DNA of 64,000 bases from a virus: the IMG/VR virus record IMGVR_UViG_3300017925_000001, positions 32,001-96,000 of that record; one strand, given 5' to 3'. A model generated the notes under the pieces. That model ran no database searches. It worked only from the letters and a program-made list of their open reading frames with translations, and was not told where the DNA came from. The position numbers and the translations under genes were made by a program. Within the stretch, counting starts at the first letter, position 1, and each line of letters starts with the position of its first letter. Shown piece after piece: positions 1 to 64,000 of this stretch.

Positions 1-225
1 ATCAAGGAGCAGGAAGACAAAGCTGACATTGCTATGATTGAAGACGCGATGCGTGATGCCTCGGTTGCCTTCAAAGGCCCTGTGTCATACGCAAGGCAAG
101 GTTGCAGAACTCATTTTCTCGACAAAAAAGTCGAGGCAATGACTCGGAATTGGAATCGGATGATTACCAATGCAAAACAATTAGGAAGGGGACTCAGCAG
201 TCATGCGGCTGACCCAACAATTTAG
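1..225 (+). CDS. 3' end of a hypothetical phage protein (continues upstream of window)
   Basis: Frame is open from base 1 to TAG at 225. Confidence 0.6.
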   Translation: MKEQEDKADIAMIEDAMRDASVAFKGPVSYARQGCRTHFLDKKVEAMTRNWNRMITNAKQLGRGLSSHAADPTI

Positions 226-243
226 ACTCAAGGAGACTCAAGA

Positions 244-1134
244 ATGATTAACTCAGTTATTACGAGTACAAGAAATGAGCAGTCGTCTCAAGCGATGGCT
301 GCTGCGAACAATGGTTCTTTCAACTTCAATGCGAATGAATATCTCATGAGCAGGGAACCTCAGTTCATGGTTTATATTCACAGCATTTCGGAGCGTACGT
401 ACGAAGTGTTTCGTCCTCCGTACTTTAAGAAGCTAATTTTAGTAGGTAAGAAGCCGGGTGAAAAGTATATTCGCTGTGCATCTCTACCTCATCCTATGAA
501 TGTTCCAGATTGTAACGTTGACTCAAGTGAGATTGGTATTAAGCAGGTGGATGCCCGCAGAGTTGCTATGGACATTCTCAACCCTGACAACCTAGGCCTG
601 GATCAAGACGCTGTAATTCTTAACCCTACTAGTATTGGGAATAACCTAGGTGAAAAAGGTGTGTTCTGGTCCCTCAACGAAATCCCGACGCACGAGGAGC
701 TTCAGAAGGCGCAGAAGCGCATGGAAGAGTACTATCGTCGTCTGGTAGACAAAGCCAATACCACCCAGGCTGCAGAACCCGGGAAGCTCCCTGATATTCT
801 GACGCCAGAGCATCTTGCTGCCGCTGCCTATCTAGAAGAAAACTTCGGTATGCAGTTCGTGTGGCATACGCGTATGGCGCGCCTTGAAGACTGCGCTATT
901 TGCGGAGAGAAGGCTAAGGCAGGCGTGGCATTTCATCGTACGGACGATGGTGGCGTTTGCGTCCGCGATTGGGCAAGGGCTGTCAAGGCCGGTGCCCGTA
1001 CGCGTGCTCAGGCATTCGAAGCTACCGAGGACCCGCAATGGGCACCCAAAGCACCTGTGCATGAACCAGTTGAAACCCCTAAAGGTGGGCACGTAGCTTC
1101 TACAAAACCTATCCCCACAGAGGATAAGAAGTAG
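244..1134 (+). CDS. Hypothetical phage protein with C-terminal CxxC..H..C zinc-binding-like motif
   Basis: 296-aa ORF, AGGAG RBS; CAIC...H...CVRD. Confidence 0.7.
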   Translation: MINSVITSTRNEQSSQAMAAANNGSFNFNANEYLMSREPQFMVYIHSISERTYEVFRPPYFKKLILVGKKPGEKYIRCASLPHPMNVPDCNVDSSEIGIKQVDARRVAMDILNPDNLGLDQDAVILNPTSIGNNLGEKGVFWSLNEIPTHEELQKAQKRMEEYYRRLVDKANTTQAAEPGKLPDILTPEHLAAAAYLEENFGMQFVWHTRMARLEDCAICGEKAKAGVAFHRTDDGGVCVRDWARAVKAGARTRAQAFEATEDPQWAPKAPVHEPVETPKGGHVASTKPIPTEDKK

Positions 1135-1141
1135 CATAAGT

Positions 1142-1177
1142 CGCAGGTTCTACTCAGAAGAGCCTGCGCAAATTTTT
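1142..1177 (+). terminator. Possible intrinsic terminator
   Basis: CGCAGGTTC/GAGCCTGCG 9-bp stem just after the stop codon, followed by CAAATTTTT. Confidence 0.35.
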
Positions 1178-1313
1178 AAGACCTTATCGACCAAAGGAGC
1201 TTCGTGAATGCGGAGTTCTGAGTCCTCCTAAAGCGTGGGCTTCCGAGGTCGATATGCTTTCTGAAAGCCACCTCTAGGCGGGAAGACTCCCTAGGGGTGG
1301 CTATTCGTGTTTT

Positions 1314-1397
1314 CCCCTAGACTAATTACCTAGGGGCAGCCGTGGGCTCCTTGCTTACCCAAGGGGCCTGCGCAATCTCGGTAAGGAGGAAGTCATG
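1314..1397 (+). promoter_or_regulatory. HEG-leader RNA, copy 1 (divergent): two hairpins plus SD-occluding pseudoknot
   Basis: CCCCTAG/CTAGGGG hairpin; GGGCTCCTTG/CAAGGGGCCT stem; loop CTTACC (1354-59) complementary to GGTAAG (1380-85), which overlaps AAGGAGG. Confidence 0.6.
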
Positions 1398-2009
1398 GGA
1401 AGAGCAGGAAAATACACAGGTCTCATTGGAAAGAGGTTTGGTCTTCTAGAAGTCAGAGTCTTGTCACGTATTGTGCATACAACTCGGTTTGGGAAGCCAA
1501 TAGGATTTACACGATACTACCTTTGTAAATGTGATTGTGGTGGCTCGATAATTGTTAGAGAAACACATCTAACCGAGAAAAGAAAAGCCAACATACAAAA
1601 AAGTTGTGGATGCTTGGTGAAGGAGCTGCACAAGAGTGCTTCGTGGCACACAAAGTCTCGCAAAGAAGGCACAGCTTTTCGTAGATGCTTGGATCAATAC
1701 AAGGCGAATGCAAGGAATCGTGGATTATCTTGGGAGTTGACCGATGATCAGTTCAGAGAGATCACTACATCTCCGTGTCATTATACCGGAGAGGCTCCAT
1801 CCACGGTGAAAAAGTCTAGGTGCGAAGAGTATGTGCATAATGGCATAGATCGCATAGACAATAATAAAGGTTACATAACAGAAAACTGTGTTCCTTGTTG
1901 TGCAATTATCAACCAGATGAAGGCGGATCTCTCATTGAAGAGATTCTTGGAGCTATGCAAAAAAGTTTCAGAGAGGACACAATGTGAGCAGCCCAACAAT
2001 CAACAGTAA
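1395..2009 (+). CDS. Free-standing HNH-type homing endonuclease
   Basis: N-terminal G.RFG.L...CKCDCG...SCGC module; C-terminal CHYTG...NGIDRIDNNKGY..ENCVPCC..IN.MK His-Me-finger-type motif. Confidence 0.85.
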   Translation: MGRAGKYTGLIGKRFGLLEVRVLSRIVHTTRFGKPIGFTRYYLCKCDCGGSIIVRETHLTEKRKANIQKSCGCLVKELHKSASWHTKSRKEGTAFRRCLDQYKANARNRGLSWELTDDQFREITTSPCHYTGEAPSTVKKSRCEEYVHNGIDRIDNNKGYITENCVPCCAIINQMKADLSLKRFLELCKKVSERTQCEQPNNQQ

Positions 2010-2841
2010 TTTATCCAGTAATGGTGACACAAGTCTCCTCAATATTTGTAATTTGGTTAGGGCTTTAATTAACGACAGCCAGGCCGGTGCCCAGGGTATT
2101 CCGGGCGAAGGACAAGTATTCACAGACAACCCTGCTATCTCCCCTTTCGTTCAGCCTTTTTTGAATTCCGCGATACGAAGTTTATATCGTGAACTAAGAA
2201 ACGTTGGGGACCCTGCGCTTGTGTTTGACAACTACATCATCCCGAATATCACACCCATCAACAGTCCGCTGACCGGCCCAGGCAACCCTGATCCGGCACT
2301 GCAAGTCTATATTGGGCAGAGTGGGTACTTTGATGGCACACAGATTTGGCCAGTGATAGCACTGCCCAACAATTTGATGTATCTTGAGCGTGTGTGGGAG
2401 CGCCAGAGCAACACGAACAACACTTTTGTTCCGATGAGTCAGTCGCAGTTTGGTCTTCCCTCTCGGCCTCAACAGCCTTCTTTCATAGAGTGGGAGTGGA
2501 GAAACTATAACCTGAATATGGTGGGCAGCACACAGACCAACGATCTTCGTCTGCGCTTTTGGGGATCTCTACCAACGTTTTATAGCGCTACACTGGACTT
2601 CTCGTCCACGTACGTTCCCATCATAGACTGCACGGACGCATTGGCGTACAAGATTGCAACAATGTATTGTCGTATGCTGGAATCACCCGGTCTGCCTGAT
2701 CTTGTTGCTGAGGCAAAAGAGCAGATGTTCCAACTGAAGAATGCCGTGGTGCGCAGATCTCAGTCCATTGAATATCAACGTATTCCTTACGGAACAAGTG
2801 CCCGCGACACTAACAATAGATTTTTCGCAAACTGGCAGTAA
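1984..2841 (+). CDS. Putative head-to-tail adaptor (P22 gp4/T7 gp11-like)
   Basis: GTG start with GAGG RBS; size, N-terminal helix 'LLNICNLVRALIND' and C-terminal 'DALAYKIA..Y' fit podovirus adaptors; position in the structural arm. Confidence 0.5.
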   Translation: MSSPTINSNLSSNGDTSLLNICNLVRALINDSQAGAQGIPGEGQVFTDNPAISPFVQPFLNSAIRSLYRELRNVGDPALVFDNYIIPNITPINSPLTGPGNPDPALQVYIGQSGYFDGTQIWPVIALPNNLMYLERVWERQSNTNNTFVPMSQSQFGLPSRPQQPSFIEWEWRNYNLNMVGSTQTNDLRLRFWGSLPTFYSATLDFSSTYVPIIDCTDALAYKIATMYCRMLESPGLPDLVAEAKEQMFQLKNAVVRRSQSIEYQRIPYGTSARDTNNRFFANWQ

Positions 2842-2850
2842 GGAGATCAC

Positions 2851-3150
2851 ATGGCTACACTTTTTCGTGCAGATGGTTGGGTGAAGTCGGTTCTGGGACA
2901 AGCAATCGCCGGTGCTCAGATTTTCATATGTGCTCAACCCGCGGATACCGCTTATGTGCCTCCTGTCCCCCTTGCTCAGATCTACTCTGACCCTGCAGGA
3001 TCTTCCCCTATCACCCAGCCTATCATCAGCGATGGCTTCGGGCACTATAATTGGTATGCAGCCGCAGGAGCGTACACAGTTGTAATTGTCACAGGGGGCA
3101 ACGTTCAGGTCGTATATCAAGATCAGGTGCCCATGGGAGCAACCATATAA
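2851..3150 (+). CDS. Small virion protein, paralogue of the N-terminal domain of the next gene
   Basis: R.DGWVK..LG.A..GAQ....QPA...QIYSD..G..PITQP.I.DG.GHY..Y...G.YTV shared with 3150..4394. Confidence 0.7.
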   Translation: MATLFRADGWVKSVLGQAIAGAQIFICAQPADTAYVPPVPLAQIYSDPAGSSPITQPIISDGFGHYNWYAAAGAYTVVIVTGGNVQVVYQDQVPMGATI

Positions 3151-4394
3151 TGAACAATTTTTATCGCTCAGATGGCTGGGTAAAGACTACGCTCGGACCC
3201 GCAGTATCGGGGGCACAAGTCTATGTGTTATCGCAGCCAGCTAATGTTACTCCTCCTGTTACACCTCCGAGATCAACTCCGGTTCCATTCACCCCAAACC
3301 CTCAGGTGCAAATATACTCAGACGCAGGGTTTACCCCAATCACACAACCTGTCATAACAGATGGCTACGGGCACTACGATTTTTACGTACTCCCAGGATT
3401 GTACACAGTGGCCATTTATTATGGAGGGAAGCTGCAGCAATATTACGTTGACCAGTCGATAGGTAATGTGGGCAGCACGCAGGCAACCCCTGTAGTGCTT
3501 TCGACCAATGGAACGCCCAATTTTAATCAGAGCCTTCTGAACCTTGTGCAGGGCCCGTTGATTACGGTTGTTACAGACAACCTTGGGAATTCCGTGATTA
3601 GCGGAGTATTGCCTCCGACTATGACCAACTTGGTTGGGGGCTTGGTTCCAACACCTCCCAATAGTGCCACGGAATATCTAGATGGAACAGGACATTTCAG
3701 CATACCTCCAAGCGGTTCCTCTGTTCTTCTAGAAACTAACGGTATCCACAACGGAAGCCAGTCTCTACTTAACTTGGTGAATGGTGCAGGGGTATCCATC
3801 ACTCAGGACGGAGCAGGAAACGTTACGGTAGCAGCACCTCCCGTGGTTGCCCCTAGGAATATTTGGACAGGCAACGATTTTTCCTCGACATTGACCTATG
3901 CAGCAAACACTGGGCCCGGTGGAACCAATGGGGAAGTGTTTACTTACCCATTCTATCTCTCGATGGCCACAGTTATTGGACACATATCCCAGCAACAGTA
4001 CGGCGGTCCATATGGGGGTGGAGCCCCGACTTACCCAGCAGGGTGCTACACATGCGCGATCTACACTCTTGATGGTACAACCAAACTGGTTGACGCAGGC
4101 CCCGCAGCTTTCAGTGCTCTCTCTAGTGGATTTCAGACTAAAGCTATCACCCCTGTCACGCTTCCAGCAGGAGCATACAGATTCGCGTTTTCTTTCGCAG
4201 ATGCTACTACGCAAGTGGTTTATGGGGTGAGTATATCTGATTCACCTTCTATTTGGAACGTAAACTCAACAGGCGTTCCTTTGGTTGCCTCTTGTAGCGC
4301 TATTATGGGGCCTGGGGGTGCTATGCCCGCAGCACTCGGAGCATTTACCGCAAACACGAACACAGGCTGGCCCAGCTTCTTGCTGGAGCCCTAA
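3150..4394 (+). CDS. Tail fibre/appendage protein
   Basis: True start ATG 3150 overlaps the upstream TAA; anchor domain, two 'L.TNG..N..QSLLNLV.G' repeats and a beta-rich C-terminus. Confidence 0.7.
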   Translation: MNNFYRSDGWVKTTLGPAVSGAQVYVLSQPANVTPPVTPPRSTPVPFTPNPQVQIYSDAGFTPITQPVITDGYGHYDFYVLPGLYTVAIYYGGKLQQYYVDQSIGNVGSTQATPVVLSTNGTPNFNQSLLNLVQGPLITVVTDNLGNSVISGVLPPTMTNLVGGLVPTPPNSATEYLDGTGHFSIPPSGSSVLLETNGIHNGSQSLLNLVNGAGVSITQDGAGNVTVAAPPVVAPRNIWTGNDFSSTLTYAANTGPGGTNGEVFTYPFYLSMATVIGHISQQQYGGPYGGGAPTYPAGCYTCAIYTLDGTTKLVDAGPAAFSALSSGFQTKAITPVTLPAGAYRFAFSFADATTQVVYGVSISDSPSIWNVNSTGVPLVASCSAIMGPGGAMPAALGAFTANTNTGWPSFLLEP

Positions 4395-4416
4395 ACTCTT
4401 CTAAGGAGCTAGTACA

Positions 4417-7400
4417 GTGAATTTTCTCAAACGACTCAAAAAGCTTTTATTGCCCTTTGTCCTGCTTACGGCAACCCTAGGGTTTTCCCAAGCAGTGCAG
4501 GGAAATGGTGTGCAGCCAGGAGAAGCACAGAATAGCGAAGTGTCTCTTGATACGCTAAACATTCATTTGGATATTCCTTTGGTGAACAAGAAGGGCATTG
4601 GGTTGCCAACAGCACTTTCCTTGAGCTACAACAGTAATCTGTGGCTCGGAGGCACTTTAACTCACCCAGGAGCTTTTAGGCCAAGTTCTGCTGTGACTCC
4701 CGGTTGGAATACTCCTGTTATTATTGGAGGTTCTTTGCAGTATGAAGTCTTTGACTGCGGAGTTCCGGTGCCACCTCCTGGGCAAGGCAATTATAAGGGA
4801 TACAAGTACACAACCTACACAGACGTGTCTGGTGCGGTGCATCCTTTTACAGAACCCGGAGGGGTACTTTCTCCTGCCGAAGGACTGTGCGCATTGTCTT
4901 CAACAGTAGTGTCAGTAGACGGCAGCGGATTCACGTATAATTTAACCACTCCAGGTCTCAATACGAGCACCGTAGTTGACCCTTCGGGAACAGTACTACA
5001 CCCGATAGGTATCACAACAGACTTAAGTAGCAGCATTGTGGATGTGAATGGAAACGCTGTGTCGTACAGTAGCTCTACTGGGGTGCTTACAGACACTTTT
5101 GGAGTAGCCGAAGTCACAGTTACAGGAACTCCTGCTTCTGGAACGGTTACATATACGTATCCTATATCAACAGGAACAGCAAGCGTTAATGTGCTGTATA
5201 CAGGGTACCGATTAGGAACTTATTTTCAATGTGGAGCGAACGCTCCCGATTGGAGCAGTGACCAGACTTTCTACTTGCCTACTAAGGTGAATCTGCCTGA
5301 TGGGTCTAACTACGCCATGACATATGAGAGTCAAGTGTCAGGTACGGTAACAGGACGACTGGCTTCTATAGTATATCCTAATGGGGCAGCAGTTTCTTAC
5401 GCATATTCAGGACCGAACAATGGAGTAAACTGCGGTGATGGATCAACTGCTGGTTTGACAAAAATTGTCTCGGGGGATGCGACATACTCGTTTACAAGAA
5501 ACACATCTACTTGGCTCACTACTACTGAGATTGATGCTGTAGGGATTGCTAACAACACTGCTGTATATACCTTTGTACAACAGCCAGTTGTTATTACCTT
5601 CGGTTCTTTTTTCATGACAAAGGAAGTAGAGAATCAAGGCTCTAGCACGCCTTTGGTTACCAAGACATATTGCTATCAAGGAACAAGTTGTCCGCAAGCT
5701 TCTGTGGCCCCTAGTTTTCCCATCACTCAAACTGATGTGTATACTACGTTAGCCGGGATGTCCACATCTTCTAGGGTATCCAAAACATTCGACGCATATC
5801 AGAATGTGACCAAAACTGCCTTGTATGACTTCGGGGCTTCTACTCCTACCCGTCAAACGGTGTCTGGACCTTTTGGGTATACCTGGAATGGCAATACTTC
5901 TTCCCCTACTTGCACCACTGCAATAGGCAGTGGGGTCAACGACGTTCCATGCCAAGTACAACTTGAGAATGGAGCTGGAAGCCAGCTTAGAAATGCTTAT
6001 TTCAAATATGACACATCTTCGAACCCTGGCAGTTTGTTAGAATCTGCAGTTCTTACAGGCGGATCTTCTTATTTGATCAGCGCTTATACCTACAACACGA
6101 ATGGTGTACCGTCTACAGTAACAGACGCAGCTGGAAACATTACTAATTTTGCATACAGTTCTAGTGTTTGTAAAAGTGGCAGACCAACATCAATAACAGT
6201 ATGGCCCGTGGCAGGAACTACATCCCTTGTCACTTCATTTCTTTATGATTCTGGGTGCAAAGGGGCTGTAACAACAAAGATTACGGACCCAAATTCAAAA
6301 CCTGTCACCTTGGGATACTCTGACCCATTTTGGAGGCTAACTACCTACACAGACGAGCTGGGGAATACAACAAACAATGCATATCCAATGCAGTCTCCGT
6401 ACACAAGCATAGAAACTACTCTAAATTTTTCTTCCTCAACTGTGGATGTGTATCAGCAATCGTACCCAAATTTAGGGAAAGCTTTAGCACAACAGTTGGA
6501 GTCTCCGACATCTTCTAATTGGGACACTGTTTTATCTGCTTACACATGGAATAGCACTGGTATTTTCAACTCTTCTTCGTTGCCTGTTGTAGGTACGAAA
6601 ACTACTGTTCCTACAAACGTTGTTAATACAACTGTAACCCATGATGCCTTAGGTCGTACATTGGTTACAACGGACGGTGGAGGAGGTACAGTTACCACTG
6701 CGTATACTGGACAGGATGTTTTAAACACCCTGGGTCCGGCACCGGCAGGGGAAGTAGTGAAGCAGGTACAGAAGGAGTATGATGGTCTTGGGCAATTGCT
6801 TTCTACTTGCGAAATATCCAATTCTTCTCAGCCTTTGGCTAGTGCCAAAAACTGTGGACAAGTAAATGGCGGGTATACTGGGTATTTAACCAAATATACA
6901 TACAATGCCGAAGGTACCTTGGCATCAGTGGCTAAGTCATCTAGCGCTGCTACGCAGACACATTCATATACGTATGATAAACTTGGCAGAGTTTTAACTG
7001 AGACACTTCCAGAGAGTGGTACTGTTACCAACACTTATGACGGTACTTGTACAGTCCCTACCAGCGGGTGTGGTCAACTTGTTAGCTCCATAGACGCCAA
7101 CGGCAACACCTCTAGTTATGTCTATGATGGGTTAAATAGGGTAACATCCATTACATACAGCGGACCAAACGCAGACGGCTATAATCAATATTTTGTGTAC
7201 GACAAAGCTGTGGTTGATGGCACAGCAATGGTCAATGCAAAAGGAAGGCTGGCCGAAGCGTACACAGCAACTACAGCTACAGCCAGTAAATATGTGGACG
7301 AAGGTTTTGGGTACACAGCTCGTGGGGAAAGCTCAGACGTGTACGAACTCACACCAAATTTGGGTGGGTACAAGCATACTAAGACTTCCTATTATGCCAA

Positions 7401-9285
7401 CGGTGTGCTTAATTCTATCAGCGGCATACCTGGGGGACCTTGGACTTACAGTGTTGACGGCAAAGGCCGCTTATCTGATTCTACTAACGGTTCCTCTACA
7501 ATACTGACAGCAGGAATAACATACAACGCTGCAGACCAACCTCTAGTTGTTACCTATGGTTCTGGGGATTATGATACTTACACCTATGATCCTCTAACCA
7601 CTCGCATGACTGGGTATGCTTTTACTATAGGGTCTACTCCAGCAACTGATTCTGGAACTTTGATATGGAATGCTAATGGAACCCTTAGGTCGTTAAGTAT
7701 AGCAGATGGGGTGAACAGTGGGGGTTCTCAAACGTGCGCCTATGGAGGAGCTACAGCGCCCGGATATGATTCTATAGGCAGACTTTTATCTGTATCATGT
7801 GGTTATGGTGCTCCTGGCTCTAAGACTCTGACCTATTTGTGGGGTCAAAGTTTCAGTTATGACGTTTTTAACAATCTCACCAAGACGGTACCTGCTGCCC
7901 CTTCTGGGTCGTATGTGTATACGCCCACGACTTGGAACCCGGGGTACAGCTCTAGCACCAATAGGCCGAACGGTACTACATCTGATGCCAATGGTAATTT
8001 GTTGACAGACACCTTTCACACCTACACTTGGAACCAGAATAACAAGATAACAGGCGTGACAGACGCTGGTATATCCGTCAAATATGATGCTTTTGGAAAT
8101 GCAGTAGAGTACTATAATGGTACAACGTATACACAGCCCATTTTAAGTCCTATGGGAAACCTTGGTTTGTGGAGCAAAACTGCTCTGAGCAAGTATAGAG
8201 TTCCACTCCCAGGAGGATCAGAACTAGTTTCTGGCACTGATATATGGCATAGGGACTGGTTGGGGTCGGTGCGTCTTGCATCTAGTCTTACCGGAAGAAA
8301 TTCCGTTAAGGATACAGCGTTTGCTCCTTATGGAGAAACTTACGCCACCTTTGGAAGCGCTACAGATGATATAAACTTCACAGGGGATAATCAGGATTTG
8401 GTGGCAGGAATATTTGATACACCTAACAGAGAGTTGAATCCTGATCAAGGTCGTTGGCTTTCACCAGACCCTTCCAGTTCTGGTTGGAATGCGTACGCGT
8501 ATAGTGATAATCCTTTAGGAGAAGTTGATCCAACTGGTCTGAGTATTCTTGATTGGCTCTTTGGTTCAAAAAACTGTTCCTCATCGACAGGTAAAAGCTG
8601 TAGGTGGAATAACGCCTGGAATGGGGATAATCTCCAATATGCAGGTGCGGGAATATGGCTTGCTCCCGGTAGTGGTACTGTGGGAATTAACTGCGGAGTT
8701 ATCACCGGGTGTGGTCATGGCCTTCATCAAATTACTATAAAGTGGTCAGAGACAAATGGGGGTGCTGGAGACAGTTGGGATAGAAGCTTTATTTCTGAAT
8801 CTGTGGGTGAATTTGAGTGGGATTTGGTTCGTGAAGGGATTTTTTTAGGTGCCGCTAGAGGCACTCCCAGCGGTGATGGAGGTTTAGTAAATGGATCAGT
8901 AGCAATGGCAAGGAACTGGCTTAAACAGCCCACAAAATATGGCACTGTTGCAACCGACATAAACGGTAATCATTGGATTCAATTGGCTATAGAAGATATA
9001 GAAAAAGGAAACCAGTGGGCTCTTGAAAGTCAGATGGTAGTAGACGCTTGGGTTAATGGTAACAAAAACCCAGGTTATTACATTGTGAAACTCACATCTG
9101 AAAACTACATGAATAGGTTGGATGCCTTAGATGCAGAGTATAACCTAAACAAATTTGGGAGAGGTATGCTTGAGGCGGCTCACGCTTTTCCAACTACCCC
9201 AAGACTGAGTATGTATGGAAATATGCCAAAAGATCTAAGGCCAAATATGGAAGACATGTTCAAATACAAGAGAGAGGGGGATTAA
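4417..9285 (+). CDS. RHS/YD-repeat polymorphic toxin with N-terminal Sec signal peptide
   Basis: Many YD repeats (YDKLGRV, YDGLNRV, YDSIGRL); core H.DWLGSVR, PYGE, FTG, GRWLSPDP...NP...DPTG; ~247-aa C-terminal extension; signal peptide MNFLKRLKKLLLPFVLLTATLGFSQA. Confidence 0.92.
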   Translation: MNFLKRLKKLLLPFVLLTATLGFSQAVQGNGVQPGEAQNSEVSLDTLNIHLDIPLVNKKGIGLPTALSLSYNSNLWLGGTLTHPGAFRPSSAVTPGWNTPVIIGGSLQYEVFDCGVPVPPPGQGNYKGYKYTTYTDVSGAVHPFTEPGGVLSPAEGLCALSSTVVSVDGSGFTYNLTTPGLNTSTVVDPSGTVLHPIGITTDLSSSIVDVNGNAVSYSSSTGVLTDTFGVAEVTVTGTPASGTVTYTYPISTGTASVNVLYTGYRLGTYFQCGANAPDWSSDQTFYLPTKVNLPDGSNYAMTYESQVSGTVTGRLASIVYPNGAAVSYAYSGPNNGVNCGDGSTAGLTKIVSGDATYSFTRNTSTWLTTTEIDAVGIANNTAVYTFVQQPVVITFGSFFMTKEVENQGSSTPLVTKTYCYQGTSCPQASVAPSFPITQTDVYTTLAGMSTSSRVSKTFDAYQNVTKTALYDFGASTPTRQTVSGPFGYTWNGNTSSPTCTTAIGSGVNDVPCQVQLENGAGSQLRNAYFKYDTSSNPGSLLESAVLTGGSSYLISAYTYNTNGVPSTVTDAAGNITNFAYSSSVCKSGRPTSITVWPVAGTTSLVTSFLYDSGCKGAVTTKITDPNSKPVTLGYSDPFWRLTTYTDELGNTTNNAYPMQSPYTSIETTLNFSSSTVDVYQQSYPNLGKALAQQLESPTSSNWDTVLSAYTWNSTGIFNSSSLPVVGTKTTVPTNVVNTTVTHDALGRTLVTTDGGGGTVTTAYTGQDVLNTLGPAPAGEVVKQVQKEYDGLGQLLSTCEISNSSQPLASAKNCGQVNGGYTGYLTKYTYNAEGTLASVAKSSSAATQTHSYTYDKLGRVLTETLPESGTVTNTYDGTCTVPTSGCGQLVSSIDANGNTSSYVYDGLNRVTSITYSGPNADGYNQYFVYDKAVVDGTAMVNAKGRLAEAYTATTATASKYVDEGFGYTARGESSDVYELTPNLGGYKHTKTSYYANGVLNSISGIPGGPWTYSVDGKGRLSDSTNGSSTILTAGITYNAADQPLVVTYGSGDYDTYTYDPLTTRMTGYAFTIGSTPATDSGTLIWNANGTLRSLSIADGVNSGGSQTCAYGGATAPGYDSIGRLLSVSCGYGAPGSKTLTYLWGQSFSYDVFNNLTKTVPAAPSGSYVYTPTTWNPGYSSSTNRPNGTTSDANGNLLTDTFHTYTWNQNNKITGVTDAGISVKYDAFGNAVEYYNGTTYTQPILSPMGNLGLWSKTALSKYRVPLPGGSELVSGTDIWHRDWLGSVRLASSLTGRNSVKDTAFAPYGETYATFGSATDDINFTGDNQDLVAGIFDTPNRELNPDQGRWLSPDPSSSGWNAYAYSDNPLGEVDPTGLSILDWLFGSKNCSSSTGKSCRWNNAWNGDNLQYAGAGIWLAPGSGTVGINCGVITGCGHGLHQITIKWSETNGGAGDSWDRSFISESVGEFEWDLVREGIFLGAARGTPSGDGGLVNGSVAMARNWLKQPTKYGTVATDINGNHWIQLAIEDIEKGNQWALESQMVVDAWVNGNKNPGYYIVKLTSENYMNRLDALDAEYNLNKFGRGMLEAAHAFPTTPRLSMYGNMPKDLRPNMEDMFKYKREGD

Positions 9286-9293
9286 TAACAAAT

Positions 9294-9530
9294 ATGTCCT
9301 TTACACAGAAGTTCGACAGTTTTTGCAGCGGTTTCAAGGACTACCATGTTCCTTCCTACCTCTTCATGTTCTCGACTGGAGCCATTCTACAATGGCTCCA
9401 TCATCTTGATCCTACTTTCGTGACCTTTACCGCAGCTATTCTGGCAGCTATTACAGGGCACCAGTTTAGTCCTGCCGCAAAAGATCAAAACGATAACAAT
9501 CCTACACCACCTACTCAACCTACCGCATAG
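9294..9530 (+). CDS. Small two-TM membrane protein (holin-like?)
   Basis: 78 aa with two hydrophobic segments and a hydrophilic tail. Confidence 0.55.
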   Translation: MSFTQKFDSFCSGFKDYHVPSYLFMFSTGAILQWLHHLDPTFVTFTAAILAAITGHQFSPAAKDQNDNNPTPPTQPTA

Positions 9531-9539
9531 AGGACGACG

Positions 9540-10118
9540 ATGCCAATTACATATTTGTATCCTGAGAACCCTGTCAGTCCAAACTGTGGGTTTGCCTTGT
9601 GGGCCATGGCAGTCAACATGGCCAACAATTTTCTAAAAATTGACACCATCCTTGGCGGTGATGCAATCGCGCAGTCGTTTAATGGGCGTACGGGAGACGT
9701 TTTCCCAGATACCAACGACTACAGCTTCAACCAAATATCTGGTACGTTGGGTTTGGGACAGATACCTGCAGATGGTACTGATCAGACTTTTCTTCGAGGC
9801 GATGGCAGCTGGTCTGTTCCCTTGCGTATGACAACTACGCAAGCCGGGGATTATCAGCCTCTCAACACGGATGAAACTATTTTCTGCAACGGTTCTGGAC
9901 CCCAAACCATAACTCTTTTGACTGACGATACAATTTATGTAGGCAAAAGGTATTATGTAAAACTCATCGGAACCGGCTCGGCTACAGTCTTGACTTCCAG
10001 CACAGAGATGAGCGGTTCCATACCACTGACTACAGCTCCTGGTGCGTCTACTGTGGGCGGGCATCTCAATATACAGTGGGATGGCTACAATTGGTGGCTG
10101 TTGAGCTACACTGCCTAG
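9540..10118 (+). CDS. Fibre/appendage protein, TPNL-anchor family member 1
   Basis: N-terminal ENPVSPNCGFALW...NNFLKID; fibre motifs SFNGRTG, FLRGDGSW, WDG.NW. Confidence 0.7.
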   Translation: MPITYLYPENPVSPNCGFALWAMAVNMANNFLKIDTILGGDAIAQSFNGRTGDVFPDTNDYSFNQISGTLGLGQIPADGTDQTFLRGDGSWSVPLRMTTTQAGDYQPLNTDETIFCNGSGPQTITLLTDDTIYVGKRYYVKLIGTGSATVLTSSTEMSGSIPLTTAPGASTVGGHLNIQWDGYNWWLLSYTA

Positions 10119-10127
10119 GAGTATGCT

Positions 10128-10388
10128 ATGCGAGAACGCTTGTTTGCCTTTATACGCAGTACATTTTCTGAGCCAGATGGAACAGGCTCAGCGAGCAGAG
10201 TTTTAGCGGGATGCACCGTGGCGTCATGTTTGATCTGGGTTTCCTTCATAGTTTTTACGAAACACATCATCCCAGATCTCGGCGGGGCATCCCTGTTCGT
10301 TACGAGCGGTTTTTCAGGGTACGGCGTAAATAGGCTTTCCCGGGCATTTGGAGAAGATCATGACAAGGATCATCAGCAGACTAGCTAG
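10128..10388 (+). CDS. Small two-TM membrane protein (holin-like?)
   Basis: 86 aa; 'SE.DG..S.SR' followed by two TM helices and a charged C-terminus. Confidence 0.55.
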   Translation: MRERLFAFIRSTFSEPDGTGSASRVLAGCTVASCLIWVSFIVFTKHIIPDLGGASLFVTSGFSGYGVNRLSRAFGEDHDKDHQQTS

Positions 10389-11079
10389 GAAGGCCCCCAG
10401 CTTGCCCCCTGTATCCACCTTGCCTACCATCGTGGTCCCTAGCCGCTACCCAGACATCTTTGAGGCTTGCCGCAGTTCCCTAGCTCAGTTTGCCCCTAGC
10501 GCCCCCAAGATTCTGGTGCGTGACGGAGATGCCATAGGGCAACCAGAGGGCTGGAAGGTCATCCAGGGGCCTCCAGGGGACTTCTGCTATTCGCATAATG
10601 TGAACCTTGGAATCCAAGCATGCTCTGGAGACGTTCTGCTGTGTAATGATGATGTAAAATTTACACAGTCAGGTACTTTGGAGTCTTTGGCGGGCATTTT
10701 TGCCCTTCGGCCTGACGTTGGAATCCTGTCTCCTAGTGTGGATGGCGTGGCGAACGGGGTTTCTGCTAGGGAAGCCATTCAGGAAACCAAGGGGTACCTG
10801 AGCTTTGTCTGTGTATTGATCCGAAGGGCCGTGATCGACAAAGTAGGGCTGTTGGATGAACGCTACACAGCCTACGGATCTGAAGACGTTGACATGTGCC
10901 GTAGAGCACAGATGGCAGGCTTTACGCTTGCCACTACTTCCTTAGTTACAGTAGAGCACAAGCACGCAAGTTCTTCATACAAACGAGAAGAAGGCTTGGA
11001 GCAGAAGCGGGCAGAGTCGGCACGAATCTACCTTGAAAAGTGGGGAAAAGGAACACCGGGGCATTATGCCGACGAATAG
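10360..11079 (+). CDS. Glycosyltransferase family 2
   Basis: VNLGI, LLCNDD, CVLIRR..ID.VGLLDERY..YGSEDVD.C.R. Confidence 0.85.
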   Translation: MTRIISRLARKAPSLPPVSTLPTIVVPSRYPDIFEACRSSLAQFAPSAPKILVRDGDAIGQPEGWKVIQGPPGDFCYSHNVNLGIQACSGDVLLCNDDVKFTQSGTLESLAGIFALRPDVGILSPSVDGVANGVSAREAIQETKGYLSFVCVLIRRAVIDKVGLLDERYTAYGSEDVDMCRRAQMAGFTLATTSLVTVEHKHASSSYKREEGLEQKRAESARIYLEKWGKGTPGHYADE

Positions 11080-12034
11080 AAGATTTTTGCGGAGACCTGC
11101 AGGGTTAAAACCTCAAGTTCCCGTGGCGACATTTCCAGATTGGTGGGCAACGCAGCAACACGCCCTGCATGAAGGTTTTGCATATTGCATTACGAACTGC
11201 TCAAATCCAAAGCATGTGCAAGAGTTAATTGAAGACCTTGTGCGTAAAACCACTGCCCCCTACGAAATTGTGCTTTGGGTTGAGTCTTTGGCTGCTGATT
11301 TTGAACGATTCTTGGCACACCAGATTTGGGCAGGAGTCCCAATCTTTGTAGCCGAGCGCAGCCTCCCGAAAAGCACTATTATTCGAGAACTCTTCCCGTT
11401 TTGCCAACGCAGCTGGGTTATGCAGATTGATTGCGACACTCCCAAAATGGTGGAAGGTTACAACCCCAAGGTTTCTATAATTATTCCCACGTACAAGAGG
11501 CAGCATGTGCTTCTGCGTACGATCAAATCTATTTTGGAACAGTCGTACTCAAATTGGGAACTGATCATAGTGAACAATGAGGTAGGGGGAGTACTTCCTG
11601 GGCTGCCCAATGACTCCCGAATATTTGTCTACAACCACCATGGGGAAGCCAACGCATGCTATGCCAGAAATATGGGCGTAGGGCATGCCACGGGTGACCT
11701 AGTAAACTTCTTTGATGACGATGACGAGATGCTGCCGGGATACCTAGAGAAGATGGCAGCACCTTTCTCAGACCCCAAGGTTATGGTAGTGCGTTGTGGC
11801 ATGCTTTGTACCTTCGGGGCCTGTGACTTTAGTTATTCCACGCAGGAAGCGTGGTTGCGTAGGGCGTACGCCACACCGACGTGGCAAAAAGGATCTCTTG
11901 TTCACGATCAGGTTTATTATCGGAGCATGATTGAAAGAAATGGTTGGAAGAAAGAGAATATCCTTCAGCTTGGTGAAGTCCTTGTGAAGGCATATACGGA
12001 ACCCAGCGGAGGTATCAGGGCTGGTGGGTATTAG
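11066..12034 (+). CDS. Glycosyltransferase family 2 (degenerate N-terminal GT domain plus intact domain)
   Basis: PKVSIIIPTYKR...ELIIVN...ARN.G...ATGD...FFDDDD. Confidence 0.85.
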   Translation: MPTNRRFLRRPAGLKPQVPVATFPDWWATQQHALHEGFAYCITNCSNPKHVQELIEDLVRKTTAPYEIVLWVESLAADFERFLAHQIWAGVPIFVAERSLPKSTIIRELFPFCQRSWVMQIDCDTPKMVEGYNPKVSIIIPTYKRQHVLLRTIKSILEQSYSNWELIIVNNEVGGVLPGLPNDSRIFVYNHHGEANACYARNMGVGHATGDLVNFFDDDDEMLPGYLEKMAAPFSDPKVMVVRCGMLCTFGACDFSYSTQEAWLRRAYATPTWQKGSLVHDQVYYRSMIERNGWKKENILQLGEVLVKAYTEPSGGIRAGGY

Positions 12035-12043
12035 GAGGACTCA

Positions 12044-12901
12044 GTGAAAATCTACGTGCTCGGTGGCTCAGGGATGCTTGGAAGAGCGTTTATACAGCAT
12101 TTTGGTGAGCGTCATGACTTGGGTTTGCCTGGGGTGACTAATCCCCGTGTGGATGTTACTAACTTTGAAGAAGTGGCCAGAGATATCCGAAGGTTTGATC
12201 CTTGCTCCATTGTAAATTTCGCAGCTATCTGCGATATGGAAAAATGTGAAAAGGACCCCTCTTTGGCTTTGAAAGTTCATGCCCTAGGTTCGGCTAACGT
12301 AGCGCTTATAGCAAATCGGGCGAACGCAGAGTACATGTATATCAGCAGCGCTTGCGCATTTGATGGTAAAAAACAGTGGTATTCAGATACAGATGCAACC
12401 TCTCCCATATCAGTGTACGGCAAGACGAAGATGTTTGGAGAAGAGATCGCAAGGTCCATCCCAAAGCATTACGTGGTGCGTACCGAATGGTGTTTCGGAG
12501 GAGGACCAAAGCACGACACAAAATTTATTGGAAAGCTCTATCGTCAAATAGCCTCGGGGCAATCAGAGATCAGCGCAGTGCAAGACAAATATGGCTCCCT
12601 TTCTTATTTGCCCGACTTCTGCAAAGGAGTGGAGAAGCTTCTGGAGAGTAGGCAGTACGGTACCTACCACATCACCTGTGAAGGCTCAGCATCACGGTAC
12701 GAGGTAGCCAAAGAGTTTGTACGTTTGCTGGGTGTGGGTGTTCAAGTGAAAGCTGTGGATTCCTCCGCATTTGCTGGGGATTACTTTGCTCCCAGACCTG
12801 TTAGTGAGAGATTGGTGAACAGCTTGGTACCGGGGTTCTCAGCTAGAACGTGGCAGGAATGCCTCGCTGAGTACAGTAAGGAATTTTTGCATGGATGCTA
12901 A
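12044..12901 (+). CDS. rmlD: dTDP-4-dehydrorhamnose reductase-like SDR
   Basis: GGSGMLG, YGKTK catalytic motif, VVRTEW.FG, D.YGS, G.YH, SRYE.A, APRP..S.L. Confidence 0.85.
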   Translation: MKIYVLGGSGMLGRAFIQHFGERHDLGLPGVTNPRVDVTNFEEVARDIRRFDPCSIVNFAAICDMEKCEKDPSLALKVHALGSANVALIANRANAEYMYISSACAFDGKKQWYSDTDATSPISVYGKTKMFGEEIARSIPKHYVVRTEWCFGGGPKHDTKFIGKLYRQIASGQSEISAVQDKYGSLSYLPDFCKGVEKLLESRQYGTYHITCEGSASRYEVAKEFVRLLGVGVQVKAVDSSAFAGDYFAPRPVSERLVNSLVPGFSARTWQECLAEYSKEFLHGC

Positions 12902-13790
12902 GGACGACCTAATTCTCGGGGTTTTCGCTAACTATTCGTTCTCGTGGTTGGAAGCCTACATGGTATCCATTACCCGCAGCAAGTTCAGAGGACGAAAAGT
13001 TCTCATTGTGTGGAACATCGAATCAGAGGTTAGAAAAAAGCTAATCGAGTATGGTTTTGAACTTGTAGAAGTTCCACCACAAACAAAAAACGAAGTGGTG
13101 TTTGCTGCTGATTTCTTTCGTGTTCGGGACAGACTAGCCTATGAGTTTTTGAAGGAACACTACCAAGAATTTCGGTTCGTTTTTTGGATGGACATACGCG
13201 ACCTTGTGTTTCAGTCAGACCCTTCCGTGTGGATGGAGAAGAACCTGGGATCGAGCAGGATTGTTGTGGCTTCTGAGTGCATACGTATTAAGGACGAGCA
13301 ATGTAACGACGGGTGGGTAAAAGCAATTTTTGATCCTGCTACGTACCTTCGCATTAGAGAGCATGAAGTTCTCAATGCAGGAACTTTTGCAGGTTATGCA
13401 GAAAACATGCGGGATGTGTTCTTTCGGCTTTGCGAGATTGCTGACCACACTACAGAGGTGGCTGAACAGGCCGCTTTGAACTTTGTACTGCGGGAACCTG
13501 AGTTTGAAAGCGTCACGAAGATCCCTAGGATGTCCGAAGGCTTCGCTGCGGTTGGTTATGGTTTCGGCAATGAGTTGGAGCATGTGTGGACGGATCAAGT
13601 CCCGGTACTGAATAAAGAAACGGGCATGCTTTACCCTCAAGGTAAGATCGAACCATTCGCCATTGTACATCAGTATGATAGACATCCACAGTGGAAGCCT
13701 GTTATATCCTCACACTACACTGTGGGCAAGGTTCCTCCACCCCCAAGACCACTAAGGAATCCAAGGTTTTCAAGGAGATTACCAAGATGA
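12891..13790 (+). CDS. Putative GT-A fold glycosyltransferase
   Basis: D.RD.VFQSDP, LNAG...G, EQAALN and IVHQYDR motifs. Confidence 0.7.
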   Translation: MDAKDDLILGVFANYSFSWLEAYMVSITRSKFRGRKVLIVWNIESEVRKKLIEYGFELVEVPPQTKNEVVFAADFFRVRDRLAYEFLKEHYQEFRFVFWMDIRDLVFQSDPSVWMEKNLGSSRIVVASECIRIKDEQCNDGWVKAIFDPATYLRIREHEVLNAGTFAGYAENMRDVFFRLCEIADHTTEVAEQAALNFVLREPEFESVTKIPRMSEGFAAVGYGFGNELEHVWTDQVPVLNKETGMLYPQGKIEPFAIVHQYDRHPQWKPVISSHYTVGKVPPPPRPLRNPRFSRRLPR

Positions 13791-14488
13791 ACAAAACTCT
13801 TCTGGCCTTGATTACCTGTCACACACGACAGGCATACGCACAAGCACAGCGCGAGACGTGGATACCGAAGATCCCTGCAGGGTTGGACTACAAGTTTTTC
13901 CTGGGGCCTTCTGAGCGTACTCCTGGGCCAGATGAAGTGTTTCTGGAGTGTGATGATTCGTATTCAGGCCTACCCTCCAAAATAAGGGCGGCATGTCGTT
14001 GGGTATATGACCAAGGCTACGAGTTTTTGGCTAAAATTGACGACGATGTTCTTTTGAAAGCAAGCTCATTCTTAGGTTCTGGTTTTCAAAACTACGACTT
14101 CTCAGGGCATACCAATAATGATAACACAGCTGTGAAGGTTCCGTGGGGTTTTTTATACTTGCTCAGTCGGAAGTCCATGGAGATTATGGCGAACGCTCAG
14201 CTTCCACAAGGGTTCAATGATGAAGCTTGGTGCGCGAATACATTGGCTGCACATGGTATACTTCTACACCATGAGCCACGTTATGTGTTGCATCGTGGTA
14301 GACGTTCTGATTTTATACCAACTTTCAAGCGTCCCCTAAGGGCACCTACGAGGCCACACCTTATGGACGAGGAAACCCCTAGGAATGCCATAGCAACGTG
14401 CATCTTCCTTCACTGGCATGGTTACCACAATACACCAGATTCAGTGAACATCAGAGAAATGTACAAAGTGTTCAAGGAAACCCAATGA
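13787..14488 (+). CDS. Galactosyltransferase/GT31-like glycosyltransferase
   Basis: RETW, KFFLG, DSYSGLPSK, KIDDDV (DxD), G..YLLSR. Confidence 0.75.
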   Translation: MNKTLLALITCHTRQAYAQAQRETWIPKIPAGLDYKFFLGPSERTPGPDEVFLECDDSYSGLPSKIRAACRWVYDQGYEFLAKIDDDVLLKASSFLGSGFQNYDFSGHTNNDNTAVKVPWGFLYLLSRKSMEIMANAQLPQGFNDEAWCANTLAAHGILLHHEPRYVLHRGRRSDFIPTFKRPLRAPTRPHLMDEETPRNAIATCIFLHWHGYHNTPDSVNIREMYKVFKETQ

Positions 14489-14640
14489 CACGCGTAGAAA
14501 TACTCAGGGCAGCTGCGAAGAAATTTGAAGACTCTCGGGCCGTTCCAAAGGTTTACCCTAAAGTAGACACAGTAGGGATCAGGAAGTTCTGGGAAGGCCG
14601 AAGTAAGCTTGTTTTGGAATGGCGTAAGAAAAACAAATAG
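14485..14640 (+). CDS. Small basic hypothetical protein
   Basis: ATG overlaps the upstream stop (ATGA); 51 aa. Confidence 0.55.
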   Translation: MTRVEILRAAAKKFEDSRAVPKVYPKVDTVGIRKFWEGRSKLVLEWRKKNK

Positions 14641-14741
14641 GTTCTTTCTGCTACTGCAGAAGAAGATGTAAACTTAAACTGTTAAAGCATCCGATAGTTA
14701 GGACAAGAAACCTAACGAGGCGGGGAGAAAAGAGAACAAAT

Positions 14742-15116
14742 ATGTCAAGTGTAGTGAGTCAAGCGATTCTAGATCCTGCCACAACTTTGTTATTCCCAGA
14801 TATTACAGGCGGCTCGATAGGCGCTTACTTCAATGTAACGTTTACCGCAGGAACTTATACTTCCGGTGGCGTACCTGTAGGCCTTATGGCTTGGGCAGAC
14901 CAGCAAACAATAGATTTTCATTGTTTCTTAATCTGTGCCTTTTACAATGAAAGTTATGATGGAGCATCTCCTGTCTATACGTTCCGTTATATTCCCACAA
15001 CTGACACCGTGGTTATTTATTCTAGCGGAGTTGAACTTGCCAGCGGGGCTGCAGTTGCCATTACGGATTCCGTGATTGCTCACGCAGTCTTCAACCGCAC
15101 TACGACTCTTGGATAA
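14742..15116 (+). CDS. Hypothetical virion protein (decoration-like)
   Basis: 124 aa, beta-rich, Y..GG motif. Confidence 0.6.
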   Translation: MSSVVSQAILDPATTLLFPDITGGSIGAYFNVTFTAGTYTSGGVPVGLMAWADQQTIDFHCFLICAFYNESYDGASPVYTFRYIPTTDTVVIYSSGVELASGAAVAITDSVIAHAVFNRTTTLG

Positions 15117-15126
15117 GGAGAAAATC

Positions 15127-15363
15127 ATGGCAGCAACAATGGGTAAAGATATATTCGCCAAGGACTTCTCAGTAGGTACTGTAGTTTACCTGCGATGCAA
15201 AGTCCTTTCTTTCACTGGCGCGGGCCCTGTGTGGGCAGGTGCCGGGGATACTGTCACTGTGCAGGTAGAGAGTAACGGAAATACTGGGGAAATCACTCCT
15301 GGTCCAATAGTTACTGTGTCTCCTGTGCAATGTAGAGCTACAGGCGCAACATACCAAAGTTAG
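15127..15363 (+). CDS. Small hypothetical protein, domain related to 45956..46312
   Basis: AAGGAG RBS; GK....G..V.....V.S.TG....VTV pattern. Confidence 0.55.
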   Translation: MAATMGKDIFAKDFSVGTVVYLRCKVLSFTGAGPVWAGAGDTVTVQVESNGNTGEITPGPIVTVSPVQCRATGATYQS

Positions 15364-15493
15364 GACCAGTAACACGAAGATGCAGCGGAGATCAGTCCGC
15401 AAGCCCCGTGGGAATCGGGGCACCTCTTAGGCTCTGTCTAGAAATGTGGAGCACTTATTTATTGTAAGGAACGGGCAAAGAAAGACTCCCTCA

Positions 15494-16543
15494 ATGAAAA
15501 AGATTCACCTTGCTTTAGTATTTAAAGACTTTGCGTATTGGATACGTTCTAGTTGTGTTGGATTGCACGTTGCTGGTTTTACTACTGCAGAAGTTCTGCG
15601 GGAGAAGGGTGTGGATGTATCAGTATTTCCTGTGCGACACAATGTTGACTTAGTTCATGCTATAGACAAGTATAATGAAACACATGATGAGCCATTGACC
15701 CATGTGGTTATCTCTGCTCCATGGCTAAGCGCACATGATCTTAAAACCATCATAAAGAATTGGCCATGTACAAAATTTATTATTCTTTCTCATTCTAATG
15801 TAGGGTTTCTTCAAGCCGATCCAAATGGTGTTGAGTTATTGCGCGCTTACCTTGCTCTTGCGACAAGACACACGAATCTTCAGGTGGGAGGCAATTCACA
15901 TCGTTTTGTAGAATGGTTAGGATATGCTTATGCTTCAGAAGTTATATGGTTGCCTAATTTATATCCGTTTGAGACATGTGAAACCAAAAAATGGAAAGAT
16001 GGAGTAATAAAGATTGGTGCCTTCGGTGCAGTTCGGCCTGAAAAGAATTTTATGACAGCAGCAGCAGCAGCAGTTGCAATTCATAAAAATCTTGGTGTTC
16101 CAGTTGAACTTCACATGTTGTCGGGAGGCGAAGGGGACCAAGGTCGTGTCGCACCAGCAATTGAGCAGATGTGCTTTGGTATTGAAGGTATATCCTTGAT
16201 TAGGCACGAATGGGAACCGTGGGATAAATTCATAGAGACCGTTGGTGAAATGGATTTGCTATTACAGCTTTCTTATACTGAGTCATTTAACATGGTGACG
16301 GCGGACGGTATTTCACGTGGAGTTCCTTCTGTAGTGTCCTCCGCTATAACGTGGGCACCAGAATGTTGGAAAGTAGATGCAGACGATGTAATGCAGGCTG
16401 CGGAGGTGGGCATCACTTTACTAACTGATGAAATGGTGCGACGAAAGGGTTTTGATGCATTGAGGGACCATAACGAAATGGCTATTAAAGAATGGCTTAA
16501 ATGGCTTGGAATTGCTAAGAAACCTTGGTACAAGTTTTGGTAA
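15494..16543 (+). CDS. GT-B (GT4-like) glycosyltransferase
   Basis: FGAVRPEKN and S..ESFN.V..D....GVP.V.S GT-B signature; C-terminal KKPWYKFW. Confidence 0.75.
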   Translation: MKKIHLALVFKDFAYWIRSSCVGLHVAGFTTAEVLREKGVDVSVFPVRHNVDLVHAIDKYNETHDEPLTHVVISAPWLSAHDLKTIIKNWPCTKFIILSHSNVGFLQADPNGVELLRAYLALATRHTNLQVGGNSHRFVEWLGYAYASEVIWLPNLYPFETCETKKWKDGVIKIGAFGAVRPEKNFMTAAAAAVAIHKNLGVPVELHMLSGGEGDQGRVAPAIEQMCFGIEGISLIRHEWEPWDKFIETVGEMDLLLQLSYTESFNMVTADGISRGVPSVVSSAITWAPECWKVDADDVMQAAEVGITLLTDEMVRRKGFDALRDHNEMAIKEWLKWLGIAKKPWYKFW

Positions 16544-16558
16544 ACAAGGAGGACTCAG

Positions 16559-17356
16559 ATGAACAGAATTGAACTCGAAGAGGAACAGGCAAGGCTGCAC
16601 GAAGCCTCGCGTTTGAAAATGGCCTTGCTCAAAGAAGCCGAAGAGAAAGCCCAAGCTAAAGCTCAGGAAGAGCAAAGGGAAGCCAAGGAACGCGCTGAGA
16701 AACGTAGGATAGACGCTCGGGAAGCCCAGGAAGCCCAACGTAGAGACGCTTTGCAGAAGCAGATGGAAGCCGAAGCCGAGATGAATCGTAAACAGAAAGA
16801 ACTGGACGAAAAGCTCAGGCTGGTCAAAGAACAGGAAGCTCAACGTATCGAGCAAATGTCTTTGACCGAGAAAGCTGAGCAAGAGCGCAGGAATACCGAG
16901 GCAAGACAGAAGGCAGCGGATCTAGCCGCCCAAGCCGAGGCAGATCGAGCCAAGGCTATAGCTGCAGCCCAGGAAATCAAACGACGTGCCCTGCAAGAAG
17001 AGCGAGACAAAGTAGAGGCCATCCTTGAAAGAGAGAGACAGGCTCGACTAAAGCAATTTGTTGTAGAGCAGCAACTGAATACTGCAGCGGAAGCAGAGCG
17101 TCTTGAACAGGAAAAGTCTCGACAGGCTGAGGCTGCTCGTGTTCAAGCTGAGTTTCTAGAGGAACAGCATAGAAAACTTCTGCGAGACAGTTTGAGCACC
17201 CTTGAGATGAAGCTTAGTACGTCTGAGGTTAGTGCAGAGTATCCCCAGGGGCAAGCCGAGGGCGACAAAGCAGCAGTAGGCACTGAAGGTAGTACGCAAG
17301 ACGAAAACATGTCTGGGCATATGCGCCGGATATTGAGACAGTTTAACAGAGTATAA
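16559..17356 (+). CDS. Long coiled-coil (E/R/A/Q-rich) protein
   Basis: 265 aa, highly charged helical composition, GGAGG RBS. Confidence 0.7.
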   Translation: MNRIELEEEQARLHEASRLKMALLKEAEEKAQAKAQEEQREAKERAEKRRIDAREAQEAQRRDALQKQMEAEAEMNRKQKELDEKLRLVKEQEAQRIEQMSLTEKAEQERRNTEARQKAADLAAQAEADRAKAIAAAQEIKRRALQEERDKVEAILERERQARLKQFVVEQQLNTAAEAERLEQEKSRQAEAARVQAEFLEEQHRKLLRDSLSTLEMKLSTSEVSAEYPQGQAEGDKAAVGTEGSTQDENMSGHMRRILRQFNRV

Positions 17357-17365
17357 GGAGTTACT

Positions 17366-18967
17366 ATGGCATATCTGCTTCCACCTTACTATATTGATGA
17401 GAACCCCATAACTCCGAACCTATTTTTGGGTTTGTGGGGCATGGATGTAGCGATAGCCAAGAATTTTGTAAAAATTGATTCAGCCTTTGGTGCCCTGAGC
17501 TTAACTTTTGATGTGAACGGCGTACCTGTTCCTCCTCCAGCCGAATTTGTGAACAGTGGCACCGTTACATTCTCGGTTGTGGGAAGCGTTGTCACTGCTA
17601 CTGCAATTGCTGCTGTGGGTTCAGCTGCATGGGCTACGCTCACAGGGGATCTCACTGAGTTGCAAGTTGTGCCGTGGGATGGCCCCACGATTGGTACGTC
17701 TGACACAGGTATTTCTCGCATTGCTGGGGGCACCCTTGCTATAGGAAACGGAACTACAGGTGATTTCTCTGGTAGCCTTAAGTTGACGGGTATTGATATT
17801 GTTGGGGCACTGACTGATGGTACAAGCTCTGTAGGTACTTCTGGAGAGGTTTTAAGCAGTACTGTTACTGGGGTAAAATGGGTTCTCCTCAATCAGGCCC
17901 CCCCGGGCGCACAAGGTACAACAGGCGCACAAGGTACAACGGGCACAACCGGCACGCAAGGAACAACTGGCTCTACGGGTGCTCAAGGTACAACAGGTTC
18001 TCAAGGAACCACAGGTACGACAGGTATTCAAGGCACAACTGGAGCAACTGGTGCTCAGGGAACGACCGGAACTACAGGCATTCAAGGTACAAGCGGGACG
18101 AATGGTTCGCAGGGTACGACCGGCGCTACTGGGGTACAAGGCACCACAGGAACAACAGGGCCTCAAGGGACAACCGGGGCTACGGGAGCACAAGGCACAA
18201 CTGGTACACAAGGTGCTACCGGCACACAAGGAACGATTGGGGCTCAAGGCACTACGGGTGATACAGGAGCCCAAGGGACTACCGGCACTACCGGCTCGCA
18301 GGGGACTACGGGCACGACGGGTTCTCAGGGCACAACGGGAACCACCGGCTCGCAGGGGACAACCGGCACTCAAGGTACTACAGGTACGACGGGAACCCAA
18401 GGAACGACCGGCACTACCGGAACTCAAGGCACAACTGGTACAACAGGCTCTCAAGGCACTACAGGCACACAAGGCACTACTGGTACGACGGGTTCTCAGG
18501 GTACTACAGGAACCACAGGTTCTCAAGGAACGACCGGCACTCAGGGAACAACAGGTTCAGGTTCCCAAGGTACTACCGGGGCACAAGGCACTACGGGTGC
18601 TCAGGGGACAACCGGAAAGGTAATCTCGTTCCAGTTTGGTACACCAGGCGGGGCTGCGATTAGCACAGGTATTCTCGGGTATATTACAGTACCTTTTGGC
18701 TGCACGATTGTTGGGTGGAGTATTGAAGTCGATGCAGGGACGGCAACAGTCAAGACTTTGAAAGTGGCAAGCGGAACAGCGATTCCCACTATAGGTTCAA
18801 ACTCTATCAGCACAAGTGGTGTGGCTATTTCTACTGGAACGGTGGTCCAAAGTGCAGTTACCTCTGACTTTACGACAACCACAGTTACCGCCAACGACAT
18901 TATCGGGGCGGACTTGTTTACGGTTAGCGGGGTAGGATACATCAACTTCCAGTTGCAGGTTCAGTAG
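17366..18967 (+). CDS. Collagen-like fibre protein (TPNL-anchor family member 2)
   Basis: N-terminal [11 protein letters not shown]...NF.KID; ~237 aa of Gly-X-Y (GTT/GxQ) repeats; globular C-terminus. Confidence 0.9.
17906..18616 (+). repeat. Collagen triple-helix repeat region (9/18-nt period)
   Basis: GGN ACN ACN / GGN NCN CAR codon repeats. Confidence 0.9.
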
Positions 18968-18974
18968 GAGGAGT

Positions 18975-19658
18975 ATGGGATTTACACATTCTCAGAGCAA
19001 GTTGGTAAATGGAACAGTTACGGTGGCTACCCCACTGGCGGTTACCTTGACCAGTAATCCCTCACTTGGGGATGTTGTATGGGTGTCAATTTTCAACGTT
19101 ACAGGAGCCTCAATAGGAGACTTAACTGTACTAGATTCCAATAGTAATAGCTATACTAAAACAGCTAACTCTCCTTATACTTTAGGAGATAATTCTATTT
19201 CCTTGTATTATTTAATAGCTCCTTCTAATGCGACTAATAGCCTTTCAGTTCACGCATCCCTTGTCACCGCTATTATCTACGTTGCAGTAGATGATTTTGC
19301 AGTAAGTGGAGGAAATGCTACTTATGATAAAGAAGCTAAAGGTACTGGTACTGGTACTACAATAAATACCCCAAGTATAACCCCTACTTACCCTAATTCT
19401 TTATTGTACTCTACCGCTGCGATATCCGTGGCAGGCATAACTGCTCCAAATGCTGGAGCTACTCTAGGTAGTTGGACTGGTGGAGCCGGTCAATCGCCTT
19501 CTAGTACGAAGTACAACGATGTAGAGTATATACTTAGTGCTACCGGAGCAACAGCCGTAAACTATTCATGTAGTTCTGGTAATTGGATAGCTTTGGTAGA
19601 TGCGTTTTATATCCCTAGTGCCGCAGTCACAAACAAGCCACACGTTCAAATGTTTTAA
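18975..19658 (+). CDS. Ser/Thr-rich beta-sandwich virion appendage protein
   Basis: 227 aa; GD.V.V and DSN.NSY motifs; follows the collagen gene. Confidence 0.6.
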   Translation: MGFTHSQSKLVNGTVTVATPLAVTLTSNPSLGDVVWVSIFNVTGASIGDLTVLDSNSNSYTKTANSPYTLGDNSISLYYLIAPSNATNSLSVHASLVTAIIYVAVDDFAVSGGNATYDKEAKGTGTGTTINTPSITPTYPNSLLYSTAAISVAGITAPNAGATLGSWTGGAGQSPSSTKYNDVEYILSATGATAVNYSCSSGNWIALVDAFYIPSAAVTNKPHVQMF

Positions 19659-19660
19659 CA

Positions 19661-19740
19661 ATCCCAAAGCTTAGCGGCTTTGGTGTAGAGTCGGGAGGTG
19701 CCATTCCACCTCCCCGCTCGACCTGAATGGAGGAACTATG
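19661..19740 (+). promoter_or_regulatory. HEG-leader RNA, copy 2 (precedes glycosidase-like gene)
   Basis: ATC-CCAAAGC-ttagcg-GCTTTGG; TAGAG; GGGAGGTG/CACCTCCC; loop CCATTC (19701-06) pairs GAATGG (19725-30), which overlaps GGAGG. Confidence 0.8.
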
Positions 19741-20733
19741 ATTAACAGAAATTTTGTGCGTTTAGTTTTGGCTGAAGGTGGAACAATCAAACCGTTGATG
19801 ATTTCTTCTGTTGACTCTGGTGGGCTTGGGCTCTGTAACCCGTCAGTGTTTGTTGATCACGGTGAAATTTGGTTGATACTCAGAAATGTCAGTTACACGA
19901 TATACCACTGCGAAAATGAGAAGAGATTCAATAGTCGGTATGGTCCGCTGAGTTATCTCAATCCAGAGCATGACCAGCATTTGCGGACTACGAATTTTCT
20001 TTGTAAGTTGACACCAAGTCTCGAAATAGAACGATACTGGAAAATCGACACTAGCCATCTCGACAAAGAACCGCTCTGGGAGTTTACGGGTTTGGAAGAC
20101 GCTCGTCTCGTACGTTGGGATGGGCATCTGTACGGTATCGGAGTTCGGCGTGATACAACAACCAACGGTCAGGGACGGATGGAGTTTTCGGAACTCGAAT
20201 TGGTCAACGACACTGTAAAGGAAATCGGGCGATATAGAATTGAACATCCTACGGCTCCTGAATGGTATTGTGAAAAGAATTGGATGCCAGTGTTGGACAT
20301 GCCTTACCATTTCATCCAGTGGACAAATCCTGCGGTATTGGTTAAAGCTAACCTTACGACTTTGAAGTCCTATCGGGCGATTGAGGTCAATGAGTCTGGC
20401 AAGATTGAAGGCATGCCATTTCTCCGTGGGGGTTCCCAAGTAATCCCTTGGCATAACTATTACATCTGTATTGTCCACGACTGTGACCTGACCAAGAATC
20501 TCATAGGACAAAAAGATGCTACTTACATGCATCGGTTTGTGGTCTATGACCGGAATTGGAATATAGTTAGGATTGGCGACCAGTTCTCTTTCATGGATGG
20601 GGAAATCGAATTCTGTTGTGGACTCGCAGAATATGAGAAGGACTTCTTGATGACGTTCGGTTTTCAAGATAATAGTGCTTGGATTTTGAAAATTCCATCA
20701 TCTATAATTCCCAAATTGATCGGAGTAGCATGA
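19738..20733 (+). CDS. Five-bladed beta-propeller glycosidase-like protein (GH130/DUF377-like)
   Basis: NPS, GLEDARL, EKNW.P, LRGGS, Y.HRF, IEF..GL and FG..D blade motifs. Confidence 0.75.
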   Translation: MINRNFVRLVLAEGGTIKPLMISSVDSGGLGLCNPSVFVDHGEIWLILRNVSYTIYHCENEKRFNSRYGPLSYLNPEHDQHLRTTNFLCKLTPSLEIERYWKIDTSHLDKEPLWEFTGLEDARLVRWDGHLYGIGVRRDTTTNGQGRMEFSELELVNDTVKEIGRYRIEHPTAPEWYCEKNWMPVLDMPYHFIQWTNPAVLVKANLTTLKSYRAIEVNESGKIEGMPFLRGGSQVIPWHNYYICIVHDCDLTKNLIGQKDATYMHRFVVYDRNWNIVRIGDQFSFMDGEIEFCCGLAEYEKDFLMTFGFQDNSAWILKIPSSIIPKLIGVA

Positions 20734-21467
20734 CCTTCTATACTTACACGTATCTTCGTGCAGACGGAACTCCGTATTATATCGGTAAAGGGAAAGACTA
20801 TCGTGCGTTCAAGAATGGGGGTCGCCCATGCAAGAAACCGATTTACCATTCTCGTATTCTAATCCAATATTGGAAGTCTGAAGAAAAAGCGTTTGAAATG
20901 GAAGTCTGGTGGATCAATTTTTGGGGACGTAAGGATAACGGAACAGGTATTCTTAGAAATTTATCTGATGGAGGCGCAGGCAAGGCGGGATTTATACCTG
21001 ACCCTGAACAGGGGCGCAAACACAGCAAATTTCTGAAAGACAAATTTGCATCAGGAGAGATGGGACCTCCCGGCGCTCAGTCTATAGAGGCGAGAAAAAA
21101 ATTAAGTACATCGCTGAGGGCGGGACATGCCTCTGGGGAAATAGTTACTTACAACAAAGGAATCCATGCTACTGATGAGCAAAAGGCAAAATGGTGGACG
21201 CCAGAACGGAGAGCCGCTCAAGCCGAACGGTGTCGTAAAATGGCAATGGAAGTTATTTTTACTCCTGAGCGTAGAGCTGCTTTAGCCGCTGCCGCTGCTA
21301 AAAGATTTAAGGGAATTCCTCAATCCGAAGAACAGAAAACCCGAGCTAGAGAAGGTTGGAAAAAAGCTTGGACTCCAGAACGTAAAGCCGCTCGATCTGA
21401 GAGGGCAAAAGCGCAGGGATTTGGAACTATTATTCATCCATCAGTTCGGAGGAAAGATGTTTCCTGA
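20730..21467 (+). CDS. GIY-YIG-like homing endonuclease with NUMOD3-like repeats
   Basis: FYTY.Y.R.DGTPYYIGKG...RA...E...I..WGRKD.GTG.LRNL.DGG; repeated WTPERRAA helices. Confidence 0.85.
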   Translation: MTFYTYTYLRADGTPYYIGKGKDYRAFKNGGRPCKKPIYHSRILIQYWKSEEKAFEMEVWWINFWGRKDNGTGILRNLSDGGAGKAGFIPDPEQGRKHSKFLKDKFASGEMGPPGAQSIEARKKLSTSLRAGHASGEIVTYNKGIHATDEQKAKWWTPERRAAQAERCRKMAMEVIFTPERRAALAAAAAKRFKGIPQSEEQKTRAREGWKKAWTPERKAARSERAKAQGFGTIIHPSVRRKDVS

Positions 21468-22014
21468 ATTACTGAGATATATATCTGATCCCAAGAATGC
21501 AGAATATAATTTCCAACTCGGACTTTGGTATGAGAATTGGGGTCACACTGCGGGAGCAGCGGGTTTCTATGTTCGGGCGGCAGAATACTCCTCAGATGCT
21601 TTGCTATCCTATGAAGCTTTGCTGCGAATCGCCAATATCTTTACACGGCAAGGTGGTCGTGTCTACATGGTCAAGGGTGTTTTGTTGCGGGCCATATCCT
21701 TGATACCAGAGAGACCCGAGGCATATTTTCTTCTTAGTCAAGTGTATGAGAAAAACAAGGATTGGCAAGAAGCATACAGCTTTGCTGTAATGGGGCAACG
21801 ACTCAGCGAAGACCAGCCTAAGCTTAGGACAAACGTGGAATACCCGGGGAAGTACGCTCTGGTTTATGAGCAGGCTGTCTCCGCATGGTGGATTGGTTTG
21901 TTCAAGGAATCCATCACTCTTTTTAAGCAGCTTCAGAAAAACAAGACAATGCTGCCGATCCATAGCGTATCCGTACAGGATAATTTGCAACGTTTAGAAG
22001 GATTAGTAAGGTAG
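21457..22014 (+). CDS. TPR-repeat protein
   Basis: DP.NAEYNF.LG..Y and AI.L.PERPEAYFLL...Y TPR motifs. Confidence 0.75.
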   Translation: MFPELLRYISDPKNAEYNFQLGLWYENWGHTAGAAGFYVRAAEYSSDALLSYEALLRIANIFTRQGGRVYMVKGVLLRAISLIPERPEAYFLLSQVYEKNKDWQEAYSFAVMGQRLSEDQPKLRTNVEYPGKYALVYEQAVSAWWIGLFKESITLFKQLQKNKTMLPIHSVSVQDNLQRLEGLVR

Positions 22015-22035
22015 AAACAGGAATAGGAGTTCAAT

Positions 22036-22875
22036 ATGTCAGTAACACTTTACCCAGGTGGTGACAACCCTGTCACTCCGAATCTTGGTTTGGCCTTGTG
22101 GGACATGAGCATGACCATGGCTGAGAACTTTGAACTTCTGGACTCGGCTGTGGCAGCAGGAAGCCTCAAGGTGAATGAGGCTTTGGTCACAGCCCCAAAC
22201 TTTGTCAACAGCCCTACCGTCACGTTTTCTGCGGTTGGGTCAAATATTTCCTTAAACGCAGCTGATGATTTTTTATCTCTTGCTGGTAATACACCTACTA
22301 CCCCAGTAACGGGCTCCATTTACTGTAATGCTTCATTCACTTTACCAGTTGTTGGAGATTTTACTGGAGGATGGACTACTGAGGATGTCACAGGAAATAT
22401 TATCGCATCTGGTAACAGCTCTTTAGTAGGAGGGCCAGCAATATTTTTCACTGTACCGGGCTTTGCATACTATTTCAGTGCAGACTTGGCCGGTGTATCA
22501 TTCAACTCTCTAGCGGGTGCCACAATAGAAATTCTTAAAGGTTCTGGTGTTGATGTAGCCCACGTAGGAAACTCTACCGGTAATGCCGGAATGGAAACAG
22601 ACACATTTAGCCCTGATAGTAACAGCTTTTATGGTGATCCAGTAGTTATTGGACAAAGTAACGATACTATATCTTCTAACTCAATCGTTATCTCTAGCGC
22701 AACCGGAACAATAGTCAATGGTCCGTTTATTGAGGCTACAACTAAAACTCCGGCATCATCTTCTGCCGCAGGGGTCACGGGCCAGATCGCTTGGGATCAA
22801 AGCTACATCTACGTTTGTTTGAACGGCTCAACTCCGAAATGGGGTCGGGCAGCACTCACTTCGACAGGTTGGTAA
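22036..22875 (+). CDS. Fibre/appendage protein, TPNL-anchor family member 3
   Basis: DNPVTPNLGLALW...ENFELLD; C-terminal TPASSSAAGVTGQIAWD.SYIYVC...W.RAAL. Confidence 0.75.
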   Translation: MSVTLYPGGDNPVTPNLGLALWDMSMTMAENFELLDSAVAAGSLKVNEALVTAPNFVNSPTVTFSAVGSNISLNAADDFLSLAGNTPTTPVTGSIYCNASFTLPVVGDFTGGWTTEDVTGNIIASGNSSLVGGPAIFFTVPGFAYYFSADLAGVSFNSLAGATIEILKGSGVDVAHVGNSTGNAGMETDTFSPDSNSFYGDPVVIGQSNDTISSNSIVISSATGTIVNGPFIEATTKTPASSSAAGVTGQIAWDQSYIYVCLNGSTPKWGRAALTSTGW

Positions 22876-22909
22876 AGAAAGAAAGAAAGAGAAAACATAG
22901 GAGAATTAA

Positions 22910-23443
22910 ATGAAGAACGTATTGAAAGCGGTTTTATTCGCTGCTATGTCTATCTCTTTATTTGGGACATGCCTTGCACAAGAAGGCAGATTGCAAGTAA
23001 AGACTCAGACGCACACTTTAGCACTAAAAGAAAAAATCAAGGTTGATCCACCTACCAAGTATGTTTTGTCTGGCACCTATTTGGTATCCGGCAACGGCAA
23101 TGTAACGTACATAGAACCTTTGTCTGTTACGTATCTTGACGACCCCTTAACAGTAACGTGCGCGAGCACATGTTCAATCCTAGGCAGCTTAACAGTGCAG
23201 ACCAGTGGAAGTATTTCCAGTAATAACCTGGCTGTATGTATGCTTGTGGATGGAGAACCTGTTCCAAACGGTTGTCAATGGTCTACTGATACTCCAGGTG
23301 ATGGTACTTTTGTTGAAAGTTCTGTTTCTTCTTGGGTAGTAGATTTGCCTGCTGGGGAACACACAGTACAGACGGCCATAGCTTCTGAGTATGGCTGTGA
23401 TTATGAATACTGGGGCTTTCAATATTCTGTGTACAAGCCGTAG
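22910..23443 (+). CDS. Exported protein with signal peptide
   Basis: MKNVLKAVLFAAMSISLFGTCLA; Cys-containing beta domain, L.AG.HTV. Confidence 0.65.
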   Translation: MKNVLKAVLFAAMSISLFGTCLAQEGRLQVKTQTHTLALKEKIKVDPPTKYVLSGTYLVSGNGNVTYIEPLSVTYLDDPLTVTCASTCSILGSLTVQTSGSISSNNLAVCMLVDGEPVPNGCQWSTDTPGDGTFVESSVSSWVVDLPAGEHTVQTAIASEYGCDYEYWGFQYSVYKP

Positions 23444-23450
23444 GGAAAGC

Positions 23451-23530
23451 ATCTCAGGTCCTCGAAACCTGGGCTAGAGCTGGAAGGAGCCTAACTCTCC
23501 TTCCTTGCTCGATCTGATTTAAGAGCTGAA
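23451..23530 (+). promoter_or_regulatory. HEG-leader RNA, copy 3 (decayed, no HEG downstream)
   Basis: ATC; CTCAGGT/ACCTGGG; C-TAGAG; GGAAGGAG/CTCCTTCC; GCTC-GATCT; loop CCTAACT no longer matches downstream TTTAAG. Confidence 0.65.
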
Positions 23531-23561
23531 TATCTAGAAAAGTGGAAGGAAGGGTAGCGAT

Positions 23562-26500
23562 ATCGGACATAACCTTAAACAACTGGGTAAGTAAGTTGCC
23601 CCCTCAGTCAGTAATGATTGAGCGCAGAACCAAGAGAATTCGGTGAAACGCCCTCTGGGCCAATACCGAGCCGAGCCGCTAATGCGGAAGGTGTAACGAC
23701 TATCCCGCAAGGGAGTAGGGAACAGTGTTCCCGAAGTACTTGGGGTCCTGAAAAGGATCATGATATAGTCTGGTCTTACTGGCAACAGTAAGAGTTCGAA
23801 TGGAAACGATTCGAGCGTAACATATAAACGACAGCTTCTTTGGATTGTTTTGGCGGTCTTATTACCATGGCTCAAGCCCGTGATTTGCCCGAAGGTGCGA
23901 GTCCGAGATGTTTCGACGTTGACTTTACAGTCGGTAGCGTAGCCACTCGTCCCGGCTTAGTATCCGTGTATACCTACGCAAATACTTGGGCCATCACCTC
24001 GTACTCCCTTGGTAGTGGTGGTCTTGCAACATTTAACTACACCGGTATCCCCGAGATCACCGAGAACGAAGGATTGATCCTCAGCGGATTCCAAGGACCT
24101 CTCAGTGTTTTGAACGGAACCACGATATATGCCGAAGCTGTAACCATGAACACTTTCATGGCACAAGTAGTTGGACCCTTGGGCACCTTTGTCAACCTAA
24201 GCGCCAGCGCAGTTTCCCTAGTGGGCTCCTTTGTAGGGCCTAACCAAGGGGTTGCCTCTAGCACTTCTTGGAGTAGTCCGCAGAACGTGTTCAGTCCCAC
24301 GGGGTACGCCTCGGCAAGCGGAGGACAGACATACAGCCCTGCGATTGTCCCTGGATCAACGTCTAGCACTTCATCTACAGCTTGGACTAACCCAAGCTAT
24401 GCTTTGTCCACAAGCCCAAGTACGTACGCTACTGTGAGTTCTCTTGGTGCAGGAGTGTCCGCACCCCTCTATGCGAGTGCTTTGGGCTTGTCTGTACCTC
24501 CCAATGCAACAATCACAGGGGTGAAGGTCGCATTCTCTGCTAGAGCTACAGAGGCCAGCGGTAATCCATACGTCATTGCTCAGCTTGTGCTGGGAGGGTC
24601 GCAAAGTTACTTGGGAAGCGCAGTAAATATTCCTATCGCAGCGAATGGCGCGAGTTTGGCTCCATACAATTATGGTTCCTCAACGTTTCAATGGGGTACC
24701 ACTCTGACGCCCGCGATTGTCAATGATCCTACTTTCGGGTTTGACCTAAGCGCTTTCACGGGAACTCTGTCGAACAACTTTCATTATTATTTGAACAGCC
24801 TCGTGGTCGCGGTTTACTACACCACATCGGCTACAACAGAGATTCTGACGGCCAACAGTTTCGGATTCTCGATCTCGTTGTCTTCTGGAGTCTCAGGGTT
24901 CAACACCACTTTCAAAGCGTATTCCAGCGCATCTACTTCGGCAGTGTTTCAACTACTTGAGAACGGAGTTCCTCAGGGCACTCCTAAGACTCTTCCTCTC
25001 ACCACTACGCCCACGGTGTATAATCTGGGCGGGCCTGAGGACCCTTGGGGCTATGTCTGGTCAGCAGCCAACGTCAACTCTCCGCAGTTTGGAATTCAGA
25101 TCACAGCCGAAGGAGTCGGCACTACGTACGTAGGGGACTTGGATGTCACCACATTTGTCACCCCGGCGCTATCGAATTTCAACTGGATTGGGAGCTATGA
25201 GCAGACGAATGCTGCGCTTACCACTCTGGCTCTTGATGCTGATGGCAACATGTGGGCTGAGAACGTTCTCAATAACCCTGGGGTACTATCGCTCTCATTG
25301 AGCGGTTTGCTTCCAGATTCGTACGCGGTTGGAGCTACGATGAATGATTCCGAGTTCATCATGTTCTCGGATCTGAATATCGGCACCGACCGTCCTCGTC
25401 AGCTCTACAACGATGGAAACTGGTATCCGGTGACCCAAGTGGGCCCTGGTAGTGCTCCGACATTCTTGGCTTCCACAGGTGGGATTACTAATACCCTGCA
25501 CATCAGCGCTTACACAGCAGTCGCAGGCACACCCACTATTCCGTCATCAACGACCTTCACAATATCACCTGTGGCAGCTGTAGCTCCGGTTGTTGGATCA
25601 CTTTATGTACTGAGCGGATTCACTGGGCCGGACGCAGTATTGAATGGTCAGGTGGTCACGGTTTTGACAGGTGCAACCACTGCTAGCTTTTCAGCAGATG
25701 TATCGGTTACTGCTCCAGGCAACACCGCTGTCGTAGCTCTTGCTACGCTCACCTTCGCATATCCCATAGAGAGCATCAAACAATTGGGGTACATTACGAG
25801 CGGTCTGAGCGGTGGGGTGCTTTGGTTCCTTCTGAGTACAGGACCTAACCAGTCTGCTCAGGGCAGTGTAGTGACAGTGTACTACGCATATGCATCGCCT
25901 TCACTAGCGCCAAATTTGAACCTTCAGAATGCTTGGAATGCGTCTGTGGCTGGAACTGGTCCTCCAGTTTACGTGCAGATCAATAATGCAGCCAATGTCA
26001 ATGGTTACAATTTTGATGGGATCTGGCAAGTCACAGGCATAGGGTACAACCATTTCTTGGGGTATACCTCACAGGGGTATTACTTCACTTTCCAGTACAC
26101 TGAGTCTGGTTTTGCCAACGGCACCAACAATGCCACGGCTTATCTGACACAAGCCACGTTGACCTTAGCTTCCCCTGGTGTCGTTGGGATCACGAATAAT
26201 ACACCCATCACTATTACAGGGGTCACAGGAAGTTCTCCAGATCAGGTAGGGTACAACAATACGTGGGTTATCACCAACGCTGTCAATACAGGTCAGTATA
26301 ACATCACTGAATCCCAGTATAATGGCGCTGGGGTTGCGACCTTCACATACAACTTCGCCTCTTTAACTAATAGTCAAGTTCCTGTTGTAGGTAATACCAT
26401 TCAGATCATAGGCGTCACCAACAATGCCGCCATGAACGGTATCTTTGCAATTTCGGCTGTGAATGCTGGCGCTTCTACATTCAGCGTGCTAGTGACTATC

Positions 26501-28858
26501 CCAGGCCTTGCAGCGCAGCCCTCAGCTATTGCTGAGAATAGTGCGCAGGCAACTATGGCTGGTACGCAGTTCATATTTGATCCTGGGGCTTTGCTGGCGG
26601 GCAGCGCATCTGGAAATGCTATATTTGGAACAGCGACCGATGGAGACGTATCATTCATTGGTGTTACGCTGGTTCCGATAGGGGCAGGTACGCGCCAAGG
26701 TGTCGTGTTCTTCATTACGAAGACTGGCTCTTGGACGCCTGCGTCTCCTCCTGTAACATTCACTATTGCAGCTGATGCAAACCAGCTCAATGTGTCGAAT
26801 ATCCCAATTGGACCTCCTGATGTCGTTGGCCGAGGCATAGCAATTACCGAGGCCGGTGCCAATGGCGTCCCAGGGGCAAACTTCTACGTGATCGAGACCG
26901 CCGTAACCACAACTGTAAACACAGTGGTGACTACGAACACGTCTACGATCATCAAGGATAACACAAGCACCACAGCTTCCTTTAGCTTTTCGGATGCTGT
27001 CCTTCTGAACTCTACAGAAGTTGACGTGCCCAGCCTAGACATTTTCAACACGATTGAAATAGGCAGCTGCGCATGGTGCGTTCCTTATTCGAGCAGAATG
27101 TTCTATGGCCTGCAGCTGAACAAGGTGCAGAACTTTAACAACCTGACGTTCGACGGGGGATATGTAGTTCCGAATCAACCTGCAGGTTGGGGCTTGAATC
27201 TCGCCACAAGCGTTCCTACAGAATTGGAGCTGATAATCAGCCCGGTTACTGGAGACGCAATCTACATCCTTAACTCAACGGGGAGCATTCAGCCACAGTT
27301 TGGCATGCTCTATCAGACGGCCTATCAGGACCCCTACAACGTTGCGATCATACAGAACAACACAGCGTATTCGGTACGCGTGGCCTGTTCCTGTCCTTCG
27401 GGCGTTGCTATAGGGAATCTCGTGATTGACCTCACGCAGTTCAATAACGGCAACTTCACGCAAGGGGCAAACGGCCTCGGCGTGTACGGCTCGTTCGTGC
27501 TACCTTTGTCTGAGATGTCACCTTCAGTACGAGTCTACACAGGGCCACTGCTTGCTGCGTCTGTGTTCACTGGGAATGTCGATCCATACCTGACGTTCCG
27601 CGTTTGGGCTCAAAACATGGGCCTAGGGGCAGACTTGCTCATCGACCGTATCGAAGTCTATCCTACGCTTTTCCCTTACCTTAAAACTGAGGTCTATGGG
27701 TCATACATAGGGCGACCAGAGATGGTGGACGCATCGGGGGACGGGGGCATTATCGACACGTCTACTGAGAATCCGCAGCCTGTCATGGGAGCGTTTGTGC
27801 TTCGTGATAGTCTATACTTGCTCAAGACGAATAGCATGTACGTGACTAAGGATAATCCAACTTCAGAGCCATCAGGCTGGTCCATAAACGAAATAGATAA
27901 TAGGGCTGGTGCATGTGGTATCAACGCATACGACACGGGTGAGGAATGGGCGATCATGGCATGCCGCAATGGCATCTATGGTTTCGATGGGGGCAAGCCT
28001 GAACTGCTCAACTTGGAAATACTTCAGGTTTGGAATTGCATCAATTGGAACGCGGGAAACTCCATATGTCTGAGGAATGATACGGAAAACCGTAGGATTC
28101 TCTGTACAGTTCCGCTGCCCACTGGGACAAGCCCTGATGGCGTTGCAACCGCAACGACTACATGGCTCCCCTACGCACCGTATAACCCTGCTCCGACTAC
28201 TCCCAATGTCATACTCGTATGTAACTATGAAGCCATAGGGTCGTTTGAAGAGTTACTAAAAGACCAAGGTGTCCATGCTACGATGTTTGGCCAGTTGGCG
28301 AACCCAGATATGCGCCGTAAGTGGACAATCTGGAACATACCAACTCCTTATTTAGGACAGGTCACTAGAGCCAACTTACTTGAGATAACATTGATGGTTT
28401 GTAACGGAATTGACTCTTCAAAGATTTATCAATTTGAAGATGAAGCCACCAGTGATGATGGGGCTCCGATACACTCACTTTATTGCGGCTACGGTTTTGT
28501 CAACGCGGCCAAAGCAGTGACCATGCCCATTTTTGGGCTCCATCAGAAGCGATACACATTATTACAGTTTAATGCTAATGGTGCTGGGCAGATGAATGTC
28601 ACGTTGTTCCCTAATGATTTGGGGGCAAGATACCCATTGACTGTCCCACTAGGATTGCCTTATGGCATCGCTCTGGTTGACCCCGCAAACGATGATTACT
28701 TTAGGCCAATCAACATCAAGGCACAACGGTGCTTCACGCAATGGGAAACCAATGCTGTTGGGGCGTGGTTTGAACTTTGTCATGTTTTGCTTTCAGGAAA
28801 ACAAGATCCATGGTCCTCACTCAATCCAACGGGTGGAGGTTCGAACGGGATAGTTTAA
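23562..28858 (+). CDS. Large tail nozzle/stabilisation-like protein (P22 gp10/T7 gp12-like termini, long inserted beta modules); exons 23562-23588 and 23831-28858
   Basis: Splicing joins ...KQLG|TASLDCFGGL in frame; termini FGGL.T...DLP.GASP...DVDF..G.V.TRPG and GIY.FDG..P.....EI..VW..INW are typical of podovirus nozzle proteins. Confidence 0.7.
23589..23830 (+). ncRNA. Group I self-splicing intron (subgroup IA, ORF-less, 242 nt)
   Basis: P1 GGGU/GCCC; P2 CTCAGTCA-gtaa-TGATTGAG; P3 CCAAG/CTTGG; P4 TTCGGT/ACCGAG; P7 GACTA/TAGTC; P7.1, P7.2, P8 and P9 (GCAA loop); terminal G at 23830. Confidence 0.92.
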
Positions 28859-28859
28859 T

Positions 28860-28942
28860 ATCTCAAGGCTTAGCGGCCTTGGGCTAGAGTTGGGAAGTGC
28901 TATGAACACTTCCCTTCTCGCCTTTTCATAGGAGGAATTATG
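28860..28942 (+). promoter_or_regulatory. HEG-leader RNA, copy 4
   Basis: ATC; CTCAAGGC-ttagcg-GCCTTGGG; C-TAGAG; GGGAAGTG/CACTTCCC; loop CTATGAA (28900-06) pairs TTCATAG (28925-31), ending on the first G of GGAGG. Confidence 0.85.
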
Positions 28943-29608
28943 CCAACAGGAATTTATGAAAGAAAACCAACAATACCTAGAATGTCTAACTGTCACCCTG
29001 ATAGAAAACATTTTGGAAAAGGAATGTGCAACCAGTGTTATCATAAGGCTTACCACGTACAGCATAAGCACTCGTTTGTAGATGAGTTTGGTATTTCAAT
29101 ACCAGAGGGCTTCTATACCTACCTCTGGTTCAGGGCAGATAGCACCCCATATTATGTGGGAAAAGGCAACGGAAAAAGAGCCTACGTAAATCATGGACAT
29201 TCGTTTCACAGACCTGTGAGTAGGGCAAGGATTTTTGTGCAATATTGGGAGTCTGAGGAAAAGGCGCTTGAGATTGAGGCTTGGTACATTGCTTTTTATG
29301 GGCGCATAGACAAAGGCACAGGTTGTCTCAGAAACCTAACAGATGGAGGAGAAAATCCTCCAGGCAATAAAGGTGTAAAGTTTTCAGAAGAGCACAAACG
29401 AAAAATAAGTGAAGCACAGAAAGGCCCTAAGGGACATTGGTTTGGAACAAAGAGGCCTTTTGTTTCTAGAGGTAAAGGTCGAGTACAAAACCCTGAATGG
29501 ATTGCTAAAAGGGTAGCCAGTACAAAAGCAACTCGTGAGTGTAAGAAGAAAGGAGACCCTACGGTATGCAAGGCAGAACTAGCGCGCTCGATGGCGGGCA
29601 AGAGCTAA
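28940..29608 (+). CDS. GIY-YIG-like homing endonuclease with NUMOD3
   Basis: FYTYLW.R.D.TPYYVGKG...RA; YGRID.GTG.LRNLTDGGE; SEEHKRKISEA; paralogue of 20730..21467. Confidence 0.85.
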   Translation: MPTGIYERKPTIPRMSNCHPDRKHFGKGMCNQCYHKAYHVQHKHSFVDEFGISIPEGFYTYLWFRADSTPYYVGKGNGKRAYVNHGHSFHRPVSRARIFVQYWESEEKALEIEAWYIAFYGRIDKGTGCLRNLTDGGENPPGNKGVKFSEEHKRKISEAQKGPKGHWFGTKRPFVSRGKGRVQNPEWIAKRVASTKATRECKKKGDPTVCKAELARSMAGKS

Positions 29609-30192
29609 CCATAATTCAGCGCCAAGACTTCAACAATGGCAACCTCCTCAATCGCATCATCCAAGCTATGAACGGGCTTGCCCATAACTTGGGAGCAGCC
29701 GCTGTGGGCAAGTTGGACCCGCCTCCTCCCGTACAATCTATTCAAGTGCAAGGCGTGCAGTCGGGCAGCACACTCATTTGTCCGAGCGAGCTGCTCCATT
29801 GGACAATAAATCACACTCAGGAGATTCAGAAGCATGTCCGCTACTTTAGCGAGATTGCGACAGAGCCAAACTTTTTGGCTCCGCATGTCATTGACCACGG
29901 CACTAGCCGTACTGGTTTTTTACACCTGCCAACATATTTGAACGACGGCGTTACGAAGCAGACGTATTACCTACGCAGCTACGCTCAGTACCCTGGCTCT
30001 GACCCACAGAAACCTACAGTACTTGGGGGATTAGCCAGCCCCTTGAAGATTCAGATGACGGGCAGCTCAGCCACAACACTTCTCAGCTCTCCTGGGTCAG
30101 GCACAGCAGCCGCAAATGGCACCCAAGGGGGCAAGGGGTTGGGCGTTGTACTCACACGCCCTGCGCCAACGACGAAGAGGTCGATAACCTAA
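29566..30192 (+). CDS. Hypothetical virion protein
   Basis: AAGGAG RBS; 208 aa; follows the nozzle gene. Confidence 0.65.
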   Translation: MQGRTSALDGGQELTIIQRQDFNNGNLLNRIIQAMNGLAHNLGAAAVGKLDPPPPVQSIQVQGVQSGSTLICPSELLHWTINHTQEIQKHVRYFSEIATEPNFLAPHVIDHGTSRTGFLHLPTYLNDGVTKQTYYLRSYAQYPGSDPQKPTVLGGLASPLKIQMTGSSATTLLSSPGSGTAAANGTQGGKGLGVVLTRPAPTTKRSIT

Positions 30193-30620
30193 TGTCAGAA
30201 GAAATTTTGGTCAGGTCATACGCCCCTTCGGACTTGGCGGCGATAAAGCGAATACATGAGCAGAACAAGCTAGACTTTCAGTTTCCCAACTTGGACTCAA
30301 CGCTGTTTCCCGCGCACAAGGTTCTGCTCATGAACGGGGAAGTCAAGGCCTCCTATGCATTGCGTCTGGTAACCGAGGCCAACCTCTGGCTGTCCCGAGA
30401 TGAGTGGACAGACGCCGAGGGCAAATGGGCAGCAATCAGGTTGCTCGACAAAGAGACCACCGAGGCAGCAGCAGATGTCGGTCTGGACGCAGTGCAGTGT
30501 TTCCTGCCTCCAGGCTACGAGAGATTCGGAAAACGAATTTGTGGTAAAGATGGCTTAGGTTTTTCTCCAGACCGCCCCGGGTGGTTGGGATACAGCAAGT
30601 TCATAGGAGTGAAGAAATGA
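30192..30620 (+). CDS. GNAT-fold-like protein (T7 gp13-like position)
   Basis: VR.Y.PSDL..I..IH ... LGF; precedes the ejection genes. Confidence 0.5.
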   Translation: MSEEILVRSYAPSDLAAIKRIHEQNKLDFQFPNLDSTLFPAHKVLLMNGEVKASYALRLVTEANLWLSRDEWTDAEGKWAAIRLLDKETTEAAADVGLDAVQCFLPPGYERFGKRICGKDGLGFSPDRPGWLGYSKFIGVKK

Positions 30621-31291
30621 AAGTTTATACACGTTTAGAATATCAAATGTTGCCCAATGGTGGGCTGGAGTTGATCTCCGAAGATTCGTACTCCTATGAA
30701 GGCCCTGTAGCACAGTGTTTGAGACAAGCAGCTGCACAGGCAGGACAAGCAGCTAACACTGCGGCGGCAACGGGTGCCCAGCTGGGCGGTGAGGCCCAAG
30801 GTGAGCTAGGCGTTCTGAATCCATTCGCCACTCGTGAAATGCAGGCTGAGCATGCTTTTGATCCGAGTCAGCTCAATGAATTGCTCACAGCAGCCGGAGC
30901 AGGGGCTGGGGGAGTGACAGGGGCAGCACAGGCTGCTATGCAGCGCCAAGCGGCTTCTACAGGCAATGCGGCGGGTGCGACCAAAGGCTTGCAGGAGTTG
31001 GCGCGTGACCGTATGAAAGCGCAAGCTGGGGCATCCGAAGGTATCGCAGGTGAAGACGTACTGGGTGCGCAGAAATTGCGTCAAGAAGGCGCTGGATTAG
31101 AGTCAGGTCTTTATGGAGAAAACTTAAAAGGCATGCTTTCCGCGATGGGGCAGGTTGCTCCAGATGTACAAGCTGAGACTGCAGCATCTAAAACTGGATG
31201 GCTGCAGAATGCTGAAGGTGCCTTAGGTAGTTTAGCAAGTACTGCTGCACCTTATCTAAAAATGTATGGACCCGGTGGAACGAACACCTAG
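30617..31291 (+). CDS. Internal virion/ejection protein
   Basis: MKVYTR...DSYSYEGPVAQC N-terminus; Ala/Gly/Gln-rich helices. Confidence 0.65.
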   Translation: MKVYTRLEYQMLPNGGLELISEDSYSYEGPVAQCLRQAAAQAGQAANTAAATGAQLGGEAQGELGVLNPFATREMQAEHAFDPSQLNELLTAAGAGAGGVTGAAQAAMQRQAASTGNAAGATKGLQELARDRMKAQAGASEGIAGEDVLGAQKLRQEGAGLESGLYGENLKGMLSAMGQVAPDVQAETAASKTGWLQNAEGALGSLASTAAPYLKMYGPGGTNT

Positions 31292-31300
31292 GAGCATAAA

Positions 31301-33577
31301 ATGCCAGATGAAACGATGATGGGACGCGTAGCTGAGCGAGCACGTCAGCTTTATTCTCAAGGCAAAGCCCTGGTTGCCCCTATGACAAGCGAGCAGCAAG
31401 GTTTGAAAGAGAAGCAGCATCAGATTGATGAAGCTACGCAGACACCTGCCGAAACTCCTAAGATGAACTACACGCCTGCCCCGTCTGACTATGTACACCC
31501 AGGTATGAAGTATGGGGACAAGCCGGGGGAGCAGCGCTTGCCTGTATATGATGATGGTGGAGATGTGCCAGAGGATCAAGTTGCAAAGCTAGGGCAGGGG
31601 GAACGTGTACTCAATCCACAGGAAGCTGCAGCGTATCGTCAGGCTGAGCAGGAATATAATGTGGCCCCTGGGGAAATGAAACAAGAAGGTATGATGGTAG
31701 ATGTAGGTGGAGCTAAAGCTATTCCTAATCCTAAGGGGATAAAGCCCATGATGGATACAGAGCCGCCTGAACAACATGTTGCTCCTTTGCAGGGCGCTAC
31801 TATGCACATGGAGAATGCTCCTATAGGCAAATCTGTGATGAACACTGAAAAAGCACCTTTACAAGGGGCAGACACAGTAACCCCGCGTCAAGAGACTCCG
31901 ATGCAGGAGATTTCTACCATGGGCACGCCCAGGATGCGCATAGAAACTCCCATGTCCTCGGGCACTACGGATCATCCAGAAGCTCCTCAGCAAGGTGAGG
32001 AAGCAGCTGCTCCCACGGAAGTCCCGAGGTTCTCAGTAGACAAAAGTTTTGGAGCCCTTGGCGAGAAGATGGACAAGCAGAAGCAGATTGAAGATGACCT
32101 GAAGGTTGTAGAGCAAGACAAGCTTGCTGCAATGCAATCCGGGGATCTGACAAAGCTTGGGATGGCAAATATTCATGAAAGACAACTGAAAGCAGCGTTG
32201 CCTGAGTTGCCACAACCTACACCACCGACTGCGCGTGAGAATGTGATGAATCAGGAGAAGGATTTTCGTAACAAGATGATCAACGCCCCTAGCGAACAAG
32301 AGCGCTTCCAGGCCGAGAAGGATCTGGCTGAGATGCAACGTCGTACACCGTGGGGCACTGAAGGATCAGCACACCCCGGAGTTTTGGGCAAGATTGGTCA
32401 CGTTCTTGGCGGTATTGGTCAGGCGGCTGCAATGGGGACAGTTCCTTATGCGCTTCCGATGATCCCTGGTACACAGGCGAATATTGCAAAGCATGAAGCT
32501 GTTGGCGAGCAAGGGGTTGAGCAGGCGCAGAAGAAAGAAGCTACTGCAGCTGAGACTGGCTTGAAAGAAGCACAAACGCGTATGGTTGGAATGGGTACAA
32601 CCGTACCCGAAAAGGTATATAATTGGGCTATGAAAGGAAATGCTGGCCAACCAATGATCAACCCTGATACGCAGAAGCCTTATACACCCCCTGAAGCTCA
32701 AACACTGTCCACCGGGGAAGGCAAAAACGTAGCAGAGCAACTGGCACGTGCCCTTATTCATAAAGTTAACCCTGAAACAGGACAGAATTATACACCGGAT
32801 GAGGCTTTAATAGAAGCAATGAAGCAGCAATCTGGGGCTAAAATGAACGAGCATCAGAAGCGCGTAGCTGATTATGTGTCTGCGCATAATATGGAAGACA
32901 CACCGGCTAACCGTGAAACTGCTCGTATAGCTTTAGAGTCCGCAGATACAGCAGCGAAGCAAATTGCAGCACTTCCGTATGCAGAGCAAAAAACTAAGTT
33001 CAGCAGTGATCTTGCTACTACTCGTGCATTGTTGGTCCAGCAAAACGCTGACGCTAACGGTCGGGGCTTGGAGGCTGACAAACTTCAGAACACTGAGAAT
33101 GCTCGTTATAACAAAGTGAACAGCATGATCCAAATGGGTTTGAATGCTGTCAACACTTCAGACCACTCGGAATTTGCAGCTAGCATAGCTCCAGTTGCCA
33201 CACTCTTTGCAGCAACAAATGAAGCTGGTATTAAGCGTGTGAACGCAGTCGAGTTGGCAAAATTCATGCCAGCCAACGGTAGTTTGTTGCGCTGGGCTGA
33301 AACCCATGCTGACAAATGGACGGCGGGTGATATCCCTGATGAGTACAGGAAAGAAGTGAAAGAGTTCTTGACTAATATGGGCAAACAAGAAGAAATCACT
33401 CACACAGCCAATTCTAAGAGTATTGATGATACTGTTCGTAGTGGTGGTCAAGAACCAGTACAGAAGCCTGCGGGTGGCGCAGAAGCTACACCAAAGAAGT
33501 CTGAATCTAAAGCGCCTCCAACAGCACCTCCAGTTGGCAGTGGTTTTGCAGCGTGGAAAGCACAGCAATCGAAGTAA
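31301..33577 (+). CDS. Internal virion/DNA ejection protein
   Basis: 758 aa, helical, with a central hydrophobic GxxxG stretch; position in the ejection block. Confidence 0.6.
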   Translation: MPDETMMGRVAERARQLYSQGKALVAPMTSEQQGLKEKQHQIDEATQTPAETPKMNYTPAPSDYVHPGMKYGDKPGEQRLPVYDDGGDVPEDQVAKLGQGERVLNPQEAAAYRQAEQEYNVAPGEMKQEGMMVDVGGAKAIPNPKGIKPMMDTEPPEQHVAPLQGATMHMENAPIGKSVMNTEKAPLQGADTVTPRQETPMQEISTMGTPRMRIETPMSSGTTDHPEAPQQGEEAAAPTEVPRFSVDKSFGALGEKMDKQKQIEDDLKVVEQDKLAAMQSGDLTKLGMANIHERQLKAALPELPQPTPPTARENVMNQEKDFRNKMINAPSEQERFQAEKDLAEMQRRTPWGTEGSAHPGVLGKIGHVLGGIGQAAAMGTVPYALPMIPGTQANIAKHEAVGEQGVEQAQKKEATAAETGLKEAQTRMVGMGTTVPEKVYNWAMKGNAGQPMINPDTQKPYTPPEAQTLSTGEGKNVAEQLARALIHKVNPETGQNYTPDEALIEAMKQQSGAKMNEHQKRVADYVSAHNMEDTPANRETARIALESADTAAKQIAALPYAEQKTKFSSDLATTRALLVQQNADANGRGLEADKLQNTENARYNKVNSMIQMGLNAVNTSDHSEFAASIAPVATLFAATNEAGIKRVNAVELAKFMPANGSLLRWAETHADKWTAGDIPDEYRKEVKEFLTNMGKQEEITHTANSKSIDDTVRSGGQEPVQKPAGGAEATPKKSESKAPPTAPPVGSGFAAWKAQQSK

Positions 33578-33594
33578 TCGTATAGGAGTCAAGT

Positions 33595-36500
33595 ATGCCT
33601 ACAGTAGAAGAGCTTCAGGGAGACAAGGATTTCATGGCGGCTACACCCGCTGATCAGCAACGATATTTATCCTCTGTTGACCCTGAATTTAAGGCCGCAC
33701 ACCCTGAGGATCAATCTGCATACTTGGCTCATGTTACCAATGCACCAACAGGTGAGCAACCAAAGCAAGGTGCGCTTGACACAGCTAATCAGCAGTATGA
33801 AGGTCCTGGGGTAGTCAATGCTTTGGGGCGCGTAGCTACTATGCTACCAAACATGGCTAAACAGGCGTACCATGCTTTCACAGACCCGCGTACGGAAGAG
33901 GAAAATAAACTAGATAAAACACCTGTGGTTGGTAATGCTGCATTGGCCGCGAAGCGCATGCTGTTGGACCCAAGTCAACAGGCGTATGAGAAGACAGAGA
34001 AAATGGCGAGAGACCGTGAACAGTATTTTGCTGAGCATGGTCAAGAAGATCCCCATCCGATACAGGCCAAGATGGCTGAGGCTGGCGGTAAAGCCATGTC
34101 AATGATCCCGATGGTCGGGCCTTGGGGTATGAGTTTAGGAGAGCGTGCCGGTAAGGGAGATGTCTCTGGCGCGTTGACCGAGGCGGGAAGTCTGGCTCTT
34201 GCTCCTGAGATCGCGCATGAAGCAATGCCGGGTGGAGCATTACCGGGCGCGGCTGAAGCTGGCGCTCGTCCATTACCTACAGCTGATGCGGCTGTTCGCA
34301 TGGGAGCACGCGGAGCTACTAAAGTACAACCTATGCTACCCACAGCAATTGGTGCAGTAGCAGGTGAAACCGTTGGTCACCCTTATTGGGGCGCTATCGC
34401 TGGGCGTATTATGCTTCCACAAGCGTGGCTTGGTCCTCTTCTGGAGAAAGGCCGAACTTTTGGTCTTGATGCTAATGAGGCAGGTATTGTACATCTAGGT
34501 GAACGATTACAACAAGCGGAAGCTGCTGCTGCTGAAGCTAAGACTGCGTATGATGCGCACAAACCTGGACGAGAGCAAGGTATTCCTGCTCCTAAGGAAG
34601 TGCTTGATGCATATGAGAAAACACAGACTGCTCTGCAGACAGCGCAAGCACACTTCCAAGCTGCACAAGAAGACTACCTAGCTAAGAGAGGTAGACCTCC
34701 AGTATCTATGGAACTTTCCCCTGAGCAACAAGCTGCCCAGGCTGAGCGTATGACGCCCCCTCCGACTAATGAAAAGCTGGGAGCACGCCAAGAAAAGCTG
34801 ATGGCAGACATAGAGGCCAAGGCTCCCCCGTATGCAGAAGGGACTGAGCCACTTCCTCGGATGGGAGAAAAACAACCTGGGATGACCGAAGGTAAACCGG
34901 AGGTCCCTGCCGAGGTAAAGCCCGAGGTTGCCCCTATCATGACCGCAGGTAAACCTGAGCGTGCCCCAAGTATGGCTGGGCTAAAAGTGACGCCCGAAGG
35001 CAAAGTAGAGGATACCACCGCTATACAAACGGCAACCAAGGAAGCCCTAGGGGCAGAGAAACCAGCTAGGATGGTCCCAGCTACCGAAGGTACGGCAGTG
35101 AGACCTGGGGAAGTGCCACCGATGCGTGGTGAATATACTCCAGCACCTGCACCAGCACCAGAAGTTAAGGCAGCTCCAGTTCCAGAAGCTAAGATTCCTG
35201 CAAAGGAACCCGGTCTGATGGGCCCTGAGAAGGAATTGGCGCACGAAGGACGCTCACCTGAGGATCTAGCGAAGGTAGACCGTGCCGTCGCTGAACTGCC
35301 CAATCAAGACCTCCAAAGGCTGGGCACACGTTTTGGTCTAGATGAGTCAAAGTATGACTTCTCAAAGCGCGAAGCTACCCGTGAGGGTGGCAGCAAGCAC
35401 CCAATAGAGCGTGAGAAATTCTCCAAGGACACCCAGGAAAAACTACCTGAAGCCCTGAAGAACCATATCGTAGATGCGGCGAAAGCCTTTGATGAGAAGA
35501 ATCCCGATGTCTTTAGTCCGCAGGACTTGAGTTCTTCTGGGAATGCTGCGCGTGCCAGAGCCATCCTGACTGAGGCAATGAAGCGCTATACGGACGAACT
35601 TGCTGCCAAGGGGCAAGCAGGGGGCGCACCTGCTGACATACGTACGCAGGTCGGAGCACACAACGCTAATGGAGGCTCTACATTTCACCCAGAAAAAGGT
35701 GATCTAAAAGGCCAACCCTACTTTGCTGTGGGCGGTGAGCCTGAGTTCAAGAACCCAGACCTGAAGATGACAGTCAAGGGCGGGGAATTGACTGCTGAGC
35801 AACTCAAAGAATTCTCTGAGCGTCCTGCGGTTAAGGAAGCACTTGCTAAGCATCCCGATGCCAGCATAGGTACATGGCATGATACTGGGGAAGACAACAC
35901 AGTTGTGGAATTGGTTAAAACTCCAGCAGCTCGTGACGAGGCTATCGCCATGGGTGTCAAGAATGGCGAGAAAGCCATCTATGATCTGAAGGAAGGCAAG
36001 GAAATCCCTACTGGGGGCGACCAAAGCAAGATGAGCGCAGAGGATCGCGCCAAGGTTCAAGAAGAGCTTGCCAAGGAAGGCCAAAGTGGTGGTGCTCCTG
36101 GTGTAGTTACCAAAGAGGCCAAACTACCCACAGGTGATGACTTGATCAAGAAGTATGGGGAATCCAGTGGGGACCCTGCGCAGACTACATTCATCCTGAA
36201 GGATGGACGTGGTGTAGCCAACACTGGTGTTGACCATGATGTGATGCTGGGTGGCAAAGCTACCGATGTAAATCCTCGGCGCGAGCAGTTCATACAGGAT
36301 GGAAACATTCGCGTACGTCCTCGCTCGGGAGGCAAGGCCGGTAGAGAAGTAGCCATCTCCATACCAGATGATGGAATCACTGCAGAGCAGATGAAGTACC
36401 TTCAGAAGATGAGTCCGCAGTTACGAAGCGGAGTCGTCATGATGGAGGGTAGCAAAGCTGGTTCCAAGTACAAGGTTCTGGAGTATGGCGCTGCTACAAA

Positions 36501-37680
36501 TGAAGCTCTGGAAGATGCAGTCAATCACATTACCAATGATGCAGGTAAGCATCTTCCCCCAGTCAGTGGTGGGTCTGGTGCAGCAGACAAAGCTGCTAAG
36601 GTAGCCAAAGAGCTGCCCCCTCTTCCTGAATTAGCTGAGAAACATTTGACTCCCGAGGAGAAGTTGGGAGTGAGCAAGTCGGAAGCTCAGCAAACCAAGT
36701 TTATTGAGCGTATGGAGCAGATCCCAGAAGTTCATGAATACAGGGATATAGCTTTGGTTGGTGAAGGTGCTAGAAAATGGTACCAGAGAAGTTCCCAAGC
36801 TTTCGACGCTATGGCTGAAGAAGCTCCTGAATACTTCAAAGATGGTGATAAGGAAAAATTCATCAATCTATTAGCTGCCAGTTCACCTCGGCAGTCTGTA
36901 GCGATGAATCTACGTGAGACATTACGTACATGGACAGCCTATGTTGATGCAAATCGACCCACAGGGCAACCTTTGGAAGATTTGTTGAAGGAGAATTTGA
37001 CTTCTGCAACATCCAAGGTACCCAATGCACTGAAAGCCATCAATGGCGAAGACATGTGGCCGGACATCACGAAGAATAAAGCGTTCAAGGTACCAAGTTT
37101 TGCAAGAAACTTGAGAGGATATCTCGATTCTGTTACCAACGATGGGTGGATGTCTCTGTTTGCTGGGCTTGATCCCAGGGAGATCTCCAGTGCTCACTCA
37201 TATCACCCTCTGTCTGTTGCTACGCGTGCTGCCGCTGAAGAACTTGGCTGGAGCCCTGCGGAAGCGCAAGCGTCAATTTGGAGTTTCACACAAGCTTTAA
37301 CTGAGCGTGGTGAAGAATTACCTGAAGAAGTTCGTAAGCATTCTGAGGACTTTGTTGACCTCTTAGCTCACGACCCACAAGTACGTGGTTTACTAGCAGA
37401 TCTAGGAGTCTCACATGCCAACCTCGACGCAAAGCTCGCAGCCATCGGAGAAAAGCCAGAAGTCTCCGGTAGAACTACGCCAACTACTTCTCGCAGTATT
37501 GAGCGGCTTAAAGAACGCATCGAAACAGCAAGAGGTAAAGGAACCATCCCACCTCCAAAGTCAGCCCAAGGAGAATTTGGGTTCCGAGAAGCTCCAGCAG
37601 GAGAATCTCGGTCCAGACTCAAGGATGAGGATGTCGAATTCAACACTGCAAAGATGAACGCTGTTCGAATGAAACGATAG
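33595..37680 (+). CDS. Large multidomain ejection protein with C-terminal glycosylase-like domain
   Basis: 1361 aa; WY...LLAASSPRQSV..NL...K...F..NL...VTND.WM...QA.IW motif series near the C-terminus. Confidence 0.65.
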   Translation: MPTVEELQGDKDFMAATPADQQRYLSSVDPEFKAAHPEDQSAYLAHVTNAPTGEQPKQGALDTANQQYEGPGVVNALGRVATMLPNMAKQAYHAFTDPRTEEENKLDKTPVVGNAALAAKRMLLDPSQQAYEKTEKMARDREQYFAEHGQEDPHPIQAKMAEAGGKAMSMIPMVGPWGMSLGERAGKGDVSGALTEAGSLALAPEIAHEAMPGGALPGAAEAGARPLPTADAAVRMGARGATKVQPMLPTAIGAVAGETVGHPYWGAIAGRIMLPQAWLGPLLEKGRTFGLDANEAGIVHLGERLQQAEAAAAEAKTAYDAHKPGREQGIPAPKEVLDAYEKTQTALQTAQAHFQAAQEDYLAKRGRPPVSMELSPEQQAAQAERMTPPPTNEKLGARQEKLMADIEAKAPPYAEGTEPLPRMGEKQPGMTEGKPEVPAEVKPEVAPIMTAGKPERAPSMAGLKVTPEGKVEDTTAIQTATKEALGAEKPARMVPATEGTAVRPGEVPPMRGEYTPAPAPAPEVKAAPVPEAKIPAKEPGLMGPEKELAHEGRSPEDLAKVDRAVAELPNQDLQRLGTRFGLDESKYDFSKREATREGGSKHPIEREKFSKDTQEKLPEALKNHIVDAAKAFDEKNPDVFSPQDLSSSGNAARARAILTEAMKRYTDELAAKGQAGGAPADIRTQVGAHNANGGSTFHPEKGDLKGQPYFAVGGEPEFKNPDLKMTVKGGELTAEQLKEFSERPAVKEALAKHPDASIGTWHDTGEDNTVVELVKTPAARDEAIAMGVKNGEKAIYDLKEGKEIPTGGDQSKMSAEDRAKVQEELAKEGQSGGAPGVVTKEAKLPTGDDLIKKYGESSGDPAQTTFILKDGRGVANTGVDHDVMLGGKATDVNPRREQFIQDGNIRVRPRSGGKAGREVAISIPDDGITAEQMKYLQKMSPQLRSGVVMMEGSKAGSKYKVLEYGAATNEALEDAVNHITNDAGKHLPPVSGGSGAADKAAKVAKELPPLPELAEKHLTPEEKLGVSKSEAQQTKFIERMEQIPEVHEYRDIALVGEGARKWYQRSSQAFDAMAEEAPEYFKDGDKEKFINLLAASSPRQSVAMNLRETLRTWTAYVDANRPTGQPLEDLLKENLTSATSKVPNALKAINGEDMWPDITKNKAFKVPSFARNLRGYLDSVTNDGWMSLFAGLDPREISSAHSYHPLSVATRAAAEELGWSPAEAQASIWSFTQALTERGEELPEEVRKHSEDFVDLLAHDPQVRGLLADLGVSHANLDAKLAAIGEKPEVSGRTTPTTSRSIERLKERIETARGKGTIPPPKSAQGEFGFREAPAGESRSRLKDEDVEFNTAKMNAVRMKR

Positions 37681-37681
37681 T

Positions 37682-37765
37682 ATCCCTCGGGGTTGCTCCC
37701 GAGGATAGAGTGGGGAGGTGCTCATTCCACCTCCCTGCTCGACCTGAATGAGAGGAAAACATATG
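37682..37765 (+). promoter_or_regulatory. HEG-leader RNA, copy 5
   Basis: ATC-CCTCGGGG-ttgc-TCCCGAGG; TAGAG; GGGAGGTG/CACCTCCC; CTC-GACCT; loop CTCATTC (37721-27) pairs GAATGAG (37746-52), which overlaps GAGG. Confidence 0.85.
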
Positions 37766-38263
37766 CCAGCAAAAGGACAGTTTCAAACACACTGTAAACG
37801 TGGCCACAAAATATCAGGAGACAATCTGCATATTGTAAAAAGTACAGGTCAAAGAATATGCAGACGATGCCGAAGAGAAAGAGTCAGCGTCTATAGGAGT
37901 TCTGAAAAAGGAAAAAAAGCATCACGTAGTACAGCTAACAACAATAGAGAAAAGATAAAGGTAGAAGTTCTCACGCACTATGGAAAAGGTGGGAAGCTTA
38001 TGTGTTGTTGGTCTGGTTGCAAAATTTGTGACTTAGACATGCTAAGCTTAGACCATGTGAAAAATGATGGTCAAGAACACGTTAGTGAAACAGGTATAAG
38101 GTATCTAGGCATACGTCTATATAGATGGGCAAGGAGAAATAATTTTCCAAAAACTTTGCAAACCCTATGCTTTAACCATCAGCACAAAAAAGAAATTGTC
38201 AGGCGCAAAAAGAATAGGATCGACAATCGTGAAAGAGATGCCAAGCGCATCGGAAGGAATTAA
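37763..38263 (+). CDS. HNH-type homing endonuclease
   Basis: THCKRGH...R.CR.C zinc finger; LSLDHV.NDG...LQTLCFNH. Confidence 0.8.
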   Translation: MPAKGQFQTHCKRGHKISGDNLHIVKSTGQRICRRCRRERVSVYRSSEKGKKASRSTANNNREKIKVEVLTHYGKGGKLMCCWSGCKICDLDMLSLDHVKNDGQEHVSETGIRYLGIRLYRWARRNNFPKTLQTLCFNHQHKKEIVRRKKNRIDNRERDAKRIGRN

Positions 38264-38265
38264 CA

Positions 38266-38967
38266 ATGCCAGCTTATCAGACTACACCTTTCAAGCCAAC
38301 CCCAAAGGTCATGACTCCCGGTATACCCGCGTATTTTTGGGGAACGTGGAACGACAAAACCGGAAATACTACGGGCAAAGTTATTAGCAATTCTGCTGCT
38401 AGTACAACTGCTACAGTGACATTGCAGATTCAATCTGGAAATATCCCAGTAATAGGGGCTCTTATTAGTATTGTAGGTTCAACTAACTCTGCTGGCATTT
38501 TCAATGTTACTAACGCAGTTCTCTTATCAGTTTCATCGCCTGCAAACCCTGACGAGGGCATTTACACAGTAACATTTGCAATTTCTTCTACAACTCAGTC
38601 TACTATGACTGATTCTGGTATATTCCAAATACCACAGTCAGAAATAGGTGAACCTCTGGCAGCAGGTGCATCTGCACCGCTCGTTCAGATGTACAATATC
38701 ATGTCCGCTAACCTGAGTCAGGCTGTGACTGTCGTGGCATCGTTCCCAAGTTTGCCAACGTCCGTGATTCTCTATCTGCAGCAAGCTCTGCAGGACCTGG
38801 ATTCCGAGTATCAGACTGTTGCGACTATAGCAACGGTCAGTACTGGGGCAGTGCAAGGGTCTCCCCAGATTTCAGTAGACCCCACGCTTGGGCGCTTTTT
38901 CAGAGTACTCAACGGAACCGTGGTGGGCGGAACACTACCTACCGTCATTTGTAAAATAATGATCTAA
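38266..38967 (+). CDS. Hypothetical virion protein
   Basis: 233 aa, Ser/Thr-rich beta protein; P..G..I.I.G module resembles inserts of the nozzle protein. Confidence 0.6.
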   Translation: MPAYQTTPFKPTPKVMTPGIPAYFWGTWNDKTGNTTGKVISNSAASTTATVTLQIQSGNIPVIGALISIVGSTNSAGIFNVTNAVLLSVSSPANPDEGIYTVTFAISSTTQSTMTDSGIFQIPQSEIGEPLAAGASAPLVQMYNIMSANLSQAVTVVASFPSLPTSVILYLQQALQDLDSEYQTVATIATVSTGAVQGSPQISVDPTLGRFFRVLNGTVVGGTLPTVICKIMI

Positions 38968-39026
38968 AGCTAGGAATGGCCGGTGCTTTCCCCCGGCCTC
39001 ATCTTTGCATTTCGAAGGGCACCCCT

Positions 39027-39242
39027 ATGGGATATAGCAATGAATTAGAAGTAACGAATCTCTTGCTTACCACCAATCTGCTACAGCAGACCAATGAACT
39101 TCAGGTTGCTAATGCTCTTTGGGCTGGAGGGGGGCAACCAATCCCCCCTAGTCCTCCGGTTTCTGCAAGCGGTTTCGAATTGGAAGATGGATCAGGAGTA
39201 ATTTTGTTAGAGAGCGGGGATATCCTGCTTTTGGAGAATTAA
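39027..39242 (+). CDS. Small virion protein with LEDG/LESG repeats
   Basis: FELEDGSGVILLESGDILLLE C-terminus. Confidence 0.6.
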   Translation: MGYSNELEVTNLLLTTNLLQQTNELQVANALWAGGGQPIPPSPPVSASGFELEDGSGVILLESGDILLLEN

Positions 39243-39246
39243 TAAT

Positions 39247-40221
39247 ATGGCAAATACTAAAATCAGCGCTCTCACTTCTGGCAACCCTGCACAGGCTGGA
39301 GATGTAATTCCCATCGACCGTACAGGCGCAAACTTTTCAATTACAGCAGGTAGTATAGCTGCTCTAAACACTCTGCCTCAAACTGCTGCTGCTGTCGGAT
39401 CAAAGTGGCTAAACAGTTACACAGCGTCCACAGGTGTATTCACAGAAACCCAGCCTACATTCACCGATTTATCGGCACACCCTACTACTCTTTCTGGGTA
39501 TGGCATTACTGATGCTCTTCCTATCGCTGGAGGAACTCTTACAGGTGCTCTATTATTCTCTGCTGATAACACATACGCTATAGGAGCAGCGGGTGCCACA
39601 CGTCCAAGTACAGTGTATGCGGGCACTTCAGTTGTTTCGCCCCTTGTGTCTATACCGTCTACTGGTGTAGTGGAATGGAGTATAGGGAGTAGTCCTGCTG
39701 GTATTAGTTATACAGGAGCTGCATCACTTTCTATAGGTAATGGAACTTCTGGTGATTATTCTGGAGAGCTAAAGTTATCTACGCTGGACATTGGAGCGTA
39801 CGCGGTTACCACACACATTCAGATTAGCGCAGCTAATAGCAATATCACATTTCAAGATTCTTCGGGTGATCCAAAAATTGATTTAACGAGTACTGCTGGT
39901 CTTTTACTGTCAGATGATCTATATATAGGGTGGGGAGCCGATAGTGTACACTATTTTCCTCCTAGCACAAGTATTTCAAATCCTTCGGCTGGTACTGTTT
40001 CAATAGATACTACATCTGTTGGCAATGGCCTTGGCTCTCTCACAGCAGCTAAATTAATCGAGAATGCTACGCTTACCCCTGCTTCCGCTACGACAGCAGG
40101 AGTAACAGGACAAATCGCTTGGCAAGGCACGAATGGCACAACTGGACAAATCTTCATTTGTACTTCTGGTGGTACCGCAAGCAACGCAATCTGGATGGCT
40201 GCAGCGTTGACCAAGGTGTAA
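39247..40221 (+). CDS. Tail fibre protein
   Basis: MANTKISAL N-terminus; PTTLSGYGITDA and LP.AGGTLTG fibre motifs. Confidence 0.8.
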   Translation: MANTKISALTSGNPAQAGDVIPIDRTGANFSITAGSIAALNTLPQTAAAVGSKWLNSYTASTGVFTETQPTFTDLSAHPTTLSGYGITDALPIAGGTLTGALLFSADNTYAIGAAGATRPSTVYAGTSVVSPLVSIPSTGVVEWSIGSSPAGISYTGAASLSIGNGTSGDYSGELKLSTLDIGAYAVTTHIQISAANSNITFQDSSGDPKIDLTSTAGLLLSDDLYIGWGADSVHYFPPSTSISNPSAGTVSIDTTSVGNGLGSLTAAKLIENATLTPASATTAGVTGQIAWQGTNGTTGQIFICTSGGTASNAIWMAAALTKV

Positions 40222-40230
40222 AGGAGATTT

Positions 40231-41547
40231 ATGGCTGATCAATACCCTGCAAGTGGACTTACACCCAATTTAAAGATGACTCTGGAAGGAATAGCAGTTG
40301 GAATAGCTACTAACTTTCTTGAGCTTGACTCATTGTTTCCTAACGGGCCAACCCCATCAGGCTATCTTCTTCTTACTGGGGGTACCATAGCAGGTAAATT
40401 GGGAATTGTTCCCGCTGGTACTGTTGGTACAAGCCCTGTAGATGCTATTGACATTCTGCTTCCTCCTATAGGAGCAGATTCTTATTTAAAAATAACAGCT
40501 CCGGGTTTGACATATTCTCTAAGAGCTGGATCAGCATCTCTTAATCAATATGATATTATGGCCAATATGATTAGAGACGCAGTGGGAAATACCTATGCTG
40601 ATGACCCAACGCATGTTGGCCTACAATTCGCTATTTCCCCAGAAGGTAATCTTCATAATAGCGAATTTTGGTTTGCTGTTAATCCTGTCGGCGGAAATGG
40701 ATCTGATATAGTTTTTCTTGTAACTGGAGATGGTGTTGTAGGTATACCTGGCACATCCAGTGGACCTAGCACTCCTAATGGAGGAGTATTTGGTTGGTCA
40801 AACATTTATCCCGTTGATTATGACCAATTAGACACCTATTTATGCCGTCTTTCACCCGGTGTTATAGGTATCGGGGCCAGTATAGGGTCTTACAACGGTT
40901 TTGATGGCTCTCTTAAACTTACTAATTTGACTGTTGCTGGATCATTTACTGATAATTTATCCTCAACCGGATCGCTTGGGCAAGTTTTGAGCAGCACCGT
41001 AACAGGTATAAAATGGGTAGCTGCTCCTAGCCTTATATCTGCTGCATGGGCTACCTTGTATGGTGACCTGACTGAGAACCAAGTTATTCCTTGGGATGGG
41101 CCTACTTTAGGCATACCAGACACAGGTATTTCCCGTATTTCCGCGCACACTCTTGCATTCGGAAACGGGTCTGCCGGGGATTATTCTGGTCATCTACAAG
41201 CTGCTGTGTTTACGGATGGAGCGGGAACGTATTTATCCGGTGGAACTATACGTTTGGGAAATGGTGCAGGACAGATCAATATTAGTGGCTCTCAGATTTT
41301 ATATGGTGGAGGAAATGGTTATGGTAATACCGGACACCTATTTTATATTGATGGGGTTGGAGAAGTTTTTTCGGTTCTATCCACCGGCATAGTACTATTG
41401 CCTTTGACTCCGCCTACTTCTGCCCATACAGCTGGGACACAAGGTCAGTTGACCTCAGGTACAGACGGTAATTTATACTTCTGTTCGATATCGGGACCGG
41501 GGGGTGGTGCAACAACTTGGAACAAACTCAGCATGACCGCAGTATAA
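40231..41547 (+). CDS. Fibre/appendage protein, TPNL-anchor family member 4
   Basis: LTPNL.M...ATNFLELDS; internal block shared with the collagen-like protein. Confidence 0.75.
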   Translation: MADQYPASGLTPNLKMTLEGIAVGIATNFLELDSLFPNGPTPSGYLLLTGGTIAGKLGIVPAGTVGTSPVDAIDILLPPIGADSYLKITAPGLTYSLRAGSASLNQYDIMANMIRDAVGNTYADDPTHVGLQFAISPEGNLHNSEFWFAVNPVGGNGSDIVFLVTGDGVVGIPGTSSGPSTPNGGVFGWSNIYPVDYDQLDTYLCRLSPGVIGIGASIGSYNGFDGSLKLTNLTVAGSFTDNLSSTGSLGQVLSSTVTGIKWVAAPSLISAAWATLYGDLTENQVIPWDGPTLGIPDTGISRISAHTLAFGNGSAGDYSGHLQAAVFTDGAGTYLSGGTIRLGNGAGQINISGSQILYGGGNGYGNTGHLFYIDGVGEVFSVLSTGIVLLPLTPPTSAHTAGTQGQLTSGTDGNLYFCSISGPGGGATTWNKLSMTAV

Positions 41548-41557
41548 AGGAGGCCCC

Positions 41558-42037
41558 ATGCAATTCTATGTCCGCTCCATCAGTAATCGCTTTCTTAGGT
41601 TCCTGTACAGCTTTTTCGTGCAGATGCCCCTGGAGATCTACTGGCGGTTCATCACTGCGTACGTGCCAACGAGTGCCGTGTTCTTAAATTATACCAGCGC
41701 CACTGACCTAGAGCTTCACGCTCAGTGGTCATTGGCCCAGCAAGGCCTAGTGTCCGCTTCGTTTCCTTTGACTTGTTCAGAGAACGGGCCGATGCATGCG
41801 GCAGTGCCCGCAGCATTGACAGTGGTACCCAAGCACGTCACAGTTGTCTCGGTTCCCGACATCACGCCGGGTGCCATCGTGACGCCTGATATGACACAGG
41901 AACCATGCCATAGCTTTGCCTGCTGTTGGCGTAAAGGCAGAGTCTATGCGGCAGCGTCCAAGGTGCCGGTGACTTTAGCCTATGAGTTTCAGAACCTGAT
42001 TTTAAGCGACCTCGGAATTGACGTATCCCAGAGGTAG
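41558..42037 (+). CDS. Hypothetical protein
   Basis: AAGGAGG RBS; 159 aa. Confidence 0.6.
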   Translation: MQFYVRSISNRFLRFLYSFFVQMPLEIYWRFITAYVPTSAVFLNYTSATDLELHAQWSLAQQGLVSASFPLTCSENGPMHAAVPAALTVVPKHVTVVSVPDITPGAIVTPDMTQEPCHSFACCWRKGRVYAAASKVPVTLAYEFQNLILSDLGIDVSQR

Positions 42038-42046
42038 GAGAAAGAA

Positions 42047-42382
42047 ATGCAAGTTCAAACAATAGTGCCGCTTATGACACTGCTTTACAAGGTGTTCATG
42101 GGCCTGCTGGTCGCGGGAGGAATAGGTATTATTATGTGGCCTTTTAGATCCATACGAAAAGAGTGGAGAACCTTGAAAGACAGCGTAGCCGAGACGCATG
42201 CGGAGCTTGTCACCCAAAGGACGAACTGTCTTACCACACTTCAAAATCAGGGGGATCGCCAAATCGAACTTTTAGGCAAAGCTGTGGAAACCCTTGGAAA
42301 TATCCACACTTCTCAGGCTGCAATGTCTGGTTTTATGCAGGCAACGCAGATCATAGCGGCTCCAACCCGTCGCAAACGGTAG
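42047..42382 (+). CDS. Single-TM protein with coiled-coil tail (holin-like?)
   Basis: N-terminal TM, heptad C-terminus. Confidence 0.55.
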   Translation: MQVQTIVPLMTLLYKVFMGLLVAGGIGIIMWPFRSIRKEWRTLKDSVAETHAELVTQRTNCLTTLQNQGDRQIELLGKAVETLGNIHTSQAAMSGFMQATQIIAAPTRRKR

Positions 42383-42412
42383 TTGACAAGCAGCTTCAGT
42401 TTGTGGTATAAT
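42383..42412 (+). promoter_or_regulatory. Consensus sigma70-type promoter
   Basis: TTGACA (42383-88), 18-nt spacer ending in TGg (extended -10), TATAAT (42407-12). Confidence 0.8.
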
Positions 42413-42452
42413 GTTTATGAAGTAAATCAGTGACTCAGAAAGGTCAAATTTA

Positions 42453-43220
42453 ATGCCAGAGCCAAAGATTTTGTTTTTGGATATAGAGACGTTTCCCAAC
42501 CTTGGGTACGTCTGGGGCAAATACGACCAGAATGTCATTCGTTACACGCAGCAAAGTTGTATCGCTACCTTCGTAGCAAAGTGGGCAGGGAAGAAAGAGA
42601 TCATCACTAAAGCTTTGCCAGATTATGCTGGGTACAAGCCCGGTTCATACAGTGACAAGGCAATTGTTTTGGATCTCTGGAAACTGTTTGATGAGGCAGA
42701 CATAATCGTCGCACATAATGGGGATCAGTTTGATGTGAAAGTGGTGGTGGGCCGCTTTATCCTCCATAATATGCGCCCTCCAAGCCCGTTTAAAACAATT
42801 GATACCAAGAAACTCACCAAAGAAGTTGCTCGTTATAATTCGAACGCTTTGGACGATCTCTGCGGCCAGCTTTTCGAAACGCACAAGATCAAGACGGACT
42901 TCGATTTGTGGGAAGGTTGCATCAATGGTGATCCGAAGTGTTGGGCAAACATGGTCAAGTACAACAAGGTAGATGTTCTTTTGTTGGAAAAACTGTATTA
43001 TCGTTTAGCTCCTTTTGCAAAGACACATCCGAACCTGACCTTCTGGACTCGTGGAGAATGCCCCAAGTGTGGCGGTCATAACGTTCAGTACCGAGGGGTT
43101 GCCCGGTGTATCACTCGGCAATACCAGAGATTCCAGTGCAACGACTGTGGCAGCTGGGGTCGGGTTGCGAAGAGCGATAAAGGTGCTGGCACCAAAACGG
43201 TTAACGTTCCAATTTGTTAA
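42453..43220 (+). CDS. RNase H-like/DEDD 3'-5' exonuclease with C-terminal zinc ribbon
   Basis: LDIET, AHNGDQFD, IDT, YN..DV; CPKCG...C.DCG. Confidence 0.85.
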   Translation: MPEPKILFLDIETFPNLGYVWGKYDQNVIRYTQQSCIATFVAKWAGKKEIITKALPDYAGYKPGSYSDKAIVLDLWKLFDEADIIVAHNGDQFDVKVVVGRFILHNMRPPSPFKTIDTKKLTKEVARYNSNALDDLCGQLFETHKIKTDFDLWEGCINGDPKCWANMVKYNKVDVLLLEKLYYRLAPFAKTHPNLTFWTRGECPKCGGHNVQYRGVARCITRQYQRFQCNDCGSWGRVAKSDKGAGTKTVNVPIC

Positions 43221-43238
43221 CAAAAGGAGACTCAGTAA

Positions 43239-43412
43239 ATGTCACAAGTGGAGTACATAGTACGTGTAGAGGGAATGCACAATTCATTTGGTCTTGGAGA
43301 AAAGATCGGTGATGGCATTACCCTCTTTAGGGCCGGTATGTATAACCTCACAGCAGAAGAAATCGACGCGAAGGTGAAGCAGACTCGGGCTCGGAAAGTC
43401 GAGAAGCTTTGA
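43239..43412 (+). CDS. Small hypothetical protein (57 aa, not in ORF track)
   Basis: AAGGAG RBS; MSQVEYIVRV... Confidence 0.5.
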   Translation: MSQVEYIVRVEGMHNSFGLGEKIGDGITLFRAGMYNLTAEEIDAKVKQTRARKVEKL

Positions 43413-43540
43413 TGGAATATATTGAAGCAGCTTTTTCCCTCCTCATCGTCCTTGCAGTTGTGGGGACAATCATCCTCAGTCTCTATGGTGCGATCTCGGC
43501 GCTCGTCTGGCTTACGCGCTACATTTGGTGGAAGCGATGA
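43412..43540 (+). CDS. Small membrane protein (42 aa)
   Basis: Stop/start overlaps on both sides; hydrophobic. Confidence 0.5.
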   Translation: MEYIEAAFSLLIVLAVVGTIILSLYGAISALVWLTRYIWWKR

Positions 43541-44247
43541 TTATTGGGCCAGTGATTCACTCGGTGATCCTAGGCTACGGACATCGCGCTCGTTCTGGAA
43601 AAGACACCGCAGCCTCGATTATTATCAAAGAACGCGGAGCAGAGTTTGACATACGCCGATATAGTTTTGCAAGTGAATTGAAGGCTGAGGTCAACCACAA
43701 CGCTATGAAGGCTGGCGGCATGAAGAATTTGTTCGCTGACGGTCTACGCTTGGAAGGTTGCGGGTATATGCAGGAGAATGAAGAACTCCTGCGACTACCA
43801 GAATGGGTACAAATGGACCCCAGTCCCGATATGAGCGATCCCGAATGCCCATATGGCAAGCAACGCTCGCTCTTGCAATTTTGGGGAACAAACCTTAGAC
43901 GATCAGTGAACGAAAACTACTGGCTCAACAAAGTGAAGCAGCGTATTGCCGATGAAAAACCACAGATCGCCCTGATCACAGACTTGCGTTTTTTAAACGA
44001 AGTGAATTTTATACTCACATACGGGGAAGTGATTCGCATCGACCGTCCTGGTCTCCCGCCTCTCAGTGAGGCGCACGAATCAGAGCTAGCTTTGGCCAAT
44101 TATGATGGTTGGTCCGACATTATCAAGAACAATGGCACGCTGAACGAGTTCAAGGAAAAGGTTCTCTTCAGCTTTGACATGTTGCTTTCAGCAGTTCCGC
44201 AAGAGCACCGAACAGAGGAACCGAAAGGTACGGTGGTGAAGGTGTAA
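43537..44247 (+). CDS. Deoxynucleoside monophosphate kinase (T4 gp1-like)
   Basis: G..ARSGKDT, FA..LK, R.LLQ.WGT, ITD.RF.NE, H.SE, I.NNGT. Confidence 0.9.
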   Translation: MIIGPVIHSVILGYGHRARSGKDTAASIIIKERGAEFDIRRYSFASELKAEVNHNAMKAGGMKNLFADGLRLEGCGYMQENEELLRLPEWVQMDPSPDMSDPECPYGKQRSLLQFWGTNLRRSVNENYWLNKVKQRIADEKPQIALITDLRFLNEVNFILTYGEVIRIDRPGLPPLSEAHESELALANYDGWSDIIKNNGTLNEFKEKVLFSFDMLLSAVPQEHRTEEPKGTVVKV

Positions 44248-44279
44248 TGCTCTGAACTGAGCACCTTCAAGGACTCACT

Positions 44280-45194
44280 ATGAAAAAGTATTTGCTACCG
44301 ATCCTGCTGTGGGCCCTCCTCGGATTGGCCTCGGCAACCGTCACACCAGCACAGAAAACATTGCAGCACAAGGCTACGCACACGATTGTCATGTCGAATG
44401 AGAAGGCACATGATGGAGCTGGTTGCTCCGCAACGGCAATCTCTGAACATGTCCTGCTCACTGCTGAGCACTGCAATGTCCCAGGCAGTGTGCTTTACCT
44501 TGATCAGAACAACAGACCTTACCAGCACCCGCTGGAGATCTCAGAGCGGTACCTGGATCATCAGGATCATATGCTCCTAGTTCTCCCAGGCGTCTCGTTC
44601 AAGAACTTCGTGGATTATGGCTCCGCTGCTCCTTTGAAGCAGGGTGACCATTACTATCTGTGGGGCAACCCAGGCTTGATTCGAGACCAGTACCGCGAGG
44701 GCTACGTCACCGGGTCAATTGTTGATCCGATCTATGAGATGGAGATTGATGCAGTCAGTTCCTTTCTCATGTTGAATGGACCTGTGATTGGTGGAGATTC
44801 AGGCAGCGCAATATTCAGCGCCGAAGATGGCCACCTTGCAGGAGTCCTGACGTACGGGATGGAGTACGGTATGTTCGCAGGCGTCTATCCGCTCGCGTTC
44901 ACAGCTGATCAGATCGCGCAGGCCGAGGGCGTAGGTTCATTCGTCTACTTGCCCGACACTCGCCCGGTCGTCAATGTCAATGCTACTGCAGCTCACTCTG
45001 TAGTCGATCATAGCGAAGCTCCTCTGTGGGCTCTGGTGTGGTTGTTCGCAGTCTGCATCTTGTGGTACACGCTGGGTGGCGTGTTCAAGACACTAGCCAA
45101 GGGCATACGCGGGGCAGCAGGGCCGGTCTGGAAGGCAATGAAGTACGTGGGGCGGCTGTTCAAAACTGCATACCAAACTTTAAAGAAAATATAA
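44280..45194 (+). CDS. Exported trypsin-like serine protease with C-terminal membrane anchor
   Basis: Signal peptide; LTAEHC (His), D, GDSGS (Ser); C-terminal TM plus amphipathic helix. Confidence 0.85.
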   Translation: MKKYLLPILLWALLGLASATVTPAQKTLQHKATHTIVMSNEKAHDGAGCSATAISEHVLLTAEHCNVPGSVLYLDQNNRPYQHPLEISERYLDHQDHMLLVLPGVSFKNFVDYGSAAPLKQGDHYYLWGNPGLIRDQYREGYVTGSIVDPIYEMEIDAVSSFLMLNGPVIGGDSGSAIFSAEDGHLAGVLTYGMEYGMFAGVYPLAFTADQIAQAEGVGSFVYLPDTRPVVNVNATAAHSVVDHSEAPLWALVWLFAVCILWYTLGGVFKTLAKGIRGAAGPVWKAMKYVGRLFKTAYQTLKKI

Positions 45195-45198
45195 TTAC

Positions 45199-45278
45199 AT
45201 CTCCCGGGGTTGCTCCTGGGGGCTAGGGCCCTAGCGTGACTCCATCGCGTTGGGGCCTGTCCTATGGAGGGACACATG
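45199..45278 (+). promoter_or_regulatory. HEG-leader RNA, copy 6
   Basis: ATC; CTCCCGGGG-ttgc-TCCTGGGGG; C-TA; 14-bp stem 45226-39/45245-58; CTCCAT (45240-45) pairs ATGGAG (45264-69), which is the SD. Confidence 0.8.
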
Positions 45279-45989
45279 ATTCACATCAATGTAATGACTG
45301 CAGCTTTGCGAAATGTTCTCAACGCTCGAAATTGGCGCAGAAAATACCCTGAGAAATCTCGTTCTAGTGCTCTTGCATACTACTACGCAAACCGTGCTGT
45401 GGCCCTTGAACGCAGGCACGTTTATTGCAAAGAGAATCCTGAGAAGGTCCGTGCATGTAGTCGTGCATCAGCTCGGATATGGCGCAAGGAACACCCTGAG
45501 AAAGTAAGAGAGAACACTCGTGCTTGGGCCAAGGCACATCCTGATAAAGTGCGTGAGAAATCCCGTGTATGGTATCAGGCCCACCCCGAAACACGGCAAG
45601 CATGGGAGAAAGCGCATCCTGAGAAAAGAAAAGAAATTGAGCATAAATACAGGAGACTGCACCCAGAAAAAGTACGTGAGAAACAACGTGTACGACGCGC
45701 TCGCAAATTAAATGCAGGTGGCTCTTTTACAAACTTGCAATTTAAGCAACTCTGCGCTTCATTCGGAAACACATGTCTCTGCTGCAAGAGAAGTGAAGTA
45801 GAACTTGCATCTTTGGGTTTCACACTTGTACCTGATCATGTAGTTGCACTGTCACGTGGCGGTAGCAACGATATCATCAATATTCAACCGCTCTGCGGAC
45901 CTTGCAACGCTCGTAAACAGACCAAACACATTGATTATCGAAAGGAAACAGAAATATGTCAGGCACAAGCTATGAAGGCAAACCAATAA
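45276..45989 (+). CDS. HNH homing endonuclease with N-terminal (W...HPEKVRE) repeats
   Basis: CLCC...DHVV.LSRGGSNDI.NIQPLC..CN..K. Confidence 0.9.
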   Translation: MIHINVMTAALRNVLNARNWRRKYPEKSRSSALAYYYANRAVALERRHVYCKENPEKVRACSRASARIWRKEHPEKVRENTRAWAKAHPDKVREKSRVWYQAHPETRQAWEKAHPEKRKEIEHKYRRLHPEKVREKQRVRRARKLNAGGSFTNLQFKQLCASFGNTCLCCKRSEVELASLGFTLVPDHVVALSRGGSNDIINIQPLCGPCNARKQTKHIDYRKETEICQAQAMKANQ

Positions 45990-46312
45990 ATGTAGCAGAT
46001 CAGGTCTCTATCCTTGGCGGAGTTCAGTCCATCACAGGTAGTGCGCCTAGCACAGCCTCAGTTGTTCTCCAGGGAATTTATGGGGAAACCTTCACTGTGC
46101 AAGCGAGGGACTGCACTTCGGTCCAGCACACTTCAGGCGCTGCTATGTCCAAGAATGGTAAATTATTCACAACGGCGGATCGCGTTACGGCCAACGGAAT
46201 CGTCACTGCGGTCACAGGGTCTGGTGTCACTGCTCAGGTCACTGTGCTTTTAGACGAATCTCAGCTTTCCGTGACAGTTTACGCGGGATCTGTACATTCG
46301 AACGCGGCGTAG
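45956..46312 (+). CDS. Hypothetical protein with internal duplication
   Basis: Two GK....AD.V...G.V...TGS repeats. Confidence 0.65.
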   Translation: MSGTSYEGKPINVADQVSILGGVQSITGSAPSTASVVLQGIYGETFTVQARDCTSVQHTSGAAMSKNGKLFTTADRVTANGIVTAVTGSGVTAQVTVLLDESQLSVTVYAGSVHSNAA

Positions 46313-46329
46313 GAAAAGGAAACTCAGAT

Positions 46330-47064
46330 ATGAGCAGCACACCCACAGTCACACCTGTAGTCACCCAAAGCTGGTTCAAGGTCCATGAAAGGCTTTTAAT
46401 AGTCCTCATGGTCCTTTTAGCCGGGTCTTGGGGTTATTCCAAGTACGCAGATGCGTCAGCTTCTAAGGCAGAAACAAGAGCAACCGTAGCTGAGCAGGCC
46501 TTGGAGTCTCAAAAAGAGAATAATGCCGCTATGGCCCTTCAGACCGCGCAGGTAATCGCGCAGTATCAAACCATGTGTCAGTCTCTAGCCGCCCAGACTA
46601 GCGCCCTGCAGGCCTCCCTGACGCAGCGGCAGGCTACCCTGGCCAAGCAGGTAACTGTAGATGCTAATCTGCCCCTGTCAGGCCTAGCACAGCGCTGGCA
46701 GACCTTGCTTCCCACGGTTACCCCCACGGTTACCCCGGTAGGCATAGGGCTTACTTCCCAAGAGGCCCATGATACAGTCGCAGCCTTGGAACAAATCTCT
46801 GTTCTCCAATCGAATCTAAAGGATACGCAGTCTGACCTAGGGGCAACCCAAGGCGCGCTGGGGCAAGCCAACACTGTGATTTCCGACCAAACCAAACAAA
46901 TCACAGGACTTAACCTAGAAATAAGCGATCAAACTAAGACTTGCACTGCACAGGTTGCTGCTGCCAAGGCCGAAGGCCGCAAAGGGAAAATACGATGGTT
47001 TAAAATAGGCTTCGTCAGCGGCTTTGTAGCGGGCCTCTGGGGAGGACATTCAGCGGGTTTGTAA
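46330..47064 (+). CDS. Membrane-anchored coiled-coil protein (spanin-like)
   Basis: N-terminal TM, long heptads, hydrophobic C-terminus. Confidence 0.55.
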   Translation: MSSTPTVTPVVTQSWFKVHERLLIVLMVLLAGSWGYSKYADASASKAETRATVAEQALESQKENNAAMALQTAQVIAQYQTMCQSLAAQTSALQASLTQRQATLAKQVTVDANLPLSGLAQRWQTLLPTVTPTVTPVGIGLTSQEAHDTVAALEQISVLQSNLKDTQSDLGATQGALGQANTVISDQTKQITGLNLEISDQTKTCTAQVAAAKAEGRKGKIRWFKIGFVSGFVAGLWGGHSAGL

Positions 47065-47074
47065 AGGAGGCCCC

Positions 47075-47221
47075 ATGCTCACCAAAGCAGAGAAGCAGGA
47101 GATTATAGAACGCGCTCACACAGACAAAACATTCTGCAAGGCTCTGCTCAAAGAGCTTGTGAGGCTGGCAGTAGCAAATGATTCAGATGTATTAGAGAAA
47201 GCCTTGAAGAGAATCAAGTAG
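47075..47221 (+). CDS. Small hypothetical protein (48 aa)
   Basis: AAGGAGG RBS; MLTKAEKQEII... Confidence 0.55.
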   Translation: MLTKAEKQEIIERAHTDKTFCKALLKELVRLAVANDSDVLEKALKRIK

Positions 47222-47237
47222 TTTAGAAACAAGAATA

Positions 47238-47290
47238 GCCCCTCAAGGGCATCCTAAGACAACTAGGGTGCTCTTGAGGGGCCTTTTTTT
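47238..47290 (+). terminator. Intrinsic terminator at the convergence of the two arms
   Basis: 19-bp stem GCCCCTCAAGGGCATCCTA/TAGGGTGCTCTTGAGGGGC followed by C and T7. Confidence 0.9.
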
Positions 47291-47299
47291 GTGCCCAAA

Positions 47300-47443
47300 T
47301 TAACATCTGGGCTTTGCTCTGTTCTCCTCTTCACTGTCAGGTGTGTACTTTGATCCTCCAGCGAGTATGCTCGCTTCTAAAAGATCGAGGGCTTCCCTGA
47401 GGTTTTTGATCTGTTGCAGCAATTTGTTCCTAGCTTCGATCAT
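47300..47443 (-). CDS. Small hypothetical protein (47 aa)
   Basis: GGAGG RBS; MIEARNKLLQQIKNLRE... Confidence 0.5.
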   Translation of the reverse strand: MIEARNKLLQQIKNLREALDLLEASILAGGSKYTPDSEEENRAKPRC

Positions 47444-48530
47444 TGATTGTTGGTCCTCCTTGGGAAATGAATTCGAACCCCGTGCCGTCCTTGTAGTCGA
47501 TGATGATTTTGTCGTCCTTGTTAATTTGCTCGCTGAGTACGAGCTTGGCCAGTGGTTTCTGGATGTACTTCTCTATGGTGCGCTTGATAGGGCGCGCTCC
47601 ATAGGCTTTATCGAAGCCTTCTTTGAGCAAGAAGCGTCTAGCTGATGGAGAAACAAAAAATTCAAAGCGAGGTACAGGGGGCCTTACCTTTAGGCTTGTA
47701 GTGGTTAGATCCGAAGCAAGCACTATAGAGCAGGGAGTACCCAGCACCCACAGGCGATATGCTAAGTCCCGCAGCTCGAAGTCTAAGACCTGATCTGTTT
47801 GCTCTTTGGTAAGAGCGGTAAAGGTAACAATATGCTGAATACGGTTTAAGAATTCTGGGCTGAATTTACTCTTAGCTGCACTCAGAGCAATTTGCTCAAG
47901 GCGTGCTTGGTCTTTTTCATCAGACAGCTCAGCGAATCCTATGCCTCTGTTTGCCATTTCTCTTGCGCCTAGATTGGAGGTTAGTACTATTATTGTTTTG
48001 GAGAAATCTACAGTCCGATTATCTCCTAGAGTCAGAGAGGCGCTGTCAAGAATTCCTAATAAAAGTTTCCACAAAGAATCTGAAGCTTTCTCCACCTCAT
48101 CTATGAGAAGAATAGAAAGTTTCATTTCCTCTGTATGGTACTTATCTAATCTTTCTTGTTCTAGCATAGGATGGCATTCTCTGAATCCTAAATATCCGGG
48201 GGGACTTCCTACTAACTTTGCGATTTCGTGATCGTGTTGAAACTCAGCACAATCAATTCTTATGCATGCCTTTTTATTTCCTAGTAACGCTTCAGCAAGT
48301 GTTTCACATACAAAAGTTTTACCGCAGCCAGTTGGGCCTAAGAACAAAGCTATTCCTGCAGGTTTGCTTGGATCACTAAAACCAGATTGATGTGCTTCGA
48401 AAATGTCAATCAATACCTGCACAGCTTTTTCCTGCCCTACAATCTTGTTGGAGAATTGTTGTTGGAGAAGTTTAGAACGCTTGCTAGTCTGCGTAATATC
48501 TAAAGCTCGTTGTGCTCCTGCTGCGGACAT
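47430..48530 (-). CDS. Single-domain ClpB/ClpA NBD2-like AAA+ ATPase
   Basis: IVGQ, GPTGCGKT, KLVGSPPGYLG, DEVEKA, TSNLG, F.PEFLNR, YGARP. Confidence 0.9.
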   Translation of the reverse strand: MSAAGAQRALDITQTSKRSKLLQQQFSNKIVGQEKAVQVLIDIFEAHQSGFSDPSKPAGIALFLGPTGCGKTFVCETLAEALLGNKKACIRIDCAEFQHDHEIAKLVGSPPGYLGFRECHPMLEQERLDKYHTEEMKLSILLIDEVEKASDSLWKLLLGILDSASLTLGDNRTVDFSKTIIVLTSNLGAREMANRGIGFAELSDEKDQARLEQIALSAAKSKFSPEFLNRIQHIVTFTALTKEQTDQVLDFELRDLAYRLWVLGTPCSIVLASDLTTTSLKVRPPVPRFEFFVSPSARRFLLKEGFDKAYGARPIKRTIEKYIQKPLAKLVLSEQINKDDKIIIDYKDGTGFEFISQGGPTINDRS

Positions 48531-48540
48531 AAAACTCTCC

Positions 48541-49047
48541 TTAAAGGCTCCTAATTTTAGCTGCTCGTGCGGCATGGGCTTCTTCGAAGGTATCAAAGAC
48601 CCCAATGTGTTCTCGGATATTTGGTGCCGGATTCCAACGGGCTCGATAACGGCCTGTGCTTTTTATGAACGTTATGCCTTCTCCAGGGGTGCGCCCCGTT
48701 TTAACTGCATGTACCGTGTTGCTTCTCTTGGTTGCCCATTCCAGCTTGATAGCCCGACAGTCTGATTTTGGACCAAGGTGGTTTACTTCTGGCAGATCCA
48801 TAGGATTTGGGATAAATGCCTTCGCAACCAAACGGTGGATAGCTAAACTGTGAGACTTGCCGTTCATGTAAAACTGGACTGTCATGTAGCCTCCAGTTCC
48901 CGGCCAAGTTTTTAGAAGCGTCTTTCCTGGGTGATGCTTGGTGGCTTCTTTTCGACGTACTTTTCCAAGGTCGCTCACTTCGTACGCTTCGAAGCCCTCT
49001 ACAGTCTTCCAATTTTCTAATGCGCGCTGCGTACCTGCGTTGGCCAT
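48541..49047 (-). CDS. NUMOD4-HNH homing endonuclease with AP2-like domain
   Basis: WK.V.GFE.YEVS..G.VR; HRLVAKAFIPNP..LPEVNH..LEW; IG.F.T.EEA..AR. Confidence 0.9.
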   Translation of the reverse strand: MANAGTQRALENWKTVEGFEAYEVSDLGKVRRKEATKHHPGKTLLKTWPGTGGYMTVQFYMNGKSHSLAIHRLVAKAFIPNPMDLPEVNHLGPKSDCRAIKLEWATKRSNTVHAVKTGRTPGEGITFIKSTGRYRARWNPAPNIREHIGVFDTFEEAHAARAAKIRSL

Positions 49048-49056
49048 GGGGCCTCC

Positions 49057-49290
49057 TTAGATTTCTTCTCTGGTTTCGTAGTCGAGCACAGGTTTATCCA
49101 AGGCTCGTAGCATGCGTTCCAAAACTTCCCTCAGCTCTTCCGGGGTTTCCCCATGAGGGTGATCAGGTTCAACAATGATTAAAGGCTTATCCTCTATACC
49201 ATAGTACGCCTCGTGAATTTGGTACGCTATTTCTCCATCAAGTGCTCCTGGGTATACCCGGCGTACGACTCTGTGATTCCAATGGCTCAT
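49057..49290 (-). CDS. Conserved small phage protein
   Basis: WNHRVV...YQIHE.YY...GET.EEL...LE.M..AL.KPVL. Confidence 0.7.
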   Translation of the reverse strand: MSHWNHRVVRRVYPGALDGEIAYQIHEAYYGIEDKPLIIVEPDHPHGETPEELREVLERMLRALDKPVLDYETREEI

Positions 49291-49741
49291 ATAGGTACTC
49301 CTTCAAAGTTGTGCTCTGGGGAACCCCCAGGCTGTGTGACAGGTTCTTGGCAAACACTCTCCAGTTACCCGCGTACTTCTTGGCCAACTGCTGCAGCGTC
49401 ATATCCGTGGAGTAATGCTTGGAATGCCCTTGGATGATGAGATTGATTTGTCGATACAAGGCCATCCACCCATCGGTGTCTGTAGCGAAGATGACATGGC
49501 GTCCCTTGCCTATTCCGCTCTGGCCTGCGTATTTGAAGCCTTTCACAGCCTTGATATCTCCCACATTGTGGTATCTGTTAGGAATTGATCCCTTCACATA
49601 GAAGCCTTCAGCTTTCGCAATAGCATGTGCAAGACGTTCAACCTTCGTGAGGGGTTGTTCCGGCATTCGTACTGGGTATACTCCCGCCCATAGCAAGGGG
49701 GTCATCAGCAACCAAAGTAACAACATGAAAATCTTTCGCAT
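49238..49741 (-). CDS. Signal-peptide/anchor lysozyme-like (transglycosylase) protein
   Basis: AIA.AEG...R.HNVGDI...F.T..DGW.AL..Q; N-terminal hydrophobic segment. Confidence 0.55.
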   Translation of the reverse strand: MRKIFMLLLWLLMTPLLWAGVYPVRMPEQPLTKVERLAHAIAKAEGFYVKGSIPNRYHNVGDIKAVKGFKYAGQSGIGKGRHVIFATDTDGWMALYRQINLIIQGHSKHYSTDMTLQQLAKKYAGNWRVFAKNLSHSLGVPQSTTLKEYLYEPLESQSRTPGIPRST

Positions 49742-49754
49742 GAGGATTAACTCC

Positions 49755-49967
49755 TTATGTGGATTTTGGTTCCTCGTAATCTTGGCTCATATAGAAGTAG
49801 AGGAGCTTTATAGCAGCTTCCAGCTCTGCTTTCCGTTCTGTGTAAAAAGCAGTGCTTTTATCGTACGTTTCAAGGATGTTTAGTCCAGTCATCCATACGT
49901 CGTAAAGCTCCATCAGATGCTTTTGTCGAGGTCCTACCTCATCCATGAAACCTGTGTAGTCCGGCAT
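49755..49967 (-). CDS. Hypothetical protein
   Basis: 70 aa, GAGG RBS. Confidence 0.5.
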   Translation of the reverse strand: MPDYTGFMDEVGPRQKHLMELYDVWMTGLNILETYDKSTAFYTERKAELEAAIKLLYFYMSQDYEEPKST

Positions 49968-49973
49968 GGTTCC

Positions 49974-50117
49974 TCACTTCCATATTACAACGATGGTTAT
50001 AGCAACGCAACAGAGGTAATAGAGGCAGAGACGTATGTCACCTGCTACGAAGTATCCGATGGATGCTAGGGATGCCAGGGCTACTCCAGACCAAGCGAAG
50101 AACGAACCGAAGTTCAT
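49974..50117 (-). CDS. Small two-TM protein (47 aa)
   Basis: ATGA overlap; hydrophobic. Confidence 0.45.
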   Translation of the reverse strand: MNFGSFFAWSGVALASLASIGYFVAGDIRLCLYYLCCVAITIVVIWK

Positions 50118-50305
50118 ACTCTTACTTTCAGCTGCTTCTTTAACTGTCTACGCAAACGTAGAACTTCATTGGCCAAATCTATCATACATTGGCGTATCTC
50201 TTCACGTACAAACATGTTCATCCAACTCCAAGTGAAAAAACCCGTTTTTCTTTGTACCAACTTTTCAGCTGGAGTCATCAGAGACCAAATCTCATGTTGG
50301 TTCAT
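50114..50305 (-). CDS. Hypothetical protein
   Basis: ATGA overlap with the lysozyme stop. Confidence 0.5.
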   Translation of the reverse strand: MNQHEIWSLMTPAEKLVQRKTGFFTWSWMNMFVREEIRQCMIDLANEVLRLRRQLKKQLKVRV

Positions 50306-50739
50306 TGCCATTCTCCTGTGAGTATCTGTTGCACAAGACGCTCAGCTCGCTCCCCAACCTCTGTGTACCACGCAGAAGCCTTCATATCTGCAGCCGCCTT
50401 CTCAAAGTTCCCGGCTTGAGTATCTGCAAGGTCATGGTGGAAAGACAAGAGCCCTGGAACTCCGAGATTGAAGCTCATATTTTGTAGAACTCCTAGGCGG
50501 GCGTCATCAAGGTTGACTATCCAAGGCAACTTGCTCTGTAGGAATGTGGAGATGCGTTCCACATCCTTGCCGAGGATTTGCAACGCTTGTGCTTGGGTAA
50601 TAGGATAAACTACGTCCGGTAAAGGGTTGGCATCCAGGTTATGCCCGACCCCAACGGTATCAAAGCCTCGGGTATCGTGATAGACGGTTAGACGCATGCC
50701 TTCATCGCGCACCAGTTGGTCTATGATGTTGTTGATCAT
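50302..50739 (-). CDS. T4-type lysozyme/endolysin (GH24)
   Basis: DEG.RL.VY.DT.GF.TVGVGH catalytic E-D-T; NM.FNLG; S.WY..VG.RA.R. Confidence 0.92.
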   Translation of the reverse strand: MINNIIDQLVRDEGMRLTVYHDTRGFDTVGVGHNLDANPLPDVVYPITQAQALQILGKDVERISTFLQSKLPWIVNLDDARLGVLQNMSFNLGVPGLLSFHHDLADTQAGNFEKAAADMKASAWYTEVGERAERLVQQILTGEWQ

Positions 50740-50865
50740 AAATACCTCCACAAAATTTTTGTACCACACGGACGGGCTCAGTGTGGGTGGTACTTAAGGA
50801 TGACATGCAGCGCCACAAGCTGTACTATGAAGGACAGTATGGCGAACACAGTACGCAGAGTACTT

Positions 50866-51264
50866 TTAGTGGATTCCTTCATCTTTGTCTAACCCCGTGA
50901 TTGAGATGGCACCTACCAGTTTGTGGCAAGCAATGCCTTGGTACATGCTGTGTGCCTGCTTCTCATACGTGAGGATAATGGGTTCACGAGAGAAGTAGTC
51001 TGACTGGTCCCCACAAAAAAGAACCGTCTCTTCATAGAGCGCAGGTGTGGCATAGGGCCAGAAGCGTACGTTGGTGTACTTGCTACCGTCTAGCAGTGTC
51101 ACTTCTATTGGCTCCGCAAGTAGGTAAGCGTAGGGGTTCTGGTAAACCTCGCTAACCCCTAGGGAATTAGGGCGGTTGTTTGTAGTCGTGCAGTGCCCGA
51201 AGGTCAGCATTGAAAGTACGAAGAGGAACACGATTAGACACGTCAGCAATTCATTGTGTTTCAT
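50866..51264 (-). CDS. Membrane-anchored/exported hypothetical protein
   Basis: N-terminal TM; 132 aa. Confidence 0.6.
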   Translation of the reverse strand: MKHNELLTCLIVFLFVLSMLTFGHCTTTNNRPNSLGVSEVYQNPYAYLLAEPIEVTLLDGSKYTNVRFWPYATPALYEETVLFCGDQSDYFSREPIILTYEKQAHSMYQGIACHKLVGAISITGLDKDEGIH

Positions 51265-51688
51265 GATTCCCCTCTCGTATAATTCCCATTTCTGGATACC
51301 AAAAATGCTGATGAAGTGCAGCAGGTATAAGCCACTGCAAGTTTGGGATGGTGGATAATTTGGGCAGATCTTTTACACTATACACATTCAGCTTCTCATC
51401 AGTCATATCCTTAGCATAAGTAATCTCATTGGAGAACAAAGAGAAGCAATGTAATTCATAGTCTTTTCCTGAGAGTATAGCAAACTTTTTCCAGTTGGAT
51501 TCATATGTTTCTATACCTGTCTCTTCCTTGAATTCTCTAGTTTGTGCTGCGTGCTCGCTTTCATTTTCAATGTGCCCACCTACACCGTTCAGTAATCCTC
51601 GCTGCCAAGCAGGACGATTCTTACGAATTAGTAGAAGATGTTTACCTTGTTCATCAAAAGCAAACCCCACAACATATTTTGTAGTCAT
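51251..51688 (-). CDS. NUDIX hydrolase
   Basis: LNGVGGHIE....A..REF.EETGI Nudix box. Confidence 0.9.
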   Translation of the reverse strand: MTTKYVVGFAFDEQGKHLLLIRKNRPAWQRGLLNGVGGHIENESEHAAQTREFKEETGIETYESNWKKFAILSGKDYELHCFSLFSNEITYAKDMTDEKLNVYSVKDLPKLSTIPNLQWLIPAALHQHFWYPEMGIIREGNHETQ

Positions 51689-51851
51689 AGTTTCTCCCGT
51701 GCAACTTCGATGAGGATAGGCATGGCAATGGACGCGGCCAGGATGCCAAAGAACGCGTACACAGCGTGATGCCTGTGTTCCCAACAGTAGAGATTGAATC
51801 CAGAGGCTGCAGCTAGGAAGCCACCAATAAGGTAGCGTTGCAAATTCAGAC

Positions 51852-52082
51852 TCATTGTACGACCTCCTCATACCAGAGCTTCACCCTGATTTTTGAAATG
51901 AACTCATTGTTCTTCAAACGGAAGTACCGTACGTCTGTGCTAGAGACCACGAGGTCTTCATTTTGCACAGGGAAAGTATTCTTGTGAATAGGCACTGCCC
52001 ATAACTGTGGGATATAGTGGATACGTAATAAGAACTTCTTATGGCATCCACAGGCTGTTTCCAAATGAATCTTAGCCAGCAC
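51852..52082 (-). CDS. Hypothetical protein
   Basis: 76 aa, overlapping neighbours. Confidence 0.5.
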   Translation of the reverse strand: MLAKIHLETACGCHKKFLLRIHYIPQLWAVPIHKNTFPVQNEDLVVSSTDVRYFRLKNNEFISKIRVKLWYEEVVQ

Positions 52083-52578
52083 TCGGCACCTCCGTGATCA
52101 CTACCGTGGGTGTAGCAGGGGGCATCCCGGCCAGCACCTTCATGGACTCAGCGGAGTACCCACCTGAGGGAGCTTCCAGTGCCTTCACAGCTTCAACCAA
52201 AGCCGCAGCCACATTGCTGACCGTGACCTTGCAGGGCTTGCCACAGCCTGTGCAGCGCCAATGACCCAGGCCGGTCTTGTCCTTACTCCCCGCAATGGGG
52301 GTAAAGGCCTTGGGCTTCCTCGCGGGCAGACTGCAGCACGCGCTGGTGTACGCGTTGACGGGCCCTTGCTGTTTGGGTGCGGCGGAGGGCTTGCGATTCT
52401 TCTTGCCGTGCTTCTTGCCTTTGTACTTCGGGTTTTGAGAGCGGGAGTGCTTTCCAGTACTCGCTGAATGCCTTCCCGTTTTCCCAGATGTTGATAAAGA
52501 TTTGGTAGATTTCCCGGTCGATGGGGTTGCTACCGTCGTAGCAGGCGAAGGTAAATTCTGGTTCGTCGTATTCGGCAT
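52072..52578 (-). CDS. Basic protein with CC...CxxC zinc-finger-like motif
   Basis: YTSACC...WRCTGCGKPC; Lys-rich N-terminal half. Confidence 0.6.
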   Translation of the reverse strand: MPNTTNQNLPSPATTVATPSTGKSTKSLSTSGKTGRHSASTGKHSRSQNPKYKGKKHGKKNRKPSAAPKQQGPVNAYTSACCSLPARKPKAFTPIAGSKDKTGLGHWRCTGCGKPCKVTVSNVAAALVEAVKALEAPSGGYSAESMKVLAGMPPATPTVVITEVPSAG

Positions 52579-52613
52579 ACATGAGATCTCCTGGTGGTGC
52601 AGATTTGTAAAAG

Positions 52614-52982
52614 CTACAGCTTGGACCCTCGTGAAAGCGGAGCCCCAGCTTCCTCCATCTCTTTCTGAAGGATTGCCAGTGCGCGCCATGCCATCTTGGC
52701 TGAGTGGCGTGCGCCATCTGTGTCGAACTTCCCACGTTCCATCCCGTGGCGAATCACCGTATCCCATTCGTCACTTGACTTACTGCGATTCCAATGCAGC
52801 GGCTGACCAGGGTTGTGCTGCTCGTTTCCCAGGTAGGACACCTTGGCAACTTCGAGCAATGCAGCTGAAAAATAATCGAGCACTCCTGTGCCAACAGGGA
52901 TCTTCTTGCGCTCAGCTGCATCCGATGGGAACAGGTCTTTGACTACCTTCAGACTGGGATCAGCTGGATTTGAACTACTCAT
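52614..52982 (-). CDS. DUF5664-like dATP/dGTP diphosphohydrolase
   Basis: AL.EVA.VS..G..QHNPG.PL.W...RH...D.DG..H....AWRALA. Confidence 0.75.
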   Translation of the reverse strand: MSSSNPADPSLKVVKDLFPSDAAERKKIPVGTGVLDYFSAALLEVAKVSYLGNEQHNPGQPLHWNRSKSSDEWDTVIRHGMERGKFDTDGARHSAKMAWRALAILQKEMEEAGAPLSRGSKL

Positions 52983-53401
52983 TTCAAACCTCCTTTTTTG
53001 ATGTAGGCCAGGAGGGCGTCTACATCTTTCACATGCACACGCTGGGGGAAACGGTCGAACAGACTTTGTATCCCACCAACAATGATGATCTGCTTTCCCC
53101 AAGCATGGGCCATGCCGGTCTCCTCCATGCGTGCAGCCGTACACCACCCGCTAGGCACAGTAGGTGTCGAGAGATCATCGGAGAAACGGATCAACGTATG
53201 CGCCCTCTTCACGTCAGCGGCATCCATGTCTGCTGTATCCAGCAGGAACCTTTTCAACTTTATGGGTCCCGCTGGGGCAGGTTCTTCATCGAGCCAACGT
53301 GATGTAATCTCCACGCCCAAGGCGGCAATCTTGAGCGAGATATCTTTCATTTCTTCCTTACGATGAAACGCTGCCGCTAGGTACACCGACTTCGACTTCA
53401 T
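52979..53401 (-). CDS. Nucleoside 2-deoxyribosyltransferase/dNMP hydrolase-like protein
   Basis: VYLA..F; D..DV..A..LI; E.G.A.A.GK.IIIVG. Confidence 0.7.
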   Translation of the reverse strand: MKSKSVYLAAAFHRKEEMKDISLKIAALGVEITSRWLDEEPAPAGPIKLKRFLLDTADMDAADVKRAHTLIRFSDDLSTPTVPSGWCTAARMEETGMAHAWGKQIIIVGGIQSLFDRFPQRVHVKDVDALLAYIKKGGLK

Positions 53402-53831
53402 GCTTTTCCTCCTTCTTGTCCGAAAGCCTGTGATCCATGCTTTCTTTGGGCTCAGGGCGAAGGTGCATTGCCCACACGATCTGGTTGTACACTGCGTTGA
53501 ATGTCTCGCGTGTCTTCTGGTCAGGGTGTTTGTACCCCAAAATCTCACAGGCATGCGCCATGTGCAGAACGAAGTGTAAGGGGTACTTGTCCAGGTCAGC
53601 AATGAACTTGGTAGCGGATTCAAGAAGCTCCGCGAACAAATCATGCTTCATGTATGTTGTCGTAGTGTCAGCATTCTTCAGTGACGCCATACGAATTGAG
53701 CGAGAGATGTGCTTGCTTGGATCGTATTTCGAAAGGCCATCGCAGCCGCGTAGACCAGTGATGATGACGGTCTGCTGCTTCCACGAAATGGTCTCAAGCC
53801 ACTCCTGAAACACACTTGCCGGGTTGTCCAT
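53358..53831 (-). CDS. Conserved hypothetical phage protein
   Basis: S..Q.W....W.QQ.V....RG.DG...HF..H..HA.EILGYKHP...HL.PE. Confidence 0.65.
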   Translation of the reverse strand: MDNPASVFQEWLETISWKQQTVIITGLRGCDGLSKYDPSKHISRSIRMASLKNADTTTTYMKHDLFAELLESATKFIADLDKYPLHFVLHMAHACEILGYKHPDQKTRETFNAVYNQIVWAMHLRPEPKESMDHRLSDKKEEKHEVEVGVPSGSVSS

Positions 53832-54958
53832 CAGATTTTCACCTCATGATCTGCCTTGACTAGGTTCGTCACCATCTGACGAACTTTGGCAATTGCTTTC
53901 TCGTCATCGTGCAGACGAGCTTTCAACTTTGGTAGGCCATAGGCAATTTGCTCAACACCGATGGGCTTCTTGGTTTCGGGATCGACGTTTCCTAAATCCA
54001 TCATGTACCACAGTCCATCCATTTTGAACAAGCCACGCTTAGTAGCATACGTGATGAGATCGCTGATGGTGTCAAAGCCAGGATCTCGGCCTGAATCCGG
54101 GTAGTAGAGATCCACTACAGTTTCCAGCAGCGGAGTGCCCACCTTGTTCTTCACGGCTTTGAGTCTGACATGATGCCCGAGGATTCGGTCACCGTCCTTG
54201 ATCACTTCCTGTCGGCGCACATCAAGACGTACGCTCGCGTAGTGCTTGAGGGCGCGGCCCCCTGGGGTGGTCTCCGGGTTGCCAAACATGACCCCGATCT
54301 TCTCGCGGATCTGATTGATGAAGATGATCGTGACCTTATACTTGGCAGCATCAGCTGTGAGGATACGCATCGCTTGAGACATCATGCGGGCCTGGAGGCC
54401 TACGTGATTGTCACCCATCTCTCCAAGCAGTTCAGCTTCAGGGGTGAGGGACGCAACGTCATCCACCACAATCAAGCTCACGCACTGCGACTTCACCAGC
54501 TCACGTACGATGTCCAAGGCCTGATCACCATGGTCCGGCTGACTGATCAACAGATTGTCAATGTTGACCCCGAGGTTCCTGGCGTAAGCTGTGTCAAGCG
54601 CATGGGCTGCGTCAATGAAAGCGCATATACCACCGGCCTTTTGCTCCTGGCCTATGAGCCACAATGTGAAAGTTGTCTTCCCGGCAGACTCAGGGCCGAA
54701 GATCTCGACTATGCGTCCACGCGGGATACCTCCACACCCCAATACGTACTGATCGAACGTGGGGAGATTGGCCGGTATGCTGGGGAGAGCCACGATGTTC
54801 TTGGCTCCAAGGCGTATGATCGAGTTAGTTGTCTCGTACTTCTTGTCGATCTCCTTGGAGAGTGAGAACAGCTGTGCGAACTTCTGTAAGTCGGTAGTCG
54901 GAGCGGCGACCACCACTTTCGGTTCCTTCTGCTCTTCTTTCTTCTTACCGAAGGCCAC
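53831..54958 (-). CDS. recA: RecA recombinase (atypical catalytic residues)
   Basis: G.PRGRIVEIFGPESAGKTT, SQPD.G.QAL, GLQARMMSQAMR, FINQIREKIGVMFGNPETTPGGRALK. Confidence 0.95.
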   Translation of the reverse strand: MAFGKKKEEQKEPKVVVAAPTTDLQKFAQLFSLSKEIDKKYETTNSIIRLGAKNIVALPSIPANLPTFDQYVLGCGGIPRGRIVEIFGPESAGKTTFTLWLIGQEQKAGGICAFIDAAHALDTAYARNLGVNIDNLLISQPDHGDQALDIVRELVKSQCVSLIVVDDVASLTPEAELLGEMGDNHVGLQARMMSQAMRILTADAAKYKVTIIFINQIREKIGVMFGNPETTPGGRALKHYASVRLDVRRQEVIKDGDRILGHHVRLKAVKNKVGTPLLETVVDLYYPDSGRDPGFDTISDLITYATKRGLFKMDGLWYMMDLGNVDPETKKPIGVEQIAYGLPKLKARLHDDEKAIAKVRQMVTNLVKADHEVKI

Positions 54959-55394
54959 TGATCACCTCCTGCTCAGCTTTGATGTCAAGCGTTCCACCTT
55001 CTATGGTCTGCACAGGCTCAAGGCCGGATGCAGCTTGCGTCTCAGGGCTTGCTTGTCGTAACAGCTTCTCCTTCAACCATGCGCCGAAGGCTTGTAGGAA
55101 CTTCTTGCCATAGAGCTTCACTACGAATTTCGATCCTGCATTCATGAGAAGATTGTGCAGACGTTCCATCTCCTGCGCGTTGAAGCCCACCTCGAAGAGC
55201 GCTTGCCAGCAGTGCTTGCAGTTGGCATGTCGAGGTGCATGACGTAGATCAATGCGGTGACCACAGGCTTTGACGATGGGGTGCTTCACTGTGAAGTTGG
55301 CCGCACGCCATGCGCGGACTTCTCGCTCAGTAGGTTTGTGCTCGGTCTGCACAGGTTTGCCTGCGCCTAAATCTGCGCTGTCTAGGTCACTCAT
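54945..55394 (-). CDS. Hypothetical protein with CGH...CxxC motif
   Basis: 149 aa. Confidence 0.6.
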   Translation of the reverse strand: MSDLDSADLGAGKPVQTEHKPTEREVRAWRAANFTVKHPIVKACGHRIDLRHAPRHANCKHCWQALFEVGFNAQEMERLHNLLMNAGSKFVVKLYGKKFLQAFGAWLKEKLLRQASPETQAASGLEPVQTIEGGTLDIKAEQEVISGLR

Positions 55395-55783
55395 GAAAGT
55401 ATATCCTCCGCGTTTATTTCCTCAGGAAATGATGGGCGATCTTGTACAATAGATTCATGAAGCCGTTGGTTCTTGGCTTTGAAATAGAGAACGCGGTAAT
55501 GCCCTCCCACTCCAAGATTGTTCTTCAGGAAAACCTTTCCAAGCTCTTGCTTGAAGTTGGTAGGTAGAGCGTCATAGCTTCCATCTTCAGCCATACGTAG
55601 GAACATTTGGTATTGCAAAGGAGTCAACGTACGCCGTGCTTTGATTTCTACATCGCACAAGAAGTCTGTAGCGTCAACATTTTTAAGACTAAGAGAAGGA
55701 TTACTTTTTAAGCTATAATAAAGCGCTAAAACGTTGGCGAAAACCTCTTCCGAGCGCAATAGCTCAAGTCTGATGTCATTCAT
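55391..55783 (-). CDS. Hypothetical protein
   Basis: 130 aa, ATGA overlaps. Confidence 0.6.
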   Translation of the reverse strand: MNDIRLELLRSEEVFANVLALYYSLKSNPSLSLKNVDATDFLCDVEIKARRTLTPLQYQMFLRMAEDGSYDALPTNFKQELGKVFLKNNLGVGGHYRVLYFKAKNQRLHESIVQDRPSFPEEINAEDILS

Positions 55784-56142
55784 CGTACCTCTTTCTGATT
55801 CACAAGGAGTTTCATGAAGTCTTCAAATTTCAGTGTAACCATTGGTTCAGTTCTGTTTCGGCCATGTATCAACAGCTTTAACCCAGGTTTGTCCGCGTAT
55901 TTTGCAAAATGTTCGTAGAAAACCCCTACCACGTTCAGCTTTTCTACCTGCTTGCATTCTATCAACAGATTAAACACCTTCTGTGCAGCAGGGGAGAGGA
56001 TCACATCAACTCCGTTTTGCCCCATCCCCCGGGATTCAATGTCACCATCTACAAGCCCATGGGATGCCCCTGCTATGCGTAGGGCATCCCGCACCTTCTG
56101 TTGGAGAAGGCGTCCCTTGGCCTTTGCTGAGGAAGTTCTCGT
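55780..56142 (-). CDS. PD-(D/E)xK Holliday junction resolvase-like nuclease (probable ACG start)
   Basis: TSSAKAKGR.LQQ.VRD...S..MG..G.DV.LS.AA...IECK. Confidence 0.8.
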   Translation of the reverse strand, partial: TRTSSAKAKGRLLQQKVRDALRIAGASHGLVDGDIESRGMGQNGVDVILSPAAQKVFNLLIECKQVEKLNVVGVFYEHFAKYADKPGLKLLIHGRNRTEPMVTLKFEDFMKLLVNQKEVR

Positions 56143-56143
56143 G

Positions 56144-56554
56144 CTACTTCCTCACCGCCCGATAGACTATGGGTTCGCTGCCATACATTTCTATGGCTTT
56201 GTTGGCTTTTTCTTCAGATGGAAACACTACACCATGCAAGCCTCGATTTCCGCTGGGTATCCAGACCCAACCTTGGCTTAGGTCCTTAATCTGTACCTCT
56301 ACAACCCATTGCTCAACTGCTGTTACCTTGTACAAGCTCTTGCCCCTATTTAAAACAACATATTCTACCTGTCCCTTGATGCGGAGGTTGCGCAATACAC
56401 GATCCGCAGTGCTCGGGGATACTGTGCCTGTGATGTGTTCAGCCACATATAAGCGAAGCTCGTCCGCAGTGAATGTATTGTTTAAGTGCTGTTTACAGAA
56501 AGCAAGCACAGCATCCCCTGCGGTTGCTTCGTTGTGCTGCAGGTGTTCATTCAT
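56144..56554 (-). CDS. Putative winged-helix protein
   Basis: F.ADELR.YV...SP.T.DR.LR.LR..G.V.Y.V. Confidence 0.55.
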   Translation of the reverse strand: MNEHLQHNEATAGDAVLAFCKQHLNNTFTADELRLYVAEHITGTVSPSTADRVLRNLRIKGQVEYVVLNRGKSLYKVTAVEQWVVEVQIKDLSQGWVWIPSGNRGLHGVVFPSEEKANKAIEMYGSEPIVYRAVRK

Positions 56555-56693
56555 CGTTTGCTCCTCTTCTGCTTTAGTTTTGCTGCGGCTTGCGCGATCT
56601 TAGAAAAGTTCCTAGCGTATTCTGGGTCTTGTGCAGCAACCTTAGCCATGCATATTTGACAGTTGGCCAAGGGGCCTCGATGGATTTTTGTCT

Positions 56694-56885
56694 TCATTGC
56701 TTAATTAGCCTTTCTATATTCATGGCTTGTTCTTGGTAATACTCGGCCCGCTCAGGATGACCAGCAGCTTCGTGGCGCGCACCTGTGTTCAGGTACTGAT
56801 TTTGTACCCGCTTCAAAGGTGCGAGGATATCACCGTCCTCGCCAACGTCAATGGTGGTTCGTACAGGTGCCCAGACCTTTGTCAT
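56694..56885 (-). CDS. Hypothetical protein
   Basis: 63 aa, ATGA overlaps. Confidence 0.5.
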   Translation of the reverse strand: MTKVWAPVRTTIDVGEDGDILAPLKRVQNQYLNTGARHEAAGHPERAEYYQEQAMNIERLIKQ

Positions 56886-58921
56886 ATTGTGATTGCCTCC
56901 TCCGTTGTGATTTTGGGTGCAGCCACATCTTCTGTGGGGATAACCTTGACACTGCCTCCTCCTTCAAGGGGTATCACCTTGTTATATTCTACGTTCTGCT
57001 TCATGCCAGCCTTCTGCTCGTTGGGGATCGAGCGTACTTGACTACGTGCGCCGTCAAACAATAACTTAGTAGTGCCCCCAGCTGAATACCGAGAAAGACC
57101 CACAGTTATTTTAGTGATAGGGTCGAATGACTCTAAGGATTCTGTAAAACCTTCCTGCTCAGTTTCCCATTCACTCTTTTTTAGTTCCCCAACAACTCTA
57201 CGCCACATAGTGATCATACCATCACAATCCTTAGCCACTTGTGATGATCCATCAACATCATTCGTAGATATGGTTGCCCCCTTTTCAATGCGTTTGGGCT
57301 GCAGAATGCGAATCATTTTTATGTTGTAGTCTTTGGTCAACTTAGCAAGCCCTTTACTGATCTGAGACAGCTGCACCGTACGATGACCTTGGTTCTTCAA
57401 AGTGTCGTCACAAAGGCGTTGTAGATTGTCAAACATGATCCACTCAACACCATAGCGTCGAATGCAATCTCGCATCAGTTTGAAAATATCCTCAGGTTCA
57501 CTTACGAGCTGAGGGTATGCGAAGTACAAATCTGCTGCACGCTCTTGTTGAATAGAACGTGCAGTTACGCACGCCGCTTTCAATTCTGCTAATTTTTGTT
57601 TGGCCGGTTCAGTACCGGGCTCAGTCATGACATCTTCAAATCCCGTTACCAATGAAACCCACTTCTTAGCAAGGCGGGCCTGAGTCATTTCCAAGCAGAC
57701 CAGAAGTCCATTCTCACCATACTGAGACACCATATGGTCAAGAATGTTAAGGCCAAAGGTTGTCTTCCCCACTTTTTCTGGGGCAACAATATCTAGCACA
57801 TCTCCTTTCTCCATACCAATCAGCTTGTTCAACTCTGGCCAGGGAAAAACGTACGTAGGTGCAAGATCTGTCTTCCCGTTGAGTTCGTTCTCCAACTGCG
57901 TGAGCGCATCTACGGAGGATGTGACGCCTGTGATATCGAACAAGCTTGCCTGTTTCTTTAGCTCTTCAAACTTCTCTAACGTCCCTTCCCCATAGCGGAA
58001 CCAGTCGTTGATGTCTTTTCCAGGCCGCGTTACGCTGTCCACAGTTACGTTGAATAGAGGCAGAGTAATCTTGTAGCATTTCTCAATACCAATGCGTGAT
58101 GCTAATTCCTGTGCTCCCTTCCTTCCTGCTTTGTCCGCATCGTACAAGATGTAGATCTTCTTAGGCGCAACCTTATCAAGAGCGTCTATCCACAAAGCTT
58201 TCTTGACATTTGCTCCGGGTACCCCAACTACGTATGAGACACCGTGTGAGAGACAGCTGAGGGCGTCCGCTTCCCCTTCAACAAAGAGTACTTCGTTGAT
58301 TCCTTCAACAAGGATTTCACCGTTGTAGAGAGGGGCTTCCCAACCAGATGGTGTAATAAAATCCTTTGGCTTTGGAGGGAGTGTGCGGTACTTTGCAAAC
58401 ACGATATTACCACCGACGAGATAGGGAATGACGAGCGCCTTGCTTTCTCCTGCTTCATGAAACCAAATTTTCTCCTTTAGACCAAGTTTTTGTTGGTCTA
58501 TAATCTCTCTCGTGAAGCCTCTCACGTTCAAAAGGTAGTCCATGGCCTCGGGGTCACCCAACAGAGCCTGATGACAAGCTTCAGTATCCGGTAATGCGTC
58601 TGGTTTATGCTCTCCGTTACCTGCCCACTCTTTTCTACTATCTACTCCCGGTATCCGTAGACCTAAATGCTCGGCTAAGGTCCTTAAATTCCCTTGTCGA
58701 TCACAAGAGCTGTGGAAACACTTATGTAAACCATCGCGTGTATTGCGTGGGTCGTTAGGGTCCCCTGTGCCCATGAAGAATTTGAAGTCCGATTTTTTAC
58801 AGTAGGGACAAATTTCAATTTGTATTTGATCTCCAGAACCAGTACGCCAATTCCATCCCTGTGCAGTTACAAATTGAACAGCTCGGCTGTGTTGCAAGTT
58901 CTCGGGTATAGTTTGAGTCAT
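56882..58921 (-). CDS. Primase-helicase (T7 gp4/Twinkle-like)
   Basis: CPYC..C..C zinc domain; TOPRIM EGE.DA and D.D.AG; Walker A APEKVGKT; FDNL; GS....DCD. Confidence 0.92.
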   Translation of the reverse strand: MTQTIPENLQHSRAVQFVTAQGWNWRTGSGDQIQIEICPYCKKSDFKFFMGTGDPNDPRNTRDGLHKCFHSSCDRQGNLRTLAEHLGLRIPGVDSRKEWAGNGEHKPDALPDTEACHQALLGDPEAMDYLLNVRGFTREIIDQQKLGLKEKIWFHEAGESKALVIPYLVGGNIVFAKYRTLPPKPKDFITPSGWEAPLYNGEILVEGINEVLFVEGEADALSCLSHGVSYVVGVPGANVKKALWIDALDKVAPKKIYILYDADKAGRKGAQELASRIGIEKCYKITLPLFNVTVDSVTRPGKDINDWFRYGEGTLEKFEELKKQASLFDITGVTSSVDALTQLENELNGKTDLAPTYVFPWPELNKLIGMEKGDVLDIVAPEKVGKTTFGLNILDHMVSQYGENGLLVCLEMTQARLAKKWVSLVTGFEDVMTEPGTEPAKQKLAELKAACVTARSIQQERAADLYFAYPQLVSEPEDIFKLMRDCIRRYGVEWIMFDNLQRLCDDTLKNQGHRTVQLSQISKGLAKLTKDYNIKMIRILQPKRIEKGATISTNDVDGSSQVAKDCDGMITMWRRVVGELKKSEWETEQEGFTESLESFDPITKITVGLSRYSAGGTTKLLFDGARSQVRSIPNEQKAGMKQNVEYNKVIPLEGGGSVKVIPTEDVAAPKITTEEAITI

Positions 58922-58928
58922 GCTCCTC

Positions 58929-59240
58929 CTACTGAACTGCTGGGCTGCACTGGGCTTGAAAGAGTGCCCTACCCAACGGGGTCACCGTATACACTCGCCA
59001 GATGCGCCCTGTCTGAATATTCTGCTCTTCGACTTTTTCCTTGTTCTCCTCAGTGATCTCTTTGACCAACTTGAGTACGATCAAGGCTTCAACATCAGCT
59101 GCAGCCTCGATGGTCTTGCAAGCTATGCCGAAGTCATCCGTTGGGAGTACGTTGCATTGGCAGAACACATTCATCTCAATATCTTGGCAGGCCCCCACGA
59201 TGAGATTCAGTTGTCGCTCGGTGAGCTCTGGGATCTCCAC
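58929..59240 (-). CDS. Hypothetical protein (wHTH-like C-terminus)
   Basis: GGAGG RBS, GTG start; Y.VT.LGR. Confidence 0.55.
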   Translation of the reverse strand: MEIPELTERQLNLIVGACQDIEMNVFCQCNVLPTDDFGIACKTIEAAADVEALIVLKLVKEITEENKEKVEEQNIQTGRIWRVYTVTPLGRALFQAQCSPAVQ

Positions 59241-59360
59241 GTTTCCTCCTCGTCTTTTAATCTGTATACAGGAAACACTTCATTACCTCCATTTGCAGCC
59301 AGAATAGCGTCAGCTTCTTTGGTGTAGAGCACTTCATTGAATACATCCCACCACCCAAAT

Positions 59361-59963
59361 CTAGTAATTTCCATAATCTCCTTTCACAAATACGTGCAGG
59401 CATGCCTTCTCTTCTATGACAAGGACGCGTCCGATTGCTCGGTAATACATCAGCTTGATCACTAACCAACGGTACTGTGCTTTGGTCAAATGCTTGGAGA
59501 AATCTACTGTCGTGCCACGAAGGTGACTACTAGCCCTAGGCCCATCCCAAGGTGCGGCAGAGTGGTTCCAACGTATGAGCCTACGCTGTACGTTAGCAGG
59601 ACGTATCGCGCTGTCGATCAGTAGATACATTCTAAACTGGGCATAGAATTCTTGAGACAATTGCTCCACAAAGCTTACTGTGGCAGGCAGGGCGTACCTG
59701 CGTTCCACAGGCAACTTCGGGGATACTCGATAGTAATTGTGATCATACAAAGCTGAGAGTTTTCCTGCATATACAGCCTCGTCTACCTGCTCTTGCGTAA
59801 AATACCTAGGGGCACCCATGGCATCCCCAGCTTGATTCTCCAAAAGCACAGAATCTTGGGTGGCCGGAAAATTTTTGCACCACACGGACGGTCCCCTATG
59901 GGCCCTAGCGCTGGCCTGAGTACAAAGGAGGGCAATGCTCAGCGCTAGGGTCCTTATCCACAT
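59361..59963 (-). CDS. Exported DUF5715/M15-like zinc peptidase (peptidoglycan hydrolase candidate)
   Basis: Signal peptide; SA.RP..Q..L..N..AA; SSH..G..VD; E..C.HV. Confidence 0.7.
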   Translation of the reverse strand: MWIRTLALSIALLCTQASARAHRGPSVWCKNFPATQDSVLLENQAGDAMGAPRYFTQEQVDEAVYAGKLSALYDHNYYRVSPKLPVERRYALPATVSFVEQLSQEFYAQFRMYLLIDSAIRPANVQRRLIRWNHSAAPWDGPRASSHLRGTTVDFSKHLTKAQYRWLVIKLMYYRAIGRVLVIEEKACLHVFVKGDYGNY

Positions 59964-59964
59964 G

Positions 59965-60183
59965 TCAATCTCCTTTCACGGATTCAATATCGAATGAATT
60001 GATTGTATCTGCAGTGCCGTCTGCCCATTTTCCAGTAAGTTTGCGAGACCACTCGGGAGCGGGATTACAACCGGAACCCCCTGTGATGCGGAAAGTGCGT
60101 TCCTTGACACTGTATTTCTTTCCACTCAGGGGGTTCCTAACGATCACAGTCTTGCCTTTCAAGTCTATCCCTAGGTCATTCAT
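59965..60183 (-). CDS. Hypothetical protein
   Basis: MNDLGIDLKGK..., ~72 aa. Confidence 0.5.
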   Translation of the reverse strand: MNDLGIDLKGKTVIVRNPLSGKKYSVKERTFRITGGSGCNPAPEWSRKLTGKWADGTADTINSFDIESVKGD

Positions 60184-60466
60184 ACGTGAACACCAACTTG
60201 CCATCAGCACCACCCCCGGTACCTACGAAATTCCCGGGGGCGCACGCAATGTAAAGTTTGTAGTTATGTACTGCTGAGTGACAGTCTACGCATAGGGCAC
60301 AGAGGTTGTAAGAAGCGTCTTCACCAAGTTCAGAGCGGTAAATAATATGGTGAACGGAAAGGTTGTTTCTGAGACGGCATCGTGGATTGCGACATTTATA
60401 ACCATCTCTTTCCAACACTTGTTTACAGAGTTTCTTGTACTCTTCCTGTTCTATACGGAGGCTCAT
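60176..60466 (-). CDS. Small HNH endonuclease
   Basis: VLERDGY.C...C...L.VHHI..RS.LG.D...NL..LC..CH...H. Confidence 0.85.
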   Translation of the reverse strand: MSLRIEQEEYKKLCKQVLERDGYKCRNPRCRLRNNLSVHHIIYRSELGEDASYNLCALCVDCHSAVHNYKLYIACAPGNFVGTGGGADGKLVFTYE

Positions 60467-60469
60467 AGG

Positions 60470-61213
60470 CTACTTCTCATATTTACAGAATGTAACTTCC
60501 CAATTTTGAGTTACACAAGTTTTCTTGATAACTACTTTCTTCTTAGGCGCTGCTTTGTGTATTTTTACTGCTGTCTTTTCAGGTGGTGAGATGATTGTGA
60601 CAGGAACCACAACACTAATAGGAGTAGCCAATGTAGGTGCCGGGGTATCTTCGATTGCAGGGGCAGCTATGGGTTCTGGTTTAGGTCCCATGCAGTCCTC
60701 CATTGTAACACCGGCCTTCTTCGCCTTTTTGGTAGCGATCAGGATCTTACATGAGGCAATTGTCTGTGGGCCAGAGAAAGCCCGTGCTAATTCTCTATCA
60801 TCGCAGCCTGAATCGACCTTGCCGCCACCGAATGCGCCTCCAACCATTCCCATCTGCAGCGCCCCACCAGCACCCTTAAAACAAGGCACCGTAGGCAATA
60901 CGGGAGGAGCCACAGCTGTGGACACTGGAATCTTAGGGGCTGCTACATACGTACTGTTGCTCACCGAAGAGTTTCCTGATCCTTTAACAGAACTGTTTCC
61001 ACCAGTAGCATTAGATGTGGAGGATGCGGAGCCTCCATTTGCGGTCTGCGTTTGCCCTTGCTTCTGGTTTTGTGCTTGATTCTGAGACTGCGTGTTAGTA
61101 ACCGTCGTGGGCGGATCTACTGGTGGGGATGGCTTAGGAGGTGTGGGCGGATCACAGGCCCAAATCAGTGTGGAAGTGAGCAGGATAGCTACCATTGTGC
61201 GAAGCAAGTTCAT
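60470..61213 (-). CDS. Exported protein, possible lipoprotein
   Basis: Signal peptide ending IWA-C; Pro/Gln/Ser low-complexity linker; Cys-containing core. Confidence 0.6.
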   Translation of the reverse strand: MNLLRTMVAILLTSTLIWACDPPTPPKPSPPVDPPTTVTNTQSQNQAQNQKQGQTQTANGGSASSTSNATGGNSSVKGSGNSSVSNSTYVAAPKIPVSTAVAPPVLPTVPCFKGAGGALQMGMVGGAFGGGKVDSGCDDRELARAFSGPQTIASCKILIATKKAKKAGVTMEDCMGPKPEPIAAPAIEDTPAPTLATPISVVVPVTIISPPEKTAVKIHKAAPKKKVVIKKTCVTQNWEVTFCKYEK

Positions 61214-61455
61214 TGATTCTCCTTTGTTATGTGCTCTGCTGAAACATGTGCTCGTAGACCTGTATTTGTAACTTCATGGAGCTTAGGTAAAAGAGCGTCA
61301 TTCTTCTCTACAGACGCTTTTAACTCTTCTTCCCGTTCTGCATTTGCTGCGGTATTCGTAGCAGGACCGTACTTGTTGTGATTCTTGTAGCGTCCGAAGT
61401 GCGTACTATGCTTTTTTTGGAATATCCATTCCAGAGGTTTCTTCTCCTCGAACAT
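61210..61455 (-). CDS. Hypothetical protein
   Basis: 81 aa with RBS. Confidence 0.5.
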   Translation of the reverse strand: MFEEKKPLEWIFQKKHSTHFGRYKNHNKYGPATNTAANAEREEELKASVEKNDALLPKLHEVTNTGLRAHVSAEHITKENQ

Positions 61456-61612
61456 TACCTTCCTCCTTTAATCTCATACCAGCCTTGAGGGCTGTCTCCG
61501 TTAAAAGCTCAGCCCGCGCAAGAATGTGAGGCCCATACATGTGATTAGAAAAGAATTGCTGCCTCAAGTCCAAGGTCATGTCTTCTATGCGCTCCTCAAT
61601 ACTCTTCATCAA
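61406..61612 (-). CDS. Hypothetical protein
   Basis: 68 aa, overlap-coupled. Confidence 0.45.
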   Translation of the reverse strand: MMKSIEERIEDMTLDLRQQFFSNHMYGPHILARAELLTETALKAGMRLKEEGNVRGEETSGMDIPKKA

Positions 61613-62580
61613 AAGATCCTATCAATGATTTCTACGAGATAGGCAGCATCAACCTTCTCAGGATCTTTCTCCTTCAAACGATCCAGAAGTTGAATAAAAT
61701 AAGCTGTGTCCACGCCAGTCAATTGATCTTCCAGCACAGAAATGTTTGTTAGATCAAGTTTGCTGATCTGCATAGCCATCTTCAGGATCTGTCCTGCATT
61801 GACTCGCCATCCACGCTCAATGAATTTTCTCAAACGTACGACTGAGCATATGGGGTATTTGCTGCCTATATAACGTAGTTCTTTGGAGAGTAAGGCCTCC
61901 AAGGCTCTAGGCCGTAGAACAAGGTTGTTATCCCAGCTCGACCAAAAGTTGGTGCAGTGTACGAAGTCGTAATTGCCATGGATCTCATCAGGCTCTCCAT
62001 AGAAGCGAAGGATGATTTGAATTTTTCCACTCAGCGTAATGGCATTGCTTGTTAAAAACCTCGGAATATACTTCTCATTTTTTTCTTCTTGGCTAAGTAC
62101 TGTCTGCTCAATTTCTTGATAAGTGTCTTCTATTTGAGCAGGATCATTAAGCACTTCACCAACATATACAGCAGCGCTTTCATCGGGTTGTCCTTCGAAA
62201 TACTGATAAGGCTTTTCTGTGCCCTCTTTACTTGCTATGCCTGCTGATTTAACTACAATTTTCACACGCACGCCATCGTCATACACCTTCATTGGTGTAG
62301 GTATTCCTTTGCTCTTGTGGTGTTGCTCAAATTTACTCAGGTAATACTCGGCTACAGACTTGGCTAGGTCATGATTGCGAAGATAGACATCGAAATCATT
62401 GACCTCTTCACCAAGTAGCATGGAAGCAATGGAACCTCCAGTGACAATCACCCCTGTCTTGAGCTTTTCTCGTAGCGTTAGGTCTTCAACACTGTCCAAC
62501 CAGAGATTGATCTTACGATGGATGCGACCTTTGATACTCTTCGCTTTCATCCCGTGCTTTACTGCTGGCACTTCATTCAT
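61609..62580 (-). CDS. Pol-beta superfamily nucleotidyltransferase-like phage protein
   Basis: GGSIAS.L.GE.VNDFDVY (GG/S...DxD); YDF.H; R..KF..RGW. Confidence 0.7.
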   Translation of the reverse strand: MNEVPAVKHGMKAKSIKGRIHRKINLWLDSVEDLTLREKLKTGVIVTGGSIASMLLGEEVNDFDVYLRNHDLAKSVAEYYLSKFEQHHKSKGIPTPMKVYDDGVRVKIVVKSAGIASKEGTEKPYQYFEGQPDESAAVYVGEVLNDPAQIEDTYQEIEQTVLSQEEKNEKYIPRFLTSNAITLSGKIQIILRFYGEPDEIHGNYDFVHCTNFWSSWDNNLVLRPRALEALLSKELRYIGSKYPICSVVRLRKFIERGWRVNAGQILKMAMQISKLDLTNISVLEDQLTGVDTAYFIQLLDRLKEKDPEKVDAAYLVEIIDRIF

Positions 62581-62804
62581 TTGCTCTCCTCCTTGGGTGT
62601 AACTAGGATCTTCTCTGTGGCCGCGACTAATGCAGCGCTGCCCATCGCTTTGTCAAGGTCGGTAGTCTTCGCCAAGGCTGCTCTGACTTCCTTGGCAGTA
62701 CCTAGCTTTCCCAGGCGTAGGGCATGCGGGTAATTGATCCTGAAACCTATGGACGAGAAACAACCTGCAATCTCATCCAGCTCTTCCGGTGTTGGTGTTC
62801 TCAT
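62577..62804 (-). CDS. Hypothetical protein
   Basis: 75 aa, GGAGG RBS. Confidence 0.5.
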   Translation of the reverse strand: MRTPTPEELDEIAGCFSSIGFRINYPHALRLGKLGTAKEVRAALAKTTDLDKAMGSAALVAATEKILVTPKEESK

Positions 62805-63526
62805 ATCTTGTCCTCCGTGGGGATCTCGATTTGTGCGTGGCTTTCATCCGTTTCTTCCAAGAAGTTCCTGGGGTCTGCATTCCACTCAGCGCAGAGTGTT
62901 TCGATGACTTTGCCATCGGAGTAATCGACTGCTGCGCCTGTTCCATCCCGGCCTGCACTGCCCAGCTTCATGCGCACAGATTCATAGCAACGCGTGATGA
63001 CGTTCTCCCAGGCTGATAGGGTCACTTTGTAGTTGCGCAGAACCATGGCGTTCTCGCCGGTTTGTCCTTTGAGTCTCGCAACTTCAGCTTCTACTTCCAA
63101 GGCAGAAAGTTCAGGGGCTTCTGCCACAAGGTTTGTGATGAGTTCTACCATGGGTGTGTGCGTTTTCTCTATGGCATTGAAGAAATTTTCCTCGGGATTC
63201 AGGGTAGTGATTTGGCGCAACTTAGTGACCCCCGCAGGCTCGTAATCAGAGCGTTTGATACCACAAGTGTTCATCACTCGAACAATTCGGCTCAAATACT
63301 CGGCTTTTCTGACTTTCAACCCAAGCTCTTGTTCTGCGTAGTCTGCAAATTTCTCAAAGTTCCACTTGAGGTAAAGTCTGCTCTCATGGACGTGGAACAA
63401 GAGTTCAGCGACATCAAAGGTGTGGACATTGATGTCCGTGGTCAAGCGCAGCAAATCCCGGCGTATTGAGGCTTCTTGGCCTGCTACTTGCTCCCCATGG
63501 ATTGCTGGTACGTTCAGTGGGTCCAT
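62801..63526 (-). CDS. Hypothetical helical protein (possibly DNA-binding)
   Basis: LY..W.F..F.DY.E.ELG...RKA.YL. Confidence 0.6.
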   Translation of the reverse strand: MDPLNVPAIHGEQVAGQEASIRRDLLRLTTDINVHTFDVAELLFHVHESRLYLKWNFEKFADYAEQELGLKVRKAEYLSRIVRVMNTCGIKRSDYEPAGVTKLRQITTLNPEENFFNAIEKTHTPMVELITNLVAEAPELSALEVEAEVARLKGQTGENAMVLRNYKVTLSAWENVITRCYESVRMKLGSAGRDGTGAAVDYSDGKVIETLCAEWNADPRNFLEETDESHAQIEIPTEDKI

Positions 63527-63535
63527 ACATCTCCT

Positions 63536-64000
63536 TTAGAGGCGAGCGAAGTTGCAATGAGCGAACTCACCGAAATGCTGCACAGCAGCCATATCATATG
63601 CACAAGCCGCTTCGAGCGGATCTGTGAAGTATCCAAGATGAAACCTTCCGTTGTTTACGTGGATATATGCACGCCACTTTTCTCTATCTTTATTCCATGA
63701 AACACCTTTGAAACCGGAAGTGTTGGCCCGCGTTAAAAGCGCGTTACTTGCATTTTGCTGAGGCGTAGATACTCGCAAGTTGTACTTTTGACAATTCAGA
63801 CCATCGTGATCCTCATGGTCAACTTGTATCGCAGGATCAGTGACATTCATAATGAAGCGGTGTAAGGATTGGCTTTTAGTTTTACCTTCCACACGCCAAC
63901 CTCGTTGAGCGTATACACCTACGATAACTTCATTGCGAAATTTTTCTTTTGCACACCACTCACGGCGGGCTACACGCTCGTAATCTGAGTCGTCTACTAA
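63536..64000 (-). CDS. HNH-AP2 homing endonuclease (N-terminus beyond window)
   Basis: LHRFIM..VDH.D.DGLN..K.NLR..T..QN; NTSGFKGV..W.A.I...LG.F...EAA.AYD.AA...FGEFA. Confidence 0.9.
   Translation of the reverse strand, partial: LVDDSDYERVARREWCAKEKFRNEVIVGVYAQRGWRVEGKTKSQSLHRFIMNVTDPAIQVDHEDHDGLNCQKYNLRVSTPQQNASNALLTRANTSGFKGVSWNKDREKWRAYIHVNNGRFHLGYFTDPLEAACAYDMAAVQHFGEFAHCNFARL

Follow-up and report, generated by a model that had tools for sequence, protein, structure and literature searches.

A covarying RNA leader with two hairpins and a pseudoknot precedes unrelated homing endonuclease genes in peat phages and may attenuate their translation

Large phages commonly carry free-standing homing endonucleases. 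Studies of how the genes for these (HEGs) are tolerated within essential operons of high expression cover only a few cases of the T4 family, each with its own hairpin. The stretch of 64,000 nt analysed here (the window), part of a 109.7-kb peat phage genome, raises the question whether endonuclease genes of different kinds can share one RNA module, and what that module does. Direct reading of the sequence located the five intact copies and the decayed copy of a leader that an earlier note had described, and confirmed that the five intact loop/target pairs all differ and are all exactly complementary:

1314-1397, + strand: copy 1, a divergent subtype (direct reading and RNAfold); P1 1314-1320/1330-1336, P2 1340-1353/1360-1372, loop CTTACC 1354-1359, linker 1373-1379, target GGTAAG 1380-1385, ATG 1395
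19661-19740, + strand: copy 2 (RNAfold and covariance model, E=1.4e-23); P1 19664-19671/19676-19683, P2 19688-19700/19707-19719, loop CCATTC 19701-19706, linker GACCT 19720-19724, target GAATGG 19725-19730, SD GGAGG 19729-19733, ATG 19738
23451-23530, + strand: decayed 'solo' leader; P1 and P2 kept, loop CCTAACT
28860-28942, + strand: copy 3 (RNAfold and covariance model, E=2e-26); loop CTATGAA 28900-28906, target TTCATAG 28925-28931, SD AGGAGG 28930-28935, ATG 28940
37682-37765, + strand: copy 4 (RNAfold and covariance model, E=3.5e-24); loop CTCATTC 37721-37727, target GAATGAG 37746-37752, ATG 37763
45199-45278, + strand: copy 5 (RNAfold and covariance model, E=3.7e-19); loop CTCCAT 45240-45245, target ATGGAG 45264-45269, ATG 45276

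The true starts behind copies 4 and 5 are corrected here to ATG 37763 and ATG 45276. The count of five intact copies holds within the window; the covariance model found four more outside it, which brings the whole genome to nine, and copy 1 shares CTGCGCAATCT with the genome copy at 29338. The decayed copy has no loop complement, SD, ATG or endonuclease gene at its site and lies directly before exon 1 of an intron-containing tail gene. A homologue of this tail gene on contig L046 has an intact leader at the equivalent site (L046:8360), which therefore precedes a tail gene and not a nuclease gene.

The leader is an RNA of about 80 bases, composed in order of AT(C), hairpin P1, YAG, hairpin P2, a linker, a segment complementary to the P2 loop, the Shine-Dalgarno sequence (SD) and ATG. 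P1 has 7-8 bp and P2 has 12-13 bp with an internal mismatch, the P2 loop has 6-7 nt, and the linker (5-7 nt, consensus GACCU) is followed by a complementary segment of 6-7 nt. RNAfold predicted both hairpins in 6/6 window copies, with z-scores of -2.3 to -4.4. The stem covariation that the earlier note had seen by eye is strong in both P1 and P2: among 69 distinct sequences, 94.6% of the pairing cells are paired, against 70.6% after shuffling and 39-50% when partners were slid, and 21 of 23 pairs show compensatory changes, values matched by none of 500 shuffles. G.U pairs are common in both hairpins and covariance-model matches on the reverse strand are weaker by at least 20 orders of magnitude, so the fold is that of the sense RNA. 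Conservation also extends to unpaired positions, namely the YAG junction, the GACCU linker and the first C of the loop, and persists there in copies outside the selection by the retrieval pattern; about a dozen unpaired leader bases are moderately conserved.

The pseudoknot columns were left out of the structure given to the covariance model. In 67 of 77 unique copies, the P2 loop has at least six contiguous Watson-Crick matches to bases just 5' of or overlapping the SD. These 67 copies carry 46 distinct loop sequences, and only 1.4% of non-cognate loop/tail pairings reach complementarity of at least 6 nt. Double changes occur in all three of the pseudoknot pairs that keep a fixed register, and the leader thus has covariation-backed pairing of a hairpin loop with a downstream single strand, as in an H-type pseudoknot. 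A model-free scan then asked for three things in order: a hairpin with 7 bp or more, a complement to its loop of 6 nt or more within 26 nt, and a start codon that follows this complement after 5-12 nt. On the + strand of the genome it returned all nine intact copies and one other match; among them was copy 1, which was weak in the first covariance model (E=2.2) yet was recovered here. The same scan had no matches on the - strand of the genome and 1-4 in shuffled or reversed controls. The arrangement of loop, target and start codon is far beyond chance.

How much of the ribosome-binding site (RBS) this pairing covers is a narrower matter. In 49 of 63 copies, 7-9 nt separate the end of the target from the start codon, and in 55 of 63 copies the target and the SD overlap by 1-5 nt. 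The earlier claim that the leader pairs onto the RBS was overstated: on average 42% of the SD bases lie inside the pairing, and in the remaining 8/63 copies the overlap is zero and the target merely abuts the SD. As a rule the pairing takes up no more than 1-4 nt at the 5' side of the SD; the 3' half is unpaired in most copies and the start codon is left free, which makes the occlusion partial. Taken alone, the loop/target duplex is modest (mean -6.8 kcal/mol). A linker of 5-6 nt leaves little steric room to span a P2 of 12-13 bp in a classical H-type pseudoknot, and the fit is uncertain; the pseudoknot may hence exclude the lower P2 stem, which would point to a switch more than to a constitutive block.

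The leader recurs well beyond this genome. A related 103.6-kb phage has eight copies found with the covariance model, and 106 further matches lie on about 55 other IMG/VR contigs; the hosts of these uncultured peat phages are probably Acidobacteriota. The distance from the upstream stop codon to the start of the leader is 1-7 nt in 49 of 74 copies, and for most copies it is 1-4 nt. Sigma-70-like promoters are found upstream of only a few copies and never inside leaders. Three copies lacking P1 (genome 13218, L044:5827 and G001rc ~25351) lie directly behind such promoters and not behind ORFs.

The genes behind the window copies, together with a leaderless gene for comparison, are as follows:

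1395-2009, + strand: HNH/EndoVII-like endonuclease gene behind copy 1 (PHROG 1035, 3322 and 3118, E 1e-17 to 7e-16)
19738-20733, + strand: 331-aa ORF that opens the copy-2 cassette; no family in Pfam or PHROG
20730-21467, + strand: GIY-YIG-type endonuclease gene, MTFYTYTYLRADGTPYYIGKG... (PHROG 15526, 10829 and 314)
28940-29608, + strand: endonuclease gene behind copy 3 (Pfam NUMOD3; PHROG 15526 and 314)
37763-38263, + strand: HNH endonuclease gene behind copy 4, MPAKGQFQTHCKRGH... (PHROG 1492 and 826)
45276-45989, + strand: HNH endonuclease gene behind copy 5 (Pfam HNH and HNH_5; 17 PHROG HNH families)
48541-49047, - strand: NUMOD4-HNH endonuclease gene, leaderless comparison (Pfam NUMOD4)

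The product of the gene behind copy 3 combines an N-terminal zinc-finger, a GIY-YIG domain of the FYTYLW type and NUMOD3. Four of the five intact window copies had been said to precede HEGs; those four do, but copy 2 is no exception, since it too heads a cassette that ends in a GIY-YIG gene. The ATG of that gene overlaps the stop codon of the 331-aa ORF (ATGA), whose product is kin to viral hypothetical proteins, with a weak GH130-like lead. Nuclease cassettes follow 9/9 intact copies of this genome, and the leader precedes nearly every HEG of its late-gene (+) arm. The enrichment extends to the other contigs, where tabulated downstream genes are nearly all nucleases of the GIY-YIG, HNH or EndoVII type. 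Among 74 downstream ORFs, Pfam assigned Endonuclease_7 (22), GIY-YIG (18), NUMOD3 (18), HNH (8), HNH_3 (3) and MUG113 (1), and PHROG assigned endonuclease VII (27) and homing endonuclease (24). The leader is common to unrelated nuclease families (GIY-YIG, HNH, EndoVII-type and T5orf172), of which the note had named GIY-YIG and HNH types in the window. It was also right that the NUMOD4-HNH gene has no leader: neither the covariance model nor the model-free scan has a match there on the - strand. One of the leaderless endonuclease genes has its own TTGACA-17-TATAAT promoter, and the other four are on the - arm. Copies without an endonuclease gene have lost the pseudoknot in all but one case.

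The leader forms the 5' (left) end of the inserted cassettes, as had been suspected: the homology of foreign contigs stops exactly at the ATC. At copy 3, foreign contigs match 28860-28900 only, beginning exactly at this ATC. Homology also breaks inside the leader, and in one variant contig the end of the decayed copy is fused to copy 2. The two related phages (109.7 and 103.6 kb) carry different endonuclease genes at the same intergenic sites, and different endonuclease families are found behind leaders with identical loop and target. At an empty site in the related phage, the flanking genes are separate and have an ATGA overlap. The genes downstream begin right at the stop codon of the endonuclease gene or overlap it. 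We rejected the possibility that the leader is part of a group I intron carrying the endonuclease gene, as there is no room for a 3' intron half; the window has a single intron match, a group I intron at 23579-23792.

No Rfam 15 family reached its gathering threshold for the leader, in agreement with the earlier impression that the motif was not a known one. The families covered include preQ1, SAM-II/V, pistol, twister, hatchet, hammerhead and HDV-like RNAs. A search of the whole window at the gathering threshold and at E<=1 returned that group I intron only, and two leaders searched alone at E<=10 yielded nothing above noise, with no score over 18 bits where the thresholds are 35-90. The closest parallels are RBS-sequestering structures, which limit the translation of I-TevI, I-TevII, I-TevIII and mobE and, by implication, segB (PMC3014915). 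Like the leader, these T4-family hairpins (including that of mobE of Aeh1) are cis-acting mRNA structures at the HEG initiation region and are exposed to read-through from upstream, and their presumed purpose of limiting nuclease synthesis is the same (PMC3014915). They are, however, simple and gene-specific and enclose the SD and/or the start codon, whereas the leader is one conserved family of two hairpins and a pseudoknot with more than 100 copies before unrelated nuclease families, in which the loop of an upstream hairpin pairs only with the 5' edge of the SD. In T4, a late promoter that lies within the hairpin provides relief; the leader has no evident internal promoter. A hairpin of the T4 type was rejected for the leader itself, in which RNAfold places SD and AUG outside P1 and P2 and the partner is the upstream loop.

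In topology, the leader resembles the preQ1-I/II, SAM-II and SAM-V riboswitches, in which the loop of a hairpin pairs with a 3' tail continuing into the SD. Those riboswitches have invariant pseudoknot bases that contact the ligand, whereas the paired bases of the leader vary freely; its P2 is far longer, P1 is extra, no ligand is indicated and there is no Rfam match. The gene 32 pseudoknot of T4 and T2 is likewise a pseudoknot in a phage mRNA 5' leader that controls translation, a role that is putative for the leader described here. Placed 67 nt ahead of the start, it nucleates the cooperative binding of gp32 along an AU-rich stretch; unlike the leader, it leaves the SD untouched, serves one gene only and is bound by the product of that gene. 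Fremin et al. (2023) numbered 8,495 candidate structured RNAs from IMG/VR intergenic regions (PMC10690425), which share with the leader their source, covariation and a position directly upstream of genes with known domains; an endonuclease-associated pseudoknot leader is absent from the main text of that paper. With these candidates compared through the text of the paper, the leader is a new RNA family of a regulatory kind that is already known.

What does the leader do? The occurrence before nearly all late-arm HEGs and the more than 100 recurrences make low nuclease translation the most likely outcome, and on balance we favour the reading that the leader is a portable cis-acting translation attenuator and insulator carried along with endonuclease cassettes. 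The note's portable regulatory module is borne out as a covarying RNA of two hairpins and a pseudoknot with a set position, nuclease association and portability; its regulatory part is our interpretation. The leader would be the 5' untranslated region of free-standing homing-endonuclease cassettes placed between co-directional genes of the + arm (structural and late genes), and the endonuclease is most likely read from the mRNA of the upstream gene, because most cassettes have no room for a promoter. The P2 loop (6-7 nt) would pair with a stretch whose last base is 7-9 nt ahead of the start codon, burying the first 1-4 SD bases in a helix that may stack directly against the rest of the SD. The resulting drop in 30S loading would allow a trickle of nuclease from an abundant late transcript. 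As P1 starts 1-4 nt after the upstream stop codon, it may act as a buffer that absorbs unwinding by terminating ribosomes and blocks re-initiation or scanning, so that P2 and the pseudoknot would stay folded.

Attenuation of this kind could be timed and not merely damped, if a protein of phage or host, a small molecule or temperature acted in trans to stabilise or open the pseudoknot, with the lower P2 stem and the pseudoknot as two states. The conserved unpaired YAG, GACCU and first loop C, which simple occlusion leaves unexplained, could then mark a binding site or catalytic core, the short linker would make the two pairings hard to combine, and the endonuclease SDs are strong (5-8 nt) where a weak SD would be enough if low expression were the sole aim. 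We nonetheless regard such a switch as unlikely: the other genes of this phage have equally strong SDs, no candidate regulator was found, the lower P2 stem covaries and hence forms, and the free variation of loop and target (46 variants) means that the pseudoknot helix holds no conserved pocket. Cleavage by RNase III or RNase E (in P2 and pseudoknot or at the P1 flank), or self-cleavage, that splits the endonuclease mRNA from the structural mRNA or protects the upstream mRNA 3' end would fit the position of the leader exactly at gene boundaries of long operons and the dozen or so moderately conserved unpaired bases; P2 stacked on the pseudoknot (about 20 bp) would also come near the length of two helical turns that RNase III sites usually have. 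We find this quite unlikely, as no family of self-cleaving ribozymes or processing sites matched even at E<=10, and a processing site would have no need of covarying pairing that is anchored to the SD and keeps a fixed distance to the start codon.

RNA structure immediately 5' of an SD can be tolerated and can even be beneficial, and a fold that shields the pre-SD region from the coding sequence while presenting the rest of the SD and the AUG, as a translational enhancer or standby platform, would agree with the unpaired start codon and 3' half of the SD in most copies. It is very unlikely all the same, with the first 1-4 SD bases paired away in 55/63 copies and with the selfish nucleases of other phages, as far as tested, being repressed and not boosted (PMC3014915). 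The swaps of endonuclease genes at shared sites and behind identical leaders, the homology breaks at the ATC and inside the leader, and the fusion of copy 2 to the decayed copy would also suit a mainly DNA-level module, a homology patch or cassette end that aids insertion or swapping of endonuclease genes and whose RNA fold is incidental. Such a patch should conserve its sequence, but the stems and pseudoknot change by compensatory substitution, G.U pairs work on one strand only, and the position relative to SD and ATG is fixed; a DNA role is compatible with an RNA function and cannot replace it, which makes this reading scarcely probable. A composite, in which a bistable or factor-responsive switch (or processing ribozyme) is at the same time a recombination module that swaps unrelated endonuclease genes between intergenic sites, strikes us as improbable to the same degree as the switch.

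A single conserved RNA module, whose covariation is unusually clear, is used by nucleases of at least four superfamily types and is found at more than 100 sites in these phages. For annotation, the leader is a marker of endonuclease cassettes and of their remnants, the 'solo' leaders. It also offers a compact system for studying pseudoknot control of initiation, because natural compensatory variants already exist, and it lets one trace recombination between the regulatory and coding modules of selfish elements. If the composite of switch and recombination module were true, the leader would be a standard 'expression plug' for selfish nucleases, a regulatory and mobility adaptor common to the homing endonuclease community of soil phages.

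A conserved fold of the sense-strand RNA, with a covarying pairing between a hairpin loop and the edge of the Shine-Dalgarno (SD) sequence, follows a stop codon and precedes a nuclease gene in this phage, and it moves as the 5' part of an endonuclease cassette. Each intact window copy of this leader reads, from 5' to 3', AT(C), hairpin P1 (7-8 bp), a short junction with YAG at its end, hairpin P2 (G-rich, 12-13 bp, with an internal mismatch), a linker of 5-7 nt (consensus GACCU), a target segment of 6-7 nt exactly complementary to the P2 loop, and the SD with ATG. An earlier note had described such a layout at six places, and direct reading bore it out almost to the letter; its five loop/target pairs were confirmed as listed, all different and exactly complementary. 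RNAfold predicted P1 and P2 in all window copies, with z-scores of -2.3 to -4.4.

Leader copies in the window, with loop/target pairs and downstream genes
1314-1397, + strand: copy 1, CTTACC/GGTAAG, before an HNH/EndoVII-like nuclease
19661-19740, + strand: copy 2, CCATTC/GAATGG, before a 331-aa ORF of unknown family and then a GIY-YIG gene whose ATG overlaps the ORF stop
23451-23530, + strand: decayed copy, P1 and P2 kept; loop/target match, SD and ATG gone
28860-28942, + strand: copy 3, CTATGAA/TTCATAG, before a zinc-finger, GIY-YIG and NUMOD3 protein
37682-37765, + strand: copy 4, CTCATTC/GAATGAG, before an HNH nuclease
45199-45278, + strand: copy 5, CTCCAT/ATGGAG, before an HNH nuclease

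Because MAFFT alignments placed copies 1 and 5 wrongly, structure statistics were computed on a model-based alignment of 69 distinct sequences with 500 shuffles. Standard pairs filled 94.6% of cells, versus 70.6% in column shuffles and 39-50% with slid partners, and no shuffle reached the observed pairing values, figures that are favoured for P1 and P2, to which the alignment was fitted. Compensatory double changes occurred in 21 of 23 pairs, bearing out the stem covariation noted earlier. The pseudoknot columns covary too, though they lie outside the model's structure. Since 6-nt and 7-nt loops occupy different registers, a fixed-column count fails for most loop positions; three pairs are countable and the remainder were tested per sequence, by comparing the loop with the 20 nt after P2 in 77 unique copies whose P2 was located automatically. 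At least six contiguous Watson-Crick matches were present in 67 of these (36 with seven, 31 with six), which together carry 46 distinct loop sequences, versus 1.4% of non-cognate loop/tail combinations. A genome scan blind to the family recovered all nine intact copies and one other site on the + strand and none on the - strand (controls, 1-4 matches). G.U pairs occur often in both stems, P1 and P2, and model scores collapse on the reverse strand, so the fold belongs to the sense RNA. The isolated loop/target duplex has a modest mean energy of -6.8 kcal/mol.

The window covers bases 32001-96000 of an IMG/VR virus record that is 109,724 bp long and has direct terminal repeats. R1, a covariance model based on four copies, was run on this genome and added four leaders, at genome positions 13218, 17794, 23288, and 29338, all upstream of the window and each with its own exact pair (CCTCATA/TATGAGG, CCTCAAT/ATTGAGG, CGCGAA/TTCGCG, and CCTAGAA/TTCTAGG). 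The earlier count of five intact copies stands for the window and is too low for the whole genome, which has nine. With a second model (R2), we found eight leaders in G001, a related phage of 103.6 kb that shares 64% identity in the primase/helicase; again, each leader has its own loop/target pair. Searches with R2 yielded no leader in two more distant IMG/VR relatives and no significant match in Tunturi_3 and Tunturi_4, the Tunturiibacter phages that are its nearest relatives in culture, and blastn of one leader against 50,697 deposited phage genomes gave no match. A P1-derived pattern retrieved 71 loci from IMG/VR, in which R2 made 106 matches at E<=1e-3, spread over about 55 of them. Across 596 Gb of prokaryotic genomes, the P1 pattern hit 81 loci including one genuine copy, on a 1.26-kb contig (L116) binned with a Terracidiphilus MAG; the remaining loci were rejected as chance pattern matches. 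Six contigs of one alphaproteobacterial MAG, E30__bin229 (L128, L143, L145, L176, L180, and L190), carry the P1 pattern without matching the covariance model and may hold an unrelated repeat that shares the same short motif. Given its absence from distant and cultured relatives and the single copy in the prokaryotic genomes, the leader looks specific to one group of uncultured peat/wetland phages; this phage itself is present in several peat metagenome runs. Judging by the Tunturi relatives together with the one MAG match, the hosts of this group are probably Acidobacteriota. The family is broader than the covariance model detects, as the model missed a divergent, promoter-proximal copy without P1 on the reverse strand of G001 (~25220-25351; loop CCCTAAA, target TTTAGGG) that precedes an EndoVII-type gene.

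The genes behind the leaders are predominantly nucleases of different families. Of the four extra genome copies, one precedes a T5orf172/MUG113 protein, two precede GIY-YIG proteins, and the copy at 29338 precedes an EndoVII-type protein. Four of the five intact window copies had been placed directly before homing endonuclease genes, which holds; copy 2, left out of that statement, also heads a nuclease cassette and is no exception, because its GIY-YIG gene overlaps the stop of the 331-aa ORF. This ORF (19738-20733) is one of a family of hypothetical viral proteins, has a weak GH130-like lead, and may be cargo carried with the endonuclease. Tabulating 74 downstream ORFs from all genomes bore out the expected enrichment in homing endonucleases: Pfam assigned Endonuclease_7 (22), GIY-YIG (18), NUMOD3 (18), HNH (8), HNH_3 (3), and MUG113 (1), PHROG assigned endonuclease VII (27) and homing endonuclease (24), and sequence clustering and motifs left only a handful that are not recognisable as nucleases. 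A leader is missing from five endonuclease genes of this genome: one carries a consensus sigma-70-like promoter of its own, and four lie on the opposite arm, among them the NUMOD4-HNH gene at 48541-49047, as had been noted before.

The start of the leader falls 1-7 nt, mostly 1-4 nt, after the stop codon of the upstream ORF in 49 of 74 copies, and the distance from the end of the target to the start codon is 7-9 nt in 49 of 63. The claim that the loop pairs onto the ribosome-binding site holds insofar as, in 55 of 63 copies, 1-5 nt of the target fall within the best SD match; the overlap is partial, covering a mean of 42% of SD bases, and in eight copies the target merely abuts the SD. SD strength showed no useful difference between leader-bearing and other genes. 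An insertion boundary at the ATC, proposed earlier as a check, is seen at copy 3, where similarity to other phages' contigs sharing the leader ends exactly there. One site is empty in the related phage G001, with its two flanking genes overlapping by ATGA; in this genome, a leader, an endonuclease gene, and a new SD lie between them. Reads of four peat/wetland DNA runs revealed no clean endonuclease-less allele, and a candidate joint from the DNA runs (28937>29614) was discarded because one of its sides spans just 47 nt and the letters in between are undefined. In the peat runs, summed contig depth has 10- to 30-fold spikes at 23670-24336 (group I intron region) and 37010-37676 (the last ~670 bases of a 1361-aa gene), which suggests that these stretches are common to many other, more abundant phages.

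Leaders and nucleases are modular. At the same intergenic sites, this phage and G001 carry different endonuclease genes, each with a leader in front, and an identical loop and target can occur before different nuclease families (CTCCAA before four different N-termini). Three copies without P1 all lie directly behind sigma-70-like promoters, not behind an ORF. Leaders without an endonuclease gene lack the pseudoknot or are truncated within P2, with one exception, an intact leader on another phage contig (L046:8360-8443, CTTCTAT/ATAGAAG) that directly precedes a tail-gene homologue and is accompanied by a second SD. The decayed window copy occupies the same site, and both look like footprints of endonuclease loss beside an intron-bearing gene. 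The 1672-aa tail gene in the window (23542-23840) has a short first exon and an intron at 23589-23830; the join of 23588 to 23831 reads ...IGHNLKQLG followed by TASLDCFGGLIT, and the joined product matches the N-termini of the G001 and L046 homologues (MGHNLKALGSASLD). Where the homologues have their ATG, the aligned codon of this genome is ATC (23562-23564), and the gene's start may therefore be non-canonical or damaged. Also among the tail genes is a 1622-aa ORF (4417-9285) with a weak PHROG match.

The loop/target pairing, with its helix stacked on the rest of the SD, would reduce 30S binding, so that little nuclease would be made from read-through late transcripts. Against ribosomes that terminate 1-4 nt upstream, P1 would guard both P2 and the pseudoknot; it may also block re-initiation. 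This repression reading has weak points: the predicted pairing occludes the SD only partially, the linker is short for spanning P2, and some conserved unpaired bases are not accounted for. Together with the modest duplex energy, they keep alive a regulated switch or operator and a processing or stability element; an enhancer is less likely.

A purely DNA-level role leaves the compensatory, G.U-tolerant evolution unexplained; a secondary role as a recombination patch fits the site sharing, the homology breaks, and the same loop/target before different families. A phage RNA-polymerase promoter or intrinsic terminator was rejected because the stems covary rather than conserve sequence and no U-tract follows them, as was part of a group I intron, since the window's sole intron match spans 23579-23792 and the endonuclease genes leave no space behind them for a 3' intron half.

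Repression of this kind has precedent in the RBS-sequestering hairpins of I-TevI, I-TevII, I-TevIII, mobE, and segB (PMC3014915), so the regulatory principle is already known. Rfam 15 contained no family that matches the leader, either in the whole window (gathering threshold, E<=1) or in two leaders alone (E<=10), in keeping with the novelty claimed earlier, and a full-text literature search found no account of such a leader. The motif is unmentioned in the main text of Fremin et al. 2023 (PMC10690425), who catalogued 8,495 candidate structured RNAs from IMG/VR; the leader may be listed anonymously among them. With that catalogue compared by text, the RNA family and its pseudoknot architecture are new as far as can be told, and so are its abundance and the fact that several nuclease superfamilies share it.
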